A stretch of DNA of 64,000 nucleotides, taken from IMG/VR virus record IMGVR_UViG_3300042564_005549, positions 1 to 64,000 of that record. One strand, given 5' to 3'. Positions 1-64,000 of this stretch are shown piece after piece. The notes beneath the pieces are model-generated. The model did not search any database and was not told where the DNA came from. It saw only the letters and a list, made by a program, of their open reading frames with translations. The stretch comes from a virus. Position 1 is the stretch's first letter. Each line of letters opens with the position of its first letter. The position numbers were made by a program, and so were the translations under genes.

Positions 1-1
1 T

Positions 2-1654
2 ATAGACAATTTTCTCAATAGTGTTTTCGAATATTGGATAATAAACGAGGACACTATTTTTTTGCCCATAACGATATGCTCTATCCTCCGCTTGACTATG
101 ATGTGCGGGAACAAATGACAAATCATTCATAATTACAATTTCTGCAGCAGTCAACGTGATACCAACACCACCGGCAATTATGTTTGATATGAATACTTTT
201 ACTTTATCGTTATTTTGAAACTTGTCAACAGACTCCTGTCTCCTTTCTTTCGACATTCTACCATCAAGAGTGACACAAGTCTTCTTATATTTTTCTTGTA
301 ACAAATCTAATGAACTTGTAAAGTTCGTAAACACAATTACCTTCTTACCTTGGTCAATACATTTATCAATCAATTCACAAGTGTACGGTATTTTTTCAAT
401 TGCAATTAATTGACGAATCTTCATCAATCTATTAAGTGTAACAGTAATACTTTCATTCTCCTTGTTATCTTTACTGATTCTCATAAAATCTTCTAATTCA
501 TCATCGTAGAAAGTATTTTTAAGTTCTAAATAAACAGGAGTTACAATTTTTTCAGGTAAGTCAAGTATGTCAGTTTTCATTCTACGTAAAACAAGACTTT
601 TGGTCCTCTCACGAAGTTCATCTAAATTACTTGCACCACTTGTATTCCAAACTTTTCTTTGACCAACTCTAAATTGGTAACCGGCGCAATATCTTCTTAC
701 ATACGATTGCCAATTCAATGTTAATGGAGACTCAACAATTTTTAATAAGTTGAAGTAGTTTATTGGTCTTGATGTCATAGGGGTACCCGTTAATAACCAA
801 ACTTTTGGAATCTGTTCCAATACGTCGTTTAATAATCGAGTTCTTTGTGCGGTATTATTTGAAATGTAATGTGCTTCATCGACAATTGCCAATTCAAATC
901 CTGCGTTAATCAATAACTTATAATCGTCACTATCCTCACTTTTATCGGTACTATGGAAGTTCTTTAAGATATCGTAGTTTATAATGTAATAATCAAAGGT
1001 GGACCCCCATTTACGTCCCTCAACTAACATTATCCTTCTATCGGTATAATTCTCAATTTCTCTTTGCCAGTTAATTTTCAGGGATGCCGGACAAACTATC
1101 AGAATTTTTCTGGCATTTGATTCTAATGACGCAATAACGGCTGCGGTCGTTTTACCAAGACCCATATCGTCAGCAAGAATAAACTTATCATTTGCTAATA
1201 ATTTTTCAATGGCTATCTTTTGATGTTCCATTGGTGGTCTTTTATGGTAAGGAGAATAATCAATAACTCTATTTAATTTCTTTTCTTCTTGTAAGATTGC
1301 AGATTTAGGAACCCACATCGCGTGGAATTTATCTGAATCGATGACCTTACCCCATATATGAAACGCTTTATCGGATTCACATAGTAACTTCTCAACCCAT
1401 ATCGTTTTAGGAACACTAACTAATAAACGTTGTTCCATAATCTTTTCACCAAATGAATCAACAATGTTAACATACTTCCTTGCAACTTTGGGAGTTACCG
1501 ATTGGTATTTTATAACATATTCTGCTTGTGGTCGAGTAAAGGTAAAACTCTTAGCAGTCTCTAATTTAGACTTCCATTCTAATAATTGATTATTAGAGCC
1601 ATCATACGTTGATAGTATAGTTCTAGCCTCTATTTCGGGAATTTTATTTTCCAT
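2..1654 (-). CDS. SNF2-family (SMARCAL1/HARP-like) helicase/ATPase, runs off the window start
   Basis: Not in the ORF track. Translated by hand from ATG at 1654 (MENKIPEIEAR...). Motifs: ILADDMGLGKT (Walker A), LIVCPASL, IVDEAH, LLTGTP, AGGVGITLTAA, QAEDRAYRYGQ. Confidence 0.93.
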   Translation of the reverse strand, partial: MENKIPEIEARTILSTYDGSNNQLLEWKSKLETAKSFTFTRPQAEYVIKYQSVTPKVARKYVNIVDSFGEKIMEQRLLVSVPKTIWVEKLLCESDKAFHIWGKVIDSDKFHAMWVPKSAILQEEKKLNRVIDYSPYHKRPPMEHQKIAIEKLLANDKFILADDMGLGKTTAAVIASLESNARKILIVCPASLKINWQREIENYTDRRIMLVEGRKWGSTFDYYIINYDILKNFHSTDKSEDSDDYKLLINAGFELAIVDEAHYISNNTAQRTRLLNDVLEQIPKVWLLTGTPMTSRPINYFNLLKIVESPLTLNWQSYVRRYCAGYQFRVGQRKVWNTSGASNLDELRERTKSLVLRRMKTDILDLPEKIVTPVYLELKNTFYDDELEDFMRISKDNKENESITVTLNRLMKIRQLIAIEKIPYTCELIDKCIDQGKKVIVFTNFTSSLDLLQEKYKKTCVTLDGRMSKERRQESVDKFQNNDKVKVFISNIIAGGVGITLTAAEIVIMNDLSFVPAHHSQAEDRAYRYGQKNSVLVYYPIFENTIEKIVY

Positions 1655-1661
1655 ATTAAAA

Positions 1662-1697
1662 TATAAATAATTAGATTGAATATTTAAACTATTTATA
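1662..1697. promoter_or_regulatory. divergent pair of TATTTATA putative late-promoter motifs
   Basis: TATAAATA at 1662-1669 (reads TATTTATA on -) before the helicase, and TATTTATA at 1690-1697 before the 1703 gene. The motif recurs before most structural transcription units. Confidence 0.65.
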
Positions 1698-1702
1698 GAG
1701 GT

Positions 1703-2215
1703 ATGGATAATAAACTACCAATCACAAGAATGTCCAAATTCTTCTCTAATGAAGACTTTGAACTACAGATTCAAATGGGGCAAGAGTACTTGCACGGAGA
1801 TTTAAATATGAAATTGGTTGTCTATCGTGTAGATAGAGCTAAGACCGATAAGGATAGTGTATACGGTGAAGTTGGTAAGGATGAAATTAAATACTTCCCA
1901 CCAATTGAGATTAACGCATTGGTTAAAGTTGAAGAACCGAAGAACTCATCATATAAAAATGGTATGTTGAGGTATCTTGAGCCAGGTAATCTTATATGTC
2001 AAGTCTATTTAAAACATTTAGATGAATTGGGTGTGGAGATTAAATACGGTGATTATATTGGTTATCCTGAGTCTGAAGGTAGAATTAGATATTATACCGT
2101 AACAAATGATGGTAGAGTGACTTCCGATAATAAACATAATTATTTTGGATACAAACCGTATTACCGTACAATAACTTGTGCACCTGTACAAGAATCTGAA
2201 TTTAGAGGAATATAA
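1703..2215 (+). CDS. putative neck/head-closure protein (T4 gp14-like)
   Basis: 170-aa ORF two genes upstream of the sheath, preceded by TATTTATA. Function inferred from synteny and size. Confidence 0.5.
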   Translation: MDNKLPITRMSKFFSNEDFELQIQMGQEYLHGDLNMKLVVYRVDRAKTDKDSVYGEVGKDEIKYFPPIEINALVKVEEPKNSSYKNGMLRYLEPGNLICQVYLKHLDELGVEIKYGDYIGYPESEGRIRYYTVTNDGRVTSDNKHNYFGYKPYYRTITCAPVQESEFRGI

Positions 2216-2216
2216 T

Positions 2217-3452
2217 ATGCCACTGCCAAAAAGAAAAAACAACATCTCGGTATACCGACAAAAGGAATTGTTAGATAGAAGACAAGAGTTACTTGAAAGA
2301 ATAACCAAATCTGACACATACCTACCTGATTCCATTTTACACGATGATTTGGATTTTGGTATGCTTGAATATGTTAAAACTAACTTTAAGGTAGTATCTG
2401 ACGGTGTTCAGATTCCTGTTATCGATAAAATATTAACAATCCAAAGATGGGGTGAAATAACAAACAATTGGAGTTTTTCAGATGAGGATGGTAATATGAA
2501 ACTACCATTCATTGCAATTATCAGAAAACCTGACGTTCAACCGGGAACAAATCCAATAGTTCAAAGAACGATTCCTGATAGAAGAACATTCTATTACGCA
2601 TCTGTTCCAACTTGGAACGGTACTCAAATGGGTGCCGATGTTTACAAGATACCTCAACCCGTGGCAGTTGATATTAGTTATGAGGTTGTAATCGTTTGTC
2701 AAAAATTCAGAGATTTGAACAGATTTAATAAAATCGTACTACAAAATTTCTCATCAAGACAAGATTACACAACAGTTAAAGGACATTTTGTTCCAATCAT
2801 ATTAGACAAGAATAGTGACAACTCTCCAATAGATTCAATGGACGGTCGTAAATTCTATATGCAGACATACGACTTTACGATGTTAGGATTTTTAATCGAC
2901 GAGGAAGAGTTTGAGGTTAAACCTGCGGTTAGTAGGTTATTTTTGATGACTGAGTTCATTGGTACAAAACCATTCGAAAAGAAATTCTTCAACAAATCAA
3001 TTGAGACCACGACTGCGAAGTTCGTAGCTGATGGTATGCAAACAACATTTAGTGTTGGTGAATCAATAGGGTTTTTGTTTTCAGTGGCTATAAATGGTCT
3101 TGTTCAAGAACCCGATGTTGATTACTTCCACATTGCAGGAACTTCTAAAATTACATTTGCAGAACCACCAAGTGAAAATTTTGAAATAACCATTTCATAC
3201 TATGCGGGTAGAAATAGTGTTTTCATTGATAGTTACGGTAAACCTTTATTCTTACAAAGTGAAAATTTTATATATGATGGGTCATCATTAGTTTTTACAG
3301 TTCAAAATAAGATTGATAGTGTTATTAACGTTAACGTGAACGGTCTTATCGATGAGGAAGGGGAAGGATTTGCAATTTCAGGAGACAAGGAAATTACGTT
3401 GTTGTTTGAACCGGTTGTTGGTTCGAATATTGGTATCACGTATATCAACTAA
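2217..3452 (+). CDS. putative tail terminator/completion protein (T4 gp15-like) with two C-terminal beta-rich repeats
   Basis: Start set at ATG 2217 (MPLPKRK). KLPFIAI and IPQPVAVDISYEV resemble gp15-type terminators. The C-terminus has two DG..F...V.NGL....ITF repeats. Lies just before the sheath. Confidence 0.6.
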   Translation: MPLPKRKNNISVYRQKELLDRRQELLERITKSDTYLPDSILHDDLDFGMLEYVKTNFKVVSDGVQIPVIDKILTIQRWGEITNNWSFSDEDGNMKLPFIAIIRKPDVQPGTNPIVQRTIPDRRTFYYASVPTWNGTQMGADVYKIPQPVAVDISYEVVIVCQKFRDLNRFNKIVLQNFSSRQDYTTVKGHFVPIILDKNSDNSPIDSMDGRKFYMQTYDFTMLGFLIDEEEFEVKPAVSRLFLMTEFIGTKPFEKKFFNKSIETTTAKFVADGMQTTFSVGESIGFLFSVAINGLVQEPDVDYFHIAGTSKITFAEPPSENFEITISYYAGRNSVFIDSYGKPLFLQSENFIYDGSSLVFTVQNKIDSVINVNVNGLIDEEGEGFAISGDKEITLLFEPVVGSNIGITYIN

Positions 3453-3607
3453 GATTCACCATATATATCCTTTTTCTTAGGTTTACAATACTCATCTATC
3501 CATTTTTCTAAAACCTTGTAAATTTTTAATCCATTTTTATCACAATAGGTTTTCAACATTTCGTGATGTTTATCACTAATTTTTACGTTTTTGCTTTTGT
3601 TTTCCAT
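3449..3607 (-). CDS. small ribbon-helix-helix-like DNA-binding protein (52 aa)
   Basis: Below the ORF-track cutoff. MENKSKNVKISDKHHEMLKTYCDKNGLKIYKVLEKWIDEYCKPKKKDIYGES has a strand-helix-helix pattern. TATTTAT lies on the - strand at 3615-3621. Confidence 0.65.
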   Translation of the reverse strand: MENKSKNVKISDKHHEMLKTYCDKNGLKIYKVLEKWIDEYCKPKKKDIYGES

Positions 3608-3734
3608 ATTAAAGATAAATAATAATAAAAAAAGATAATTAACTATCTTTTATAAGAAAAGTACGGAAATCTTTGCTAAAAACAAAGATATTTATTGAAT
3701 AAGTAATAAAAATAATTTAACCAAACAACAATCG

Positions 3735-6572
3735 ATGGCAAATTCAAACAAAGTATTCGTTTCTCCAGGTGTATATACGTCTGAGAAAGATTTAACATTT
3801 GTTGCACAAAGTGTCGGAGTAACAACATTAGGATTAGCAGGCGAAACTTTAAAAGGTCCAGCTTTCGAACCCGTATTGATTACAGATTTTGATGAATTCA
3901 AAACGTACTTTGGTCCAACATCACCTGAAAAATATGGTAATGGAAACCCAAAATATGAATTGGCATATGTGGCAAAGGCTTATTTACAAGAGTCTAACCA
4001 ATTATTCGTAACAAGAGTACTTGGATTAACAGGTTTCAAACCTAATAAAACATTCGGTATTAAAACTATTGCCGGTATCACTTGGGATTCTACAGAAACC
4101 CCTGTTGAGACTTCAGGAACTTTAATACCAACAGTAACAGGAATTACAGGAAGTACATTCTTCTCTGCGTTATCAGGTAAAACTGCTAGTACAGGTGATA
4201 GTGTTACTGACTTTATTGTTGACGGTTCATACTCTAATGGTGATTGGTTCACAATTGGTGTTGTTCCTGAAGATGATATTGCAACACAAACAGGTACTCA
4301 ATTAACTAGTCCATTAGGTGAATACACCAATCAAAACTGGTATAACACATACTACACAACAAGTGGTGGAAACGTTAACGGTTTATATTCTTACTTATTT
4401 AGTTATTCAGGAGCGTCTTCTACTTTCGTAGTAACAAGATACAACTATACAGGAACAACAAGTAACAGTTATGGTGATATCACAGTTGCGGCTTTAAGAC
4501 CTCGTGGTGGATACACAATGGAGTCATTAGATTTAGAAGTTACCACAAATGCTGGTTTCTTAATTAGTTCTGATACTTTAACCACAAATCCATTGGGTGA
4601 GTTTACAATTAATGTAACAGGTTCTACAAGTGGAGCAAAAGAATTTACTTGTTCTTTAGACACTACTTCTTCAAAATATATTACAAAAGTATTAGGTAAT
4701 GACGTATTTGACAAGAAACGTGATGAGATACCTGTATATGTTCACGAAGTTTACCCAACATTAATTAAGACATTATTTGAACAAGGTTTAATTCTTGGTT
4801 TAAGTTTGGATGAAGTTTACCACACAGTTGGAACTGACTTCGTTGGGGAATGGGATACACCAGCATCTCCGATGGTAGTTTCTGAAGTACGTGGTGGTAG
4901 AGTTTCTGACTTATTCCAAGTATTCACAGTTTCTGACGGTAACGCCGCTAACTATCAAGTGAAGATTACATTCCTTAACATTGATTTAGATACCGGTGAA
5001 TTTGATATTCTTGTTCGTGATTTCAACGATACTGACGATAATATGGTTGTATTGGAGAAATTTACAAGATGTACAATGGATTCAACATTACCAGGTTATG
5101 TAGCAAGAAAAGTTGGTACACAAGACGGTGAATATGAATTACGTTCAAAATACGTTATGTTAGTTATGGCTGACGAACACCCTGAAGATGCAATTCCTGC
5201 AGGTTTCAAAGGATTCGTTGCTGATAATTTAGCGAGTTCAACATCTGTAATAGGTGCTGTTAAATACAAAACACAATTCTTAGATGCGGGTGAAGAGACC
5301 GGTTCGTACTCATTAACAGGAGAACCAACATTATCAGCACAAGGAGATAAACCAAAGAAAACATCTTTAGGTCTATCATCACAAGTTGGTTTTGATAGTG
5401 ACTTATTAAAATACAAAGGTGTTGCACCTGATGCGGTAACTGTAGGTTTCCACTTATCATCTAATGCTTCTTCAATCACAGGTAATACAATCACTGGTAA
5501 AATGTTTGATTGTACACCATACGATTTAGAAGGTGTAAGTAAAGGTAAATTAGAAACAGTTGCATATCGTAAATTCACATTTGCAGTATGTGGTGGTTTC
5601 GATGGTTGGGACATTTATAGAAGTTCAAGAACTAACGGAGACGGTTATGTGTTCGGTAAAAGAACATATGTATCGGGACATACAACTAATAGTGGTGTGT
5701 TTAGTACTTCAGTTGGTAACTCTGACTATTATGCTTACTTAAAAGGAATTGAAACATATTCTAACCCTGAAGCTGTTGATATTAACATATTTGCAACTCC
5801 GGGTATCAATTTCGATGACCACAATTCTTTGGTAACTCAAACAATTGACATTATTGAAAACGATAGAGCGGATTCACTTTATATCATTAACTCACCAAAT
5901 GTTTCATCATCTGACGAAGTTACTGATTTATTAGACGGAGCAAACTTAGATAGTAACTATTCTGCAACATATTGGCCTTGGATTCAAGTTAGAGATAACG
6001 ACAATTCAACTCAATTATATCTACCACCAACAGGTGAGGTTGTAAGAAACATCGCATTAACTGATAATGTTTCTTATCCTTGGTTCGCGGTAGCAGGTTA
6101 TTCAAGAGGTTTGGTGAATTCAATCAAAGCTTTCAAAAAGTTAACTCTTGATGAAAGAGATTCACTTTACAAAAATAGAATTAACCCAATTGCAACATTC
6201 TCTGATACAGGTACAATTATCTGGGGTAACAAAACATTACAAGTTAGAGAATCTGCACTTGATAGAATTAACGTAAGAAGATTACTATTAAGAGCAAGAA
6301 AGTTAATTTCTGCAGTTGCTGTAAGATTATTGTTCGAACAAAATGACGAACAAGTAAGACAAGAATTCTTGAGATTGGTTAACCCAATTCTTGAATCAAT
6401 AAAGAAAGAAAGAGGTCTTTATGACTTTAGAGTATCAGTATCAAGTGACCCTGAGGACATTGATGCTAATACATTGAGAGGTAAGATTTACATCAAACCA
6501 ACTCGTTCTCTTGAATTTATTGATGTAGAATTCATTATTACACCAACAGGTGCTTCATTTGAGAATATCTAA
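3735..6572 (+). CDS. contractile tail sheath protein
   Basis: N-terminal SPGVYTSEKD; C-terminal YSATYWPW, PWFAVAG, INPI, IWGNKTL, RINVRRLL, IKPTRSLEFI. Confidence 0.97.
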   Translation: MANSNKVFVSPGVYTSEKDLTFVAQSVGVTTLGLAGETLKGPAFEPVLITDFDEFKTYFGPTSPEKYGNGNPKYELAYVAKAYLQESNQLFVTRVLGLTGFKPNKTFGIKTIAGITWDSTETPVETSGTLIPTVTGITGSTFFSALSGKTASTGDSVTDFIVDGSYSNGDWFTIGVVPEDDIATQTGTQLTSPLGEYTNQNWYNTYYTTSGGNVNGLYSYLFSYSGASSTFVVTRYNYTGTTSNSYGDITVAALRPRGGYTMESLDLEVTTNAGFLISSDTLTTNPLGEFTINVTGSTSGAKEFTCSLDTTSSKYITKVLGNDVFDKKRDEIPVYVHEVYPTLIKTLFEQGLILGLSLDEVYHTVGTDFVGEWDTPASPMVVSEVRGGRVSDLFQVFTVSDGNAANYQVKITFLNIDLDTGEFDILVRDFNDTDDNMVVLEKFTRCTMDSTLPGYVARKVGTQDGEYELRSKYVMLVMADEHPEDAIPAGFKGFVADNLASSTSVIGAVKYKTQFLDAGEETGSYSLTGEPTLSAQGDKPKKTSLGLSSQVGFDSDLLKYKGVAPDAVTVGFHLSSNASSITGNTITGKMFDCTPYDLEGVSKGKLETVAYRKFTFAVCGGFDGWDIYRSSRTNGDGYVFGKRTYVSGHTTNSGVFSTSVGNSDYYAYLKGIETYSNPEAVDINIFATPGINFDDHNSLVTQTIDIIENDRADSLYIINSPNVSSSDEVTDLLDGANLDSNYSATYWPWIQVRDNDNSTQLYLPPTGEVVRNIALTDNVSYPWFAVAGYSRGLVNSIKAFKKLTLDERDSLYKNRINPIATFSDTGTIIWGNKTLQVRESALDRINVRRLLLRARKLISAVAVRLLFEQNDEQVRQEFLRLVNPILESIKKERGLYDFRVSVSSDPEDIDANTLRGKIYIKPTRSLEFIDVEFIITPTGASFENI

Positions 6573-6590
6573 TCTAAAAGGAGATAAAAT

Positions 6591-6622
6591 AAAAAAGGGG
6601 TTCCGAAAGGACCCCTTTTTTT
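6591..6622 (+). terminator. rho-independent terminator after the sheath gene
   Basis: A6-GGGGTTCC-GAAA-GGACCCC-T7. Confidence 0.85.
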
Positions 6623-6652
6623 ATATAGACACCATAATGGTGGGATAGAAAC

Positions 6653-6666
6653 GTTCCACGAGGAAC
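6653..6666. other. parS-like palindrome
   Basis: GTTCCACGAGGAAC differs at one position from the parS core variant GTTCCACGTGGAAC. Confidence 0.45.
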
Positions 6667-6917
6667 CAAAAATTTATAAAAATTATATCTTTATAAATTA
6701 CCCAGTATCTAGAACTAGTTGTTCTAGTATTTATTAATATATTATTAATAATCTAGTTCTTATTATGTTATTCTGGTGTCATACTGGAGCCTAGAGAAAA
6801 AATAAACAAAAAAAATGAGAAAATCAAGTCTCATCGAATAAATAAACGAAAAAAAACTATTTTCCAAATAGCACATATTTATAGGAAAGTAATAATTAAA
6901 AACTTAACAAATACAAA

Positions 6918-7406
6918 ATGGCAGATTTATTAATGAAAATGCCGGTTCCTTACGAACCGAAAAGACAGAACCGATTTATCCTAAGATTCCCTTCATCATT
7001 GGGTATCAATGAGTGGTATGTAACATCGGCTTCGAGACCTAAAGCAACAATTGCAGAAACTGAAATTCCTTTCTTAAATACATCAACATATGTTGCTGGT
7101 AGATTTAAATGGGAATCAATCTCAGTTAAATTTAAAGACCCTATTGGTCCTTCTGCAGCACAAGCATTAATGGAGTGGTTCCGTTTACACGCGGAGTCTG
7201 TTACAGGGCGTATGGGATACGCTGCTGGTTATAAAAAAGATATTGAACTTGAAATGTTAGACCCAACAGGTGTTGTGGTTGAAAAATGGATTCTTCAAGG
7301 TACATTCTTATCAGGATTGGATTTTGGTTCATTAGATTATAGCCAAGACGCTTTAGCTGATATCAGTGCTACGTTAAGAATGGATAGATGTATCCTTGTA
7401 TACTAA
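6918..7406 (+). CDS. tail tube protein (T4 gp19-like)
   Basis: 162 aa after the sheath. EPKRQNRF, GRFKWESI, GYKKDIELEMLDPTGVVVEKWILQG, LDYS. Confidence 0.9.
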   Translation: MADLLMKMPVPYEPKRQNRFILRFPSSLGINEWYVTSASRPKATIAETEIPFLNTSTYVAGRFKWESISVKFKDPIGPSAAQALMEWFRLHAESVTGRMGYAAGYKKDIELEMLDPTGVVVEKWILQGTFLSGLDFGSLDYSQDALADISATLRMDRCILVY

Positions 7407-7433
7407 TATTACAATAAACATAAAATCTGTCTT

Positions 7434-7465
7434 AAAGGTCCTCAAAAGGGACCTTTATTTTTTTT
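7434..7465 (+). terminator. rho-independent terminator after the tube gene
   Basis: AAAGGTCC-loop-GGACCTTT followed by a T tract. Confidence 0.8.
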
Positions 7466-7471
7466 ATAAAC

Positions 7472-7500
7472 TTTACTTTATTATACTTATAGTTTAAACT
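7472..7500 (+). promoter_or_regulatory. sigma70-like promoter candidate for the chaperone gene
   Basis: TTTACT-17 nt-TAAACT ending 6 nt before ATG 7507. Confidence 0.4.
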
Positions 7501-7506
7501 TACAAT

Positions 7507-8256
7507 ATGGAAGAATTGAGAATAGACCCAACAATTGCATACGACGTAGTTGAACTACCGAGTAGAGGTATATACTACCCAAACAATAAAAAATCCTTAA
7601 GGATTGCATATCTAACGGCTGCAGATGAAAATATTTTAGCGGCACCGAATTTAATACAAACAAATTCAATTGTTAGTGAATTATTGAAAAGAAAGGTGTT
7701 AGATAAAGATATCAACACTGATGATTTAGTGGAAGAAGATAAACAAGCGATTTTAATATTCTTAAGAAATACTTCATTTGGTACTGAATATAAAATGAAT
7801 ATCACAGACCCTAAAACAGGAGAAGTTTTTTCTCAAGTATTTGACTTATCAAGTGTAAAAATTAAAGACTTCAAGTTAGAACCAAATAGTGACGGAGAAT
7901 ATAGTTTCTATATGGAAAAAAGTAAGGCTGAAGTGACTTTTAAATTCTTGACACAAAAAAATCAAACAGAAATTGATAAAATCAGAGAGAGTTGGAATGG
8001 GATTGGTGCACCACCTATTATTACCAAACAACTTGAAATGATGATTAAATCTGTTGGTGGAATTAAAGACCAAATGCAGATTAGACATTTCATTGATAGA
8101 ATGCCAATAAAGGATTCTCAAGATTTTAGAAAATTCATTTCAGAAAATAAACCAAGTTTAGATTTAACACAAACAGTAACTACCCCGTCAGGAGAGACAA
8201 CCCAAGTTGAAATCGGGTTCGGGGTTGAGTTTTTTCGCCCTTTCTACGGAATATAA
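7507..8256 (+). CDS. tail assembly chaperone / T4 gp26-like hub assembly protein
   Basis: Between tube and tape measure. VELPSRG, LTAADENIL, DLVEEDKQAILIFLR, C-terminal FGVEFF. Confidence 0.75.
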   Translation: MEELRIDPTIAYDVVELPSRGIYYPNNKKSLRIAYLTAADENILAAPNLIQTNSIVSELLKRKVLDKDINTDDLVEEDKQAILIFLRNTSFGTEYKMNITDPKTGEVFSQVFDLSSVKIKDFKLEPNSDGEYSFYMEKSKAEVTFKFLTQKNQTEIDKIRESWNGIGAPPIITKQLEMMIKSVGGIKDQMQIRHFIDRMPIKDSQDFRKFISENKPSLDLTQTVTTPSGETTQVEIGFGVEFFRPFYGI

Positions 8257-8263
8257 GAAAGGA

Positions 8264-8386
8264 ATGCTAGACGAGATTTTATTTTTAATTAAACGAGGTT
8301 TCTCGTATTCAGATTTAATTTCAATGCCTGTCTATGTAAGAAGATACTATATTAACTACTTATTAGAAATAGAATCTGATAACTAA
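8264..8386 (+). CDS. small gp51-like / chaperone T segment (40 aa), possibly fused to the upstream chaperone by frameshift
   Basis: Not in the track. MLDEILFLIKRGFSYSDLISMPVYVRRYYINYLLEIESDN. Its frame stays open back through the T6 run at 8230-8235. Confidence 0.7.
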   Translation: MLDEILFLIKRGFSYSDLISMPVYVRRYYINYLLEIESDN

Positions 8387-8400
8387 TCTATTTATATAGT

Positions 8401-10323
8401 ATGGCGGCACTTAACATTTCAAATAGAGCAAAAGATTTTGCATATAGAAAAAAATACAATGATTTCTTTTCTCAAGTAGTTAGTGATAATCCTGGTATTA
8501 ATACTAACCAATCTTCGGTTAAACAAGATATTGATAACCAATACAACGCCCTTAGTAGTAAAGAACCTGAAAGTGTCGGTGCAAGTACATCCAAACCAAC
8601 AACAGATGGTGGAATTGTTGGTGGAATTTCGGCGGGATTGAAGGCTATGGGTAGTTCATCTACTCGATATGAACAAGGTGAAAATTTTGGAGTTCAATCC
8701 GGATTAAACGCAATATTCGATTCGACAACGGGAAAATTAAAAACCACCGAAGAAATATTCAAAGGTATTAGAAGTACCATAGGTGAAGGAATTGTCCTTC
8801 AACTAAAACAACAGTCAGAGTTACAAGAAAAAATCAATACAGAGACTGCTATGACCGGACAATTGTCCGAGGATTTTAGAAGTTCAATTACTGAATCATA
8901 TCCAAGTGCAATTAGATTAGGTATTTCTTTTGAAGAACTAGCCACTGCAATTTCTGATATGACAACAGATATGGGTAGGTTTAGACTTTTAAACACCCAA
9001 ACAATGGTCGATGTCCAAGAAACGGGAAAAGTTTATTTTTCTAATATGAGAGAGGCTGGATTGGCCGCAAATGCTTTTTCAAATGTTTCGTTAGGTGCTC
9101 GTGATTCAATGTTAGCAATACAAGAGGCTGGTAAATCATCTTTAGAGTTAGGTTTAAACGCTAGAACTACCACAACAACTTTAGTACAAAATATCGATAA
9201 ATTAAATCAATACGGATTTAAAAATGGTATTAATGGACTTAACAGTATGGTTCAAAAAGCACAACAATTAAAAATGGATATGCAAAGTGTGTTCACACTT
9301 GCTGAGAAGGTTATGGACCCTGAAGGTGCGTTATCATTGGCTGCTAATCTTCAAGCAATTGGAGGTGTTATGGGTAGTTTTAATGACCCAATTAAAATGA
9401 TGTACGATGCAACAAATAATGTTGAAGATTTACAAGATTCATTAATTGGTGCTGCGGAATCTTTAGCAACATACAATAGTGAACAAGGAAGGTTTGAAGT
9501 TACAGGTGCTAATTTGAGAAAAGCACAAGCGATGGCTAAAGAGTTAGGTATATCATACTCTGAATTGACAAAACTTTCAGTACAGGCGGCACAAAGAAGT
9601 TCTGCGGCTGCAGATTTAATGGCTGCGGGATTATCGTTTAATAATGAAGAAGATAAGGAATTCTTAACCAATTTAGCCCAAATGAAAGACGGTAAAATGG
9701 TTATTGAAGTTCCTAAAAATTTACAAGAAAAATTAGGGGCTACTGAGGTTGCGTTAGAAACTATGTCAGAAGACCAAAAGAAAAACTTATTAGCATATAG
9801 AGAAGAATTTAAACAACTATCAACAGAAGATATTGCAAAAAAACAAGTTAGTTTAGTTGAAAATATTAATAGAGATGTTAATTTTTTAGCTGCGGTTGCT
9901 AGAATACAGGCAGGAGGAGTTGGTGAAACCGCGGTAAAGGCTTTAGGATTTGACCCTGCTAAGATTATTAAAGAATCGACAAATTTGTCAAATAAAGCAG
10001 CTGCGGGTATTGAAAAGACTGGAGAATTTTTAAAAGACGGTATTAATAGTGTTTTAAATGTTGAGGGTAGAAAGAAAGCTCAAAGTCAAGCCCAACCTCA
10101 AACTTCACTTGGTGATAAAGCAGCAGAAGCGGAAAAGGCTAAAGCGGAGGCTGAAAAAGCTAAGACACAAACTCAACCATCCAACAATCAACCACAAAAA
10201 ACAGTAAGATTTGAGGTTGTTTCCGATGTTAAAGCAGATGAAATATCGAGGTCTATTATGAGAAATCCTGAAATGGCTAGTCAATTCTTCGATAAGTGGA
10301 ACGATTATACCTCAAATCAATAA
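8401..10323 (+). CDS. tape measure protein
   Basis: 640 aa, Ala/Gln/Leu-rich helical sequence directly after the chaperone locus. Confidence 0.75.
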   Translation: MAALNISNRAKDFAYRKKYNDFFSQVVSDNPGINTNQSSVKQDIDNQYNALSSKEPESVGASTSKPTTDGGIVGGISAGLKAMGSSSTRYEQGENFGVQSGLNAIFDSTTGKLKTTEEIFKGIRSTIGEGIVLQLKQQSELQEKINTETAMTGQLSEDFRSSITESYPSAIRLGISFEELATAISDMTTDMGRFRLLNTQTMVDVQETGKVYFSNMREAGLAANAFSNVSLGARDSMLAIQEAGKSSLELGLNARTTTTTLVQNIDKLNQYGFKNGINGLNSMVQKAQQLKMDMQSVFTLAEKVMDPEGALSLAANLQAIGGVMGSFNDPIKMMYDATNNVEDLQDSLIGAAESLATYNSEQGRFEVTGANLRKAQAMAKELGISYSELTKLSVQAAQRSSAAADLMAAGLSFNNEEDKEFLTNLAQMKDGKMVIEVPKNLQEKLGATEVALETMSEDQKKNLLAYREEFKQLSTEDIAKKQVSLVENINRDVNFLAAVARIQAGGVGETAVKALGFDPAKIIKESTNLSNKAAAGIEKTGEFLKDGINSVLNVEGRKKAQSQAQPQTSLGDKAAEAEKAKAEAEKAKTQTQPSNNQPQKTVRFEVVSDVKADEISRSIMRNPEMASQFFDKWNDYTSNQ

Positions 10324-10367
10324 TTAAATTTTTAACAAACACCTATTTATAGGTAAACAAATATATA

Positions 10368-13300
10368 ATGCCAAGCTACGTAGATTTTGATTCAACTAAA
10401 AGATTTAGGGATTACATATTAGGTAAGAATCTTTCATCACCTAATGGTCCACAAACCTTTAATGCAAGTTCATTTTCAGTTCAAAATCTAAGTGATGTTT
10501 CAGTACCTGATTTAGGTAATGTAGAAACAGAAAGAGACCTTAATTTACCACAAACCCAAAAATTAAACATATTCAAACCTATTGAATATTTTGTTAGGGA
10601 AACTTTAGATAATATTCCAAGGAGAGCTAATTTAGCGTTATATCCTTATTTTAGAGGAGGACAAGACTATAACATTATTAGTATAATGTCAACAAGTAAC
10701 TATGATACTGAATCTGAGTTATTTAAATTTGCCGCTAATAATATTAAAAACAATCCTAACGGACCTGTTTTTGCAAGAATCCAACAAAATTTATATGCTG
10801 CAACTGTTGGTAGAGTAAGATTAATTGATGCGTTACAAGGTAATTCTACAACTGCAATAAATTTAATTACAGGTAGAGAACCATTAGTTGAATATAATAA
10901 CAAGATAACAGTTGCAAAAACATTGGCGGGTAAAGCTGTTGATTTTTTACAAACAGTTTCAGGTGTTGAATTTCCTTTTAGTGAAGTACCGGGTGATTAT
11001 TTAACCAACCCAAGAAATCCTGTAAATGTAAGACCTGTTGCACAGAATGAAGCACAAGCGATACTGCAAGATGTTACAGGTGCTATTGGTTCGTTGATTG
11101 GAATAGAAAGAAGACCAAAGGCATCAAGAAAACCTTCAGATTTATTCATTGAATATATGGGTGAAGGTCAAAGACAAAGATTATATGATTTATTATCATA
11201 TTCAAAATATGCACCAAATTACACAACAACCGCGAGGTCTCAACAATCGTCTAAAATATTTTCATTTGTTGATAAAGTTGCGTCAGGTGTAAAAAACTTA
11301 TTAGGGTTAGAAGCACCAAAAGGACAAGCATACATTGGTGATGACAGAGGTAATGACGTTAAGTACGCAATGAATGATTTTAACGACAGACCTGTAAGAA
11401 GTAGTTTTTATTTATCATCAATGTTTGACCCAATTCAAGCGGGTTTATTTGAACGTAAAAGAAATATTACAGAAGGTGGACCAATTGCGGGTAAGTTAAC
11501 TTGGATTAGTCAAAAATCAACAAATAGAATCGGTGCAAATAATAAAGAATTTGCAACCGAACAATCACAATACACGGGAACCCTATCAACAAATTTTAGA
11601 TTTAGAGATGATTCTATTTTAGGAGTTACACAAGATTTACTTAACACATTACCATTTAATGGTGGTGAACAAAAGAGACACGTTGCGAATGTTATTGACC
11701 AAACAAGTAGAGTCTTTAGAGATGGTAACGTTACTATGTCAAGAGGTTCTAATGTGAAGTATGTTAATATGTATTCGGGTGAAGAGAGTGGTGTTGAATA
11801 TTGTAGAGTATGGACCAAAGATAGGTCACATATGAACTATTCCGACACAATGAAAAGAACTGGTCTTATTAGAAAATATAATTCTTCAGTTTTATCAACA
11901 CCGTACAATTTAAACATATATCCAAATTCAGACGGTAAATCATCATTTGATGGTTCAACAAATATCGTTAAAGGTAATGGTGGATTTTATGCTAAGAAAT
12001 ATATGTTCTCAATTGAGAACCTTGCTTGGAAAACATCTAACATACCGGGTTTTACTTACAATGATTTACCTTATTGTGAAAGAGGACCAAATGGTGGTCG
12101 TGTTATGTGGTTTCCACCATATGATTTAAAAGTTAGTGAACAAAATAGTGCTAAATGGGAAGAGAATACTTTCTTAGGTAGACCTGAACCAATTTACACA
12201 TATCAAAACACAACAAGAAATGGTAGTGTGTCATTCAAAATTGTTGTTGACCACCCAAGTATTTTAAATTTATTAGTTAGAGAACACTTCAAAGGAATGT
12301 CTGATGAAGAAGCTGACAACTATATTCACGCATTTTTTGCGGGTTGTGAAGATTTAGATTTCTATTCATTGATTAGAAAATACACAACACTTGAACAAAG
12401 TGATATTCAGAAAATTCAAGCATACCTATCATATTCAACTGACCCTAAAGTTATTGAGAAAGTTAAAACAATTACAGACCCGGTTAAGGATTTAACCGTA
12501 CCACAAGTACCAGGTTCAACACCAACTAAAGGAGGTACTTCTGAAAATAATACAGCAGGAGGACCAATTGCTAAAAAGTTTATGTTATTTTTCAAAAATG
12601 ACTTTCCAAAGAAGGATGACAAAAATGAATTAGATGGTTTAAAATATGGAACATTATATGAATCATATAATAGAAGTCAATATATCGATGAATTAACTCA
12701 AGGTTTATTAACAAACGATGATGCGTTATTCAACCCAAGTCACGCTTGGGGACCAAAGAGTCAAAACGATTATAAAATATTATACGGAGAAGAAAGTAAA
12801 ACAAGACCTGATAACGCTAAAATTGCGGAACTAACAGGTAAAACAATATCAGAAATTAATAAAGGTTTTGATACACTTGATGTTACTTATAGTGGATTCA
12901 CACAACAAGTTACTGAACTAAAAGGTTTATTAAAAGATAAAAAAGTACAAACAATAAAATTATCAATTCAAGCATCAACATCTTTTGTCGCTGATGATAC
13001 GTATAATTTGAAATTATCATACAGAAGAAGTTCAAGTATTATAAAACAATTTTTAGAAGGGGTTGCCGGAGAAGGTGCTAAACCTGAAAAATTAAAAGTT
13101 AATTGGAAAACATCTGCGGTTAATGAAAAGGACAAAGCAAAGACCGAAACTTTAGACGCTATTAGTTTTAGAGATTTAGGTTATGATTATGATGGTGAAA
13201 TTAGATTTAATTTTATTGCTAATAGAGGTGAACAATTCACTGCACAAGTTTCTCCCGATAAGAATCTTAATTGCCATAATCTTGAAATAAAAAGTAACCT

Positions 13301-15188
13301 TAAATTAAAACGTACCGCACCTGTAACATTTTATTGTAGAGAGGCAACTCTTGGTGTTGAGTATTCAACAAAACCAGCGGAGAACCCAACACCAACACCT
13401 CCACCGCCAGGAATTATTCCAAACATTACTATTCCAACGGTAAATGTTATACCGGTTATTGAACAAGGTAAAAAAGAACAACCACCACTTGACGAATTAA
13501 AAAGAATTATAATGAAGACTTTGGGTGAATGTTATTACTTCAAACAATTAGAAGAAACATCACCTATAGCATTTAGTTCATTAAAAGAGAAATTAAAATA
13601 TTTTCATCCGGGATTCCACTCAACAACTCCTGAAGGATTAAACGCACGTTTAACTTTCGTACAACAATGTATTAGACCGGGAGATACTATTCCTATTAAA
13701 GGAATAAATGATGAGACGGATTTACCTGCGAGAAATACAACATTCGGACCACCACCAATTTGTATTATGAGAATTGGTGATTTTTACCATTCTAAAATTA
13801 TTATTAGAGACGTAAACATTGCGTTCGAGAACTCAACTTGGGACCTAAACCCCGAAGGAATTGGTATTCAACCAATGATTGCCGACGTAACGCTACAAGT
13901 TAGTTTTATTGGTGGTCACGGAATGGAGAAACCTGTTGAAAGATTACAAAACGCTTTATCATCAAACTTCTATGCAAATACTGAAGTATATGATTACAGA
14001 GCAACCGCAACAGAAGATAGAAGAAAGTTCAATAAAGAAGAACTTGAAAAACTATCAGGTATCAGAACACCAAATCCAACAACGTTGGCTCCAATACCCC
14101 CAAGTCCTGAAAGTGCGAACAATGTGAGTAGAGGACAATATCTCGGTGAAATATCGGGTAAAACCTTAAATTATGATAAATTGATAAAGAATGTGTTTAC
14201 CTACACAACAATTTATTATGATACCTACGACCAAGCGATTAAAAGTATTACTAAAAAATATGGTAATAAAATTGCAAGTGTATTCTTTTCACCAACATAT
14301 AGAGAAGTTAAAGATTATGTAATTAAAAAGGTTGATAATAGTAACAATGTTACAGATTTAACTGTACAATTATTTGGACAACATAAAAGTCCTTCAAAAT
14401 TAACAAACAATACCATTTCAGTATTTAGAATTAAAATGAAGGATAAACTTGCAAGTACAAATATTACAACGATGTTTGGAATTGACGAAGTTTTAAATAA
14501 ACCATTAACTGATTATACTGAAACATATTTAAAACCAATTATTGCAGATGAATTAAACAAAGTATTACAGGAAGCTGCGGAAGATAAAACGGCAATTGAG
14601 TTAGAATCTAAGAGAAATCAATTAATTGACAACTTAGATAAACTTAGTTATGTTATTAGTACAACTCACGATGGTAAAATTTTAGAAGGTAACGTATTTT
14701 CAGGAGCAACGTTCGATTATGCATCACCAACAGGTTTTACCAAAAACAAGATTTATAGTCAATATGAAAAATGTGTTGATTATATCCAAAAGTATGACCA
14801 AGTAATGTTAGCGGATATTGATAGTTCATTAGTTTTCGGTAGAGAAATGACATTAAGTGACGATAACTTTAAAGAATTTGTTAGTTTATTATTATTTAGT
14901 AAAAAACAAGTTCTTTTAGATACACTAACCAAAAAAGATTCCGTAAATTTTAATGAAGGGGTAATAAAAACTATTGACAAGAAACTAACTAAGTTTTTTG
15001 TGGAACCAAAAGTGATAAATGTTAAACTTGGAAAATATCCAGAACCCAAAAATACGAACAAAGTTGAATTCCAAATAGTTAACGAAGATTTTGTAATCAC
15101 AGGGGAGGATAAATCTAATTTAATAAAACTACATTCCGCAGATACAAGATTAGGGGATAAATTAAACTACTATAGAAAGAAAAAATGA
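10368..15188 (+). CDS. large baseplate/tail-tube-initiator-like structural protein
   Basis: 1606 aa. FLGRPEPIYTYQNTTR and PPICIMRIGDFY segments resemble tube-initiator (gp48/54-like) folds. Follows the tape measure. Confidence 0.55.
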   Translation: MPSYVDFDSTKRFRDYILGKNLSSPNGPQTFNASSFSVQNLSDVSVPDLGNVETERDLNLPQTQKLNIFKPIEYFVRETLDNIPRRANLALYPYFRGGQDYNIISIMSTSNYDTESELFKFAANNIKNNPNGPVFARIQQNLYAATVGRVRLIDALQGNSTTAINLITGREPLVEYNNKITVAKTLAGKAVDFLQTVSGVEFPFSEVPGDYLTNPRNPVNVRPVAQNEAQAILQDVTGAIGSLIGIERRPKASRKPSDLFIEYMGEGQRQRLYDLLSYSKYAPNYTTTARSQQSSKIFSFVDKVASGVKNLLGLEAPKGQAYIGDDRGNDVKYAMNDFNDRPVRSSFYLSSMFDPIQAGLFERKRNITEGGPIAGKLTWISQKSTNRIGANNKEFATEQSQYTGTLSTNFRFRDDSILGVTQDLLNTLPFNGGEQKRHVANVIDQTSRVFRDGNVTMSRGSNVKYVNMYSGEESGVEYCRVWTKDRSHMNYSDTMKRTGLIRKYNSSVLSTPYNLNIYPNSDGKSSFDGSTNIVKGNGGFYAKKYMFSIENLAWKTSNIPGFTYNDLPYCERGPNGGRVMWFPPYDLKVSEQNSAKWEENTFLGRPEPIYTYQNTTRNGSVSFKIVVDHPSILNLLVREHFKGMSDEEADNYIHAFFAGCEDLDFYSLIRKYTTLEQSDIQKIQAYLSYSTDPKVIEKVKTITDPVKDLTVPQVPGSTPTKGGTSENNTAGGPIAKKFMLFFKNDFPKKDDKNELDGLKYGTLYESYNRSQYIDELTQGLLTNDDALFNPSHAWGPKSQNDYKILYGEESKTRPDNAKIAELTGKTISEINKGFDTLDVTYSGFTQQVTELKGLLKDKKVQTIKLSIQASTSFVADDTYNLKLSYRRSSSIIKQFLEGVAGEGAKPEKLKVNWKTSAVNEKDKAKTETLDAISFRDLGYDYDGEIRFNFIANRGEQFTAQVSPDKNLNCHNLEIKSNLKLKRTAPVTFYCREATLGVEYSTKPAENPTPTPPPPGIIPNITIPTVNVIPVIEQGKKEQPPLDELKRIIMKTLGECYYFKQLEETSPIAFSSLKEKLKYFHPGFHSTTPEGLNARLTFVQQCIRPGDTIPIKGINDETDLPARNTTFGPPPICIMRIGDFYHSKIIIRDVNIAFENSTWDLNPEGIGIQPMIADVTLQVSFIGGHGMEKPVERLQNALSSNFYANTEVYDYRATATEDRRKFNKEELEKLSGIRTPNPTTLAPIPPSPESANNVSRGQYLGEISGKTLNYDKLIKNVFTYTTIYYDTYDQAIKSITKKYGNKIASVFFSPTYREVKDYVIKKVDNSNNVTDLTVQLFGQHKSPSKLTNNTISVFRIKMKDKLASTNITTMFGIDEVLNKPLTDYTETYLKPIIADELNKVLQEAAEDKTAIELESKRNQLIDNLDKLSYVISTTHDGKILEGNVFSGATFDYASPTGFTKNKIYSQYEKCVDYIQKYDQVMLADIDSSLVFGREMTLSDDNFKEFVSLLLFSKKQVLLDTLTKKDSVNFNEGVIKTIDKKLTKFFVEPKVINVKLGKYPEPKNTNKVEFQIVNEDFVITGEDKSNLIKLHSADTRLGDKLNYYRKKK

Positions 15189-15508
15189 GTAACCAATATT
15201 TTGATAGATACCAATATTTTATAGACGACGGTAGTTTTAAGATAGTACCCGGCATTGAAATACCAATTAAGTCTACGGACAAATACTTTCAATATAAAAA
15301 AGGTAAGGATAGACTTGATAAAGCGTCACAGGAATATTATGGAACACCGTATTTTGGTTGGTTAATTATGTTAGCGAACCCAATGGCGGGTAGTGTTGAA
15401 TTTGAAATTCAAGATAATTTTATAATTAGAGTTCCATTTCCATTAGTAACGACTTTACAAGACTATAAAAGAGGAATAGAATTGTATAAGTTATACTATG
15501 GCGAGTAA
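15185..15508 (+). CDS. LysM-like baseplate wedge protein (gp53/gpX-like)
   Basis: KDRLDKASQEYYGTPYFGWLIMLANP...IIRVP. Confidence 0.75.
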   Translation: MSNQYFDRYQYFIDDGSFKIVPGIEIPIKSTDKYFQYKKGKDRLDKASQEYYGTPYFGWLIMLANPMAGSVEFEIQDNFIIRVPFPLVTTLQDYKRGIELYKLYYGE

Positions 15509-18500
15509 AAAAGGAAACACAAACGATATATTAGTTAAGGTCGACCAAAACAATTTAATGTACATCGACCCTAATAGTGTCGTATCTGATGGTCAGGTTT
15601 TAATGAGAGAAAGTAAACCTGAAGAACTTGTTATGTATGTTAACTTGGAAGCGGATTTAATTCCAAGAACCACATTAGTAACAGGTAACGAAGCCAGTAC
15701 TCTAACCTCAATAGCTAAAGGTACATTTAATTTAATGCGAAATGCGGAAGGTAGAGACTTTGATTCTAAATGGACTGATGCCTATACTGAGTATGACCAA
15801 AAAACAAAAAAAGATAAAGACGGAAATCAAATACCAACCGGTCAATTTTATCAATTTGATAGTACCGCACAAAGTTTTGGTATTGATAGTATAAGTATTC
15901 AAATTCAAGGTGTGAATGTTATTCCACAAGTCAATATTAAATTTATTGATGTTAGGGGTAAAACATTATTTGAATCACCTGAAAATTCCCCATATAAAGC
16001 ATTCTTCCATTTACCTTGGCCAATATTTTATTTAACTATAAAAGGTTTTTATGGAAAGGCAATTAGATACAGACTTCACTTAGTAAAATTCAACTCAAGG
16101 TTTAACTCTGGAAATGGTAACTTCGAAGTTGACACAACTTTTGTTGGTTCAACATATGCTTATTTAAATGACATTCCATTGGATGGAATAATGGAAGCAC
16201 CGTATATGTTCCCAATTGAAAGTATCAAAGACGGTAAGTTCAATGAGAAGACAAAAAAATATGAAAAGGTAATTAAAAAAACAAGTAGAGGTTTAACAGT
16301 ATTAAAATCAGTTTATTCTGAGTATAGACAAAAAGGATTACTACCAAAAACATTTCCCGATAAAACACTTAGGGAAGTGATAAAGATTGCACAAAGGTTA
16401 GAAACAATATTGGAAGAAGAAATTTTTTCAAAAACCGCTGACCCTAAAGTATTAAATGGTATTCGTGAATTCGATAACATATTAAAGAACTTTGAAAAGG
16501 CTTTAGTTTCTTGGAAGTCAAAAAATTTAAGTGCAGAATTTTTTAGAAAAGAACCAAATGAAAGTATAGAATGGAACGTACTTTTGGAAAAAAGTAAACC
16601 AGCAACCAGTTTAGCAACATTAACGGGTTCAACACCAGGTACTTTAGAACTCTTGATTAAAACAAATATCCAATCAATGGATAATAATCAGGCGTTTGGT
16701 AAAAATAGAGACGTTAAATTATTAAAAGATAAAACGATTAACACGAGAACAATTTCAGGAGACGCTTTACTTAACTTAAAGAATTTCTATAAAGTTGACT
16801 CTAAGATTGGTGTTGATATTAATGGTATGTTACAAACATTGTACACCATTCAAAAAGATTATATCGAAGAAAGAAACAAACTTGAACAACTGATTGAGAA
16901 AAAAATGAACGATATCATCAAACGAAGAGATATCGGAATTGGGTTTGAACCCACAATTCGAAATGTTGTTGGTTTAATTTTAGCAAACGCAGACACATAT
17001 ATTCGTTTATTAAAAGATACACATTATAAAGCATTCCAAGTTGCCGAACAAAGGAAAGATATTTTAAATTCAGTATCGACAGATAGTGTTGGCGAATCTA
17101 TATATCCTTGGCCGGAAGTTAAAAAACCTGCAACAGGTAAAAAACAAAACGTTTTAGAATATCCGGGTTCATTTGAAATGGCAAAGAAATTACAGAGCTA
17201 TGATAAGAAATTATGGCCTGAAGTTGATTTTGTTGAAAACTATCACGCAGTCTCAACAAAGAAAATTGAACCCAACGATTCAAATGAGAATGGTCCCGAT
17301 TTAATTGATTATACCACCAACAATGATTCTGAATCATTACAGAAACGAGACATTAGTATGTTAACGTATCTGAATGGTGCAATTCCATATGACGATAAAT
17401 CAATATCGTCAATTTTATATGAGATATGGGAAAGAGCAACGTATGTAACAACTATTGATTCATTTAATAATAATACGATTCAAGAATTAGCATTATTAGA
17501 ATTCGACAACATTAAAAATAGAGTTGCTGAAGATTTTGATATTATTGAGGTTTTAAAAACATCAGTAAGAAATACTGAAGAGCTAAAAAAATATATGTTA
17601 GGTTTTTCTGCATATGAAAGATACCCATATTATGAAGACCAACTTCCAACTATTCCTTACATTAGAGAATCTTTGGAATCTGATTTCAAAATTGAGAAAT
17701 ATGTACCGAAAAACAAATCATTATCAAACAACAGGTACTACCCTAATTTAGCTCAAAATTTAATTAATTATATTGGAGAGGAATATAGAGTAAATCTTTA
17801 TCCATTCAATTCAACAGAATATAGTAATTTCTTATCACCATCTGGTTACACAAAAAATCAGATACACCTAAAAGGTATGGTAAGATTAAACACAACTGAA
17901 GATTTTATTTCATCACCAATCGAACCCGAAATGTGGGTGTGGTCGGATGAAGTTGAATATGTTGTTGACATATCAGGAAGTACAGGAAGAAATACGAGAA
18001 AAGGTAGAAACTTATTTGACAATCATATTAGTTTCGATACCATCGATTATCAAGGTGCACCAACCACCGAATTAAGAATGATGATTAATACTCCGTATTT
18101 CCATAAACAATTATATAACGACTATCAAAATAGAAAATCTAAGGGAAGATTTGCAGGTTCTGCTTACTTACTTTTAAACCAATTAAATTTCAAAGATTTA
18201 TCACATCAATTAACTGATAAGGTAAATCAAATTTTACAGGCAGTATCTCACATTCCACAAGATGGTGTATTAATGTCTTCAATGTTTAGAGAACTTGGAG
18301 CATCACACTATGTTCCGTATCATTTAGTACTAAAATGGGGAGCATTGTATCATAGATACAAAAGACATATATTAGAAGGTGTTGATATTTTATCAGGTAT
18401 CACAGAACCTATTAACACAAAGTTATTTTATGACCTTAATTTAGATAGAACATATACTTTGCCATTTACAGGTAGACAAGGAACCACAAGTATTAATATC

Positions 18501-21353
18501 TATAGAGGAGCAAATCCAAATAGTCAATATGGTTTCTTCCCGTATTATCATTCTATATTTCATCAAATAGCGAATGATTATACTTTTTATAATCCATTTG
18601 CAACCACAGGAAATACGATGTATACTGAAATGGTAGATAAAGGTGTTGTAAAACCAATTTTTAAAATTGGGGGTGACGGAGGATGGAGTTGGAGTGTTAT
18701 GGTTGATAACTCTAAATTCGATTCAAAAGACCAAAGATATACGTTATTACCGGGTTCAGGACACATCTATTCAAATATGTCCACAACCGGATATAGTAGA
18801 AATGAACAAGACAATTTTAAAACTTATTGGTCAAACTATGACCAAATTTATATGGGTAATGAATCACCACTTTATAGTGGAGAAACATTTAATCCATCGA
18901 CCCAATATATGGTAAGTAAAAAGAATTGGTTACCAACTTTATCATCCAACAATAGAAAAATTATAGATTTGATTGCAACATTCAAACCTGAAATTTTAGA
19001 TGAGTTTGAAGATATGTTCCTTGAATTTGCGTCAGATACATTAAATGAAGAAGTTCCACAATCAAAATACAACTTCAAGTACAATACATTTAAGAAAATG
19101 CTCAAGGAGATTGTATCAGTTCCGAAATATTCGACCGATACATTTGACACTGTCAGTACTATGAATGACTTTATGATGAATATCTATTGGAGACAAAAAG
19201 AAAAATTATTCCAAATCTCTAATGACATTTTAAGTAATGACAACTTAGTTAAGATAACTTTATCAAATCCAAAGGAAATCAATGCTCACGTATTAGGTGG
19301 ATTCGCACAGGCAAACGTTGAGAGATTCTCAACGGGTGAAGACTTCGATGCCGGACAAATCAATACTGAAACACAAAATTATATAAAACTATATCTCGGA
19401 GAAGATATGGACAATTACTATGAGGATTTCTTCAGGTATAATAATGTTGAGTTAAGTGTTGATAACATTAAAAGATTTAGATTTTTAATTTACATATATG
19501 CTGGATTTAGAAAGGCCGGTAACGGAATAAGTAAAGCTGACTTTGTGAATTATTTAAGAAACAATATCATATTAAAAGATTCGGACCCCGTATCAAAAGT
19601 TGGGGGACAAGCAAACAGACTAGGTTTATTTTTAAAAGTATTGATTAGTCGATTTAACACACTTAAAGCGGACAATGTTGAACAAAGATTAAAAATAGAC
19701 AGAGGTTATAATGATGATATAATTAAATTAGAATTATACAACTTCTTCAAATCGTTTAACGATAAATGGGTTGCAGGTAACTCAATTGGACAAAGAAATT
19801 TATTAGAGGAATTTTTATTCTTGGATAAAGCTAATGTCGATATTGGTGACTCGGTTTATATTGATATTAAAAAATTAATTGAGATTGGCGACCAAAGAAA
19901 CTCTAAGAAACAAAATTTATATGGAACCATCTCAAATTTAATATCGAGAACCGGTTTCGATATGAGAGCAATGCCAGCTTATATTAATTTCTACGGAACG
20001 AACTATAACAACAAAGCAAAAATAACTCCGTCAAAAACGGTTGCAAAAAATATATTCGGAACTTTCTTGGAGGTTGATTATCAGGATTCATCACCTAAAA
20101 TCATTTTACAATATACAGGACCAACTTCAAAATATTTGGAGATGAGTGAAGTGAATAAAAAAATGATGTTTAAGGACGATAGTTTTAATATTCAACAACC
20201 AAATAACAATCCGGTATTAGTTGCTCCCGAAGTATTCAACACAATCGATTTCTTTAAATCAAATAAAGCGGTTGCGTTTGAGGTTAGTTTTGGTGACCAA
20301 AACCAAGGAATATTCAAGGGGATTGAATTAAATCAGTCTTCAGTTAAAAATACATCCGAATCATTTGCGGTGTTAGAAAGATTAGGTGCTAGTGAAACAG
20401 GTTCAAGTACTGCACAGGTGGATATTGGGTTGTTTGACATTTATAGGTCACAGTCCTACACTTGTGATGTTACTATGATGGGTAATGTAATGATTCAACC
20501 TACAATGTACTTCTATCTTAAAAACATACCATTATTTAGAGGAACATATTGGATTCAAGAGGTTACACACAGTATTAGAAATAACACCATTGAAACAACC
20601 TTCAAGGGTACAAGAATACCTATTACTTCACTCCCTGACCCTAAAGACTCGTTTATGGCAAGTTATAGAGCGTTGTTTGATAAAATGGTTGCTAAGGCGG
20701 TGGCCAAAGTTAAAGATGAAAATCAAAAACTTGCAAATAAAACTAATAACGAAAAAGTAGTACAGGATAATAAAGGTAACACTTACGTTTATGACCCGGG
20801 TACTAAAACGGTTAGTGGTGAAAAAATAATTGAGAACGCTTCATCTACTCCATATGGTATTTCATATAATGGATTTAAGAATGAGAAGTATGTTCAATTA
20901 GTAAAATACAATGATGAAGAGTGGTTAAGAGGTAATGTTGTGACTATGGGAGGTACTAATTACCCAATTGGTAATGATATTGACTTAGGATTTGTTAGTA
21001 GATATGAATTTACATCGGGAAGTACGAAAACTAGTAGTAGAGTTAAATGGGTTGAGGTTAGTCCAAACTCAGATAAAGATATGTTCTATTCAACTAAATT
21101 CTTATTTGATAGTGTACTCACACCTAATACAATTTTAGAGGGTTCACCTAAAACTGAATTCTTTAATCCTGACCCTAAGAAAAATAAGAAATATACACTC
21201 GGATATAGTTACAATTTCGATACAAGAAGATTCGTCGGACCTGTTAACACAGGACCTGCAGATATACCTTATGGTATAGGTATGTCTAAAGCATTAATGA
21301 AAGAACTTGATTTATATGATGGAGATATTGTTTATTTCCGATTAATAAAATAG
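15498..21353 (+). CDS. very large baseplate hub protein (gp27/gpD-like C-terminal part)
   Basis: 1951 aa. YTCDVTMMGNVMIQPTMYFYL...GTYWIQEVTHSI...TTFKGTR is hub/late-control-D-like. Follows the LysM gene. Confidence 0.6.
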   Translation: MASKKGNTNDILVKVDQNNLMYIDPNSVVSDGQVLMRESKPEELVMYVNLEADLIPRTTLVTGNEASTLTSIAKGTFNLMRNAEGRDFDSKWTDAYTEYDQKTKKDKDGNQIPTGQFYQFDSTAQSFGIDSISIQIQGVNVIPQVNIKFIDVRGKTLFESPENSPYKAFFHLPWPIFYLTIKGFYGKAIRYRLHLVKFNSRFNSGNGNFEVDTTFVGSTYAYLNDIPLDGIMEAPYMFPIESIKDGKFNEKTKKYEKVIKKTSRGLTVLKSVYSEYRQKGLLPKTFPDKTLREVIKIAQRLETILEEEIFSKTADPKVLNGIREFDNILKNFEKALVSWKSKNLSAEFFRKEPNESIEWNVLLEKSKPATSLATLTGSTPGTLELLIKTNIQSMDNNQAFGKNRDVKLLKDKTINTRTISGDALLNLKNFYKVDSKIGVDINGMLQTLYTIQKDYIEERNKLEQLIEKKMNDIIKRRDIGIGFEPTIRNVVGLILANADTYIRLLKDTHYKAFQVAEQRKDILNSVSTDSVGESIYPWPEVKKPATGKKQNVLEYPGSFEMAKKLQSYDKKLWPEVDFVENYHAVSTKKIEPNDSNENGPDLIDYTTNNDSESLQKRDISMLTYLNGAIPYDDKSISSILYEIWERATYVTTIDSFNNNTIQELALLEFDNIKNRVAEDFDIIEVLKTSVRNTEELKKYMLGFSAYERYPYYEDQLPTIPYIRESLESDFKIEKYVPKNKSLSNNRYYPNLAQNLINYIGEEYRVNLYPFNSTEYSNFLSPSGYTKNQIHLKGMVRLNTTEDFISSPIEPEMWVWSDEVEYVVDISGSTGRNTRKGRNLFDNHISFDTIDYQGAPTTELRMMINTPYFHKQLYNDYQNRKSKGRFAGSAYLLLNQLNFKDLSHQLTDKVNQILQAVSHIPQDGVLMSSMFRELGASHYVPYHLVLKWGALYHRYKRHILEGVDILSGITEPINTKLFYDLNLDRTYTLPFTGRQGTTSINIYRGANPNSQYGFFPYYHSIFHQIANDYTFYNPFATTGNTMYTEMVDKGVVKPIFKIGGDGGWSWSVMVDNSKFDSKDQRYTLLPGSGHIYSNMSTTGYSRNEQDNFKTYWSNYDQIYMGNESPLYSGETFNPSTQYMVSKKNWLPTLSSNNRKIIDLIATFKPEILDEFEDMFLEFASDTLNEEVPQSKYNFKYNTFKKMLKEIVSVPKYSTDTFDTVSTMNDFMMNIYWRQKEKLFQISNDILSNDNLVKITLSNPKEINAHVLGGFAQANVERFSTGEDFDAGQINTETQNYIKLYLGEDMDNYYEDFFRYNNVELSVDNIKRFRFLIYIYAGFRKAGNGISKADFVNYLRNNIILKDSDPVSKVGGQANRLGLFLKVLISRFNTLKADNVEQRLKIDRGYNDDIIKLELYNFFKSFNDKWVAGNSIGQRNLLEEFLFLDKANVDIGDSVYIDIKKLIEIGDQRNSKKQNLYGTISNLISRTGFDMRAMPAYINFYGTNYNNKAKITPSKTVAKNIFGTFLEVDYQDSSPKIILQYTGPTSKYLEMSEVNKKMMFKDDSFNIQQPNNNPVLVAPEVFNTIDFFKSNKAVAFEVSFGDQNQGIFKGIELNQSSVKNTSESFAVLERLGASETGSSTAQVDIGLFDIYRSQSYTCDVTMMGNVMIQPTMYFYLKNIPLFRGTYWIQEVTHSIRNNTIETTFKGTRIPITSLPDPKDSFMASYRALFDKMVAKAVAKVKDENQKLANKTNNEKVVQDNKGNTYVYDPGTKTVSGEKIIENASSTPYGISYNGFKNEKYVQLVKYNDEEWLRGNVVTMGGTNYPIGNDIDLGFVSRYEFTSGSTKTSSRVKWVEVSPNSDKDMFYSTKFLFDSVLTPNTILEGSPKTEFFNPDPKKNKKYTLGYSYNFDTRRFVGPVNTGPADIPYGIGMSKALMKELDLYDGDIVYFRLIK

Positions 21354-21388
21354 AATTTAAAAAATTCTTGATATTTATATAAAAAGAT

Positions 21389-21592
21389 ATGGAAAACTTA
21401 AAAATAAAAAACTCAGTAGACCAATTCTTGAATCCAAAATCAGTTAAGGGAGTATCTCAAGACGGAATGGAAAGAGAAGAGTGTGATTTAGTAACAGGGG
21501 AATGTTACATCATCAGGTCAAAAGACGGTATCGTTGAAAGAATCAATAAAAAATACATTACCGAAGACGGTAGACAATTATTACAAGACTAA
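21389..21592 (+). CDS. small hypothetical protein (CDLVTGEC motif)
   Basis: 67-aa ORF preceded by TATTTATA at 21372. Confidence 0.7.
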   Translation: MENLKIKNSVDQFLNPKSVKGVSQDGMEREECDLVTGECYIIRSKDGIVERINKKYITEDGRQLLQD

Positions 21593-21596
21593 TACT

Positions 21597-22292
21597 ATGT
21601 TAGAACAAAAATTAATGGAAGAGTTAAATCGTCACAAAGCGATTAACAAATACACAAAGACAATGATTATGGAACAAGATATGGGTGCGGATACCGCAAC
21701 ACCAGCAGTTCCACCGGCAGACCCATTAGCAGCACCACCAGCACCTGAAGGAGCTCCACTTGATGCTGCGGCCGACCCTGCAGCTATGGGAGCTGACCCA
21801 GCGGCTATGGGTGGAGACCCTGCAGCAATGGGGGCAGCACCTGAAGCACCTGCAGCTGACGCGGGTAGTACTGAAGAAATTGATATTACTGATTTAGTTA
21901 ATATGACTAAAAACATTAAAAATCAATTAGACCAATCAAAAGATAGTAGTGGTGACGTTATTCAAAAAATGGACGGTGTGTTTAGTAAGTTAACCGACTT
22001 AGAACAAAAATTAGCACAGATGGACTCTGTAATGGCTAAAATTGATGAGTTAGGTTCACGTATCGAACAAGTAAAACCAAAAACTCCTCAAGAGAAATTG
22101 GAAATGCGTTCTTTAGATTCTTATCCATTCAACCAACATCCACAAGATTTCTTCTCACAAAAACAAGACGAAATGAGACAAACAGGTAAAAACGAATATG
22201 TTTTAACTAAGGATGATGTTGAAAATTACGGAAAAGAACAAATAATGAAATCATTTAACCCAGACCAAGACGATAATGAACCTCAGTACTAA
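21597..22292 (+). CDS. hypothetical protein with Ala/Pro-rich DPAAMG repeats and a coiled coil
   Basis: Start set at ATG 21597 (MLEQKLMEELNR). Three tandem DPAAMG units. Confidence 0.7.
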   Translation: MLEQKLMEELNRHKAINKYTKTMIMEQDMGADTATPAVPPADPLAAPPAPEGAPLDAAADPAAMGADPAAMGGDPAAMGAAPEAPAADAGSTEEIDITDLVNMTKNIKNQLDQSKDSSGDVIQKMDGVFSKLTDLEQKLAQMDSVMAKIDELGSRIEQVKPKTPQEKLEMRSLDSYPFNQHPQDFFSQKQDEMRQTGKNEYVLTKDDVENYGKEQIMKSFNPDQDDNEPQY

Positions 22293-22650
22293 CGTTCAAT
22301 TTCTATTAGAAGCTCAAATACAATTCAAAATATTACATTGGCAAACCAAAGGATATTCTAGACATATTGCATTTGGTGACATATATTCATCTATGGATGA
22401 GAATATCGATTCATTTGTTGAGGTGGCGATGGGAAAATATGGTAGATTTACATTAGGTGATAACGAAAAGACACTTAATTTACAAAATTTATCAGAATTA
22501 GATTTGACAACATTTTTAAAAACCTTGAAATCAAACATAATCGGATTATCGAACGGTTTATCTCAAGAGAAAGACACAGACTTATTAAACATCAAAGACG
22601 AGATTTTAGCAGACGTAAACAAATTATCGTATCTCTTAACTTTAGAATAG
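22276..22650 (+). CDS. ferritin/Dps-like protein (DUF5856-like)
   Basis: LHWQTKGYSRHIAFGDIY...IDSFVEVAMG; C-terminal NIKDEILADVNKLSYLLTL. Confidence 0.8.
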   Translation: MNLSTNVQFLLEAQIQFKILHWQTKGYSRHIAFGDIYSSMDENIDSFVEVAMGKYGRFTLGDNEKTLNLQNLSELDLTTFLKTLKSNIIGLSNGLSQEKDTDLLNIKDEILADVNKLSYLLTLE

Positions 22651-22672
22651 ATTTACTAAAAAAAATCTTTAG

Positions 22673-22700
22673 AGCCGGGTTTGACAATCCGGCTTTTTTT
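22673..22700 (+). terminator. terminator closing the structural block
   Basis: AGCCGGGTT-TGAC-AATCCGGCT followed by a T tract. Confidence 0.8.
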
Positions 22701-22711
22701 GTTTATATTTT
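22680..22711 (+). promoter_or_regulatory. early/middle promoter for the replication cassette
   Basis: TTGACA (22681-22686)-17 nt-TATATT (22704-22709). It also reads as TTTG-20 nt-TATATTTT, close to the Bacteroidota -33/-7 consensus. Confidence 0.65.
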
Positions 22712-22750
22712 TACTATAGACAATTATTATTTATTTAAAACCCAATTATT

Positions 22751-23605
22751 ATGTCAGTATTAGATTCGGTACTTGCTCAATATGAGAAGTCCAAAAACGC
22801 CGCAAGCGGCAGTGCAAGCAAAGTATCCCAAGAGGATAGAATGAAAAAGTATTTCACAACAATCTTACCAAAAGGTGTGAGAAGTGTGGAAAAACGTATT
22901 CGTATTTTACCACCATCTGATGGTGGAACCCCATTCGTACCCGTTAAATTTCACGAAATTCAAATTGACGGTAAATGGACTAAATTGTATGACCCGGCAC
23001 AAGAGGGTAAACGTTCACCATTAAACGAGGTTTATGATAGTTTGATGATGACAGGAGTTGCAGAAGACAGAGAACTTGCAAGAAATTATCGTTCTCGTGG
23101 TTTCTACATCGTTAAAGTTATCGACCGTGATAACGAACAAGACGGACCAAAATTTTGGAGATTTAAACACAATACAAAATCAGACGGTGTTTTAGATAAA
23201 ATCCACCCAATTTTCAGAACTAAAGGTGATGTATCAGACGCAAAAACTGGTCGTGATTTGATTCTTACTTTATCCCTAACTAAAGCGGGTAATGGTAAAG
23301 AATACACAACAATCAGTTCAGTAATACCTGATGATTCTGCACCACTTCACACAGATGAGGCAATTGCTCAACAATGGGTTAATGATGAATTAACTTGGGC
23401 AGATGTTTATTCTAAAAAAGGAGAAGATTATCTTGAAATGGTAGCAAGAGGAGAAGTACCTCGTTGGGATAGTGAAGCTAAAAAATTCGTTTCAAATTCA
23501 ACAGGAGAAGCAACATTTGGAGGAACTTCAACCCCATCTACACCATCCACACCTGTGGTTGACCCACAAGAAGATGATGACGCTGACGGAGACTTACCGT
23601 TCTAA
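22751..23605 (+). CDS. single-stranded DNA-binding protein (T4 gp32-like)
   Basis: RIRILP, YIVKVIDRD, GRDLIL and an acidic tail ending DDDADGDLPF. Confidence 0.85.
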   Translation: MSVLDSVLAQYEKSKNAASGSASKVSQEDRMKKYFTTILPKGVRSVEKRIRILPPSDGGTPFVPVKFHEIQIDGKWTKLYDPAQEGKRSPLNEVYDSLMMTGVAEDRELARNYRSRGFYIVKVIDRDNEQDGPKFWRFKHNTKSDGVLDKIHPIFRTKGDVSDAKTGRDLILTLSLTKAGNGKEYTTISSVIPDDSAPLHTDEAIAQQWVNDELTWADVYSKKGEDYLEMVARGEVPRWDSEAKKFVSNSTGEATFGGTSTPSTPSTPVVDPQEDDDADGDLPF

Positions 23606-23615
23606 TTAATTCATA

Positions 23616-23643
23616 GGGGTGGTGAAATATCCACCCCATTTTT
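23616..23643 (+). terminator. hairpin/terminator after SSB
   Basis: GGGGTGG-8 nt-CCACCCC-ATTTTT. Confidence 0.65.
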
Positions 23644-23655
23644 AAAAACAACACA

Positions 23656-24636
23656 ATGGCAGGTATTAAAAAAACAGATTTCTCGGCAATTAAGAAGAAA
23701 TTCTCAAAAGAGGCGGAATATAAACCAGACCGTTTCTTTGATTTAGGAGATGCTTTCTTAGAAGCCACAGGTTTACCGGGTCCAGCAATGGGTCACATCA
23801 ATATGTTATTAGGACATAGTGATACGGGTAAAACAACCGCATTAGTTAAAACTGCGGTAGATGCACAAAAGAAAGGAATTATTCCTGTGTTCATCATTAC
23901 AGAACAAAAATGGAGTTGGGAACACGCGGAATTGATGGGATTTGACAAAGAGGGTGATTACCTTTTTAACAGTGATTTTGAATATATCGAACAAATTACA
24001 GATTACATCAATGATTTGTTAGATGCACAACAAAAAGGAGACATTCCTCACGATTTATTATTCCTTTGGGATTCGGTAGGTTCAGTTCCTTGTAAAATGA
24101 CTTTCGATGGTAAAGGTGGTAAACAACACAATGCGTCAGTTTTAGCTGATAAAATTGGTATGGGTATCAATCAACGTATCGCGGGTTCAAGAAGAACTGA
24201 CAAACCTTACACAAGTACATTGGTTATTGTTAACCAACCTTGGGTAGAATTACCTGACAATCCTTTTGGACAACCAAAAATCAAAGCTAAAGGTGGTGAA
24301 GCCATTTGGTTAAACTCATCATTAGTATTCTTATTCGGTAACCAAAAAGGTGCGGGAACTACTAAAATCTCTATCACTAAAGATAAGAGAAAAATCAGAA
24401 TCGCTACACGTACCAAAATCTCAATCAGTAAGAACCACATCAATGGTGGTGGATATGAGGATGGTCGTATCTTGGTAACTCCACAAGGATTTATGCACGG
24501 TAAAGACGATACTGAAGAAAAACGTTCTATCGAAGAGTACAAACGTGACAACGGAGAGTACATCGGTAAACAATTAGGTGTTAATGTTACAGACATCGCA
24601 GATACACAAGTTGTAACAGAGGAAAGTGATATATAA
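23656..24636 (+). CDS. RecA/UvsX-like recombinase
   Basis: Walker A GHSDTGKTT, Walker B FLWDSVG, VIVNQ, KGGEA. Confidence 0.9.
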   Translation: MAGIKKTDFSAIKKKFSKEAEYKPDRFFDLGDAFLEATGLPGPAMGHINMLLGHSDTGKTTALVKTAVDAQKKGIIPVFIITEQKWSWEHAELMGFDKEGDYLFNSDFEYIEQITDYINDLLDAQQKGDIPHDLLFLWDSVGSVPCKMTFDGKGGKQHNASVLADKIGMGINQRIAGSRRTDKPYTSTLVIVNQPWVELPDNPFGQPKIKAKGGEAIWLNSSLVFLFGNQKGAGTTKISITKDKRKIRIATRTKISISKNHINGGGYEDGRILVTPQGFMHGKDDTEEKRSIEEYKRDNGEYIGKQLGVNVTDIADTQVVTEESDI

Positions 24637-24649
24637 TAAATTAATTTAA

Positions 24650-25663
24650 ATGTCCGTTCTACTTGTTGATGGAGACAATTTACTTACGATTGGTTTTTAT
24701 GGTCTCAAAAACCACTACTATAAGGGTAAACATATTGGAGGAATCTATCATTTTGTTAATACTCTTAGCAGAGCGTTTGAGATATATGGATTAGACAAAA
24801 TCGTAGTATTTTGGGATGGGGAAAATTCTGCAATCTTAAGAAAACAGATTTACCACCAATACAAAGAGAATAGAAAAAGTAGATTAAGAACTGAGGAGGA
24901 ACTTGACAATTACAATTACCAAAGAGTCAGAATTAAGCAATACCTTGAGGAACTATATGTTAGACAAGGTGAATACCCAAATTGTGAAACTGACGATTGT
25001 ATTGCGTATTATGTTCAAAATTCTCCAAATGAGAAAAAGATTATATATTCTTCAGACAGAGATTTAGCACAGTTAGTTAACGAGAATACTCAACTATTCA
25101 ATCCTTCACACGGCAAAATCTACAAACCAAAAGATACAATTGAATACGACCACGAAACTATCTTAATTGAAAATGTAAAATTGATTAAGATACTTTGTGG
25201 CGACCCTTCAGACAATATTTCAGGGATAAAGAATATGGGAATTAAAAGACTCATATCTCTTTTCCCCGAAATAAAAAACACTCCGGTCACACTTTCAGAA
25301 ATAAAAGAAAAAGGTAATATGTTATTTGAGCAAGACAAAAATAATTGGCTTGTTAGGAATCTATTGACCGGTGTGACCAAGTACGGTGTTTTCGGGGAGG
25401 AGTTTTTCGACATCAATGACAGAATAGTTAATTTGGATATCCCATTTTTGGATGATAATGCTAAAACTCAAGTTACACAATTAATAAATGAAAATTTAGA
25501 TAAAGAAGGTCGTTCATATAAAAATGCTATGAAAATGATGACGGAAGATGGTATACACCTACTATTACCTAAATCGGACGACGCTTGGAATAAATTCTTA
25601 AACCCATTCTTGAGATTAACAAGAAAAGAAAAAAATAAACACATTTTTAAATTAAAAAAATAA
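24650..25663 (+). CDS. 5'-3' exonuclease / flap endonuclease (T4 RNase H / PolI N-terminal type)
   Basis: LLVDGDN, VFWDG, YKENR, ETDDCIA, SSDRDLAQL, GDPSDNISGIKNMG. Confidence 0.92.
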   Translation: MSVLLVDGDNLLTIGFYGLKNHYYKGKHIGGIYHFVNTLSRAFEIYGLDKIVVFWDGENSAILRKQIYHQYKENRKSRLRTEEELDNYNYQRVRIKQYLEELYVRQGEYPNCETDDCIAYYVQNSPNEKKIIYSSDRDLAQLVNENTQLFNPSHGKIYKPKDTIEYDHETILIENVKLIKILCGDPSDNISGIKNMGIKRLISLFPEIKNTPVTLSEIKEKGNMLFEQDKNNWLVRNLLTGVTKYGVFGEEFFDINDRIVNLDIPFLDDNAKTQVTQLINENLDKEGRSYKNAMKMMTEDGIHLLLPKSDDAWNKFLNPFLRLTRKEKNKHIFKLKK

Positions 25664-25666
25664 ACA

Positions 25667-26110
25667 ATGAACAATCAAGACGTAACAAAATTTGAATTCC
25701 TTTTAACCCTTGAAGGTAATTTCATTATTCAAAGATTCTTTAACGTAAAGGGATATAATCCTCAAGCAAGAAGGTCAATAGATTTACACTACACAGTAAA
25801 AAATATTTGTGACGAAATTGCGGAAGATTTGAAAATAAAAAGTTCCGATTATATGAGCGAAAATCAAAATTATTTCTTGTCTAACGAGAATGTGGAAGAT
25901 AACGAAGCTCAAAAAGAAGAGTACTTTTTATTGGAAGTTAAGCTCAATGACGATGTATTTATTTCAAGAATCTTTCCCGCACATTTCTACCACCCAAAGG
26001 CTAGATACGCGGTAGACATCAGACCAAAAGTTAGGAAAATTTTGTCAGAGTTAACAGACGTTTTGTCAGCTTATGAACTCGAGACGACTTACTTAGGTTA
26101 CGAACTTTAA
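25667..26110 (+). CDS. hypothetical protein
   Basis: 147-aa ORF tightly packed in the replication cassette. Confidence 0.75.
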   Translation: MNNQDVTKFEFLLTLEGNFIIQRFFNVKGYNPQARRSIDLHYTVKNICDEIAEDLKIKSSDYMSENQNYFLSNENVEDNEAQKEEYFLLEVKLNDDVFISRIFPAHFYHPKARYAVDIRPKVRKILSELTDVLSAYELETTYLGYEL

Positions 26111-26142
26111 TAATATTTTTAATATATAAACAAACACATCAA

Positions 26143-27528
26143 ATGAGCGAAAAGAACTTTGGACAACTTGGTCAGAATTTTCAAAAATCCTTAATTAAGG
26201 TAATAATAGAGAACAAAAAATTCGCTGTTACCATAGTTGATGTAATCGAAAGTAAGTATTTTGATGGTCCATATTTTAGATATATTATCGAAAATGTGAA
26301 AGAATTGTATGGTAAGTACGGTGAAATGCCGTCGTATGAGACTTTGGCACAAAAAATTATGACTGAAAATGTTAAAGACACAACATCTTCAATTCATATG
26401 GATACACTTAAAGGTATTCAAGAACACGACTTAACAAATGAGTCTTGGATTATGGATACCGCAATGAATTTTTGTAAACAACAAGTATTAAAGAAAGAAC
26501 TTAAAACTGTTGAGAAAATTATTGAAAATGGTGATTTCGAGGAGTATAGAAAAATTGAACAAATAATTCAAAAAGCACTACAAGTAGGAGCAACGGCGGA
26601 TGACATTAGAGACGTTTTTGAGAACGTTTCAGGAGCATTGGAGAAAGATTCAAGAGTACCGGTTCCATTAGGAATTGTGGGTATTGATAATCTTTTAAAA
26701 GGTGGTTTAGGAATTGGTGAGTTAGGGGTAGTACTTGCACCGACCGGTACAGGTAAAACTACATTACTTACTAAAATTGCAAATAGTGCACACGCATCAG
26801 GTAAGAACGTACTTCAAATCTTCTTTGAAGATAACGTAACGAACATCCTAAGAAAACACTACACTATTTGGACAGGGATTGCACCTGACGACCAATTAGA
26901 GAATAAGGAAGAGGTTATTGCAAGAGTAAAAGAAATCGAGGAGAATTCAAAAGGTCAATTAAAACTATTGAAGATGCCAAGTGATTCTGTTACAATTTCA
27001 GAAATCAAATCTAAAATTAGAAAATTACATTCAGAAGGATTTATTGTTGATGTATTATTAATTGACTATGTTGATTGTATTTCACCTGAAAGGTCTACCT
27101 TTGGTGAAGAATGGAAAGGAGAAGGGTCAATTATGAGAAGTTTAGAGGCGATGACATCTGAATTTAATATCGCCATATGGACGGCAACTCAAGGTAATCG
27201 TGAATCGATTGCGTCTGAAGTTGTAACTACAGACCAAATGGGTGGTTCTATTAAGAAAGCACAAATTGGACACGTGGTTATGTCAGTAGGTAAAACTATG
27301 GAACAAAAAGAACACAATTTAGCAACTATGACGTTGTTAAAGTCACGTATCGGTAGAGATGGTGTAATTTTCCAAAACTGCACATTCAATAATGAAATGT
27401 TAATTATTGATACCGATAGTCAAAACACACTACTTGGATTCGAAGAACAGAAAACACAAGAGAGAGCTAACAGAGCCGCTGAAGTGTACAAGAAAACCCA
27501 AGAAAAAAAACAAATACTAATTAACTAA
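26143..27528 (+). CDS. replicative DnaB-like helicase (T4 gp41-like)
   Basis: LAPTGTGKTT, LLIDYVD, IWTATQGNR, LKSRIG. Confidence 0.92.
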   Translation: MSEKNFGQLGQNFQKSLIKVIIENKKFAVTIVDVIESKYFDGPYFRYIIENVKELYGKYGEMPSYETLAQKIMTENVKDTTSSIHMDTLKGIQEHDLTNESWIMDTAMNFCKQQVLKKELKTVEKIIENGDFEEYRKIEQIIQKALQVGATADDIRDVFENVSGALEKDSRVPVPLGIVGIDNLLKGGLGIGELGVVLAPTGTGKTTLLTKIANSAHASGKNVLQIFFEDNVTNILRKHYTIWTGIAPDDQLENKEEVIARVKEIEENSKGQLKLLKMPSDSVTISEIKSKIRKLHSEGFIVDVLLIDYVDCISPERSTFGEEWKGEGSIMRSLEAMTSEFNIAIWTATQGNRESIASEVVTTDQMGGSIKKAQIGHVVMSVGKTMEQKEHNLATMTLLKSRIGRDGVIFQNCTFNNEMLIIDTDSQNTLLGFEEQKTQERANRAAEVYKKTQEKKQILIN

Positions 27529-27543
27529 AAAAAAACTAAAAAG

Positions 27544-28518
27544 ATGACTGAGAAGATTTTACAAGAAAATCCTGGACGCTTTGTCCTTTTTCCAATCGAA
27601 CATCACGATTTGTGGAAGTTATATAAACAACAAGAAGCTTGTTTTTGGACAGCAGAAGAGATTGATTTATCACAAGATATTTCCGATTGGGAAAATAAAT
27701 TAAATAACGATGAACAACACTTCGTTAAACACGTGTTAGCATTTTTTGCGGCGTCTGACGGTATTGTAAATGAAAATATTGCAATGAATTTTGTTAACTC
27801 AGTACAATATACTGAGGCGAAATTCTTCTATGGTTTTCAGATTATGATGGAGAACATTCATAGTGAAACTTATTCATTGTTAATCGACACATACATCAAA
27901 GACAAAGAAGAACAAAGTAAATTATTCAACGCAATTGAGACAGTACCGGCAATCCAAAAGAAAGCAAAATGGGCGATGAATTATATTGACAATGGTACAT
28001 TTGTTGAAAGACTAATTGCATTTGCAGCTGTTGAAGGTATATTCTTTTCAGGTTCATTCTGTTCACTTTTCTGGTTAAAGAAAAGAGGATTGATGCCAGG
28101 TCTTACATTTTCAAATGAATTGATTTCTCGTGATGAAGGTATGCATTGTGATTATGCTTGTCATCTATATAACAATCATATTGAAAACAAATTGAGTGAA
28201 AAGAAGATTAAGGATATCATTTGTGGAGCATTAGAAATCGAAAAGGAATTTATCCTTGAAGCACTTCCTGTTCGTTTGATTGGTATGAATTCAGATTTGA
28301 TGTCTCAATATCTTGAGTTTGTTACTGATAGACTTTTAGTTGCTTTAGGATGTTCTAAAGTATACAATACCACAAATCCTTTTGATTTTATGGAGAACAT
28401 AGCAATCCAAGGGAAAACTAACTTTTTTGAAAAGAGAGTTGCTGAATACCAAAAGGCAGGAGTACATAATAAATCAGATGAAGAACTTGATAGTGCATTC
28501 TCTGATATGGATTTTTAA
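27544..28518 (+). CDS. nrdB: ribonucleotide reductase class Ia beta subunit
   Basis: [63 protein letters not shown]. Confidence 0.98.
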
Positions 28519-28539
28519 TATTTAAAAGTTTTTATAAAG

Positions 28540-30957
28540 ATGAAAGTTAAAAAGAGGAATGGTGAACTGGAAGAAATGAGATATGACAAAATCACTAAAC
28601 GTATTAGTGCTTTATGTCACGATTTGAATATGGATTATGTTGACCCTACATATATTACATTAAAAGTAACACAGGGAATTTATGATGGAATATCTACAAT
28701 TGAGTTAGACAAATTAGCAGCGGAAACCGCGGCACAGATGACATCTACTCACCCCGACTACGCAAAATTAGCGGGTAGAATTTCAGTATCTAATTTACAT
28801 AAATCAACCCCAAAAAAGTTCTCACAATGTATTAAAGAGTTATATTCTTTCATTGAACCAAAAACTGGTAAAGAATCTACTTTAATTTCTGACGAAGTAT
28901 ATGAGTTCGTAATGGAAAATAAAGAAGTTATCGACGGTGCAATTGATATGAACAGAGATTTGGATTTTGATTATTTCGGATTCAAAACATTAGAACGTTC
29001 ATATCTTTTAAAGATTGGTAATAGAATTGTGGAAAGACCACAATATATGTATATGAGAGTTGCGGTGGGTATTTGCAAAGGAGATGTTGAAATGGCTTTG
29101 AGAATCTACGATGACTTATCACAACACTTTTATACACACGCCACTCCAACACTATTCAATGCAGGAACACGTAGAGCCCAAATGTCTTCTTGTTTCTTAA
29201 TTGGAAACAAAGGTGACGATATCGATGGATTGTTCGATACAATCAAAGACGTTGCAAAGATTTCTAAGTGGGCTGGTGGTATCGGATTACACGTACACGA
29301 TGTTCGAGCTAAAGGTTCTTACATTAAAGGAACCGGTGGAGAATCTGATGGTCTAATCCCAATGATGAAAACATATAACGAAGTTGCTCGTTGGATTAAC
29401 CAAGGTGGTAAACGTAAAGGTTCGTTCGCAATTTATCTTGAACCTTGGCACGCGGATGTATTTGAATTTATTGATTTGAGAAAGAATCACGGTAAGGAAG
29501 AAATGAGAGCAAGAGATTTATTCTTGGCTATGTGGACTCCTGATTTATTTATGAAACGTGTGGAAGAGGATGGTGATTGGTCTTTATTCTCACCTGACGA
29601 AGCTCCGGGTTTATCGGATGCATATGATAGTCCTGAAGACAAAGCGTTTACACGTTTATATGAACAATATGAACAAGACGGTAAAGCAAGAAAAGTTATT
29701 AAGGCAAGAAAGTTAATGGATGCAATATTAACTGCACAAATTGAAACAGGAACTCCTTATATGTTGTATAAGGACCCTGCAAACTATAAATCAAATCAAA
29801 AGAACTTAGGTACAATTAAGTCATCAAACTTATGTACTGAAATACTTGAGTATTCCTCTCCAACAGAACAAGCCGTTTGTAATTTGGCATCAATCGCATT
29901 ACCTAAGTATATTCTTAATGGTGAGTTTAACCACGAACTATTGTACGAATATACCTACCAAGTAGTAAAGAACTTGAACAACGTAATCGATTTAAATTTT
30001 TATCCAACCGAAGAAACAAAACGTTCAAATTTCAAACATCGTCCTGTTGGATTAGGAGTTCAAGGATTGGCGGATGTGTTCTGTATGTTGGGTATTCCAT
30101 TTGAGAGTGAAGATGCCGATAAATTACAAACTGAGATTTTTGAAACTATCTATTTTGCGGCGTTAACATCGTCAAAAGATTTATCTAAAACTTTTGGTCC
30201 ATACGAGAGTATAGTGGGTTCCCCGATTGAAAAAGGGATATTTCAATATCAGGTATGGGACAAAACAGATAAAGATTTATCAGGTCGTTGGGATTGGAAA
30301 TCATTAAGAAAAGAGGTGGTTAATTACGGTGTTAGAAACTCACTATTAGTTGCTCCAATGCCAACAGCTTCTACTGCACAAATATTAGGTAATAACGAGG
30401 CGTTTGAACCATTCACCACCAATCTTTACCTTAGAAGAACATTAGGTGGAGAATTTGTTGTAATTAACAAACACTTGGTTAATGACCTATTAAAAGTGGG
30501 TATGTGGAATGATAACATCAAAAACAAATTAATTTTTGAAAATGGGTCAGTTCAAAATATTCCTGAAGTACCAACCGAAATAAAAGAGATATATAAAACT
30601 GTTTGGGAAATGTCACAAAAGAGAATTCTTCAAATGGCGGCAAACAGGTCAGTTTTCATTGACCAATCCCAATCTTTGAATTTATTTATTGACAATGTAA
30701 CCAAACCAAAATTATTGGCCGCACATATCTATGGATGGAAATTAGGATTAAAAACGGGTATGTATTATTTAAGAACAAGAGCTGCGGTGGACGCTATCAA
30801 AACTTTAGGTGTTGAAATGTCCGCTCCTCAAAAAGTGGAGACCACCACTCAAAACGTGGATTTACCAACTAAATCTATATTGTTCGAACAAAATGAAACA
30901 GCGTTAAGTATGAAACCTACAGACTCACCATTTGAGTGTGAGGGATGTGGTTCATAA
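28540..30957 (+). CDS. nrdA: ribonucleotide reductase class Ia alpha subunit with ATP cone
   Basis: VKKRNG ATP cone, ATPTLFNAG, SSCF, SSNLCTEI, CNLASI, APMPTASTAQILG, LKTGMYYLR, C-terminal CEGCGS. Confidence 0.98.
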   Translation: MKVKKRNGELEEMRYDKITKRISALCHDLNMDYVDPTYITLKVTQGIYDGISTIELDKLAAETAAQMTSTHPDYAKLAGRISVSNLHKSTPKKFSQCIKELYSFIEPKTGKESTLISDEVYEFVMENKEVIDGAIDMNRDLDFDYFGFKTLERSYLLKIGNRIVERPQYMYMRVAVGICKGDVEMALRIYDDLSQHFYTHATPTLFNAGTRRAQMSSCFLIGNKGDDIDGLFDTIKDVAKISKWAGGIGLHVHDVRAKGSYIKGTGGESDGLIPMMKTYNEVARWINQGGKRKGSFAIYLEPWHADVFEFIDLRKNHGKEEMRARDLFLAMWTPDLFMKRVEEDGDWSLFSPDEAPGLSDAYDSPEDKAFTRLYEQYEQDGKARKVIKARKLMDAILTAQIETGTPYMLYKDPANYKSNQKNLGTIKSSNLCTEILEYSSPTEQAVCNLASIALPKYILNGEFNHELLYEYTYQVVKNLNNVIDLNFYPTEETKRSNFKHRPVGLGVQGLADVFCMLGIPFESEDADKLQTEIFETIYFAALTSSKDLSKTFGPYESIVGSPIEKGIFQYQVWDKTDKDLSGRWDWKSLRKEVVNYGVRNSLLVAPMPTASTAQILGNNEAFEPFTTNLYLRRTLGGEFVVINKHLVNDLLKVGMWNDNIKNKLIFENGSVQNIPEVPTEIKEIYKTVWEMSQKRILQMAANRSVFIDQSQSLNLFIDNVTKPKLLAAHIYGWKLGLKTGMYYLRTRAAVDAIKTLGVEMSAPQKVETTTQNVDLPTKSILFEQNETALSMKPTDSPFECEGCGS

Positions 30958-30965
30958 AAAATAAT

Positions 30966-31037
30966 GGGAGACTCCCTCAAAGTATGACTGTCGACAAGGC
31001 GTACCTTGGTCTTCCAGGTTTTGAGAATACAGGGGGT
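30966..31037 (+). ncRNA. candidate structured RNA element downstream of nrdA
   Basis: GC-rich intergenic stretch with nested pairings ACTCCCT/AGGGGGT, GTAT/ATAC, CTG/CAG and GAC-AAGG-CGTA-CCTT-G-GTC. Confidence 0.35.
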
Positions 31038-31057
31038 GAATATCAAGACACTACATT

Positions 31058-31083
31058 AAAACCCATCTTCGGATGGGTTTTTT
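31058..31083 (+). terminator. terminator with a C(UUCG)G tetraloop
   Basis: AAAACCCATC-TTCG-GATGGGTTTTTT. Confidence 0.88.
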
Positions 31084-31120
31084 ATTTATTACCATTTTGT
31101 ATTAGTTTATATTTATTGAT

Positions 31121-31576
31121 ATGGCGACAACATCATACGGAATTGATTATCCATTTAGGGATAGTAGATACGGAGATTACTTAAAAACAACGGAATCTCC
31201 ACAAAGAGAAGTGAGAGCGAATATCATACACCTACTCCTAACGAGAAAGGGTACAAGATATTATTTACCCGATTTTGGAACAAGACTATATGAGTATATT
31301 TTTGAACAAAATGATGTGGTTACATTCAACCATATAGAAGAGGAGATAAGAGAAGGAATTAGGAAATTTATCCCTAATGTGGAGATTAAATCCTTAAACA
31401 TTATGTCTGCAGAAAATGACCCTGACGAAACAAAAACATATAGTGAGGATGAGGACGAAAGATTATTTAGAGTTTCGGATTACTCAAGTAAACCATACAC
31501 CGCAAAGGTGAAACTTGAATATACAGTAAATAACGGAGCATTTTCGGTATCAGACTTTATAATTATTAACATATAA
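31121..31576 (+). CDS. baseplate wedge protein, gp25/GPW-like
   Basis: GIDYPF, LLLTRKGTRYYLPDFGTRLYEYIFE, IRKFIPNVEI. Confidence 0.92.
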   Translation: MATTSYGIDYPFRDSRYGDYLKTTESPQREVRANIIHLLLTRKGTRYYLPDFGTRLYEYIFEQNDVVTFNHIEEEIREGIRKFIPNVEIKSLNIMSAENDPDETKTYSEDEDERLFRVSDYSSKPYTAKVKLEYTVNNGAFSVSDFIIINI

Positions 31577-31577
31577 G

Positions 31578-33407
31578 ATGGCTAAAGAAATATCATACGC
31601 AACGAGGGATTTTGCCGGTTTAAGAGACGAATTAGTTTCACTAACCAAAAAATATTACCCTGAATTAATAAGTAACTTCAACGATGCATCGATTTACTCG
31701 GTGTTACTTGATTTAAACGCTGCGGTTGCAGATAACTTACACTTTCACATTGATAGGGTTTGGCAAGAAACAATGTTGGATTTTGCACAACAAAGACAAT
31801 CATTATTTCATATTGCAAAAACATATGGTATTAGATTACCCGGTTTAAGACCATCAGTTGCTTTGTGTGATTTCTCAATTAATGTACCTGTAAGAGGTGA
31901 TAAAGACGATGAGAGATATGAAGGTATATTGAAAGCCGGTGCTCAAGTTTCAGGAGGAGGACAAATATTTGAAACATTGGAAGACATCGATTTCTCAAAT
32001 CCTTTCAACAGTAAGGGTGAACCTAACAGATTAAAGATTCCTAATTTTGATAATAACAGTAAGTTAATATCATATACGATTACAAAAAGAGAGGCGGTAG
32101 TTAATGGTACCACAAAAATATTCAGAAGAGTAATTAACGATGTTGACCAAAAACCGTTCTTAAAACTTTATCTACCTGAAAAGAATGTGTTAGGTGTTGT
32201 GGGAATGATTCATAAATCAGGAACCAATTATGTTACCAACCCAACGTATGATGAATTTTCAACAGGTAATAAATGGTATGAGGTGAAATCATTAATGGAA
32301 GATAGAGTTTTTATCGAAGACCCGACAACCATTTCAGATACGGACAATTTTAAATCAGGTGATTATCTTAGAGTAGATAATAAATTTATCACAGAATACA
32401 CACCTGAAGGATATTTCAATATCACTTTCGGTTCAGGAAATGTTGACCCAATGGATAATTTGGACAACTATATGAACGGAACAATGAAGGTTAATATTGC
32501 AACTTTCCTAAATAATAACTCATTAGGAAATATTCCGAGAGCAAATACCACGTTATTCATCAAATATCGTGTAGGTGGGGGTAAAGAATCGAATTTAGGA
32601 GTTAATGTAATCACATCTGTAGATACAATTGATTTTGCTTTAAACGGTCCAAATTCAACAATAAACGACCAAGTTTATCAATCATTAAGAGTTACCAATA
32701 TTACACCGGCAGTTGGTGGAGCAGATTCCCCAACAATCGAGGAAATTAGAAATATGGTTGCGTATAATTTCGCAGCACAAAATAGAGCGGTTACATTAAA
32801 CGACTACAAATCTTTGATTGAGACAATGCCATCAACATACGGAGCACCTGCGAAGGTTAGTGTGATGGAAGAAGATAACAAAGTAAGAATCAAATTATTA
32901 TCATACGATAGTGATGGTAACTTAACTGACATTGTTTCTAACACATTAAAGAATAACGTATTAAATTATTTGGCTAAGTTTAGAATGTTGAATGACTTCT
33001 TAGACATTATGAGTGGTGAGGTCATTGATTTAGGTTTAGAAATTGACTTGGTAGTTAACAAAAACGAAAGTCAAAGTGATGTACTTAAAGAAACAGTTAA
33101 TACGGTTACAAGTTTCTTCGCAATTGACAAACGTAAAATGGGTGACCCATTATTCGTAGGTGATTTAATGAGAGAAGTTGGTAATGTTACAGGAGTAGTA
33201 AACGTTGTTGAAATCAGAGTCTTTAATAAAATTGGAGGGAAATATTCATCTGCTGAGATATCTCAAGCGTACAAAGATGACATAACTAAAGAGATTTTAC
33301 AGTTTGATTCTACCATATATATGAAATCAAATCAAATCTGTCAAATTAGGTTCCCACAATCAGATATTAAAGTTAGGGTAAAAACTTTAACTTCGGCTAC
33401 ATATTAA
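31578..33407 (+). CDS. baseplate wedge protein, gp6/baseplate-J-like
   Basis: RDFAGLR, ITFGSG, YRVGGGKESN, GGADSPTIEEIR, QNRAVTLNDY. Confidence 0.92.
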   Translation: MAKEISYATRDFAGLRDELVSLTKKYYPELISNFNDASIYSVLLDLNAAVADNLHFHIDRVWQETMLDFAQQRQSLFHIAKTYGIRLPGLRPSVALCDFSINVPVRGDKDDERYEGILKAGAQVSGGGQIFETLEDIDFSNPFNSKGEPNRLKIPNFDNNSKLISYTITKREAVVNGTTKIFRRVINDVDQKPFLKLYLPEKNVLGVVGMIHKSGTNYVTNPTYDEFSTGNKWYEVKSLMEDRVFIEDPTTISDTDNFKSGDYLRVDNKFITEYTPEGYFNITFGSGNVDPMDNLDNYMNGTMKVNIATFLNNNSLGNIPRANTTLFIKYRVGGGKESNLGVNVITSVDTIDFALNGPNSTINDQVYQSLRVTNITPAVGGADSPTIEEIRNMVAYNFAAQNRAVTLNDYKSLIETMPSTYGAPAKVSVMEEDNKVRIKLLSYDSDGNLTDIVSNTLKNNVLNYLAKFRMLNDFLDIMSGEVIDLGLEIDLVVNKNESQSDVLKETVNTVTSFFAIDKRKMGDPLFVGDLMREVGNVTGVVNVVEIRVFNKIGGKYSSAEISQAYKDDITKEILQFDSTIYMKSNQICQIRFPQSDIKVRVKTLTSATY

Positions 33408-33460
33408 TTTGTTTTTTAGTTATCTTATAAGAAAATCATTGAGTTTCTATTTATTATAAG

Positions 33461-36400
33461 ATGATACAAAAACATAGAATTCATACAAACATAGGGGAAG
33501 ACCAATACATTAAATTCGAAGTCAAACAAGATTTCGATTTATTGGAGGTATTGTCGTTAAAATTATCCCAAAGAGACGTATACACTTCGTTGTGTGCGGA
33601 TTATGGTGTTGTTTGTGGTAGACTTACTGTAAACAACGGATTCGGTGTTCCAAACGCAAGAGTTTCCATTTTTATTCCATTAGACGACGACGATGTTAAC
33701 GACCCGGTAATATCAGCATTATATCCATACACAGAAGTAACCGATAAAGACGATAATCATTATCGTTATAATTTATTACCCGCAAGAAAACAACATAGTG
33801 GTCACGCGGCGACGGGTACATTCCCCGACCAAACTGATATCTTAGATAGAGAAGAGGTTTTGGAGGTATATGAAAAATACTACAAATACACTGTAAAAAC
33901 GAATAGTGCTGGTGACTTTATGATTTGGGGAGTTCCTCTTGGAGAACAAATCATTGTATGTGATGTTGACTTGTCAGACATTAGTTGTTTTTCACTAAGA
34001 CCGGACGATTACCTAAGAAAAGGTTTTGGATTAGAAGAATTCCAATCAACATATGAGTTTAAAGCTAGTGTTGATATTGACTCACTTCCACAAATTAAAA
34101 CATTCAAAAAAACAATTGAAGTTTATCCTTTTTGGGGTTCAGAAGATTTATGTGAGATTGGTTTAACAAGAACCGATTTTGATTTATCCGACCAAGGAGT
34201 TAAGATAGAACCAAAGGCTTATCTGATTGGTGGAACATATACAGATGGAAGACCAGGACTTAAGGCAAACTGTAGTGTTAAAAGAGATAGTAACAAAAAA
34301 TGTGATTTAACAACTAAGGCAGGTAAAATCGAAATGATTAGAATGACCGCCGAGTATGATGAAAATAACAGACCAAAATTAGAATTATATGATGTAAAAG
34401 AAGATATCTTAGATGACGGTTCATTTATTGTTTCGTTACCTATGAATATGGACTTTGTTTATACAAATGAATTTGGTGAGAATGAATATTCAAACGACCC
34501 AAATAAAGGTATACCAACATCAGGTTGTTATCGTTTTAAATTCAAAACATTACAAGAAGGAACTGCAGAATTTTTAGTACCTAATATTAGAGAATACACA
34601 ACAAATGTGGATAAGTCATATGCTTGGTCTACATTGTATGATGATTATCCTTCAGAATCTTTGAGTTTAATTTTGAACACATCTGATGGATTTTACACAC
34701 CCCAAGATTATTTTTATAGGTTTACCTACAATAAAGTTTTTACGGTGTCATCATTTCATAATTCATTCTTTAAAAATTCTTTGTCTACATTATCGGGACA
34801 ATTATTAGGACTAAAAGAATTAGCACCACCAAAAGAATCAGATTGTGAAAATGCTATCGTTACTCCACCGGTTAACTTTGGTTTTAGAAATTATACAATT
34901 AAGTTATTAATTGCAGATATATTATTGTTCTTTGAACAATTATCAACAGTTTCTGGTTTTATATTTAATAATTCAGTAGCAAAAATATTTCATAGATTTT
35001 CAGATGCGACTAATTTCTGGCCGATTAAATCAGTTAGTAGAGCATTAAGAAGATACGCTTATGGCATTCAAGATTCGGGACAAAGAGAATTATTTTTAAT
35101 TGATTTTCCTTCTTGTCTTGAATGTAATAAAGATAATGAATACGGTACCGTCGGTGGTTTAGGTAACTCAGTAGATTTTTGTGAAGTCGGTACAGTTACA
35201 ATTCAAGGTACTTCAGTAGAATCCCCAAGAACAGTAATTGCAACAAATTTTGTATTTAATAACCCAGACCCAGTTACTTGTTCGGGAGCAACTACACCTG
35301 CAGATTTAACTTACTTTATAAATAATCAAACAAATTATATTTTAACAACAGGAAGTAATGGAGTTCTTTTAACAGGAACAACAATTTTTACTTCGGGAGC
35401 TACGATTACATTTAATGACACATTAGGTATGTTTAACGAAAGTATAACATATAGTGCAGTTATTAGAGATAAAAATGCGTCAACTGTAGGTTCAGAACAA
35501 TTAGCTGCGTTAGAAGAAGGATGTGCACTTTATGATACACCATATGATGAAGCGTTAGTTCAAAAATATTACATAGTACCAAATAGAACTGAAATATTAC
35601 CAACGTCATATACTGCAGGAATGGATGTAATGGCAACATTAATATCTGACGTGGATTCGAGCAATAAACCATTACCGGCATCATACGATGGAGAAACGTA
35701 CACACCAAGAACGACATCAGGTCAATCTGAATTTAGTAATGGAATATTTGCAATGATTCCTGGTACTATGACGAATAGAAGAGTTGTTGCGATTATGAAA
35801 GAATATAGAAGACGTAGACGTATGGCTAAGTTATTCTGTTCGGGAGTTGTGAATTATTCTTTCGTTGATAATTGGTTATCAGGTTCACTTTATTTTATTT
35901 CATTTGAGACTCAAAAAAGATTTTTATTTTGGACAAAATCTGCGTGTTGTGAGAACATCATTAAGAGAGTCACACAAAAAAACATAAAAACAAATGAAAA
36001 TGAACCTCATTATTACTATAGAAGCACAACTTATAATAATGGTACAGGTGAATGGGGTGTAGCATTTAACGGTTCGAAAAAAAGATTAAATAGACCAACA
36101 ACAATAGTTGATTTAGGACCAAGAGATGAATTCATTAGAGAAATTTGTGTGGACCCTAATTTAGACCCTAACTGCTCAGTATCGAGAGAAATAGGTCCAT
36201 CATCATTTAAAGATTTTGGAGAAATTCTTGGTATGGCGATTAACTATAGAATGGATGTTAGTAACTCGAATTTTGACGTTAGAAACTTTTTCGATAACAA
36301 TGGATTTTATTCTAACGGAATTAGAAGTGCGTTAGACGGTGATTTATTACAATTAATATCAATCAACAGTGAAGTCGGTATTGAACAATTCGATTTACAA

Positions 36401-37204
36401 AGTCCGAAATACATTGGTTACAGTTATCAAATATTAGACCCTGAATTATATCCGGATGTTTTCAAAAAGAATAACGTATGGGGACCGTTACCAATAACTA
36501 TGGAATTTTCTGAAGATGGTGAAAGAGTTCGTGCGTGTTTAAATGAACCAACACATATTGCAAATGACGGAGTTACACAAGTTCAAGGTAGATTAACTGA
36601 ATCGTCACAACCGGTACCGTTCTTTTTATGGGATAAGAAAGGAACAGGATTTGGGGCATATAATACAGAAACATTAGATGACCAATCTTGGGACATTGTT
36701 AACGTTCAAGTACAACCATTACAGGGTATGACATATGCGTATAATGTAACAGGTTCAACAGACGATTCATCCGACAAATACTTGTTATTACCAATCACAT
36801 ATGATTTCACAGGCACATCAGTATCAACATTGAATGTTGTGGATGACGAAGGTTTCGCTTACGATGCGGTAATATCAGGAATTACAGGAAACGAATACCA
36901 TCAGTATGATTCACAATATCCTGGTTACACAGTTTTACAAGTAACATCGGGAACTTTAGGTAATCCATCGGCGGGTATGTTATATACTCGTTATGGTAAT
37001 GCGGGAACTTGGAACGGTATCCCTTGGACAACATCAACCGATTTCTTTATTAGAAGAACACAAGATTATTATAACGGAACTAAACAAATACTGTCAACAC
37101 CATTTATGTTCCACTTTGGATTAAGACCGGGTAAAACAGGTCTTGATAAATTTATTGATAGGTTCGGACCTAAAGGTGCATTTAAATCATCGAACTTGAC
37201 ATAA
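33461..37204 (+). CDS. large virion structural protein with an N-terminal prealbumin/carboxypeptidase-regulatory-like beta-sandwich
   Basis: 1247 aa. GVVCGRL...GVPNARVSI and TNSAGDFMIWGVPLG. Lies in the baseplate block. Confidence 0.6.
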   Translation: MIQKHRIHTNIGEDQYIKFEVKQDFDLLEVLSLKLSQRDVYTSLCADYGVVCGRLTVNNGFGVPNARVSIFIPLDDDDVNDPVISALYPYTEVTDKDDNHYRYNLLPARKQHSGHAATGTFPDQTDILDREEVLEVYEKYYKYTVKTNSAGDFMIWGVPLGEQIIVCDVDLSDISCFSLRPDDYLRKGFGLEEFQSTYEFKASVDIDSLPQIKTFKKTIEVYPFWGSEDLCEIGLTRTDFDLSDQGVKIEPKAYLIGGTYTDGRPGLKANCSVKRDSNKKCDLTTKAGKIEMIRMTAEYDENNRPKLELYDVKEDILDDGSFIVSLPMNMDFVYTNEFGENEYSNDPNKGIPTSGCYRFKFKTLQEGTAEFLVPNIREYTTNVDKSYAWSTLYDDYPSESLSLILNTSDGFYTPQDYFYRFTYNKVFTVSSFHNSFFKNSLSTLSGQLLGLKELAPPKESDCENAIVTPPVNFGFRNYTIKLLIADILLFFEQLSTVSGFIFNNSVAKIFHRFSDATNFWPIKSVSRALRRYAYGIQDSGQRELFLIDFPSCLECNKDNEYGTVGGLGNSVDFCEVGTVTIQGTSVESPRTVIATNFVFNNPDPVTCSGATTPADLTYFINNQTNYILTTGSNGVLLTGTTIFTSGATITFNDTLGMFNESITYSAVIRDKNASTVGSEQLAALEEGCALYDTPYDEALVQKYYIVPNRTEILPTSYTAGMDVMATLISDVDSSNKPLPASYDGETYTPRTTSGQSEFSNGIFAMIPGTMTNRRVVAIMKEYRRRRRMAKLFCSGVVNYSFVDNWLSGSLYFISFETQKRFLFWTKSACCENIIKRVTQKNIKTNENEPHYYYRSTTYNNGTGEWGVAFNGSKKRLNRPTTIVDLGPRDEFIREICVDPNLDPNCSVSREIGPSSFKDFGEILGMAINYRMDVSNSNFDVRNFFDNNGFYSNGIRSALDGDLLQLISINSEVGIEQFDLQSPKYIGYSYQILDPELYPDVFKKNNVWGPLPITMEFSEDGERVRACLNEPTHIANDGVTQVQGRLTESSQPVPFFLWDKKGTGFGAYNTETLDDQSWDIVNVQVQPLQGMTYAYNVTGSTDDSSDKYLLLPITYDFTGTSVSTLNVVDDEGFAYDAVISGITGNEYHQYDSQYPGYTVLQVTSGTLGNPSAGMLYTRYGNAGTWNGIPWTTSTDFFIRRTQDYYNGTKQILSTPFMFHFGLRPGKTGLDKFIDRFGPKGAFKSSNLT

Positions 37205-39003
37205 TGGAAAAAAGAAAAATTATATTACCAGAGAAGAGGTATCATAAAGCATCTTCAGAAGACCAAATCCTCCAAATAAATTTTGAAGAGGGTAAGAGTT
37301 TATTAACAAACGACGACAGAGATGTTATTTTGGACATAAATGAGTTATTCGGTCAAGAGAGAAACGATAGTAAAAGATATAAATTATATGGTAAACTAAA
37401 AGTTGTATTTAGAAATATGTACAGTGGGTTATCAAGTTACTTACCATTGTCAGAAGAATTGGCATTGGTTGGTGACGGAGATGACGGTGAATTTGATGGG
37501 TACTTACCATACAATGAATTTGCTTTTTTAAGAAATGATGTGTATCGAGAAAAGTCTAACGATATCGATGTTGCAGATTTAAGTACGTTCACGGGAATTA
37601 CAGTAACAAAAACAGGTGACATTACACACCAATTGATTACACCGATGAATGCTCCTTATCACAATTGGAATTTATACGTATCATACGTTTATGACCACGA
37701 TGAAAGTTATCCGATGAAGTACACGTTGTCAGGAAACACAACGATGAGTTTTGTGAGTGGAGATGGTATTCCTTTTAGAATTTCAGATAACAACGCAAGT
37801 TATAGATTAACAAGCCCTGTTGACCACGGAATGAGTGAAGGTGAATATGTTATACTTGGAGGTTACCCATATTATATTAATTCTATCGGTAATGAATATT
37901 ATAATTCAGAACTATATGTTTTAGATATTTTAAAATCACAAATACCTTCAGGAACAACAACATTCAACAATACGTTAGTAACAGGTAAAAGATGTATTGA
38001 TACAAAAAATATATCAGGAACCACATCAACATATTATGTTCATAAACATAAAACCGCAACTAATACTAACGATTATATTTTAGATAAAGCAGGATTTGAA
38101 AGTCCGATTTTTGAAGATGAGAGAAAATTAGTATTTGAAAATATATCAGGAACTAATGATGTATTAGTTGAGAGAAATAGAATGGAGGCCGTTCTTTATG
38201 ATTTTAAAGAACCCTTTGTATTAACAGGATTAACAAATAATTTAAATTATGAACCAACTGATTTATATCTATCGGTTTTATTTAGAAATGGAAACGGGTA
38301 TTTTGATTACCCACCTAAAGTAGGTTGGAAATTTAATTTACACAATACTTGGATTGATAACCATTTTAATGGTTCAAATAAATCATTACCTCCATATGAA
38401 ACAGGTATGGGTACAGGTACACAATTTGTAAAAAGTGGAATCACATTTACAAGCGGTAGTACATTACCAGTTGGTACTGTATTAACAGGTGCTTTTATAG
38501 AATATAGTCCTTCACAAATTAAAGAAAGGGTAATATCGGAATCGATGTATAGGTTATCAAATCCTACAAATATTTTTAATTATAATCAATCAGTAACAGT
38601 TGAAGGATTTAGTGGAGCAACATCTACAAATATGTATGGTGTAATTTATCAACCACATTATAGAGTTAAAATTAGAGAGTTGTCACCATACGTCGAGGCG
38701 TCATCAACGGCAGATATAGATAATCTACCACAAAACGCAAGATTTTTTCCATTCGAGAATGTATGGAAATGGAGAGACGTCTATGATTATGGATACACAG
38801 ATGATTTAGGATATGGAGTTGACTATCCGTTTTTAAATAATACACATTATGTAAGAACCGATATTAATTTCTATATGAGAAATGAAAAAAATTATCAACA
38901 TAAAGCTGATGGAATTTTTGATTTCAACGGATTTATCAATAGATATAATAATAAAAATAATAGATTGGATAGAAATAATTCAAACACAAGTAAAAACTGT
39001 TAA
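37204..39003 (+). CDS. putative structural protein
   Basis: 599 aa, translationally coupled (TAATG), rich in [ST]GxT. Confidence 0.6.
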   Translation: MEKRKIILPEKRYHKASSEDQILQINFEEGKSLLTNDDRDVILDINELFGQERNDSKRYKLYGKLKVVFRNMYSGLSSYLPLSEELALVGDGDDGEFDGYLPYNEFAFLRNDVYREKSNDIDVADLSTFTGITVTKTGDITHQLITPMNAPYHNWNLYVSYVYDHDESYPMKYTLSGNTTMSFVSGDGIPFRISDNNASYRLTSPVDHGMSEGEYVILGGYPYYINSIGNEYYNSELYVLDILKSQIPSGTTTFNNTLVTGKRCIDTKNISGTTSTYYVHKHKTATNTNDYILDKAGFESPIFEDERKLVFENISGTNDVLVERNRMEAVLYDFKEPFVLTGLTNNLNYEPTDLYLSVLFRNGNGYFDYPPKVGWKFNLHNTWIDNHFNGSNKSLPPYETGMGTGTQFVKSGITFTSGSTLPVGTVLTGAFIEYSPSQIKERVISESMYRLSNPTNIFNYNQSVTVEGFSGATSTNMYGVIYQPHYRVKIRELSPYVEASSTADIDNLPQNARFFPFENVWKWRDVYDYGYTDDLGYGVDYPFLNNTHYVRTDINFYMRNEKNYQHKADGIFDFNGFINRYNNKNNRLDRNNSNTSKNC

Positions 39004-39809
39004 TGAAAGTTTTAAAAAATATTAGAGATGGTATAGTCTTAAATTTAGAATCCAACTTCAAACCAGATTTAGGTAGAGAAGAGGCGTTAGAACAATTTGA
39101 GAACGAAACCATAAGAACCATTATCAATCCTGCGGAAAATTACGAAACGATGAGGTATATTCATAAACCTTATTCGGGTATCACTTCAAACCCAACGGAC
39201 ACTCAATCAGATATTTGGTTTTATTTTTATTTCTATAATCAAAGTGGAACTCACGTTGGTGGTTTAGATTATTCTTTAATTGGTATTGACCATATCGAGA
39301 ATGCTAAACAACTTAGACAAACTACTAAAACATTTTTTAGATTAGAATTTTTTATGGTTCCTGATGGTGAAGTTCCCGATAGAACAAATAGAAAATTAGT
39401 ATTTGCTAAAAATCTTTCATTACCACTTGGAGAAAAAGTTTTTTACACCGGATTTAACGATTACATAAGTGTACCCATTTTTAATGGTTCAAATTATAGA
39501 AACAAAGAAAATATGTATCTGTTTTGGTTCCAAGAGGATGACGCATTTGTCGGTACTATGTTAACGGGTACAACTTTTTATATGACTGCAAGATTTTTTA
39601 ATGGAGAAGACGGAACTGTTTTAAACTTTTCAAACACATCTTTATCCACTAACACTTCAGTTTTGGAGTATAGAGATTTATATTATAAGGTAACGATAGA
39701 CAGGTCAGATTATTCATATCAAGTATTCAGATATTCAGGAACTACAGGAACAAGAATCGGAGAATCGGGTGACCCCATAAAATTTTATGAAATAGTATCT
39801 GGAGGATAA
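39003..39809 (+). CDS. putative structural protein
   Basis: 268 aa, coupled by a TAATG overlap. Confidence 0.6.
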   Translation: MKVLKNIRDGIVLNLESNFKPDLGREEALEQFENETIRTIINPAENYETMRYIHKPYSGITSNPTDTQSDIWFYFYFYNQSGTHVGGLDYSLIGIDHIENAKQLRQTTKTFFRLEFFMVPDGEVPDRTNRKLVFAKNLSLPLGEKVFYTGFNDYISVPIFNGSNYRNKENMYLFWFQEDDAFVGTMLTGTTFYMTARFFNGEDGTVLNFSNTSLSTNTSVLEYRDLYYKVTIDRSDYSYQVFRYSGTTGTRIGESGDPIKFYEIVSGG

Positions 39810-51899: not shown

Positions 51900-53084
51900 A
51901 TGGCACAATTAATATTAACTTGGTCGGCACCTTCGGATTGTAGTGGATGTACTTTTGAATATAGGTACAAACTTAGTAGTGCATCAACATATGTAACAGG
52001 TGCAACAAGTAATACTATTGTAACAATTAATAATTTAATTGACGCTCAAACATACAATTACAGTGTTAGGACCGTATGTCCTGATGCTGGAGGTAATTTA
52101 AGAAGTAGATGGTTAAATGGAAGTTCAGTTACTTGTAACACGAATCCACCATTACAACCAACACCCACACCTACAATTACCCCTACACCTACATCAACAC
52201 CAACTAGTACTCCAACACCGACACCAACGGCGACCGTATTAACACCAACCGCAACACCTACCCCAACTCCTACACCTACAACAACCGTAGGGTCTTGTTT
52301 AAGTGGTGATTTGACATCTTCAGGTAATTGTAGTAGTTCAGATTTGGCATCGTTTACATTATCTAGTGGTTATCAAGCAACGATTACACCAAGTGGATTT
52401 TTCTATAGTGGTACAGGAACTAGATATGCTTATGCATATTTAAGGACAAGTACAGGGACTAACATCCAACAATTTACATTAACGCAAGTTAACAGCACCA
52501 CACCAACATTCTCACCAAGTACGTATACAATTACGACACCAGGTTCATATCAACTTTACGTACAACAAGTTGATTGTAATCAGGGAGGCACAGGAGGTTC
52601 GGGTACAATGAGCCTTACTGTTGGTAATTGTCAAGTTTATACTGCACCGACTCCTACTCCTACCCCAACTCCAACAGCACAGCCAATTTACACTTTCTAT
52701 GCCGCGAGTCAAATACTTTGGGATAATGTAGGAACAACATATTGTAGTGAACCGGGATATATTATGTCAGGTCCATTATACTCTCTTGACGCAACACTCA
52801 CACCGGGCTCAACAGTATTATACACTGACTATACTTTAGAAACGGAATATGTTGGTGGATGGACTAATAGTTCAAACTATCGATTTGCGTATATTACCTC
52901 AACGGACCATCAATTATATACAAATTATCCGAGCTATCCAAACACCATTGACCCTGACGCAGATGGAAATATGGGAGGGATATTCAAATTTGCCGGCGTA
53001 GATGAAAATGGTGTTGTACAAACAACAGGAATATATAGTTGTAGTGGTGGAGGTTCAGGTGGAGGCGATGGTGCCATTGAATAA
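51900..53084 (+). CDS. FN3 + PT-linker adhesin-like protein
   Basis: LTWSAP...EYRYK...INNLIDAQTYNYSVRTVC...SRW (FN3); ends CSGGGSGGGDGAIE. Confidence 0.72.
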   Translation: MAQLILTWSAPSDCSGCTFEYRYKLSSASTYVTGATSNTIVTINNLIDAQTYNYSVRTVCPDAGGNLRSRWLNGSSVTCNTNPPLQPTPTPTITPTPTSTPTSTPTPTPTATVLTPTATPTPTPTPTTTVGSCLSGDLTSSGNCSSSDLASFTLSSGYQATITPSGFFYSGTGTRYAYAYLRTSTGTNIQQFTLTQVNSTTPTFSPSTYTITTPGSYQLYVQQVDCNQGGTGGSGTMSLTVGNCQVYTAPTPTPTPTPTAQPIYTFYAASQILWDNVGTTYCSEPGYIMSGPLYSLDATLTPGSTVLYTDYTLETEYVGGWTNSSNYRFAYITSTDHQLYTNYPSYPNTIDPDADGNMGGIFKFAGVDENGVVQTTGIYSCSGGGSGGGDGAIE

Positions 53085-53120
53085 CGATAACATAAATTCT
53101 AAAAAGAATATTTATAACAT

Positions 53121-55277
53121 ATGAGTTTTTTACACGAAAATGAATCAGAACATATAGCTGCGAGAATCACCAACGAAGGTAGACAAAAAATTGCTGAAGG
53201 TAATTTCAATATTGTCTATTTCCAAGTCGGAGATTCCGAATATGACTATAATTTCGAAGAGTATGATGGTACTTCAGGTACCACAAACCCATCTCAAAAG
53301 GTATTCACACCTTTGGATAAAGATTCTATTGTAAAATACCCATACAAGTTATCAGAATCAACAGTTACAGGTACAACATTTGGTAACCCAATTCAAGTAG
53401 CTCAAATAGAAACTATTAGAAATGAAATGGGCGCTGCGGGATTTGTTTCGGCTTATTTAGAATTTGATGATACAACAGACCCTTGTACAGGAACAACCGT
53501 TGAATGTTCAAATGAAAAGATACCGGTTTCGGCTTTATCAGGAACCACAACATTATATCTAACAGGAAACACATTTTCTGATTGTCAATATATAACAATT
53601 GCATTTACTGAATTAATCGGTGCAGATGCGGTGATTTCAGGAACATCAACAAGTTTAATTTATAGAGTAACTAATTTTGTTTCAGGTTCATCTGTTAATA
53701 CATTAACATTGGATAGAGCGACTCCAAATATGTCAAATATATGTTCAGGAGGTTTTGCAACTGTTATGTGTAACAAATGTAACCCATTTTTTCCTGGTCC
53801 ATATGAAACAGATTTAACTTGTTTACCAAACACACAAAACCCTGAAGACCAACAAGACCCTTGGACATTGAACATTGTGTGGAGTGAAAGACCTGCCGGT
53901 GTTAAAAACCAAGGTTCAGAAATTCAAGAATATGTTAGTGGTTACACAAGTAACGTATTCGTTTCAACAAAAGAATTTTTAGGATACGGTTCGTCATCGG
54001 GACAAACTGTAAACACAGGAACAACAATTACCAATTCATTTGGTGATTCGGTTGTTGTATTTCCTGAAGAACAACATAGTATAGCGATTATACATTATTC
54101 GGAATTGAATACTGAAAGAGAACCTGAAAAATTCTTTAAGTATGAAGATTATATTAGTACTAATAATAGTCTTACTGATGCGTTATTATATGACACAGAC
54201 GACCAACCAGTTACTGATTTAGATTACTTTGAGGTTTATATTCCATTTATTTATTATAATAGAAATACCGGTACCACAATAGGTGCAACATTCACAATGG
54301 ATACTACAGATTATTTTGTGAATTCAACCGCAATGGATACTAAATTAAATAAAATAAAGTACAGATACCTAATTGACGAAAGAGGATATAGAGTAGGTAG
54401 AGTTTATTATAATAACAAAATAATTGTATTTGATGACCAAGAGATTGTTGCAGTTTTAGATTACAAATCTAATAGAAAATATACATTACCAATTCCAAGA
54501 GTTTCTCAAGTTCCTGTTGATACTAAATGTAGCACCAATGGTAACCCATTAACACCACTTATGAGTGGAACTACAGGTCAAACTGTATTTGTTACATATC
54601 TTTTAGAATTTAGTGGGTCAACATCTTTACATTGTAACCACTATTCAAAAATAACAGGTACATCGTTAAATGCTGATATATCATTAAGATTCTCTGATGA
54701 TGATTGGGGACATATGAAATCTACAAAATGTGGATTTAAAGATGGTTACATTGCTGACAAATTATATGCATTAGTTCAATTGGTAGACACTGGTGACCAA
54801 CCACAAACTAATTTATGGACAAAGATTAATATTACATCGGACATCCCTAACCATACTACAGGATTAATTGACCCTGATAATTTAAAAGGTGCACGTTTTG
54901 TTATCACAAATGATGATTATGATAATGGTACGATATATGACATTGAAGACCATTTAGGTGAATTACCCGACCAACCAGCACCATATGCAAACGGTAGTTT
55001 TTATCAAACAACTCCTCAATTTGGTGACGAACAACCATTCCCTGGTAGTGTAAAATTGATTAGAGCTTCCGACTTAACTGTTATGAGATTCTTAGTTAAT
55101 TTACCAAATGGTGAATTTACAACAACACAAAACCCAAGTTATACCACAGGTAAAACTAAAAGAATTACTGAAGTTGCTTTACTTAACAGTAATAAAGAAG
55201 TTTTAGTAATCGGTAAAACACCAAAACCAATTCACAGAGTAGGAACTCAAGTATTTGCAGTTAAAATTGACCTCTAA
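53121..55277 (+). CDS. tail-collar/fibre-attachment protein (DUF3751-like termini)
   Basis: N-terminal ARITNEGRQKIAEG..FQVGD and C-terminal ITEVALLNSNKEVLVIGK..PI..VKIDL. Confidence 0.65.
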   Translation: MSFLHENESEHIAARITNEGRQKIAEGNFNIVYFQVGDSEYDYNFEEYDGTSGTTNPSQKVFTPLDKDSIVKYPYKLSESTVTGTTFGNPIQVAQIETIRNEMGAAGFVSAYLEFDDTTDPCTGTTVECSNEKIPVSALSGTTTLYLTGNTFSDCQYITIAFTELIGADAVISGTSTSLIYRVTNFVSGSSVNTLTLDRATPNMSNICSGGFATVMCNKCNPFFPGPYETDLTCLPNTQNPEDQQDPWTLNIVWSERPAGVKNQGSEIQEYVSGYTSNVFVSTKEFLGYGSSSGQTVNTGTTITNSFGDSVVVFPEEQHSIAIIHYSELNTEREPEKFFKYEDYISTNNSLTDALLYDTDDQPVTDLDYFEVYIPFIYYNRNTGTTIGATFTMDTTDYFVNSTAMDTKLNKIKYRYLIDERGYRVGRVYYNNKIIVFDDQEIVAVLDYKSNRKYTLPIPRVSQVPVDTKCSTNGNPLTPLMSGTTGQTVFVTYLLEFSGSTSLHCNHYSKITGTSLNADISLRFSDDDWGHMKSTKCGFKDGYIADKLYALVQLVDTGDQPQTNLWTKINITSDIPNHTTGLIDPDNLKGARFVITNDDYDNGTIYDIEDHLGELPDQPAPYANGSFYQTTPQFGDEQPFPGSVKLIRASDLTVMRFLVNLPNGEFTTTQNPSYTTGKTKRITEVALLNSNKEVLVIGKTPKPIHRVGTQVFAVKIDL

Positions 55278-55280
55278 CTA

Positions 55281-55309
55281 TTTACAAAACAAATAATATT
55301 ATTTATATA
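55281..55309 (+). promoter_or_regulatory. sigma70-like promoter candidate for the resolvase
   Basis: TTTACA-17 nt-TATATA ending 7 nt before ATG 55317. Confidence 0.45.
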
Positions 55310-55316
55310 TTATTTT

Positions 55317-55928
55317 ATGGAGAACAATTTAAAAAACAAAGCAAAGATTTTGGGATTGGATATCTCAACCAAAACTATTGGCTGGGCATTATTCGATATT
55401 AATAGTTCCAAACTATTGGAGTTAACACACTTCTCACCAAAAATCAAACCACAACCGGAAGATAAAATTGAAGAATTGTTGTTAAAGGCTGAAGCTTTTA
55501 AAAAACATCTTGAAGCTTATAGGAATATGGGTATCACGAGAGTGGTCATTGAAGAACCGTTATTACAATCAAATAACATTTATACCGTTGGTACTTTATT
55601 ACGTTACAATACTTTGATTTTAAAGAATTGTTATGACGTGTTAGGAATCGTTCCAACATTCATCTCAACATATAATGCAAGAAAATTTGCCTTTCCTGAT
55701 TTGGTTGGCGCAAATGATAAAGGTCGTAATGTGTTATTTGGTGGATACCCAAAAGACATCGACAAGAAACACGTAATTTGGGAGCACGTTAATAACGTAT
55801 GTCCTGATGTTAAGTGGTTGTATGGTAAAACAGGAGCACTTAAAAAAGAAAATTACGATATGAGTGATGCCGCAACTGCTGTGATTGGATATGTTAATAT
55901 GGTGAAGACAGAAAAATCCGGCAACTAA
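55317..55928 (+). CDS. RuvC-like Holliday junction resolvase
   Basis: ILGLDISTKTIGWA, VVIEEP, YDMSDAA catalytic pattern. Confidence 0.85.
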   Translation: MENNLKNKAKILGLDISTKTIGWALFDINSSKLLELTHFSPKIKPQPEDKIEELLLKAEAFKKHLEAYRNMGITRVVIEEPLLQSNNIYTVGTLLRYNTLILKNCYDVLGIVPTFISTYNARKFAFPDLVGANDKGRNVLFGGYPKDIDKKHVIWEHVNNVCPDVKWLYGKTGALKKENYDMSDAATAVIGYVNMVKTEKSGN

Positions 55929-55966
55929 TATTTCACTTTTAAATAATTAAATAATATATTTATTAA

Positions 55967-56041
55967 TAGGACGGGACGTGAGCCTTAAAATTCACGTTTG
56001 GTTGGTGTTCCCTCGGAGTGGTGTCCGAGGGATTTTTTTTT
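55967..56041 (+). ncRNA. putative small non-coding RNA (about 75 nt) with its own promoter and terminator
   Basis: TTCACT-17-TATATT and TATTTAT upstream; hairpin ACGTGA/TCACGT; terminator TCCCTCGGA-GTGGTG-TCCGAGGGA-T9; no ATG-initiated ORF. Confidence 0.55.
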
Positions 56042-56068
56042 GTCCTTTTTTTTACTTATATTTTCCAT

Positions 56069-57010
56069 ATGGGTATATCTATCGACGATTACGAACCGAT
56101 TATTGAGATTTTAGAAGATATTCTAGGGGACTATAGAATGCACAATGACTATAAAGGTCAAATGTCATTTGATTGTCCGGTTTGTTCGTATGAGTTAAAA
56201 GGATTAGACCACGGAGACGGTAAAGGTAATTTAGAAGTAAACTACAGACATAACGTTTATAAATGTTGGGCTTGTAGTGAAGTTAATAATACTCACGGTT
56301 CTTTACATAAATTAATTAAGAAATATGGGACAACCAAACATTTAAAAAGATATGAATTGTTGGTTCCCGAAGAAAGTTTTGAAAATGGAAAACCAAATTT
56401 TAAGGTTGTTAAATTACCCGAAGAATTTGTACCATTTTCTAAAGTTAGTGCCGGTTTAAAATTAACACACTACTATAAGACTGCGTTAAATTATGTCCGT
56501 AAAAGAAATATAACCGATGAGATGTTATACAAATATAACATTGGATTTTGTTATAGGGGACCATATAGCAATAGAATTATTATCCCTTCATATGATTCAG
56601 AAAATAGGTTAAATTACTTTATTGCAAGGTCATATGAGGCAAACACTAAGTTTAAATATAAAAACCCTGAGGCACAAAAAGAAATAGTAATCTTCAACGA
56701 AAATTTAATTGATTGGTTTATGCCAATCTATATTGTTGAGGGAGCATTTGATAGTATTTTTCTACCTAACTCAATTCCGATGTTAGGTAAAGTGATGGGT
56801 GAAAAATTATTTAGTTTATTATATGAGAAGGCATTAGAAGTTGTTGTGGTATTGGATGGAGATGCTTGGGAAAATTCTAAAAAAATATATCATAAGTTAA
56901 ATGGTGGTAGATTATTTGGGAAAGTTTGGACAATAAAATTACCGTTAGATAAAGACATTGCTGACCTCCAAGGTAAATTAGGTGAATACGAAAAAATACA
57001 ATTAGATTAA
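56069..57010 (+). CDS. DNA primase (Zn finger + TOPRIM)
   Basis: Start set at ATG 56069. CPVC...CWAC, RIIIP, YKNP, IVEGAFD, LDGDA, KDIAD. Confidence 0.92.
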   Translation: MGISIDDYEPIIEILEDILGDYRMHNDYKGQMSFDCPVCSYELKGLDHGDGKGNLEVNYRHNVYKCWACSEVNNTHGSLHKLIKKYGTTKHLKRYELLVPEESFENGKPNFKVVKLPEEFVPFSKVSAGLKLTHYYKTALNYVRKRNITDEMLYKYNIGFCYRGPYSNRIIIPSYDSENRLNYFIARSYEANTKFKYKNPEAQKEIVIFNENLIDWFMPIYIVEGAFDSIFLPNSIPMLGKVMGEKLFSLLYEKALEVVVVLDGDAWENSKKIYHKLNGGRLFGKVWTIKLPLDKDIADLQGKLGEYEKIQLD

Positions 57011-57011
57011 T

Positions 57012-57869
57012 ATGAATTTAGTAGAAATCTCAAAAGAGATAAACAATTTATTAGAAGAGAGAAGAAAGGATTTAGAACTTACTTTTATTGAGGAAGAACA
57101 CATTTATTATATGAAAGATATGAATGGTGTTTTGAGAAAAACATTTCCATCAGTATCTAAAGTAGTAAAGAAATTCCATAAAGCATTTGATGCTGAAGGT
57201 ACCGCACTAAGAATGTGTAACGGTGACCCAATTGCTGCTCGAGAGTTACAGGAACAATGGAAAGCAACCGGACAGTATGCTACCAATATGGGTAGTCGTG
57301 TTCACTTTGAATTAGAGAGTGATTTAGTACAAAGACACGAAGACTACAAAGAAGTTCGTAGACCAATTTTTGAATGTGACGAAACACAACTTACCAAAAG
57401 TGATAATATGATTATTGCAGGTAAACAGTTTCTTGACTTAATGTTAGAAAGAGGTGCGATTCTTATTGATACAGAAATAGTGTTAGGTGATAATGAATTA
57501 GGATATACGGGTCAGCCGGATAAAATATGGTTGATGTCGAATAAAGAAGGTACTGACTTTGGTATTGTTGTTACCGATTGGAAAACCAATCAACCAAAAA
57601 ACTTTGAAGTCCAACACTACACAGGTAGATTGTACCCACCATTCCAAGAGTATCACGATACTGCGTTAGGTCATTATTACATACAACTTCCACTTTACGC
57701 AAGATTGTTGATAAAGATGTTAAAAGGAACCAAGTACGAAAATTTAAAATTATTAGGTTGTGTGATTGTATTATTAAAAGAAGATGGTACATTCGTAGAG
57801 TACAAAGTTCCGCCACAAATTAACAACACAATCCTTCAAATGGATTTAACAAAATATACAAAGAAATGA
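57012..57869 (+). CDS. PD-(D/E)xK exonuclease (RecB/Cas4-like superfamily)
   Basis: PSVS, GSRVH, GQPDKI, VTDWKT, YYIQLPLY. Confidence 0.85.
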   Translation: MNLVEISKEINNLLEERRKDLELTFIEEEHIYYMKDMNGVLRKTFPSVSKVVKKFHKAFDAEGTALRMCNGDPIAARELQEQWKATGQYATNMGSRVHFELESDLVQRHEDYKEVRRPIFECDETQLTKSDNMIIAGKQFLDLMLERGAILIDTEIVLGDNELGYTGQPDKIWLMSNKEGTDFGIVVTDWKTNQPKNFEVQHYTGRLYPPFQEYHDTALGHYYIQLPLYARLLIKMLKGTKYENLKLLGCVIVLLKEDGTFVEYKVPPQINNTILQMDLTKYTKK

Positions 57870-58690
57870 TAAAGAAAATAATTCACATTGCTGATTTACA
57901 TATTCGTACAATTCAAATGCACGAGTTGTATAAAAAACAATTTGATAGATTAATTGATGAGATTAAAGAACACTCAATTCAATGGACATCAGAAGGTATT
58001 GGATGGGACGAAATTCGAATAGTAATCGCTGGTGACATTGCACACCAAAAGATTAATATATCTAATGAACAACTATTATTAACAAGTTGGTTCTTAAATA
58101 AATTATCAGGATATGGTAAAGTAATTATCATACCGGGAAATCACGATTTCTTAGAAAATAATACAGAACGTATCGATAGTATCACACCTATCGTGGAATT
58201 ATTGGATAACAAAAACATTACATACCTAAAAGATAGTGGTGATTACGTTGATACCGAAGGTAATGTCCAATGGGTTGTTTATTCATTATATCAACACAAT
58301 GTTAGACCTGAATTCACTAAACAAGAAGGGTTATTAACAGTCGGATTATTTCACGGACCGATTCAAGGATTGTCAACTGATTTAGGTTTTGAGTTTGAGG
58401 ATGCATATGATAGATTAAACTTTGTTGATTTAGATTTATTATTATGTGGAGATATTCATAAGAGACAACAATGGGATTTACCTAACGGAGGAAAGGCGGT
58501 TATGGTTGGAAGTCTAATCCAACAAAACTTTGGCGAAACTATTAAACATCACGGATATGGAATCTACGATGTTAATACCAAGGATTATACATTCCACGAT
58601 TTACCAAACGACCAACCATTTATGCATTTTAAAATAACAGATATTAACGATATTGAAAATGAGCAAGAGGAACTTATTAACCTTGGGTGA
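57866..58690 (+). CDS. Mre11/SbcD-like metallophosphoesterase (gp47-like), short
   Basis: IADLH, AGDIAH, PGNHD, FHG, CGDIHK, GSLIQQNFGE. Confidence 0.9.
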   Translation: MIKKIIHIADLHIRTIQMHELYKKQFDRLIDEIKEHSIQWTSEGIGWDEIRIVIAGDIAHQKINISNEQLLLTSWFLNKLSGYGKVIIIPGNHDFLENNTERIDSITPIVELLDNKNITYLKDSGDYVDTEGNVQWVVYSLYQHNVRPEFTKQEGLLTVGLFHGPIQGLSTDLGFEFEDAYDRLNFVDLDLLLCGDIHKRQQWDLPNGGKAVMVGSLIQQNFGETIKHHGYGIYDVNTKDYTFHDLPNDQPFMHFKITDINDIENEQEELINLG

Positions 58691-59108
58691 TGAGTTTCTT
58701 GAGTATTGCCGATTAAACGAAATTAAAGACGTTGAAAAATTGGCTAAAGAAACATTTCAAAGGGGTTTCACTATATTGAAGTATGGTGAGACCCCATACG
58801 GTATTAAGGGTACCGATAAAGTTGTTGAAAAAGAAATTATCAAAGAGGTTGTTGTTGAAAAAATCGTAGAGGTAATTAAAGAAGTTCCCGTTGAAAAAAT
58901 TGTGGAGGTGATTAAAGAAGTCCCTATTGAAATAGTCGGAGATACACAAATCATCACTAAGGAAGTTATAAAAGAAATAACTGTGGTGGATAATACCGAA
59001 ATAGAAAAATTAAGAGAAGAGAATAATAAGTTAAACGAGGCTTTAAATAAATTTAATAAGGCAACGTTTATGAAAAATAGTGATTTGAATAATTTATATG
59101 GCGAATAA
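58659..59108 (+). CDS. hypothetical protein with VEKIVEVIKEVP repeats
   Basis: ATG at 58659 (MSKRNLL). Val/Glu/Lys/Ile repeats followed by a coiled coil. Confidence 0.7.
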   Translation: MSKRNLLTLGDEFLEYCRLNEIKDVEKLAKETFQRGFTILKYGETPYGIKGTDKVVEKEIIKEVVVEKIVEVIKEVPVEKIVEVIKEVPIEIVGDTQIITKEVIKEITVVDNTEIEKLREENNKLNEALNKFNKATFMKNSDLNNLYGE

Positions 59109-60339
59109 ATTTAAAATAGGATTTATTGGTTTAGGTAAGTTGGGTTTACCTTGTGCATTGGCAATTGATAATAAGGGACACGATGTGTGGGGTTATGATA
59201 TTGATAATACCGTCGAGGAAATTCTTAATGGTAAGAAACTACCTTACCTTGAAGAAGGGGCTGAGGATTTATTAAAGACTCACAATATCAAATACGGAAC
59301 AGTAAAAGATGTTGTGAATCATTCTGATATAATATTTGTCCCAATCCAAACTCCTCACGATTATAAATTTGAAGGGTGTACAAGAATACCCGATGAAAGG
59401 TCAGACTTTGATTACGAACCTTTAAAAAATGGAATTAAAACTCTATCTGATGAAATACTAAAACAGGATGGAGAAAAGATTGTGGTAATCATATCAACAG
59501 TTTTACCCGGTACTATTGAAAGAGAAATAATGCCGATAATTGAAAGAAATGAAAATTTTATATTGTGTTATAACCCGTACTTCATTGCTATGGGAACAAC
59601 AATAAACGATTTTTTAAATCCTGAATTCATATTATTTGGTTCTAAAGATAAAAGAGCATCGAAGTATGTTAAGAAGTTTTATGAAACATTACACGATAAA
59701 CCATTTTATCAAACGTCAATCAAAAATGCAGAATTAATTAAAGTTTCCTATAATACCTTTATTGGTATGAAGATAGTATTTGCTAATACGATTATGGAAA
59801 TTTGTCATAAAACCGGTGCGAACATCGATGAAGTTATGGGTGGTTTGAAATTGGCAACGAACAGATTAATTTCCACCAAATATTTAAATGGAGGGATGGG
59901 AGATGGAGGAGGATGTCACCCAAGAGATAACATAGCAATGAGTTGGTTGGCTAATAAATTAAACCTATCCCACAATTTTTTTGAAGATATTATGGAAGCA
60001 AGAGAAGAACAAACAGAATTCTTAATCGAATTATTAACACAACAACCAGGACCATATACAATCTTGGGTAAGACGTTTAAAGAAAATACCAATTTAACTT
60101 TGGGTTCACCATCAATGTTATTGGCTAATATGTTAACGGAGCAAGGAGTTACATTCCAACACTACGACCCATTTGTCGACACGGTTGAACCATATTTTGA
60201 AAAAGGAACATATATTGTAACCGTACCTCACGAACAATTTATAAATTTTATTTTCCCTTCAGGTTCGATTGTTATTGATGTTTGGAGAATCTTAGACATC
60301 AACGACTCAACAGTTACACATATTAAAGTAGGTAACTAG
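59098..60339 (+). CDS. UDP-glucose/GDP-mannose 6-dehydrogenase family protein
   Basis: GLGKLG Rossmann motif, STVLPGT, AELIKVSYN, GDGGGCHPRD (catalytic Cys), FKENT, YDP. Confidence 0.92.
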   Translation: MANKFKIGFIGLGKLGLPCALAIDNKGHDVWGYDIDNTVEEILNGKKLPYLEEGAEDLLKTHNIKYGTVKDVVNHSDIIFVPIQTPHDYKFEGCTRIPDERSDFDYEPLKNGIKTLSDEILKQDGEKIVVIISTVLPGTIEREIMPIIERNENFILCYNPYFIAMGTTINDFLNPEFILFGSKDKRASKYVKKFYETLHDKPFYQTSIKNAELIKVSYNTFIGMKIVFANTIMEICHKTGANIDEVMGGLKLATNRLISTKYLNGGMGDGGGCHPRDNIAMSWLANKLNLSHNFFEDIMEAREEQTEFLIELLTQQPGPYTILGKTFKENTNLTLGSPSMLLANMLTEQGVTFQHYDPFVDTVEPYFEKGTYIVTVPHEQFINFIFPSGSIVIDVWRILDINDSTVTHIKVGN

Positions 60340-60340
60340 T

Positions 60341-60371
60341 TTTGATTTATCCATTTTTTTAGTTATATTTT
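60341..60371 (+). promoter_or_regulatory. early/middle promoter candidate
   Basis: TTTG-19 nt-TATATTTT, the same layout as at 22680. Confidence 0.45.
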
Positions 60372-60390
60372 TATAACAAAGAATATTATT

Positions 60391-60702
60391 ATGGATAAAA
60401 TTTTATTATGGTCACTCGCCGCTTATGGAATGACCTCAATTATTGTATGGGGTTCTATCTTTGAATCAACAAGAGAATTTATAAAAAGAAACTCAAAGTT
60501 TTTTGGGGACTTAGTTAGTTGTACTTTATGTACAAGTACTTGGGTTGGTTTTTTTATGTCATTAGCCTTAGGTGGATTAACAACTAAATTCTTCGATATA
60601 CATTGGGTATTCGGAATCTTTTGGGACGGTATGTTCACGGCAGGTATTGTGTGGTCAATAAATGCAATCATCGAATTTTTTGAAGAAAGTAGATTAAAAT
60701 AA
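60391..60702 (+). CDS. DUF1360-like small membrane protein
   Basis: Hydrophobic segments plus FFGDLVSCTLCTSTWVG. Confidence 0.7.
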   Translation: MDKILLWSLAAYGMTSIIVWGSIFESTREFIKRNSKFFGDLVSCTLCTSTWVGFFMSLALGGLTTKFFDIHWVFGIFWDGMFTAGIVWSINAIIEFFEESRLK

Positions 60703-60705
60703 TCT

Positions 60706-61665
60706 ATGAAATTACTTAAAGTAGGTTACAAGGTAATTGATTATTCAATAATCAAGGAACTTTATTATTACGTAACCAAAGAGTATTTTTTACGTGAACC
60801 AAAATTATTTGAGTCACTAAAAATAAAGAATGGTGGTGATAAAAAGAATGCCACGTATGTTGAAGTAATCAAAGGTGATAAAGATAGTTTCTTCGATTTA
60901 ACACCTAACAGAAAAGATGAATGGGATTCAATTATCGATTATCTAAACGATAAATACAAGTCCCATATCAAACCGCCGAAAGAAGAGTCTTTTGATGATG
61001 AGGATAAGAGGGTTAAGTTTTTTAAAAACCTAAATAAAAACGCCAAACCAGAATCAATCTTAGGAAGACTTTTACATTTCAATCCAATTAATGAGGATGG
61101 TGTTAGTGAGTTACTGACATTCGATGAACTAAAAAAACACCCTGATTTTGGTAAAACAAATAAAGATGATAGTTGTATTCCAAATAACGGAACGGGATGG
61201 AATAGGACAGTTGGGAAGTATTTTAAGTTCACATTAGTAAGAGATAAAGGAAAAACAACCGCATTTAAATTTGATGGGTATAATTTTGATTATTCTCACA
61301 AAAATCGATATATTCGTAAAGATATACGAAAGGCATTAGAACACAGTAGATGTGCTCATTGTGGTGTGAAAGGTAAGAAGATGGAAATCGACCACAAAAA
61401 TGGTAGATACAATGACGATAATGTGTTGAGTTCAGATACTCAAAACCTATCCGATTTTCAACCATTGTGTGGTAATTGTAATAAATTAAAAAGAAGTGCT
61501 TGTAAAAAGTGTAAAGAGACGGGACTTAGATATGACGCACAATTCTTAGGTTATCCGTTTTCACAATTAGATGGTGACGCCGTTTATAACGATGATTTAG
61601 GTTGTTCCGGTTGTTACCTTTTTGATTGTATGGTTTGGAAATTCAGTTGCGTAAAAAATATTTAA
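60706..61665 (+). CDS. HNH endonuclease of the IceA1/NlaIII restriction-enzyme family, with an N-terminal extension
   Basis: P.EDGVS, NGTGWNR, IRKDI..., CAHCG..EIDHKNGR..D..TQNLSDFQPLCGNCNKLKR.ACKKCK.TG.RYDA..LGYP...GCSGC is collinear with IceA1/NlaIII as I recall them. Confidence 0.8.
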   Translation: MKLLKVGYKVIDYSIIKELYYYVTKEYFLREPKLFESLKIKNGGDKKNATYVEVIKGDKDSFFDLTPNRKDEWDSIIDYLNDKYKSHIKPPKEESFDDEDKRVKFFKNLNKNAKPESILGRLLHFNPINEDGVSELLTFDELKKHPDFGKTNKDDSCIPNNGTGWNRTVGKYFKFTLVRDKGKTTAFKFDGYNFDYSHKNRYIRKDIRKALEHSRCAHCGVKGKKMEIDHKNGRYNDDNVLSSDTQNLSDFQPLCGNCNKLKRSACKKCKETGLRYDAQFLGYPFSQLDGDAVYNDDLGCSGCYLFDCMVWKFSCVKNI

Positions 61666-61666
61666 T

Positions 61667-64000
61667 ATGGCAAATCCTTTTATAAAAGTAGAGTGGGAAG
61701 ATACACCAGAAAATCTTACCCAAGAAAGAATCAAGAGAGTTAAAAGTTATTTCGAAAAGAAGTACAACTCCACCAGTGTTAAAATCATAACCAAGATATC
61801 CACAAACACACTTAATACACAATTAAGAACACTTGAGGCAACTGATAGTATTTTAGACCATCAGTATCAGAAGAAAATTGTTAAAGAATTTGTTACTGAA
61901 AACGACCTTAACGTTAAGTGGGATTTACTTAATAGATTGGACGATAAAGTTAACGGTGAGATTGATAAATTAAATCAAAATAAAGTACGTTACAATAAAT
62001 GGTTCATAAAGAAAATAGAGTTTTCTAATTTCTTATCATTTGGTGAAGACAATGTAATTGAATTTGAGAACTTAGATGGTATTACTGTTATTGAATCAAC
62101 CCCAAGAAACTTTGGAGGTAAGTCTACCGCAACTGTTGACCTACTAATGTTCTTGTTCTTCAACGCAACCACAAAAACAAAAACCAATATTGAGGTATTC
62201 AATAAGTTTTCAGATAAAGACGAGGTAAAAGTAAAAGGATATGTGACAATTGACGGAGATAGTTACATCATATCAAGAACAATTACGAGAAAGAAAACAA
62301 AGGTTGGAGAATATAACGTTAAGAGTGATTTGGAATTCTTCAAAGTAACTGAAGACGGTACAATATCAAACTTATCGGGAGAACAAAGAAGAGAAACTGA
62401 AACATTTATTGCATCTGCGATTGGTAGTCAAGAAGATTTTTTATCAACGATATTAACAACCGGTTATAACTTAGAAGAACTAATTGAATCTAAACCAACC
62501 GCAAGAGGTCAGATTCTTACAAAGTTTTTAGGGTTAGAAAGTTTAAAACAAAAAGAAGACATCTGTAAAGAGATGTATAATGACTGGTCTAAAAAATTAA
62601 TTTCAAATACTCATAACGTAAAAGACTTAGAAGATACTAATGAAACTTTAACGGAGAGTATCGGTAATTCTGAAAATGAGATTTTAAGACTAACCGAAGT
62701 ATTATCCGATACTGAAAGGGCACTTACGATGTTGGAGGAAAGGAGAGACAATGCACTTAGTTCTAAAAATAACGATGTTGACCAAGAACTAATAAGAACT
62801 AACCCAACATTGTTGAAAGGTGAGATTGATGCATTAATACTTAAAAGGAATCAAAGTAAATCAAGTGCTGATAGTGTTGACCTTAAAGAACCATCGAAGT
62901 ATTATCACGAAGATGAACATAAAGAGTTGAGAGGTCAAATGGCGGACCTACAGGGCATTGAGTTCGCATACAAATATGAAAAAACTGAAAAGGAAAAGTT
63001 AATCAAACAATTAACAGAAGGAACAATTTGTCCTACTTGTAATAGAGCGTTGGATGAGGTTGACCATACTGAAGAAATTGAAAAGATTAAAAAAGAAATT
63101 GAGGACATCATAAAAAACATTGAAACCAATAAATCTGAATTTGATAAATTAAAAGTTAAGTCAGATGAATTGGATTCTTTAAAAAGTGAGTTCGACAATT
63201 ATGAAAGAGATAAACTTCGTAAAGCGAGATATGAATTGGAAGTTGAGCAAAGACAACTTGAGATTGATTCAAAACAGTCAAAATTAACTAACTACGATAA
63301 TAACAAAAAGAAATTAGAACACAACCAAAGAATTGATTCAGAAGTTGTTGCTTTAAGGACTAAGATTGAAACTGCAAACGCCGATATCCGTATCACTAAT
63401 CAGTCAATCGAAAAACACAAGAATAATATCACCACGTCAAAAGAAAAGATTGGGGTTAATAACGATTTAATTACAAAAATTAAATCCGAAGAAGAATTGA
63501 TTTACGTGTTCAAAACATATCTAACCATATTTGGTAAGAATGGTATTTCTAAAGTTATTATTAAAAATATGATTCCATTATTAAATCAGGAGTTGTATCG
63601 ATTATTATCTGACAGTTGCTACTTTACATTGGAGTTAAACATTAATGATAAGAATGAATTAGAATTCTTAATGATTGATAATGAAACTAGAGTTGTTAAA
63701 TCATTATCGAGTGGTTCAGGTTACGAAAGAACCATCTCATCATTGGCTATCAGAAGTGTATTGACTAAGATATCATCATTACCTAAACCTAACATTGTGG
63801 TTATGGATGAGGTCTTCGGTAAAATTGCCGACGACAATCTCGAAATGGTAGGGGAATTCTTTAAGAAAATCAAAAATTATTTTGAACATATATTAGTAAT
63901 TTCTCATAACCCATTAATAAGAAACTGGTCGGACAATATCATTATGGTTAAAAAAGATGAAAATATATCCTCAGTTGAATATATTAACACCAAAATTTCT
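61667..64000 (+). CDS. Rad50/SbcC-like ATPase (gp46-like) with an N-terminal extension, runs off the window end
   Basis: Not in the track. ATG 61667 (MANPFIKVEW). IEFSNFLSFG, NFGGKST, CPTC zinc hook, SGSGYE signature, VVMDEVFG, ISH. Confidence 0.92.
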   Translation, partial: MANPFIKVEWEDTPENLTQERIKRVKSYFEKKYNSTSVKIITKISTNTLNTQLRTLEATDSILDHQYQKKIVKEFVTENDLNVKWDLLNRLDDKVNGEIDKLNQNKVRYNKWFIKKIEFSNFLSFGEDNVIEFENLDGITVIESTPRNFGGKSTATVDLLMFLFFNATTKTKTNIEVFNKFSDKDEVKVKGYVTIDGDSYIISRTITRKKTKVGEYNVKSDLEFFKVTEDGTISNLSGEQRRETETFIASAIGSQEDFLSTILTTGYNLEELIESKPTARGQILTKFLGLESLKQKEDICKEMYNDWSKKLISNTHNVKDLEDTNETLTESIGNSENEILRLTEVLSDTERALTMLEERRDNALSSKNNDVDQELIRTNPTLLKGEIDALILKRNQSKSSADSVDLKEPSKYYHEDEHKELRGQMADLQGIEFAYKYEKTEKEKLIKQLTEGTICPTCNRALDEVDHTEEIEKIKKEIEDIIKNIETNKSEFDKLKVKSDELDSLKSEFDNYERDKLRKARYELEVEQRQLEIDSKQSKLTNYDNNKKKLEHNQRIDSEVVALRTKIETANADIRITNQSIEKHKNNITTSKEKIGVNNDLITKIKSEEELIYVFKTYLTIFGKNGISKVIIKNMIPLLNQELYRLLSDSCYFTLELNINDKNELEFLMIDNETRVVKSLSSGSGYERTISSLAIRSVLTKISSLPKPNIVVMDEVFGKIADDNLEMVGEFFKKIKNYFEHILVISHNPLIRNWSDNIIMVKKDENISSVEYINTKIS

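Follow-up and report, generated by a model that had tools for sequence, protein, structure and literature searches.

The 64,000-nucleotide stretch of viral DNA analysed here (the window) raises the question of why the four-residue motif [ST]-G-x-T recurs in so many virion proteins of one phage, and of what the motif does there. The window is part of an 81.7-kb contig (G000; CheckV completeness 24%) from an uncultured member of a motif-bearing clade of ~300-kb aquatic T4-like phages. An earlier note, made from the letters of the sequence, had counted the motif by eye, taken it to be a selected modification signal rather than a repeat, and proposed that a phage-specified system decorates the virion surface. 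Its counts were exact for the proteins encoded at 53121 (13) and 37204 (8), the PKD-like protein (6) and the sheath (7), and close for the 41685 protein (~9 given, 10 found); it was also right that NrdA has no motif and that the UvsX-like protein (23656) and the helicase (26143) have only a TGKT each.

Pooling 16 virion-module ORFs (12,009 aa), we found 80 occurrences of [ST]-G-x-T, against 19.7 ± 4.4 expected from global shuffles. Block shuffles over 8–40 residues, which preserve local S/T/G richness, raised the expectation only to 20.3–23.5 (z ~13), thus the excess survives the correction for composition; 25 other arrangements of the same motif residues occurred 19–47 times (median ~26) in the same ORFs, showing that the order of the residues matters. 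Together the block shuffles and permuted motifs rule out global or local composition as the cause. The remaining 55 ORFs of the contig contained six motifs where 6.0 were expected, three of them Walker A TGKT, so that the contrast between structural and non-structural proteins that had been proposed from the by-eye counts holds against shuffled sequences. When all 8000 a-b-x-c triplets were scanned, with (TP)n low-complexity runs set aside in the ranking, the top two were SG.T (40 vs 7.4) and TG.T (36 vs 11.4). Control regions from T4, Microcystis phage Mel-JY01, uncultured phage LR756508 and Vibrio phage Va1 gave observed/expected ratios of 0.7–1.5, which rules out a general trait of beta-rich phage tail proteins. 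The excess belongs to particular protein families rather than to the genome as a whole, and the motif is missing from the gp6-like wedge, the tube and the 8401 protein. The wedge subunit provides an internal contrast, as a virion protein without the motif signal.

Features of the window that bear on the motif. Expected numbers of [ST]-G-x-T come from shuffles of each protein.
Feature	Coordinates	Strand	Length (aa)	Motifs observed vs expected	Remarks
Tail sheath	3735..6572	+	945	7 vs 1.72	PHROG tail sheath match, residues 639-943
Giant virion-module protein	10368..15188	+	1606	5 vs 1.09 (p=0.008)	
Giant virion-module protein	15498..21353	+	1951	8 vs 1.06 (p=0.002)	
NrdA	28540..30957	+	805	0 vs 0.45	Non-virion representative
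gp6-like baseplate wedge subunit	31578..33407	+	609	0 vs 0.36	PHROG baseplate wedge
Probable peripheral baseplate protein	33461..37204	+	1247	5 vs 1.21 (p=0.006)	
Baseplate-module protein	37204..39003	+	599	8 vs 0.44	AlphaFold pLDDT 72
Small baseplate-module protein	39003..39809	+	268	3 vs 0.33 (p=0.012)	Homologue in locus L161 has 4
PKD-like protein	39809..40747	+	312	6 vs 0.83	PKD matches weak, below cut-off
Giant baseplate/fibre protein	41685..47510	+	1941	10 vs 3.42	(TP)n stalk; expectation inflated by the TP threonines
TP-linked adhesin	50207..51874	+	555	5 vs 2.12 (p=0.07)	
Conserved tail/baseplate protein	53121..55277	+	718	13 vs 1.15	Strongest case

The motifs of the sheath lie at residues 135, 138, 147, 239, 295, 582 and 647, six of the seven in the non-conserved insertion part ahead of the conserved C-terminal sheath core, and none occurs in the Mel-JY01 sheath (30% identical) or in T4 gp18. 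A family search with the 10368..15188 protein returned no match, and the 33461..37204 product is probably a peripheral baseplate protein, a role suggested by its place after the wedge gene. Homologues repeated the excess, with 67 motifs vs 5.9 in eight homologues of the PKD-like protein and 524 vs 172.7 in 45 homologues of the 41685 protein, whose own ten motifs all lie outside the TP runs. The neighbours of the 50207 adhesin (48094, 48773 and 51900) showed no clear excess. In structure comparison an AlphaFold model of the 53121 protein (pLDDT 81.8) most resembled a tail structure of Haloferax virus HFTV1 (111 residues aligned at rmsd 2.0, Z 10.2), and Foldseek found nothing clearly similar to this model in the PDB. 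A small beta-barrel, of one common type, is predicted in both this model and that of the 37204 protein.

Three further sources of a spurious signal were considered and ruled out. A DNA-level motif does not account for the excess, since Ser codons at position 1 come from the TCN as well as the AGY family, Gly is encoded by GGA and GGT, and the motif is kept across 30–60% protein identity. Repetition within the proteins, or descent of the families from one ancestor, fails as well: the motifs belong to no longer repeats, their contexts differ, and hhalign comparison of the 53121 and 37204 families returned a probability of 0.15%, upholding at the sequence level the claim that unrelated folds share the motif. 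Nor is avoidance of deamidation-prone Asn-Gly responsible, as the NG dipeptide stands at 1.07 of expectation in the virion ORFs, and it is only before G-x-T that N is rare. The [ST]-G-x-T excess in outer tail proteins, of this phage and throughout its clade, is real, conserved and 5- to 17-fold. These results support a signal selected at the level of protein sequence in the exposed tail proteins, neither a composition effect nor a repeat; that part of the original proposal stands, and the signal itself may mark sites of sugar attachment or may be just a preferred form of tight inter-strand turn.

This anatomy extends beyond the four residues, to the form hydrophobic-[ST]-G-x-T-hydrophobic. Of the 80 sites, 76% have a hydrophobic residue at position -1 and 47% at +4 (background 34%), and none has one at position 0 or +3. 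S or T precedes 26% of Gly residues where S+T composition is 18%, and the signal resides in the coupling of this residue with a Thr two residues past the Gly: in virion ORFs T follows at G+2 after 36% of [ST]-G and 10% of other Gly (odds ratio ~5), compared with 7% and 6%, respectively, in non-virion ORFs. Position 0 takes S or T only, in equal use (D is found 7 times vs 5.9 expected), and +3 takes T only, S, V and I not being enriched there. The x residue is frequently T, S, A or N, and at some sites it ranges over G, N, S, T and D. AlphaFold places all 21 sites of the 53121 and 37204 proteins in coil or at strand edges, with a strand or bridge beginning at most two residues past the motif at ~12 of them. 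About seven are clear strand-loop-strand arrangements, and several of the 21 are tight hairpins (E--E at 123, strand-turn-strand at 176 and 411); overall the DSSP contexts are mixed, comprising 2-residue and 4–5-residue hairpins, long loops and one helix end.

The motif is conserved in a manner expected of a selected feature of the protein families, and not of fixed positions within them. The 53121 family has more than 1000 homologues, of which the 120 listed carry a mean of 10.9 motifs vs 0.96 expected, and 79 homologues in IMG/VR loci carry 979 vs 90.4; in the 37204 family 120 homologues have 4–16 motifs each (mean 11.3 vs 0.67), with S/T swaps at position 1 and a variable x. The three defining residues of the motif are better conserved than residues of their type outside it; the T at position 4 is kept in 71–76% of cases vs 44%. 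The best-conserved 53121 site is the SGYT at 273 (115 of the 120 listed homologues), which lies in a low-confidence loop of the AlphaFold model, and the three best-conserved motifs of this protein cluster in residues 273–302, a highly conserved segment of low predicted confidence. At one site 53121 homologues have lost both hydroxyls jointly (SGQT to xGQL), which fits residues working as a pair. Homologues only ~30% identical carry 8–15 motifs at mostly different positions, a turnover with the number kept that looks like selection on number and not on particular turns.

Some homologues lack the motif altogether. These are 35–40% identical and fall in at least six separate clades, with many of the Gly residues retained and D, N or E replacing S/T, so the motif is dispensable for the fold. 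No close relative of the motif-free lineages (P0127 and others) was found in IMG/VR or the metagenome collection. AT mutation pressure as the origin of these alleles was not supported, as loci of 27% GC (L161 and L169) are still ~7-fold enriched. A genome-wide, all-or-none trait was likewise unsupported, given two loci that are mixed within themselves: in L167 the 53121-family allele is motif-free and Lys-rich and the upstream tail proteins retain motifs, and L194 shows the reverse, with seven motifs in the 53121 homologue and 0–1 vs ~2 expected in T/G-rich fibre proteins. Another locus, L202, derives from a 324-kb metagenome contig, its main protein being 93% identical. No cultured phage in INPHARED matches the 53121 or 41685 proteins.

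The reading that we favour, giving it about an even chance of being right, is that the motif is a strand-loop-strand turn cassette reused in the exposed tail parts of the clade. The cassettes would sit in outer sheath domains, peripheral baseplate proteins and fibres; the two hydrophobics would be the last and first inward-facing residues of adjacent strands, the Gly would form a tight turn, and the hydroxyl residues at i and i+3 would point outward and cap or pair across it. Modification would be unnecessary, with ordinary selection for stable, polar, protease-poor surface turns holding the motif in place and the motif spreading into new loops as the fast-evolving tail proteins change. We infer both the turn geometry and the absence of modification. 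A tight beta-turn joining two strands has the appearance seen here, hydrophobic-hydroxyl-Gly-x-Thr-hydrophobic with i/i+3 coupling. In two-residue hairpin turns T, S, A, N, G and D are the residues favoured after Gly. Classical Gly beta-hairpin turns (type I'/II', with a Thr/Ser cross-strand pair) likewise have Gly in the turn and small polar residues next, and their i/i+3 coupling and opposite-face hydrophobics at i-1 and i+4 correspond to what the motif shows at its odds ratio and its two flanks. The lack of any glycosyltransferase match in the contig, and of a TibC-type enzyme in motif-keeping relatives that are 92–93% complete, also counts in favour of a structural turn.

Several observations count against it. 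About ten unrelated families of one lineage converge on the motif, and T4, Mel-JY01, LR756508 and Va1 do not. The fold is independent of the motif, and distant homologues carry motifs at other positions. The restriction to S/T at 0 and T at +3 is stricter than turn and strand propensities suggest: classical Gly turns normally also accept Asn/Asp before or at the turn and Val/Ile/Tyr at the flanks, whereas in the virion proteins Asn hardly ever precedes G-x-T (1 vs 6.2 expected) and only Thr is enriched at +3. The predicted contexts are not uniform, and SGYT 273, the best-conserved site, is in a low-confidence loop. We know of no precedent for a 5- to 17-fold lineage-specific excess of such a turn.

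Next in standing, possible and nonetheless doubtful, is the explanation closest to the original proposal, namely that ~10 unrelated tail proteins carry a code for cytoplasmic O-glycosylation, hydrophobic-[S/T]-G-x-T in surface turns, which the phage's own glycosyltransferases would read so that sugars coat the outer tail. A sugar-attachment sequon would fit a signal that is lineage-wide, spread over many families, confined to exposed proteins and absent from related phages outside the clade, that requires hydroxyls in both defining side chains, whose number is maintained as positions turn over and some alleles go without, and whose residues are better conserved than the same types elsewhere. 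The claim that the phage itself specifies the decoration fared unevenly: relatives are rich in glycosyltransferases, some of them protein-specific, and the search of this genome for such genes came back empty, profiles PF00535, PF00534, PF13844, PF01075 and TIGR04414 having no match in the 81.7-kb contig (24% complete), window included. Relatives carry glycan islands of 5–6 GT2 genes, GT1 genes and up to five sugar epimerase/dehydratase genes, and a 245-aa GT2 is present in all four records that are at least 90% complete; these islands are distant from the motif-rich genes, and no acceptor can be assigned to the GT2 genes. In G002 the 245-aa GT2 lies at 70559-71293, and another conserved GT2, of 367 aa, at 113473-114573. 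As acceptors, the (TP)n stalks carried by these same motif-bearing tail proteins are no less plausible.

Among the known systems closest to such a sequon are the bacterial autotransporter heptosyltransferases (BAHT; Aah/AIDA-I, TibC/TibA), which act in the cytoplasm and place sugars at many sites of beta-rich surface proteins (PMC4358343, PMC3835316). Model TIGR04414 describes the corresponding 'autotransporter strand-loop-strand O-heptosyltransferase', and in searches of 32 relatives' records at a cut-off of 200 bits, true family members (222–288 bits) adjoined fibre genes in four. This TibC/Aah type is the sole recognisable protein glycosyltransferase in the clade, in those four records only. 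G005 encodes a TibC-like fusion protein. One of the adjoining fibres (L215) carries four [ST]-G-x-T motifs, and mapped TibC/Aah-type sites include Ser followed by Gly (PMC4358343); no sequence consensus is reported in the literature for Aah. Against this, neither G002 (93% complete) nor G006 (92%), near-complete relatives whose 53121 homologues keep 13–14 motifs, has the enzyme, and the available 24% of the present genome lacks it too. Its gene neighbours a collagen-like fibre of (Gly-Ser/Thr-Ser)n type (Gly-Ser-Ser), a more obvious acceptor, and not the motif-rich proteins. TibC modifies Ser but not Thr (PMC4358343), whereas position 1 of the motif has Ser as often as Thr, and Thr is needed at +3. 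The motif was rejected as a signature of TibC/Aah acceptors, as the passenger domain of Ag43, a known acceptor, has three where 2.8 are expected.

Two other systems invite comparison. To our knowledge, mycobacteriophages are the sole experimentally shown precedent for phage-encoded virion decoration; a mycobacteriophage's own cytoplasmic glycosyltransferases reportedly decorate its own structural proteins, the acceptors reportedly being Ser/Thr-rich C-terminal tails of capsid and tail-tube subunits and the enzyme genes adjoining structural genes. The present case differs in having a dispersed four-residue motif instead of acceptor tails, and no glycosyltransferase gene in the window instead of genes near the structural ones. 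The precedent is Freeman et al. 2023 (Cell Host Microbe), as cited in PMC12801897. The Bacteroidota sequon D-[ST]-[AILVMT] is likewise short and directs O-glycosylation of proteins that are exported or lie at the surface; the motif differs from it, as the earlier note had said, and the Bacteroidota sequon is not enriched in the virion ORFs (47 vs 51.8 ± 7.4). Bacteroidota O-glycosylation takes place in the periplasm, a compartment not entered by phage virion proteins before lysis.

We think it improbable that the motif serves, unmodified, as a recognition or binding element. An outward hydroxyl pair on a Gly turn might form patches that bind carbohydrate weakly and so tether the tail to polysaccharide of the host or the environment, or a site for a clade-specific assembly chaperone. 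Lineage specificity, restriction to the outer tail and the need for two hydroxyls would agree with this, as would the conserved yet low-confidence 273–302 segment of the 53121 protein with its three best motifs, as expected for an interface, but multi-site turnover in ten families is hard to square with specific interfaces. It is hardly credible that composition, repeats within proteins, shared ancestry or a DNA-level motif created the excess as an artefact: the virion proteins are indeed rich in T, S and G with (TP)n runs, and homologues are non-independent samples, but the shuffles, permuted arrangements, differing contexts, unrelated families and mixed codons described above all stand against it.

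If the motif is purely structural, as a reused turn would be, it represents an unusually clean, lineage-wide convergence of fast-evolving surface proteins on one turn motif, and would be of use in picking out which proteins of the clade are exposed. If it is instead a sugar site, it would be the first sequence-defined bacteriophage O-glycosylation sequon, recognisable in metagenomes; virion glycosylation would then be common in abundant uncultured aquatic phages and predictable from sequence, with a bearing on host recognition, virion stability and the contact of particles with polysaccharide-rich surroundings. Either way, the small motif-rich 39809 protein (312 aa, six sites) and the conserved glycosyltransferases of complete relatives make the question testable.

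Recounting the (Ser/Thr)-Gly-x-Thr motif reproduced exactly the per-protein numbers of the earlier note, except for the 41685 protein (41685-47510, 1941 aa), where we found 10 motifs rather than about nine. Nine proteins were individually enriched in per-protein shuffles (p 0.002-0.012 or less). Pooled, the 16 virion-module ORFs contained 80 motifs compared with 19.7 in global shuffles, and the other 55 ORFs contained six compared with 6.0 expected, three of these six being Walker A TGKT, which bears out the proposed difference between structural and non-structural proteins. The enrichment also survived correction for S/T/G composition: shuffling inside blocks of 8-40 residues, which retains local S/T/G richness, gave only 20.3-23.5 motifs in the virion ORFs (z ~13). 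When every a-b-x-c triplet was scanned without bias and (TP)n runs were set aside, SG.T and TG.T came out on top. Residue order matters, since the same residues in 25 alternative orders gave only 19-47 occurrences. A DNA word was ruled out as the source of the motif, as Ser is encoded by TCA/TCG and AGT and Gly by GGA and GGT. As controls, regions of T4, Mel-JY01, LR756508 and Vibrio phage Va1 had observed/expected ratios of 0.7-1.5, and no motif occurs in the sheath homologues of the first two.

Position 0 was exclusively Ser or Thr, Asp being neutral there, and position +3 was specifically Thr, with no enrichment of Ser, Val or Ile. Hydrophobic residues (L, V, I, Y, F) occupied position -1 at 76% of sites and a hydrophobic residue followed at +4 in 47%, with Asn frequent at +5. 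The (S/T)-Gly dipeptide by itself was mildly enriched (26% of Gly versus an S+T composition of 18%); the signal resides in its coupling with Thr two residues on. In virion ORFs Thr lay two residues past Gly in 36% of (S/T)-Gly versus 10% of other Gly, the corresponding values in non-virion ORFs being 7% and 6%. Asn and Tyr were strongly avoided immediately before G-x-T in virion ORFs (1 versus 6.2 and 1 versus 5.4, respectively), with the Asn-Gly dipeptide itself at expectation (62 versus 58).

The window spans the opening 64 kb of a contig 81.7 kb long. CheckV puts this contig at 24% completeness, and it represents only about one quarter of a ~330 kb phage genome. Tube, hub, gp6-like wedge and prohead protease were recognisable, and there was no match to major capsid, portal or terminase among the scanned ORFs of this quarter. 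The sheath (3735-6572) shares 30% identity with its counterpart in Microcystis phage Mel-JY01. The clade, a large group of uncultured aquatic phages with genomes of up to ~335 kb and 27-38% GC, is distantly T4-like. No PHROG or Pfam family was matched by the motif-rich genes. The 53121 protein (53121-55277, 718 aa), encoded directly 3′ of the TP-linked adhesin cluster, is probably a tail or baseplate component; in structural comparison it matched a Haloferax virus HFTV1 tail protein best (Z 10.2; 111 residues at rmsd 2.0), and the next matches were other phage baseplate chains.

AlphaFold models of the 53121 protein (pLDDT 81.8) and the 37204 protein (37204-39003, 599 aa; pLDDT 72.3), built from 66-sequence alignments, placed all 21 motif sites in coil or at a strand edge. 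A strand is predicted to begin within two residues after approximately 12 of the sites; about seven are clearly strand-loop-strand, some of them hairpins of two or of four to five residues, and the others lie in longer loops. Each model also contains a small six-stranded beta-barrel (residues 122-220 and 186-273, respectively) of a kind known from translation factors, flavin reductases and tail-tip protein J of phage lambda (VIA Z 6-8). The best-conserved motif cluster of the 53121 protein comprises SGYT, SGQT and TGTT at residues 273-302. Conservation in the family peaks at residues 265-310 (consensus approximately SGYTSN..FVSTKEFLGY.TSSGQT.NTGTT), which hold three motifs. They were modelled with low confidence (pLDDT 48-67), which would suit an interface or a segment ordering only upon binding.

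The 53121 and 37204 families are unrelated by sequence (hhalign probability 0.15%) and have more than 1000 homologues each. Among 120 homologues examined per family, the mean was 10.9 motifs versus 0.96 expected for 53121 (48-93% identical) and 11.3 versus 0.67 for 37204. At conserved sites Gly and the last Thr are constant, x is variable and Ser and Thr interchange freely at position 0; the +3 Thr is kept in 71-76% of homologues versus 44% for other Thr, and the position 0 S/T in 75% versus 53-58% for other S/T. Across 201 relatives' loci (121 IMG/VR and 80 metagenome) the excess recurred in homologues of the 39809 (PKD-like, 312 aa), 39003 (small baseplate-module, 268 aa), 37204, 41685 and 53121 proteins, and neighbouring replication/recombination genes had no excess. 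Homologues at ~30% identity carry 8-15 motifs, mostly at different positions. Full-length homologues at 35-40% identity, from at least six separate clades, carry none, and at their aligned sites Gly is often retained with S/T replaced by D, N or E; the fold can do without the motif. Motif loss is protein-specific, not genome-specific: one relative's locus (L167), with neighbours up to 85% identical to those of the window, has a motif-free, Lys-rich 53121-family allele beside motif-keeping tail proteins, and another (L194) shows the converse, with loss in other tail proteins and not in the 53121 homologue. The L167 gene (L167:7697-9586, metagenome contig JACCDG010250179.1) is only 34% identical and Lys/Asn-rich (K 9.7%, T 5.4%), and looks like an allele replacement of a tail protein in an otherwise conserved backbone. 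Low GC was rejected as the remover of the motif, as a locus at 27% GC (L161) is still ~7-fold enriched.

The glycosyltransferases for which the earlier note proposed a genome search were not found, with GT2, GT1, GT9, GT41 and TIGR04414 all unmatched in the 81.7 kb, 24% complete contig. Relatives encode glycan islands: each has five to six GT2 matches, alongside GT1 genes and as many as five sugar epimerase/dehydratase genes; island gene content differs from genome to genome. Of the four records with completeness of at least 90%, all have a 245-aa GT2 and three a 367-aa GT2, and an acceptor could be assigned to neither enzyme. Genuine Aah/TibC-type protein O-heptosyltransferases were found in 4 of 32 records (TIGR04414 222-288 bits, cut-off 200 bits). 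The two examined, from G005 and G012, are fusions of ~705 aa that directly adjoin a tail-fibre gene of ~70 collagen-like (Gly-Ser/Thr-Ser) triplets, which in G012 additionally bears an endosialidase-chaperone domain. This fibre is the obvious candidate acceptor, and is likely to be self-glycosylated. The enzyme is missing from G002 (93% complete) and G006 (92% complete), whose 53121 homologues retain 13-14 motifs. No motif excess was seen in Ag43, which is known to serve such enzymes as an acceptor. TibC acts on Ser, including Ser followed by Gly, and does not modify Thr (PMC4358343). Very long (Thr-Pro)n runs occur across 41685-53084 of the window. TPTP/PTPT words number 105 in the 41685 protein and between 6 and 35 per protein in the four adhesins downstream of it (TPT in virion ORFs, 151 versus 10.7 expected); these runs are mucin-like linkers and themselves candidate O-glycosylation acceptors.

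Glycan-synthesis islands and Aah/TibC-type enzyme loci in relatives of the window's phage
Feature	Location	Content
Glycan-synthesis islands	G003:C1:263000-305500; G002:C1:108000-114600; G004:C1:153000-163000	GT1, GT2, GT9/TibC-like, NAD-dependent sugar epimerase/dehydratase
Aah/TibC-type enzyme beside fibre gene	L215:472-4079 (G005); L214:79-3615 (G012)	C-terminal half TIGR04414, 280-286 bits

We give roughly even chances to the motif being a structural cassette. A hydrophobic-hydroxyl-Gly-x-Thr-hydrophobic pattern, i/i+3-coupled and predicted in coil between strands, has the look of a tight turn linking two strands, for which no enzyme is needed. The earlier note had proposed a glycosylation sequon of a phage-specified system decorating the virion surface; a site of glycosylation or other modification is possible, though we rate it as rather improbable. 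The clade invests clearly in glycan synthesis and partly in protein glycosylation, but the one protein glycosyltransferase that could be recognised does not follow the motif's distribution, and TP stalks and collagen-like fibres are competing acceptors. The observation behind that proposal is confirmed, and the sequon finds partial support at the level of a hypothesis. It is unlikely that the motif is a recognition element for binding or assembly, and, set against the block shuffles, an artefactual excess is scarcely credible. The structural cassette is our preferred reading; speaking for a factor outside the proteins themselves are the lineage-specific convergence across many families, the strict need for two hydroxyls, the constancy of motif number while positions turn over, and the existence of entire alleles without the motif. 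Of the factors that might fill this role, a modifying enzyme specific to the clade is the most concrete.

What the first reader, a model, noticed from the sequence alone, without database searches (positions are those of the whole stretch)
8227..8386. Candidate +1 frameshift (UUU_CGC) at the tail chaperone locus
The chaperone ends GAG TTT TTT CGC CCT TTC TAC GGA ATA TAA. The -1 frame stops at TAG 8268-8270, but the +1 frame is open: FFALSTEYKKGMLDEILFLIKRGFSYSDLISMP..., ending at 8386. CGC appears rare in this genome. Known: G/GT chaperone frameshifts before tape measure genes are usually -1, while UUU_CGN is the +1 motif of influenza PA-X and amalgaviruses. Inference: tRNA-Phe slips from UUU to UUC; a -2 shift on the T6 run is the alternative.
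Basis: partly seen in the sequence, partly recalled or inferred. Interest (0 to 1): 0.7.

Follow-up and report, generated by a model that had tools for sequence, protein, structure and literature searches.

The report
Forward frameshift in phage tail-chaperone gene
One tail-assembly gene of this uncultured giant lake phage very probably makes a 249-residue and a 292-residue protein, because some ribosomes slip one base forward at UUU-CGC. The slip is conserved in several hundred related phages, and phage T4 makes the same short and long pair from two separate genes (26 and 51).

Summary

- **The gene.** Window 7507-8256 encodes a 249-aa member of the T4 gp26/gp51 family (Pfam PF12322). It lies between the tail tube gene and the presumed tape-measure gene of a roughly 340-kb lake phage.
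- **The overlap.** The gene ends GAG TTT TTT CGC CCT TTC TAC GGA ATA TAA. The +1 frame stays open to 8386.
- **Selection on the +1 frame.** It encodes a 49-residue, three-helix domain under purifying selection (pN/pS 0.21, against 1.0 and 2.7 in the other frames).
- **No conserved start.** The window's ATG 8264 is Gln in almost all relatives. Seven distinct relatives have a +1-frame stop two codons before the site and no ATG/GTG/TTG for 29 conserved codons.
- **Breadth.** All 80 close relatives, and 163 of 163 evaluable loci from three more distant lineages, carry the domain in the +1 frame, usually behind an in-frame TTT followed by C or T. Six further phage records read by hand do the same.
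- **In-frame fusions.** Four natural in-frame fusions (308-313 aa) read straight across the predicted junction.
- **Rare codon.** CGC is used twice in 18,631 codons of the window, and one of those two uses is this site.

No protein or RNA data exist for this phage.

This scan has already noted the same +1 site (UUU_UUU_CGG) in gp26-like genes on other lake-phage DNA. I found no open-access paper that describes it. The key paper, Vladimirov et al. 2022, was not readable here.

The parts
3735..6572 (+). Tail sheath gene (945 aa)
   Evidence: phrog_23 E 6e-63; PF04984 and PF17482
6918..7406 (+). Tail tube gene (162 aa)
   Evidence: phrog_4542 E 6e-25; weak PF06841 T4 gp19 match, below its cut-off
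7507..8256 (+). Short chaperone form (TAC-N), 249 aa, T4 gp26/gp51 family; zero-frame product ending ...GVEFFRPFYGI
   Evidence: PF12322 42.1 bits (cut-off 24.5); phrog_150 E 6e-14. AlphaFold2 pLDDT 86; Foldseek BFVD hits to gp26/gp51-type 'baseplate hub' proteins
8221..8260 (+). Island of near-invariant nucleotides around the shift site, coding in two frames
   Evidence: Between GGGGT and TCTA only four positions vary among 40 distinct sequences, all of them zero-frame third positions. Many diverged contigs in four lake metagenomes match only this stretch
8233..8238 (+). Proposed +1 shift site UUU_CGC: P-site UUU 8233-8235 re-pairs to UUC 8234-8236, and the rare CGC 8236-8238 sits in the A site
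   Evidence: TTT_C or TTT_T is the element shared by most lineages. In about half of the close relatives a +1-frame TAG two codons upstream confines the shift to the last 26 nt of the gene. CGC is 2 of 18,631 codons
8237..8386 (+). +1-frame extension: 49 codons (A244-N292 of the 292-aa long form, TAC-NC) plus stop TAA 8384-8386
   Evidence: pN/pS 0.21 in this frame against 1.04 and 2.73 in the others. AlphaFold2 three-helix domain, pLDDT 90. Profile finds 1139 clusters, including 4 in-frame fusions
8254..8256 (+). Zero-frame stop TAA, embedded in the +1-frame codons TAT AAG (Tyr-Lys)
8264..8266 (+). ATG in the +1 frame, private to the window's subclade and not a conserved start
   Evidence: Gln (CAA/CAG) at this position in all relatives at 77% identity or less
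8401..10323 (+). Presumed tape measure protein (640 aa), assigned by position only
   Evidence: Same slot as the annotated tape-measure genes of phages immuto, LIS04 and HSE3. No family hit and no significant similarity to the immuto protein

Best explanation
This is a programmed +1 ribosomal frameshift. Most ribosomes read 7507-8256 in frame and release the 249-aa short chaperone (TAC-N). A minority pause with tRNA-Phe (anticodon GAA) on UUU 8233-8235 in the P site, while the very rare Arg codon CGC waits in the A site. The tRNA then re-pairs one base forward on UUC, which replaces a G:U wobble with a G:C pair. Translation continues with GCC (Ala) in the +1 frame as far as 8383. The result is a 292-aa long form (TAC-NC): 243 shared residues followed by a 49-residue three-helix C-terminal domain. 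By analogy with lambda G/GT, and with T4 gp26/gp51 as others have interpreted them, both forms would coat the tape measure protein and the extra domain of the long form would recruit the tail tube protein. Shown here: the anatomy of the locus, coding constraint on the +1 frame, absence of a conserved start codon, family-wide conservation of the arrangement, the existence of in-frame fusions in other phages, and the rarity of CGC. Inferred: that the shift is ribosomal, its exact codon, its frequency, and the role of the two proteins.
For: (1) The +1 frame is under purifying selection beyond the zero-frame stop. pN/pS is 0.21 overall and 0.18 for the 21 codons upstream of the first conserved Met, against 1.04 and 2.73 in the other frames (40 distinct sequences).
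(2) No conserved start exists. ATG 8264 occurs only in the window's subclade. Seven distinct relatives (L030, L035, L048, L052, L072, L075, L077) have a +1-frame TAG two codons before the shift codon and no ATG/GTG/TTG for the next 29 conserved codons.
(3) In the overlap, zero-frame third positions that are +1-frame second positions are invariant (CCT, TTC), or switch only between Ala and Val or between Thr and Met. This fits coding in both frames from the codon right after CGC.
(4) All 80 close relatives keep GAR TTY TTT CGY CCT TTC TAY. Two of them (L082, L083) have TTC TTT CGC.
(5) Distant lineages keep the domain in the +1 frame behind the same Phe codons: Flavobacterium phage immuto, Microcystis phage Mel-JY01, Streptococcus phage GXN1, Listeria phage LIS04, Bacillus phage HSE3, a 484-kb uncultured phage and L274. 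So do 163 of 163 further loci, with motifs TTT_TTT_TGG, NNC_TTT_CTT_TGG and TTT_CGT.
(6) A profile of the extension finds 1139 clusters. Four hits of 308-313 aa carry PF12322 at the N terminus and read in frame through ...F-G-L/I-S..., the junction predicted for the trans-frame product.
(7) With the fused product, the phrog_150 (gp26/gp51) match lengthens from residues 15-244 to 15-273. hhalign places the extension on the C-terminal segment of T4-type gp51, weakly (P = 0.022 and 0.071).
(8) A 92%-complete relative of 288 kb has only one PF12322 gene, so no separate gp51-like gene supplies the long form.
(9) CGC is 2 of 18,631 codons. In-frame TTT-CGN occurs only at this site in the window.
(10) The AlphaFold2 model of TAC-N ends its last helix at residues 240-243 (VEFF), so the shift sits at the domain boundary. 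The extension alone folds as three helices with pLDDT 90.
(11) No indel appears at the site in contigs from four independent lake metagenomes.
Against: There is no direct evidence for the product: no RNA run holds the locus and no proteome is available. No stimulatory element was found. The only predicted conserved hairpin encloses the site itself and shows no covariation, and the downstream fold is no better than shuffled sequence (z = -0.35). Many relatives have CGT, which is only moderately rare (3.4-4.0 per 1000). In-frame TTT_CGT occurs 5 times in other long ORFs of relative G001, so the tetranucleotide alone cannot drive efficient shifting. That relative also encodes its own tRNA-Arg(ACG), which would relieve a hungry CGY codon. 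Some lineages do not fit a UUU-to-UUY re-pairing: LIS04 has TTT TTT AGT, L188 has TTA TTT AAT, and L192 has TTA TTC AAT CCC. In the window itself, ATG 8264 could allow some independent initiation. The tape-measure identity of the next gene rests on position only.
Confidence: 0.8

Rival explanations
1. The downstream frame is a separate small gene (40 aa from ATG 8264, or 59 aa from TTG 8207) that is translated by its own initiation or by termination-reinitiation. No fusion protein is made.
For: In the window an ATG lies 8 nt after the zero-frame stop and is preceded by AAGGA. Gene callers usually call such short ORFs: 146 of the best 150 profile hits are 50-134 aa. GenBank records annotate small ORFs here.
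Against: The ATG is Gln in nearly all relatives. The AAGGA is simply the conserved Lys-Lys-Gly codons and ends 1 nt before the ATG. Seven relatives have no start codon for 29 conserved codons behind a +1-frame stop. In immuto the first Met lies after the conserved core. Purifying selection covers the start-less part. In-frame fusions exist.
Confidence: 0.05
2. The shift is a -2 ribosomal frameshift on the U6 run: tRNA-Phe slips back two bases, which adds one more Phe at the junction.
For: The +1 and -2 shifts reach the same frame. U6 runs can support -2 shifts (title and abstract of PMC3458567). The window and most close relatives have T6.
Against: L082 and L083 (TTC TTT CGC), GXN1 and HSE3 (TTC TTT CGT), immuto-type sites (NNC TTT CTT TGG) and LR756508 (AAC TTT CTA) keep the arrangement without a T6 run. 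There, a -2 landing codon would not pair. No downstream structure of the kind that drives -2 shifts was found.
Confidence: 0.05
3. RNA polymerase slips on the T6 run, and a fraction of mRNAs lacks one U and so encodes the fusion directly.
For: A homopolymer run lies at the site in the window.
Against: Six T is short for productive slippage, and several lineages have only three T at the site. No RNA data were available to test this directly.
Confidence: 0.03
4. A special tRNA with an enlarged anticodon loop reads four bases (UUUC or CGCC) as one codon, as earlier notes of this scan propose for CGGN in other lake phages.
For: Giant lake phages carry many tRNAs. Earlier scan notes report quadruplet-type decoding elsewhere.
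Against: ARAGORN finds no tRNA in the 81.7-kb record. The 23 tRNAs of the 92%-complete relative all have ordinary three-base anticodons, including Phe(GAA) and Arg(ACG). The residue after the shift differs between relatives (Ala from CGCC, Val from CGTC), so a CGYC reader would have to be ambiguous. No genes in this record are broken at CGG.
Confidence: 0.02
5. The frame break is an assembly error, or the gene is a decaying pseudogene.
For: Homopolymer runs are prone to sequencing error.
Against: The same frame arrangement appears in more than 240 independently assembled loci and in cultured-phage genomes. No indel appears in four independent metagenomes. Both frames are under purifying selection.
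Confidence: 0.01

Closest known systems
Lambda gpG/gpGT and the conserved frameshift of tail assembly chaperone genes (Levin et al. 1993; Xu, Hendrix and Duda 2004, as reviewed in PMC5009743)
   Same: The gene lies just upstream of the tape-measure gene. Two products share an N-terminal part. The second ORF has no start of its own, and the recoding site sits at the 3' end of the short form. The presumed role is also the same: the short form coats the tape measure and the long form's extra domain recruits the tube.
   Different: The direction is +1, not -1. There is no X_XXY_YYZ heptamer. The protein family differs (PF12322, about 250 aa, not the lambda G family). The phage is a giant contractile-tailed phage. 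The ratio of the two forms and their absence from virions are untested.
Phage T4 gp26 (208 aa) and gp51 (249 aa), baseplate-hub assembly chaperones. Vladimirov, Gautam and Davidson 2022 (Virology 566:9) interpret them as TAC-N and TAC-NC made from two genes. I know that paper only through PMC10885494 and PMC12846349.
   Same: Same Pfam family (PF12322) and same PHROG (phrog_150). T4 gp26 ends ...KEFFELL at the position of the window's ...VEFF. gp51 carries a C-terminal segment that aligns, weakly, with the window's +1 extension.
   Different: T4 has two paralogous genes and no overlap, since gene 25 follows gene 26 directly. The window and a 92%-complete relative have one gene plus a +1 extension. 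The window's lineage lacks the four zinc-ribbon cysteines.
Influenza A virus PA-X +1 frameshift at UCC_UUU_CGU (Firth et al. 2012, cited in PMC5009743)
   Same: The same core motif: P-site UUU that can re-pair to UUC, followed by a rare CGY arginine codon. No evident stimulatory RNA structure.
   Different: A eukaryotic ribosome and an unrelated gene, so this is a resemblance of mechanism only. PA-X shifting is very low, and the level here is unknown.
Bacterial and phage +1 sites: E. coli prfB CUU_UGA (from my own knowledge) and Listeria phages PSA, A118 and A500 tsh CCC_UGA (PMC5009743)
   Same: A P-site tRNA re-pairs one base forward while the A site is slow to fill.
   Different: Those sites use a stop codon as the slow A-site codon, and prfB also uses an upstream Shine-Dalgarno-like element. 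Here the A-site codon is a sense codon (CGY or UGG), and no correctly spaced Shine-Dalgarno-like element is conserved across lineages.

Membership tests
Pfam PF12322 T4_baseplate (T4 gp26/gp51 family) | Match to the family HMM above the curated gathering score | tested here: met
   42.1 bits against a cut-off of 24.5, residues 25-243 on profile positions 10-218 of 219. T4 gp51 scores 177.5 bits on the same model.
Pfam PF12322 T4_baseplate (T4 gp26/gp51 family) | Same fold as other family members | tested here: met
   AlphaFold2 model pLDDT 86, pTM 0.80. Foldseek BFVD gives 66 hits at E <= 1e-3, named 'baseplate hub subunit/assembly protein' or gp26, with TM-scores up to 0.86. No solved structure exists to compare with.
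Pfam PF12322 T4_baseplate (T4 gp26/gp51 family) | Two CxxC pairs (zinc ribbon), as in T4 gp26/gp51 and the Firmicute-phage members | tested here: not met
   The window has DPKTGEV and TPSGETT where GXN1, LIS04 and HSE3 have CPxC...CxxC. This is not a Pfam criterion, and the immuto and Mel-JY01 lineages lack the cysteines too.
Frameshifted tail assembly chaperone pair (lambda G/GT type) | Gene lies between the tail tube gene and the tape-measure gene | tested here: inconclusive
   The tube gene upstream is supported. The downstream 640-aa gene is a tape measure by position and by synteny with annotated relatives only.
Frameshifted tail assembly chaperone pair (lambda G/GT type) | A second ORF overlaps the 3' end, has no start codon of its own, and is conserved as protein | tested here: met
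Frameshifted tail assembly chaperone pair (lambda G/GT type) | A -1 shift on an X_XXY_YYZ slippery heptamer | tested here: not met
   The -1 frame closes 14 nt after the stop. The conserved domain is in the +1 frame in every locus.
Frameshifted tail assembly chaperone pair (lambda G/GT type) | Two products in a fixed ratio, both needed for tail assembly and neither present in the virion | not testable with these tools
   This needs protein work on a cultured relative.
+1 frameshift by P-site slip with a slow A-site codon (PA-X / Ty1 / prfB type) | The P-site tRNA can re-pair in the +1 frame | tested here: met
   UUU to UUC for tRNA-Phe(GAA) in the window. TTT_C or TTT_T holds in most lineages. 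Exceptions are LIS04, L188 and L192.
+1 frameshift by P-site slip with a slow A-site codon (PA-X / Ty1 / prfB type) | The A-site codon is rare or slowly decoded | tested here: inconclusive
   Met in the window: CGC is 0.11 per 1000. The case is weaker in relatives, where CGT is 3.4-4.0 per 1000, UGG is 8-11 per 1000, and a phage tRNA-Arg(ACG) exists in G001. tRNA levels are unknown.
+1 frameshift by P-site slip with a slow A-site codon (PA-X / Ty1 / prfB type) | A trans-frame protein is detected with the predicted junction | not testable with these tools
   No RNA or protein data are available.

The most novel reading that the evidence does not exclude
A +1 slip on a Phe codon (UUU followed by C or U) at the ...EFF end of the domain may be the prevalent, and possibly ancestral, way in which gp26/gp51-family chaperones of large contractile-tailed phages make their long form. 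That would cover over a thousand 50%-identity clusters, in phages of Flavobacterium, Microcystis (a cyanobacterium), the Firmicutes Bacillus, Listeria and Streptococcus, and many uncultured giant phages. It would then be one of the largest natural families of +1 frameshifting in prokaryotic viruses, with T4's two-gene solution and the -1 sites of T4-like cyanophages as derived states. The shift frequency may be set by the phage's own tRNA-Arg(ACG) and tRNA-Phe(GAA) supply.
Probability: 0.4. Interest if true: 0.7.

Novelty: new variant of a known kind. Interest (0 to 1): 0.55.

Why it matters
Well-documented +1 frameshifts in bacteria and their viruses are few: prfB, the Listeria phage PSA-type sites and a handful of others. 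Prediction tools do badly on them; PRFect predicted none of 481 forward shifts correctly (PMC10885494).

A deeply conserved +1 site on a sense codon would therefore be useful in three ways:

- **Study system.** It offers a natural system for studying P-site slippage on bacterial ribosomes. It has hundreds of natural variants (UUU_CGY, UUU_UGG, UUU_CUU) and cultured representatives (immuto, Mel-JY01, HSE3, LIS04).
- **Family link.** It ties the T4 gp26/gp51 'baseplate hub' family to the lambda G/GT chaperone rule.
- **Annotation.** It corrects the annotation of many phage genomes, where the extension is missing or is called a hypothetical small ORF.

Tried and rejected
- **DNA-level search.** blastn (distant mode) of 6900-10400 against the phage records found nothing.
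- **Pattern search with a diverse alignment.** Single queries were used instead.
- **PF28602.** This is the Pfam family that the database attaches to the C-terminus of gp51 homologues. It is not in the local libraries, so it could not be tested against the +1 frame.
- **Profile comparisons with T4 gp51.** BLASTP and hhalign of the single fused product against T4 gp51 or its profile gave nothing useful. The extension profile against the gp51 profile gave only a weak, colinear match.
- **Solved structures.** No relative was found by sequence or by Foldseek.
- **Stimulatory RNA structure.** RNAalifold and a single-sequence fold found no conserved downstream structure.
- **Special tRNA.** I found no tRNA with an enlarged anticodon loop.
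- **CGG-type recoding.** A search of the 81.7-kb record for genes broken at CGG found none.
- **Expression data.** No RNA holder was listed for this stretch, so expression and transcript slippage could not be examined.
- **Context of the in-frame fusions.** Scans with P0348 and P0338 found only further +1-type loci, so their genomic context remains unknown.
- **Tape measure identity.** The 640-aa downstream protein could not be confirmed by sequence.
- **Codon-pair avoidance.** TTT is used less than expected before CGN elsewhere (7 TTT against 11 TTC; binomial p = 0.0025). TTT followed by any C-starting codon is depleted in general (33 against 66 expected), so I do not count this as specific evidence.
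- **The key paper.** Vladimirov et al. 2022 is not held in the library.
Full report
**Observation.**
- GAG 8227, TTT 8230, TTT 8233, CGC 8236, CCT, TTC, TAC, GGA, ATA, TAA 8254-8256 end a 249-aa ORF that starts at 7507.
- The -1 frame closes at TAG 8268-8270.
- The +1 frame is open across the stop and ends at TAA 8384-8386.
- ATG 8264 lies in that +1 frame.
- In the 35 long ORFs of the window (18,631 codons, 33.5% G+C), CGC occurs twice, and one of the two is this site. CGG occurs not at all, and Arg is mostly AGA.

**What the gene is.**
- The 249-aa protein matches Pfam PF12322 'T4_baseplate' at 42.1 bits (cut-off 24.5). It also matches phrog_150 'baseplate hub'.
- T4 gp51 matches both models over its full length, and T4 gp26 is annotated in the same family.
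- Upstream lie the tail sheath gene (3735-6572) and the tail tube gene (6918-7406).
- Downstream lies a 640-aa ORF with no family match. It occupies the slot of the annotated tape-measure genes of Flavobacterium phage immuto, Listeria phage LIS04 and Bacillus phage HSE3.
- An AlphaFold2 model of the 249-aa protein is confident (pLDDT 86, pTM 0.80).
- The model has no relative among solved structures. It superposes on predicted structures of 'baseplate hub' gp26/gp51-type proteins from many myophages.
- Citing papers report that Vladimirov et al. 2022 identified T4 gp26 and gp51 as the short and long tail assembly chaperones, made from two genes instead of by frameshifting (PMC10885494; PMC12846349). 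I could not read the paper itself.
- The window belongs to an 81.7-kb viral contig judged 24% complete, which implies a phage of roughly 340 kb. The stretch is found in lake and freshwater metagenomes from at least 15 studies.

**Close relatives.** Eighty IMG/VR loci that are 67-100% identical in the 249-aa protein were fetched.
- All keep GAR TTY TTT CGY CCT TTC TAY and an open +1 frame. That frame encodes [SN]FF[AV]LS[TM]xYKKxQLDEILFL[IV]K[RK]GFSYGD..MP....R[RK]YY....
- The window's Met (ATG 8264) is Gln in every relative outside its own subclade.
- In seven distinct sequences a +1-frame TAG lies two codons before the shift codon, and the next ATG/GTG/TTG is 30 codons downstream. So 29 conserved codons have no possible canonical start.
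- That TAG and the zero-frame stop confine any frame change to 26 nt: AG TTT TTT CGC CCT TTC TAY GGN NTA TAA.
- Among 40 distinct sequences, the region beyond the zero-frame stop has pN/pS 0.21 in the +1 frame, against 1.04 and 2.73 in the other two frames. The start-less part alone gives 0.18. The body of the gene gives 0.31.
- Within the overlap, the zero-frame third positions of CCT and TTC never vary. These are second positions of the +1-frame Leu and Ser codons. Translation in the +1 frame therefore begins at or before the codon after CGC.
- Two relatives (L082, L083) have TTC TTT CGC. The T6 run is broken but TTT_C is kept.

**Distant relatives.** The same layout holds in every more distant lineage I examined.
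- Flavobacterium phage immuto: AGC TTT CTT TGG.
- Microcystis phage Mel-JY01: TTT TTT TGG.
- Streptococcus phage GXN1 and Bacillus phage HSE3: TTC TTT CGT CCC.
- Listeria phage LIS04: TTT TTT AGT.
- A 484-kb uncultured phage: AAC TTT CTA TTC.
- A GC-richer lineage, L274: the short form ends AEFFYPR.
- In each of these the zero-frame protein ends a few residues after a conserved ...[EN]F[FL]... motif. A conserved C-terminal domain follows in the +1 frame.
- In immuto the first Met of that frame lies behind the conserved core.
- An HMM of the extension found the domain in the +1 frame in 163 of 163 further evaluable loci from the immuto-like, Mel-JY01-like and HSE3-like lineages.
- The site motifs in those loci were TTT_TTT_TGG_CCT (113 loci), NNC_TTT_CTT_TGG (34) and several minor forms.
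- None of the GenBank records inspected annotates a joined gene.

**Is a fusion protein real?** Several results bear on this.
- A profile of the extension was searched against 1.84 billion representative proteins. It found 1139 clusters at E <= 1e-3.
- Among the best 150 hits, 146 are short called ORFs. Four are proteins of 308-313 aa.
- These four carry PF12322 at the N terminus. They read in frame through ...IFGLSAENK... and ...VFGISSKDK..., which is the junction predicted for the trans-frame products (...FF|GLS... in Mel-JY01...FF|ALS... here).
- With the window's fused product (P0121, made with the translate tool), the phrog_150 match lengthens from residues 15-244 to 15-273.
- hhalign puts the extension on residues 219-245 of T4-type gp51, but only weakly (P = 0.022 and 0.071).
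- A 92%-complete relative of 288 kb has a single PF12322 gene. A long form, if needed, must therefore come from this locus.
- The extension alone is predicted as a compact three-helix unit with pLDDT 90.
- In the model of the short form, the last helix ends at VEFF (residues 240-243). The shift therefore sits exactly at the domain boundary.

**Mechanism.**
- The element shared by most lineages is an in-frame UUU followed by C or U. tRNA-Phe(GAA) reads UUU by wobble and would pair fully with UUC after a +1 slip.
- In the window the next zero-frame codon is CGC, the second rarest sense codon.
- The motif UUU_CGY is the one shown to direct +1 frameshifting in influenza A PA-X, where no stimulatory structure is evident (PMC5009743).
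- I found no conserved downstream RNA structure here either.
- A -2 slip and transcriptional slippage both need the T6 run, which several lineages lack.
- A four-base-reading tRNA is not supported. The record has no tRNA, and the 23 tRNAs of the near-complete relative are ordinary. Those include Phe(GAA) and Arg(ACG).
- The presence of a phage tRNA-Arg(ACG) weakens a simple hungry-codon account. So do five other in-frame UUU_CGU pairs in that relative.
- Some lineages (LIS04, L188, L192) have sites that do not fit UUU-to-UUY re-pairing and may shift on a neighbouring codon such as CCC_A.
- The exact codon and the frequency of the shift therefore remain inferences.

**Comparison with the known, and novelty.**
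- The system works like lambda G/GT, but the shift is forward and the protein family is different.
- It is a member of the gp26/gp51 family. It differs from T4, which has two genes and no overlap.
- Earlier notes of this scan describe the same +1 site (UUU_UUU_CGG) in gp26-like genes of other lake phages, and -1 sites (TTTTTTC) in T4-like cyanophages. The scan has therefore found this before on other DNA.
- In the open-access library I found no paper that describes a +1 shift in this family. A 2025 paper says that poly-T -1 signals in 'TAC-N genes of T4-like phages' are known from Vladimirov et al..
- I therefore class this as a new variant of a known kind. If that paper already covers +1 sites, the class would fall to a new member of a known kind.

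**Verdict.**
- That a trans-frame long chaperone is made by recoding at this site: about 0.85.
- That the recoding is a +1 ribosomal slip of tRNA-Phe at UUU_CGC: about 0.75.
- Both figures rest on comparative evidence only.

Noticed in passing
window 7780-7830 and 8175-8200 (protein residues ~100-108 and ~225-232): The window's lineage, and the immuto and Mel-JY01 lineages, lack the two CxxC pairs (zinc ribbon) that T4 gp26/gp51 and the Streptococcus, Listeria and Bacillus phage homologues have at the aligned positions. The AlphaFold2 model is still confident there.
   Followed up: partly
window 8221-8260: In four independent lake metagenomes, many otherwise diverged contigs match only these ~40 nt. 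Summed contig depth rises from about 6 to 80-209, with loose ends on both sides. The frameshift cassette is thus a nucleotide island shared by many co-occurring phage lineages, and several contigs laid here begin or end next to it.
   Followed up: partly
G001 (relative of 288 kb, 92% complete), first 5.5 kb; loci L092: A cluster of 23 tRNA genes, including Phe(GAA), Arg(ACG), Arg(TCT), Trp(CCA) and three Met(CAT). The window's own 81.7-kb fragment has none. The phage's supply of tRNA-Arg(ACG) could modulate the shift.
   Followed up: no
window 10368-15188, 15498-21353, 41685-47510: Three very large ORFs (1606, 1951 and 1941 aa). The first was searched in PHROGs, Pfam and NCBIfam and has no significant hit. 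The other two were not searched. By position they are presumably baseplate or tail-fibre proteins.
   Followed up: no
L001 4741-5004; L002 4728-4964; L085 3720-3951; L086 3711-3904: The GenBank records of phages immuto, Mel-JY01, LIS04 and HSE3 annotate the extension as a truncated small hypothetical ORF or leave it unannotated. None marks a joined or frameshifted gene.
   Followed up: yes
L188, L192 (IMG/VR relatives of Bacillus phage HSE3): The site reads TTA TTT AAT CCC or TTA TTC AAT CCC AGT. The latter has no TTT, so this lineage may shift on CCC_A instead.
   Followed up: no
proteins P0338, P0348, P0351, P0360: These are natural in-frame fusions of the PF12322 domain and the C-terminal domain (308-313 aa), like T4 gp51. 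Whether their genomes also hold a separate short-form gene could not be seen, because their contigs were not retrievable.
   Followed up: partly
G000 whole record (81.7 kb): CGG is almost absent as an in-frame codon (0 in the window's long ORFs, 2 in the rest of the record). No gene is broken at CGG, unlike the CGGN recoding that earlier scan notes report for other lake phages.
   Followed up: yes

Follow-up and report, generated by a model that had tools for sequence, protein, structure and literature searches.

The window analysed here is the first 64,000 nucleotides of an 81,704-bp viral contig (IMG/VR record IMGVR_UViG_3300042564_005549), which belongs to a clade of widespread freshwater and lake phages with genomes of ~300-335 kb. 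Toward its right end, a SbcD-SbcC operon encloses a slot occupied by an orphan gene of the NlaIII/IceA1 (ICEA) family, and the window as a whole lacks two four-letter words. The features are as follows.

57866-58690, plus strand: gene for a SbcD/Mre11-like (T4 gp47-like) metallophosphoesterase, the upstream operon member enclosing the slot (PF00149 Metallophos, E 2.4e-11).
60391-60702, plus strand: gene for a DUF1360 membrane protein of 103 aa, the conserved left border of the slot (Pfam DUF1360).
60706-61665, plus strand: orphan gene for a predicted NlaIII/IceA1-family (ICEA) HNH restriction endonuclease of 319 aa (open reading frame, Pfam PF05315, alignment and dN/dS).
60706-60990, plus strand: phage-specific N-terminal module, residues 1-95 (missing in cellular ICEA homologs and rare in proteins).
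61351-61494, plus strand: putative HNH / His-Me finger core, residues 216-263, with the layout CxHC ... DHKNGRY ... C..N (invariant residues; weak PF01844).
61667-64000, plus strand: SbcC/Rad50 (T4 gp46-like) gene, the conserved right border of the slot (PF13558, SbcC Walker B).
1-64000, no strand: absence of CATG and GATC (word counts), extending across the whole 81.7-kb contig.

The genes of the operon are tightly packed. The DUF1360 gene, which adjoins the slot in all relatives examined, lies 3 nt from the ICEA start, and SbcC starts 1 nt past the ICEA stop, its own stop codon lying 1-3 nt beyond the window end. No plus-strand terminator was found between 57 and 64 kb. A single RNA-library contig matched positions 59257-59509, inside the UGDH gene, and none matched over ICEA. 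SbcC orthologs with 45-88% identity were present in 80 viral contigs, and the INPHARED phage collection held no relative, by protein or by DNA. Comparison of the relatives showed that the ICEA site is a hypervariable slot, empty in some of them and filled in others by at least nine other cargos, among which are other restriction-modification (R-M) cassettes; most of the alternatives are nuclease-plus-methylase cassettes. Pfam and NCBIfam searches of the slot's methyltransferase-partner and orphan ORFs gave no family and sub-cut-off matches only. For the F14 slot cargo, the protein atlas yielded leads only.

An earlier note on this DNA had read the Cys/His layout of NlaIII and IceA1 in the gene at 60706-61665 and had called for a profile search. 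The open reading frame proved exact, and the 319-aa protein matched Pfam ICEA PF05315, the NlaIII/IceA1 family (PMC5714182), with 105.7 bits against a 24-bit cut-off (E 3.3e-30), residues 160-318 aligning with profile positions 36-204 of 218. In a PF05315 profile search of the phage's own genome, the ICEA gene scored 108.3 bits. The generic HNH profile PF01844 gave a weak, sub-threshold match at residues 216-262 (16.5 bits against a 21.4-bit cut-off). Among 16 homologs of 37-88% identity, the residues C216, H218, C219, D229, H230, N232, C255 and N259 were invariant, and so were C266, C269, C300 and C303. The likeness reaches beyond the HNH motif, as a classical 237-aa ICEA enzyme of Salegentibacter (own Pfam ICEA match E 1e-64) could be aligned, from its residue 23 to 233, with residues 107-316 (32% identity, E 3e-32), so that the phage protein is colinear with the entire classical enzyme. 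The top cellular match was an iceA-like locus of Helicobacter heilmannii (53% identity over residues 161-307). By these alignments, an extra N-terminal module precedes a complete HNH restriction enzyme of the NlaIII/IceA1 family. The gene is under strong purifying selection, with dN/dS of 0.06 at dS ~1 against relatives of 89% identity, indicating that ICEA has long been maintained vertically within the lineage. In the passage of PMC2816704 that cites Xu et al. 2002, CATG is given as the recognition site of IceA1. From homology, and from the co-variation with CATG described below, we infer that the phage enzyme cuts DNA and that it cuts CATG. The AF2 model of the protein reached a moderate pLDDT of 72.8; Foldseek of this model against the PDB gave no match at E <= 0.001 and weak HNH matches only, and a sequence search of the PDB returned nothing for the nuclease.

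The N-terminal module of ~95 aa was absent from all cellular ICEA homologs and was found in only 17 representative clusters when 1.84 billion proteins were searched, and the N-terminal 100 residues, used in a word search, retrieved close relatives only. It always stood at the N-terminus, in proteins of 300-345 aa. Its partner was ICEA in most of them and a family-less C-terminal domain in the others, one of which lies beside a methylase.

It had also been claimed that CATG is missing from the 64 kb, where base composition predicts roughly 200 copies, and word counting confirmed this. CATG was observed 0 times in the window, against 233 strand-counted matches expected from dinucleotide shuffles, 165 from a Markov model and 195 from base composition, and 0 times against 213 expected in the whole contig. 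GATC, on which the earlier note was silent, is equally absent (0 of 187 expected in the window and 0 of 244 in the contig), and the control words GTAC and TCGA occur at expectation. The avoidance of CATG at codon junctions, noticed earlier by eye, held throughout. Ahead of a codon starting with G, His was written CAC 66 times and CAT never, whereas CAT makes up 60% of His codons elsewhere; none of the 81 Ser, Pro, Thr and Ala codons ahead of TGN ended in A (52% elsewhere), and none of the 197 codons ahead of ATG ended in C (26% elsewhere). Synonymous-codon shuffling predicted 130 +/- 7.5 CATG in coding sequence, where 0 were observed. CATG and GATC have both been removed purely via synonymous codon choice. 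A sequencing or assembly artefact was rejected, because the word-free sequence recurs in independent lake metagenomes and the loss is specific to codon context. In the nearest relative, the 160-kb G002, CATG was likewise found 0 times against 512 expected. With 0 of 213 in the contig and 0 of 512 in a relative diverged at dS ~1, selection against CATG must be ongoing. Among the population variants listed, 0 of 40 created CATG or GATC, with only ~1.2 expected.

No methyltransferase is encoded in the window, and to the letter this statement of the earlier note is true; a D12-class N6A methyltransferase gene (P0043), the one methylase gene of the contig, lies just outside it, at contig positions 76413-77249, 15 kb downstream of ICEA. 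We rejected this gene as the cognate partner, since it is a clade-wide core gene that does not track the nuclease; its product is not similar to the ICEA-linked D12 methylases. Cellular ICEA loci are paired with a D12 methylase, and most viral ICEA loci with a PF01555 methylase. A profile search found no PF01555, PF00145, PF02384 or PF07669 methylase gene in the 81.7-kb contig, and no PF01555, PF02384 or PF07669 gene in the relatives G001, G002 and G004. The contig represents ~24% of the genome and, by a coordinate-based estimate, ~57% together with the overlapping G002, which bounds this search. A type II R-M system encodes a cognate methyltransferase with its endonuclease, and none was found in the sequence in hand (~57% including G002). 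What was found is a solitary enzyme with no methylase and no site in the carrier, as in the PacI type, assuming that the site is CATG.

Across 34 viral ICEA loci, an exact zero of CATG was seen only at loci without an adjoining methylase. The methylase-linked loci were also depleted of CATG (median O/E 0.30), and the O/E values of methylase-adjacent and methylase-less loci did not differ significantly (p 0.33). The relative G003, in which ICEA adjoins a PF01555 methylase and CATG stands at 6 of 170 expected, fits an intermediate state.

We then compared the slot cargo with the missing word across relatives, the earlier note having proposed to test whether presence of the gene tracks CATG loss. 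In the close clade, ICEA occurs in three separate lineages on the SbcC tree, with CATG at 0/165, 0/60 and 2/59 (observed/expected), while the O/E at 51 ICEA-less loci ranged from 0.17 to 0.94 with a median of 0.62. Counted by lineage, CATG was purged in 3 of 3 with ICEA versus 0 of 33 without (Fisher p 1.4e-4). A fourth orphan, a short-form ICEA at another insertion site in a different subclade (L021), showed CATG at 0/34, which brings to four the lineages with a methylase-less ICEA and CATG at or near zero. Other cargos go with other words. The sister lineage G081 carries a different orphan cargo of 315 aa in the same slot and has AGCT at 0/68 with all other palindromes normal; in G083, whose slot holds a 198-aa ORF and a methylase, TCGA stands at 5/56. 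A purged palindrome other than GATC was seen in 5 of 13 special-cargo lineages versus 1 of 23 with a plain or empty slot (p 0.016). These results showed that the slot cargo is tied to the carrier's missing word.

The tracking broke down in the complete 308,574-bp relative G051, which has no ICEA gene, yet has CATG at 0/766 and GATC at 0/845, a case of the kind that the earlier note had named in advance as speaking against its reading. The purge of CATG therefore does not need the ICEA gene. No ICEA remnant and no PvuII-family gene was found in G051, its 87 specific ORFs offered no clear candidate for an alternative CATG nuclease, and LysM, DHH and NUDIX proteins are encoded next to its PF01555 methylase.

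On balance, we consider it somewhat probable that the gene encodes an active CATG-specific endonuclease of the NlaIII type, with an HNH active site and without a methylase, which is harmless to its lytic jumbo phage through the CATG-free genome. The family of the protein, the zero count of CATG and the failure to find a methylase of the cognate type in the sequence searched agree with the earlier proposal that the phage is protected by lacking the site; in its original form that proposal is not supported, given the purge without the gene in G051. Such an enzyme could probably cut host or rival-phage DNA and never the phage's own. Any new CATG arising in the phage genome would be cut at every infection, which would keep the count at zero. 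Its targets would be the host chromosome, in so far as CATG is unmethylated there, and the DNA of co-infecting relatives, in most of which CATG persists. Ends made by cutting could be processed by the SbcCD nuclease, whose genes surround ICEA. The likely history would run from an R-M cassette through site depletion to loss of the methylase. The further suggestion that breakdown of host DNA feeds SbcCD and ribonucleotide reductase is plausible from the position of the gene; it is weakened by the consideration that, had a CATG-directed R-M system of the host driven the purge, the host's own DNA would be methylated and resistant.

The strongest competing account, which we regard as unlikely though well short of negligible, is restriction avoidance, in which R-M systems of the hosts directed at CATG and GATC drove both losses and ICEA came later as a passenger, perhaps from an R-M cassette, tolerated in an already CATG-free genome and taking no part in its upkeep. 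G051, free of both words without ICEA, speaks for this account, and so does GATC, whose loss is widespread across the clade and independent of ICEA. Since no DpnII or MutH/Sau3AI-family nuclease that could explain the GATC loss was found, site avoidance without an identified phage nuclease does operate in the clade. In the same direction, ACGT stands at 6/73 in G084, whose slot holds just the common F1 cargo, and avoidance of restriction sites is common among lytic phages (PMC6286503). Against it, every CATG-free lineage of the close clade has ICEA, and close relatives with different cargos miss different words (CATG, AGCT, TCGA), which pure host pressure would predict only if cargo and host R-M system share an origin. 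Moreover, ICEA is under strong purifying selection and belongs to an old phage-specific subfamily (37-45% identity) with its own N-terminal module, and it is thus no recent neutral passenger.

Alternatively, ICEA could be a selfish mobile nuclease, left over from an R-M cassette or free-standing like the HNH genes of the homing type, that spreads between related phages via the slot without benefit to the phage. Its insertion between conserved genes, at a place empty in some relatives and differently filled in others, would suit such an element, as would the second insertion site in L021 and the same-lake contigs, which part exactly at the slot borders. In addition, the flanking SbcC is 65-71% identical and the ICEA proteins only 39-43%, a gap that points to separate acquisitions. 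However, the protein belongs to a restriction-enzyme family and not to the homing HNH families known as free-standing genes of T4-like phages; a homing enzyme, which cuts a single long target near its insertion site in genomes lacking it, would not require the genome-wide loss of a 4-bp word; and the low dN/dS over dS ~1 speaks for long vertical upkeep. We hold this account to be improbable. Still less probable is that restriction activity has been lost, or that the enzyme has another specificity or role, for example as a repair or packaging nuclease with SbcCD, and that the absence of CATG is unrelated: the extra module, the place inside the SbcD-SbcC operon and the moderate model with no significant structural match would allow it, but every predicted catalytic and zinc-binding residue is invariant, colinearity extends over the whole of the classical enzyme, and four lineages with CATG at or near zero would be hard to explain if the enzyme ignored CATG.

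Several known systems resemble parts of this arrangement. R.NlaIII of Neisseria lactamica and IceA1/R.HpyI of Helicobacter pylori, type IIP enzymes for CATG, share the Pfam family and the HNH and Cys-pair core with the phage protein, which differs from them in its extra N-terminal module, the lack of an adjoining methylase and its lytic jumbo phage carrier, and whose specificity is a predicted one. The (near-)complete loss of short palindromes via synonymous changes is like published site avoidance (PMC6286503); there the pressure comes from host enzymes, whereas here one of the two missing words is the target of an enzyme family with a member encoded in the phage's own genome. R.PacI of Pseudomonas alcaligenes is described in PMC3488263 as a solitary HNH restriction endonuclease with no methylase, in a carrier without the recognition site. 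The phage ICEA resembles it as an HNH enzyme that lacks a methylase and would likewise be tolerated through an absent site. The PacI site is an 8-bp AT-rich one, rare by chance in a GC-rich bacterium; in contrast, the phage case concerns a virus, and the erased word has 4 bp and would be expected ~213 times per contig and roughly 770-870 times per full clade genome. Chloroviruses encode virion-associated restriction enzymes for short sites, such as the CviAII system of PBCV-1, which are believed to break down the host's DNA within minutes of infection so that the nucleotides are recycled, and their restriction genes always adjoin their own methylase, the virus being protected by methylation (PMC7019647). 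Both would be virus-encoded short-site enzymes, but the protection of the phage would be site absence, and its host is a bacterium. In T4, endonuclease II/IV first cuts host DNA and the SbcCD-like gp46/47 nuclease then degrades it, self being told from host by hydroxymethylcytosine. An ICEA gene inside a gp47/gp46-like operon may resemble this by function only, as the nuclease families are unrelated, and here the discrimination is proposed to be by sequence. No published description of such a phage system was found in the literature searched.

Extending the reading of ICEA as an active, methylase-free CATG enzyme to the whole clade, we tentatively propose, as a possibility on the doubtful side of even, that the slot serves as an arsenal of exchangeable nucleases for short sites, with ICEA directed at CATG, the ORFan at AGCT, a further one at TCGA and others besides. 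A carrier would be immune to its own nuclease because the corresponding word had been erased from the ~300-335-kb genome, whether or not a methylase had helped, and the methylase would be dropped after the last site. The main use would be warfare between co-infecting relatives together with host DNA breakdown, and self and non-self would be written in the sequence and not in DNA modification.

In the textbook view, restriction enzymes defend the host and depend on a partner methylase. The locus described here points to a cutter of a 4-bp site that is carried by a phage, has no methylase and is made safe by the full removal of a word with hundreds of expected copies per genome. Should CATG prove to be its site, the enzyme would represent sequence-encoded self/non-self discrimination in viruses and a route from an R-M system to an orphan nuclease. 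The specificity of a nuclease might then be read from the missing word of its carrier, as with the 315-aa ORFan and AGCT in G081, and the locus would offer a likely means by which phages sharing a lake compete.

The predicted nuclease is encoded by the gene listed here:

60706-61665, + strand, ORF of 319 aa, NlaIII/IceA1-family (ICEA) restriction endonuclease

The earlier note had placed this protein in the NlaIII/IceA1 family from sequence inspection, and the Pfam search bore this out, with PF05315 (ICEA) matching residues 160-318 (E 3.3e-30, 105.7 bits, cut-off 24 bits) and a weak generic HNH match at residues 216-262. In an alignment of 16 full-length homologs sharing 37-88% identity, CxHC, DHKNGRY, C..N and three further Cys pairs were invariant. 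The recognition word of IceA1 is CATG (Xu et al. 2002, as cited in PMC2816704). A classical 237-aa ICEA enzyme of Salegentibacter aligned almost in its entirety with residues 107-316 (32% identity, E 3e-32). The window protein is therefore an NlaIII-type enzyme over its full length, preceded by additional N-terminal sequence. This N-terminal module (residues 1-95) was missing in all cellular homologs found; only 17 representative clusters among 1.84 billion proteins contained it, always at the start of proteins of 300-345 aa, and its C-terminal partner was ICEA in most of them and family-less domains in the others, one of these lying beside a methylase. The AF2 model had a pLDDT of 72.8, and the PDB search gave weak HNH look-alikes only. 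The best cellular match was an iceA-like gene of Helicobacter heilmannii (L178 9875-10535), which carries frameshifts and stops and adjoins an intact 374-aa D12 methylase. Compared with 89%-identical relatives, the ICEA gene showed a dN/dS of 0.06 at dS about 1, similar to the flanking SbcC gene (0.044), indicating on sequence grounds a maintained, functional gene.

As the earlier note had reported, CATG was absent from the window, and the count was also 0 in the whole 81,704-bp contig, where 213 were expected. The 4-mer count revealed that GATC, which had gone unnoticed, was missing as well (0/187 in the window, 0/244 in the contig); these two were the sole missing words among all 256 4-mers of the window. 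The codon-pair avoidance described earlier was confirmed by counts: His codons preceding a G-starting codon were CAC 66 times and CAT never (60% CAT in other contexts), A-ending Ser/Pro/Thr/Ala codons preceded TGN in 0/81 cases (52% elsewhere), and C-ending codons preceded ATG in 0/197 (26% elsewhere). GATC contexts behaved likewise, with Asp before C written as GAC 155 times and GAT never, and ATC following a G-ending codon in 0/203. A synonymous-codon shuffle of the coding sequence expected 130 ± 7.5 CATG and 207 ± 9.5 GATC, against 0 observed for each, while the control words GTAC and TCGA matched expectation in the same shuffle. The loss of both words is thus achieved entirely through synonymous codon choice. 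CTAG (31/103), CCAG/CTGG (about 0.4 of expectation) and GCGC (5/20) were also under-represented in the window, and likewise low in G002, G004, G051 and G054.

The window makes up the initial 64 kb of a viral contig from IMG/VR with a CheckV completeness of 24%, whose genes include a primase, SbcD-like and SbcC-like proteins, ClpP, a sigma-70 factor, NusG and thioredoxin. Downstream of the window (64043-67418 and 77275-79495; L037 2340-5715 and 15572-17792) lie ClpP, the sigma-70-type factor, the NusG-like protein, an AAA ATPase and thioredoxin. SbcC orthologs with 45-88% identity were found on 80 viral contigs, among them records of 297-336 kb, several rated complete, and near-identical DNA occurred in lake-water and freshwater metagenomes of 17 studies.

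The ICEA gene is separated by 3 nt from a conserved gene for a 103-aa DUF1360 membrane protein and by 1 nt from SbcC. Since no +-strand terminator was found from 57 to 64 kb, these short gaps place it inside the SbcD-SbcC operon. This slot was hypervariable in the clade: it was empty at nine loci, and many others held the common cargo F1, a gene of 162-242 aa. Other cargos combined ORFan genes with PF01555 methylases (seven partner types, including ICEA plus methylase in G003) or an ORFan with an Eco57I/TaqI-like methylase. Two cargos were methylase-free, namely ICEA (window, G001, G002, G004) and a 315-aa ORFan (G081). Contigs of the same lakes parted from the window sequence precisely at the slot borders. 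An inserted UDP-glucose/GDP-mannose dehydrogenase gene (59098-60339) separates the genes on the SbcD side from the membrane-protein gene; it was restricted to the window's lineage (window, G001) among the relatives examined, and one metatranscriptome contig falls on it (59257-59509).

On the SbcC tree, ICEA carriers formed three separate lineages (window with G001 and G002; G004; G003). ICEA proteins of the other lineages were 39-43% identical to the window's, and the flanking SbcC 65-71%. CATG was at or near zero in all three.

Table. Observed/expected CATG and GATC counts in ICEA carriers and complete relatives
G000 (window contig): ICEA alone; CATG 0/213; GATC 0/244
G002 (160 kb): ICEA alone; CATG 0/512; GATC 0/473
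G004: ICEA alone; CATG 0/222; GATC 21/236
G003: ICEA + PF01555 methylase; CATG 6/170; GATC 71/171
G051 (complete, 308.6 kb): no ICEA in genome; CATG 0/766; GATC 0/845
G054 (complete, 318 kb): no ICEA in genome; CATG 269/870; GATC 0/883

In the same clade, 51 loci without ICEA had CATG observed/expected ratios from 0.17 to 0.94 (median 0.62). Counted by lineage, CATG was lost or nearly lost in 3/3 with ICEA versus 0/33 without (p 1.4e-4), so the predicted tracking of gene presence and CATG loss held within the close clade and failed outside it, at ICEA-less G051. G081, sister of the window's lineage, keeps both words (CATG 105/165, GATC 141/167), and therefore both purges arose on the window's own branch. 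A fourth case, L021, carries a short-form ICEA (197 aa, 6796-7389) with CATG 0/34 and no adjacent methylase; the gene forms a clean insertion beside the prohead protease gene in a phage that resembles G051 and belongs to a different subclade, and G051 and G054 have nothing at this site. Among 34 viral ICEA loci, all exact CATG zeros were methylase-less; methylase-linked loci were also depleted (median 0.30), with no significant difference between the two groups.

Other cargos went with other words. G081, with its orphan 315-aa cargo, had AGCT 0/68 and normal counts of the remaining 4-bp palindromes in its 54.6-kb record, in which no PF01555 was found; this family-less ORF (L044 9052-9999) is a candidate orphan AGCT-specific nuclease. 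The slot of G083 (L055 5662-7135) held a 198-aa ORF with a PF01555 methylase, and TCGA was 5/56. By a rough lineage count, a purged non-GATC palindrome occurred in 5/13 special-cargo lineages versus 1/23 with plain or empty slots (p 0.016).

The earlier note had also stated that the window contains no methyltransferase. This is correct, and no partner was found in the contig, although one methylase gene lies outside the window:

76413-77249 of the contig (L037:14710-15546), 15 kb downstream of ICEA, D12-class N6-adenine methylase of 278 aa with an intact DPPY motif

GATC and CATG are the usual targets of D12 methylases. Orthologs were present in 31/50 related records and 4/4 complete genomes, regardless of CATG/GATC content and even where both words are lacking, and the G004 protein was 94% identical while SbcC there was just 71%. 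For these reasons it was rejected as the ICEA partner. It belongs to the core gene set of the clade as a whole and is better conserved than SbcC; in the PDB it had one weak relative only (7m6b, E 5e-4). Methylases adjacent to ICEA were PF01555 on viral contigs and D12 in Helicobacter and Salegentibacter, and the contig D12 resembled these cellular enzymes at generic motifs only (E 0.05 and 0.016). PF01555, PF00145, PF02384 and PF07669 were absent from the 81.7-kb contig, and PF01555, PF02384 and PF07669 from G001, G002 (160 kb) and G004; the search for PF00145 covered the contig, and the negatives for the other three families apply to the roughly 57% of the genome that the contig and G002 jointly cover, as estimated from coordinates.

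A simple causal link is called into question by G051. This genome of 308,574 bp is complete, has terminal repeats and belongs to a subclade farther away (46% identity in SbcC); it lacks both words and has no ICEA gene. Neither a remnant of ICEA nor a PvuII-family gene was found in it, and 87 ORFs specific to G051 offered no obvious substitute. In that distant subclade (L100 of G051, L104 of G054), near-identical SbcC genes go with CATG counts from 0 to 16 in the surrounding 22 kb, and the complete genomes G051 and G054 differ by 0 versus 269 CATG and are both GATC-free; CATG loss there is therefore recent or patchy. GATC was missing in many relatives irrespective of slot cargo, and neither of the two GATC-nuclease families searched (DpnII, MutH/Sau3AI) was found, even in G051 and G054. 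This loss is most simply read as avoidance of host restriction. In G084 (L084), ACGT was 6/73 and the slot holds F1 only, a purge without a candidate gene. Taken together, these cases indicate that some force without an identified phage nuclease removes 4-bp palindromes in the clade, most simply host restriction, and such a force may have purged CATG from this genome prior to, or in parallel with, acquisition of the nuclease.

Every genome with a methylase-less ICEA had a CATG count of exactly zero, and the data are best explained by an enzyme that cuts CATG. Zero CATG is a necessary condition for carrying an orphan CATG cutter, and an enzyme indifferent to the word would give no reason to expect it. 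Possibly, CATG was first depleted under an R-M cassette whose self-methylation was imperfect, and the methylase was then lost, with G003 as an intermediate; it is also possible that pressure from the host acted earlier and that the orphan nuclease became tolerable afterwards. Once there, the orphan gene would select against each new CATG in every infection, which agrees with the zero counts in relatives diverged to dS about 1.

The enzyme itself is a member of a known family, and PacI is already known as an HNH restriction enzyme that stands alone in a genome devoid of its site (PMC3488263). Compared with the literature searched, a lytic phage with a predicted methylase-free 4-bp cutter, the complete erasure of a word expected hundreds of times, a phage-specific N-terminal module on an ICEA enzyme, and a hotspot for cassettes in which cargo and missing word go together all appear to be new.

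The target might be the host chromosome, as it is for T4 endonuclease II acting with gp46/47. A parallel is found in chloroviruses, whose packaged restriction enzymes attack the host chromosome (PMC7019647). Alternatively, related phages infecting the same cell might be the target: most of them have retained CATG and are found in the same lakes. A host with a CATG R-M system would have methylated, resistant DNA, which also points to rival phages, and the variety of cargo in one slot looks more like phage-phage competition than simple nucleotide scavenging.
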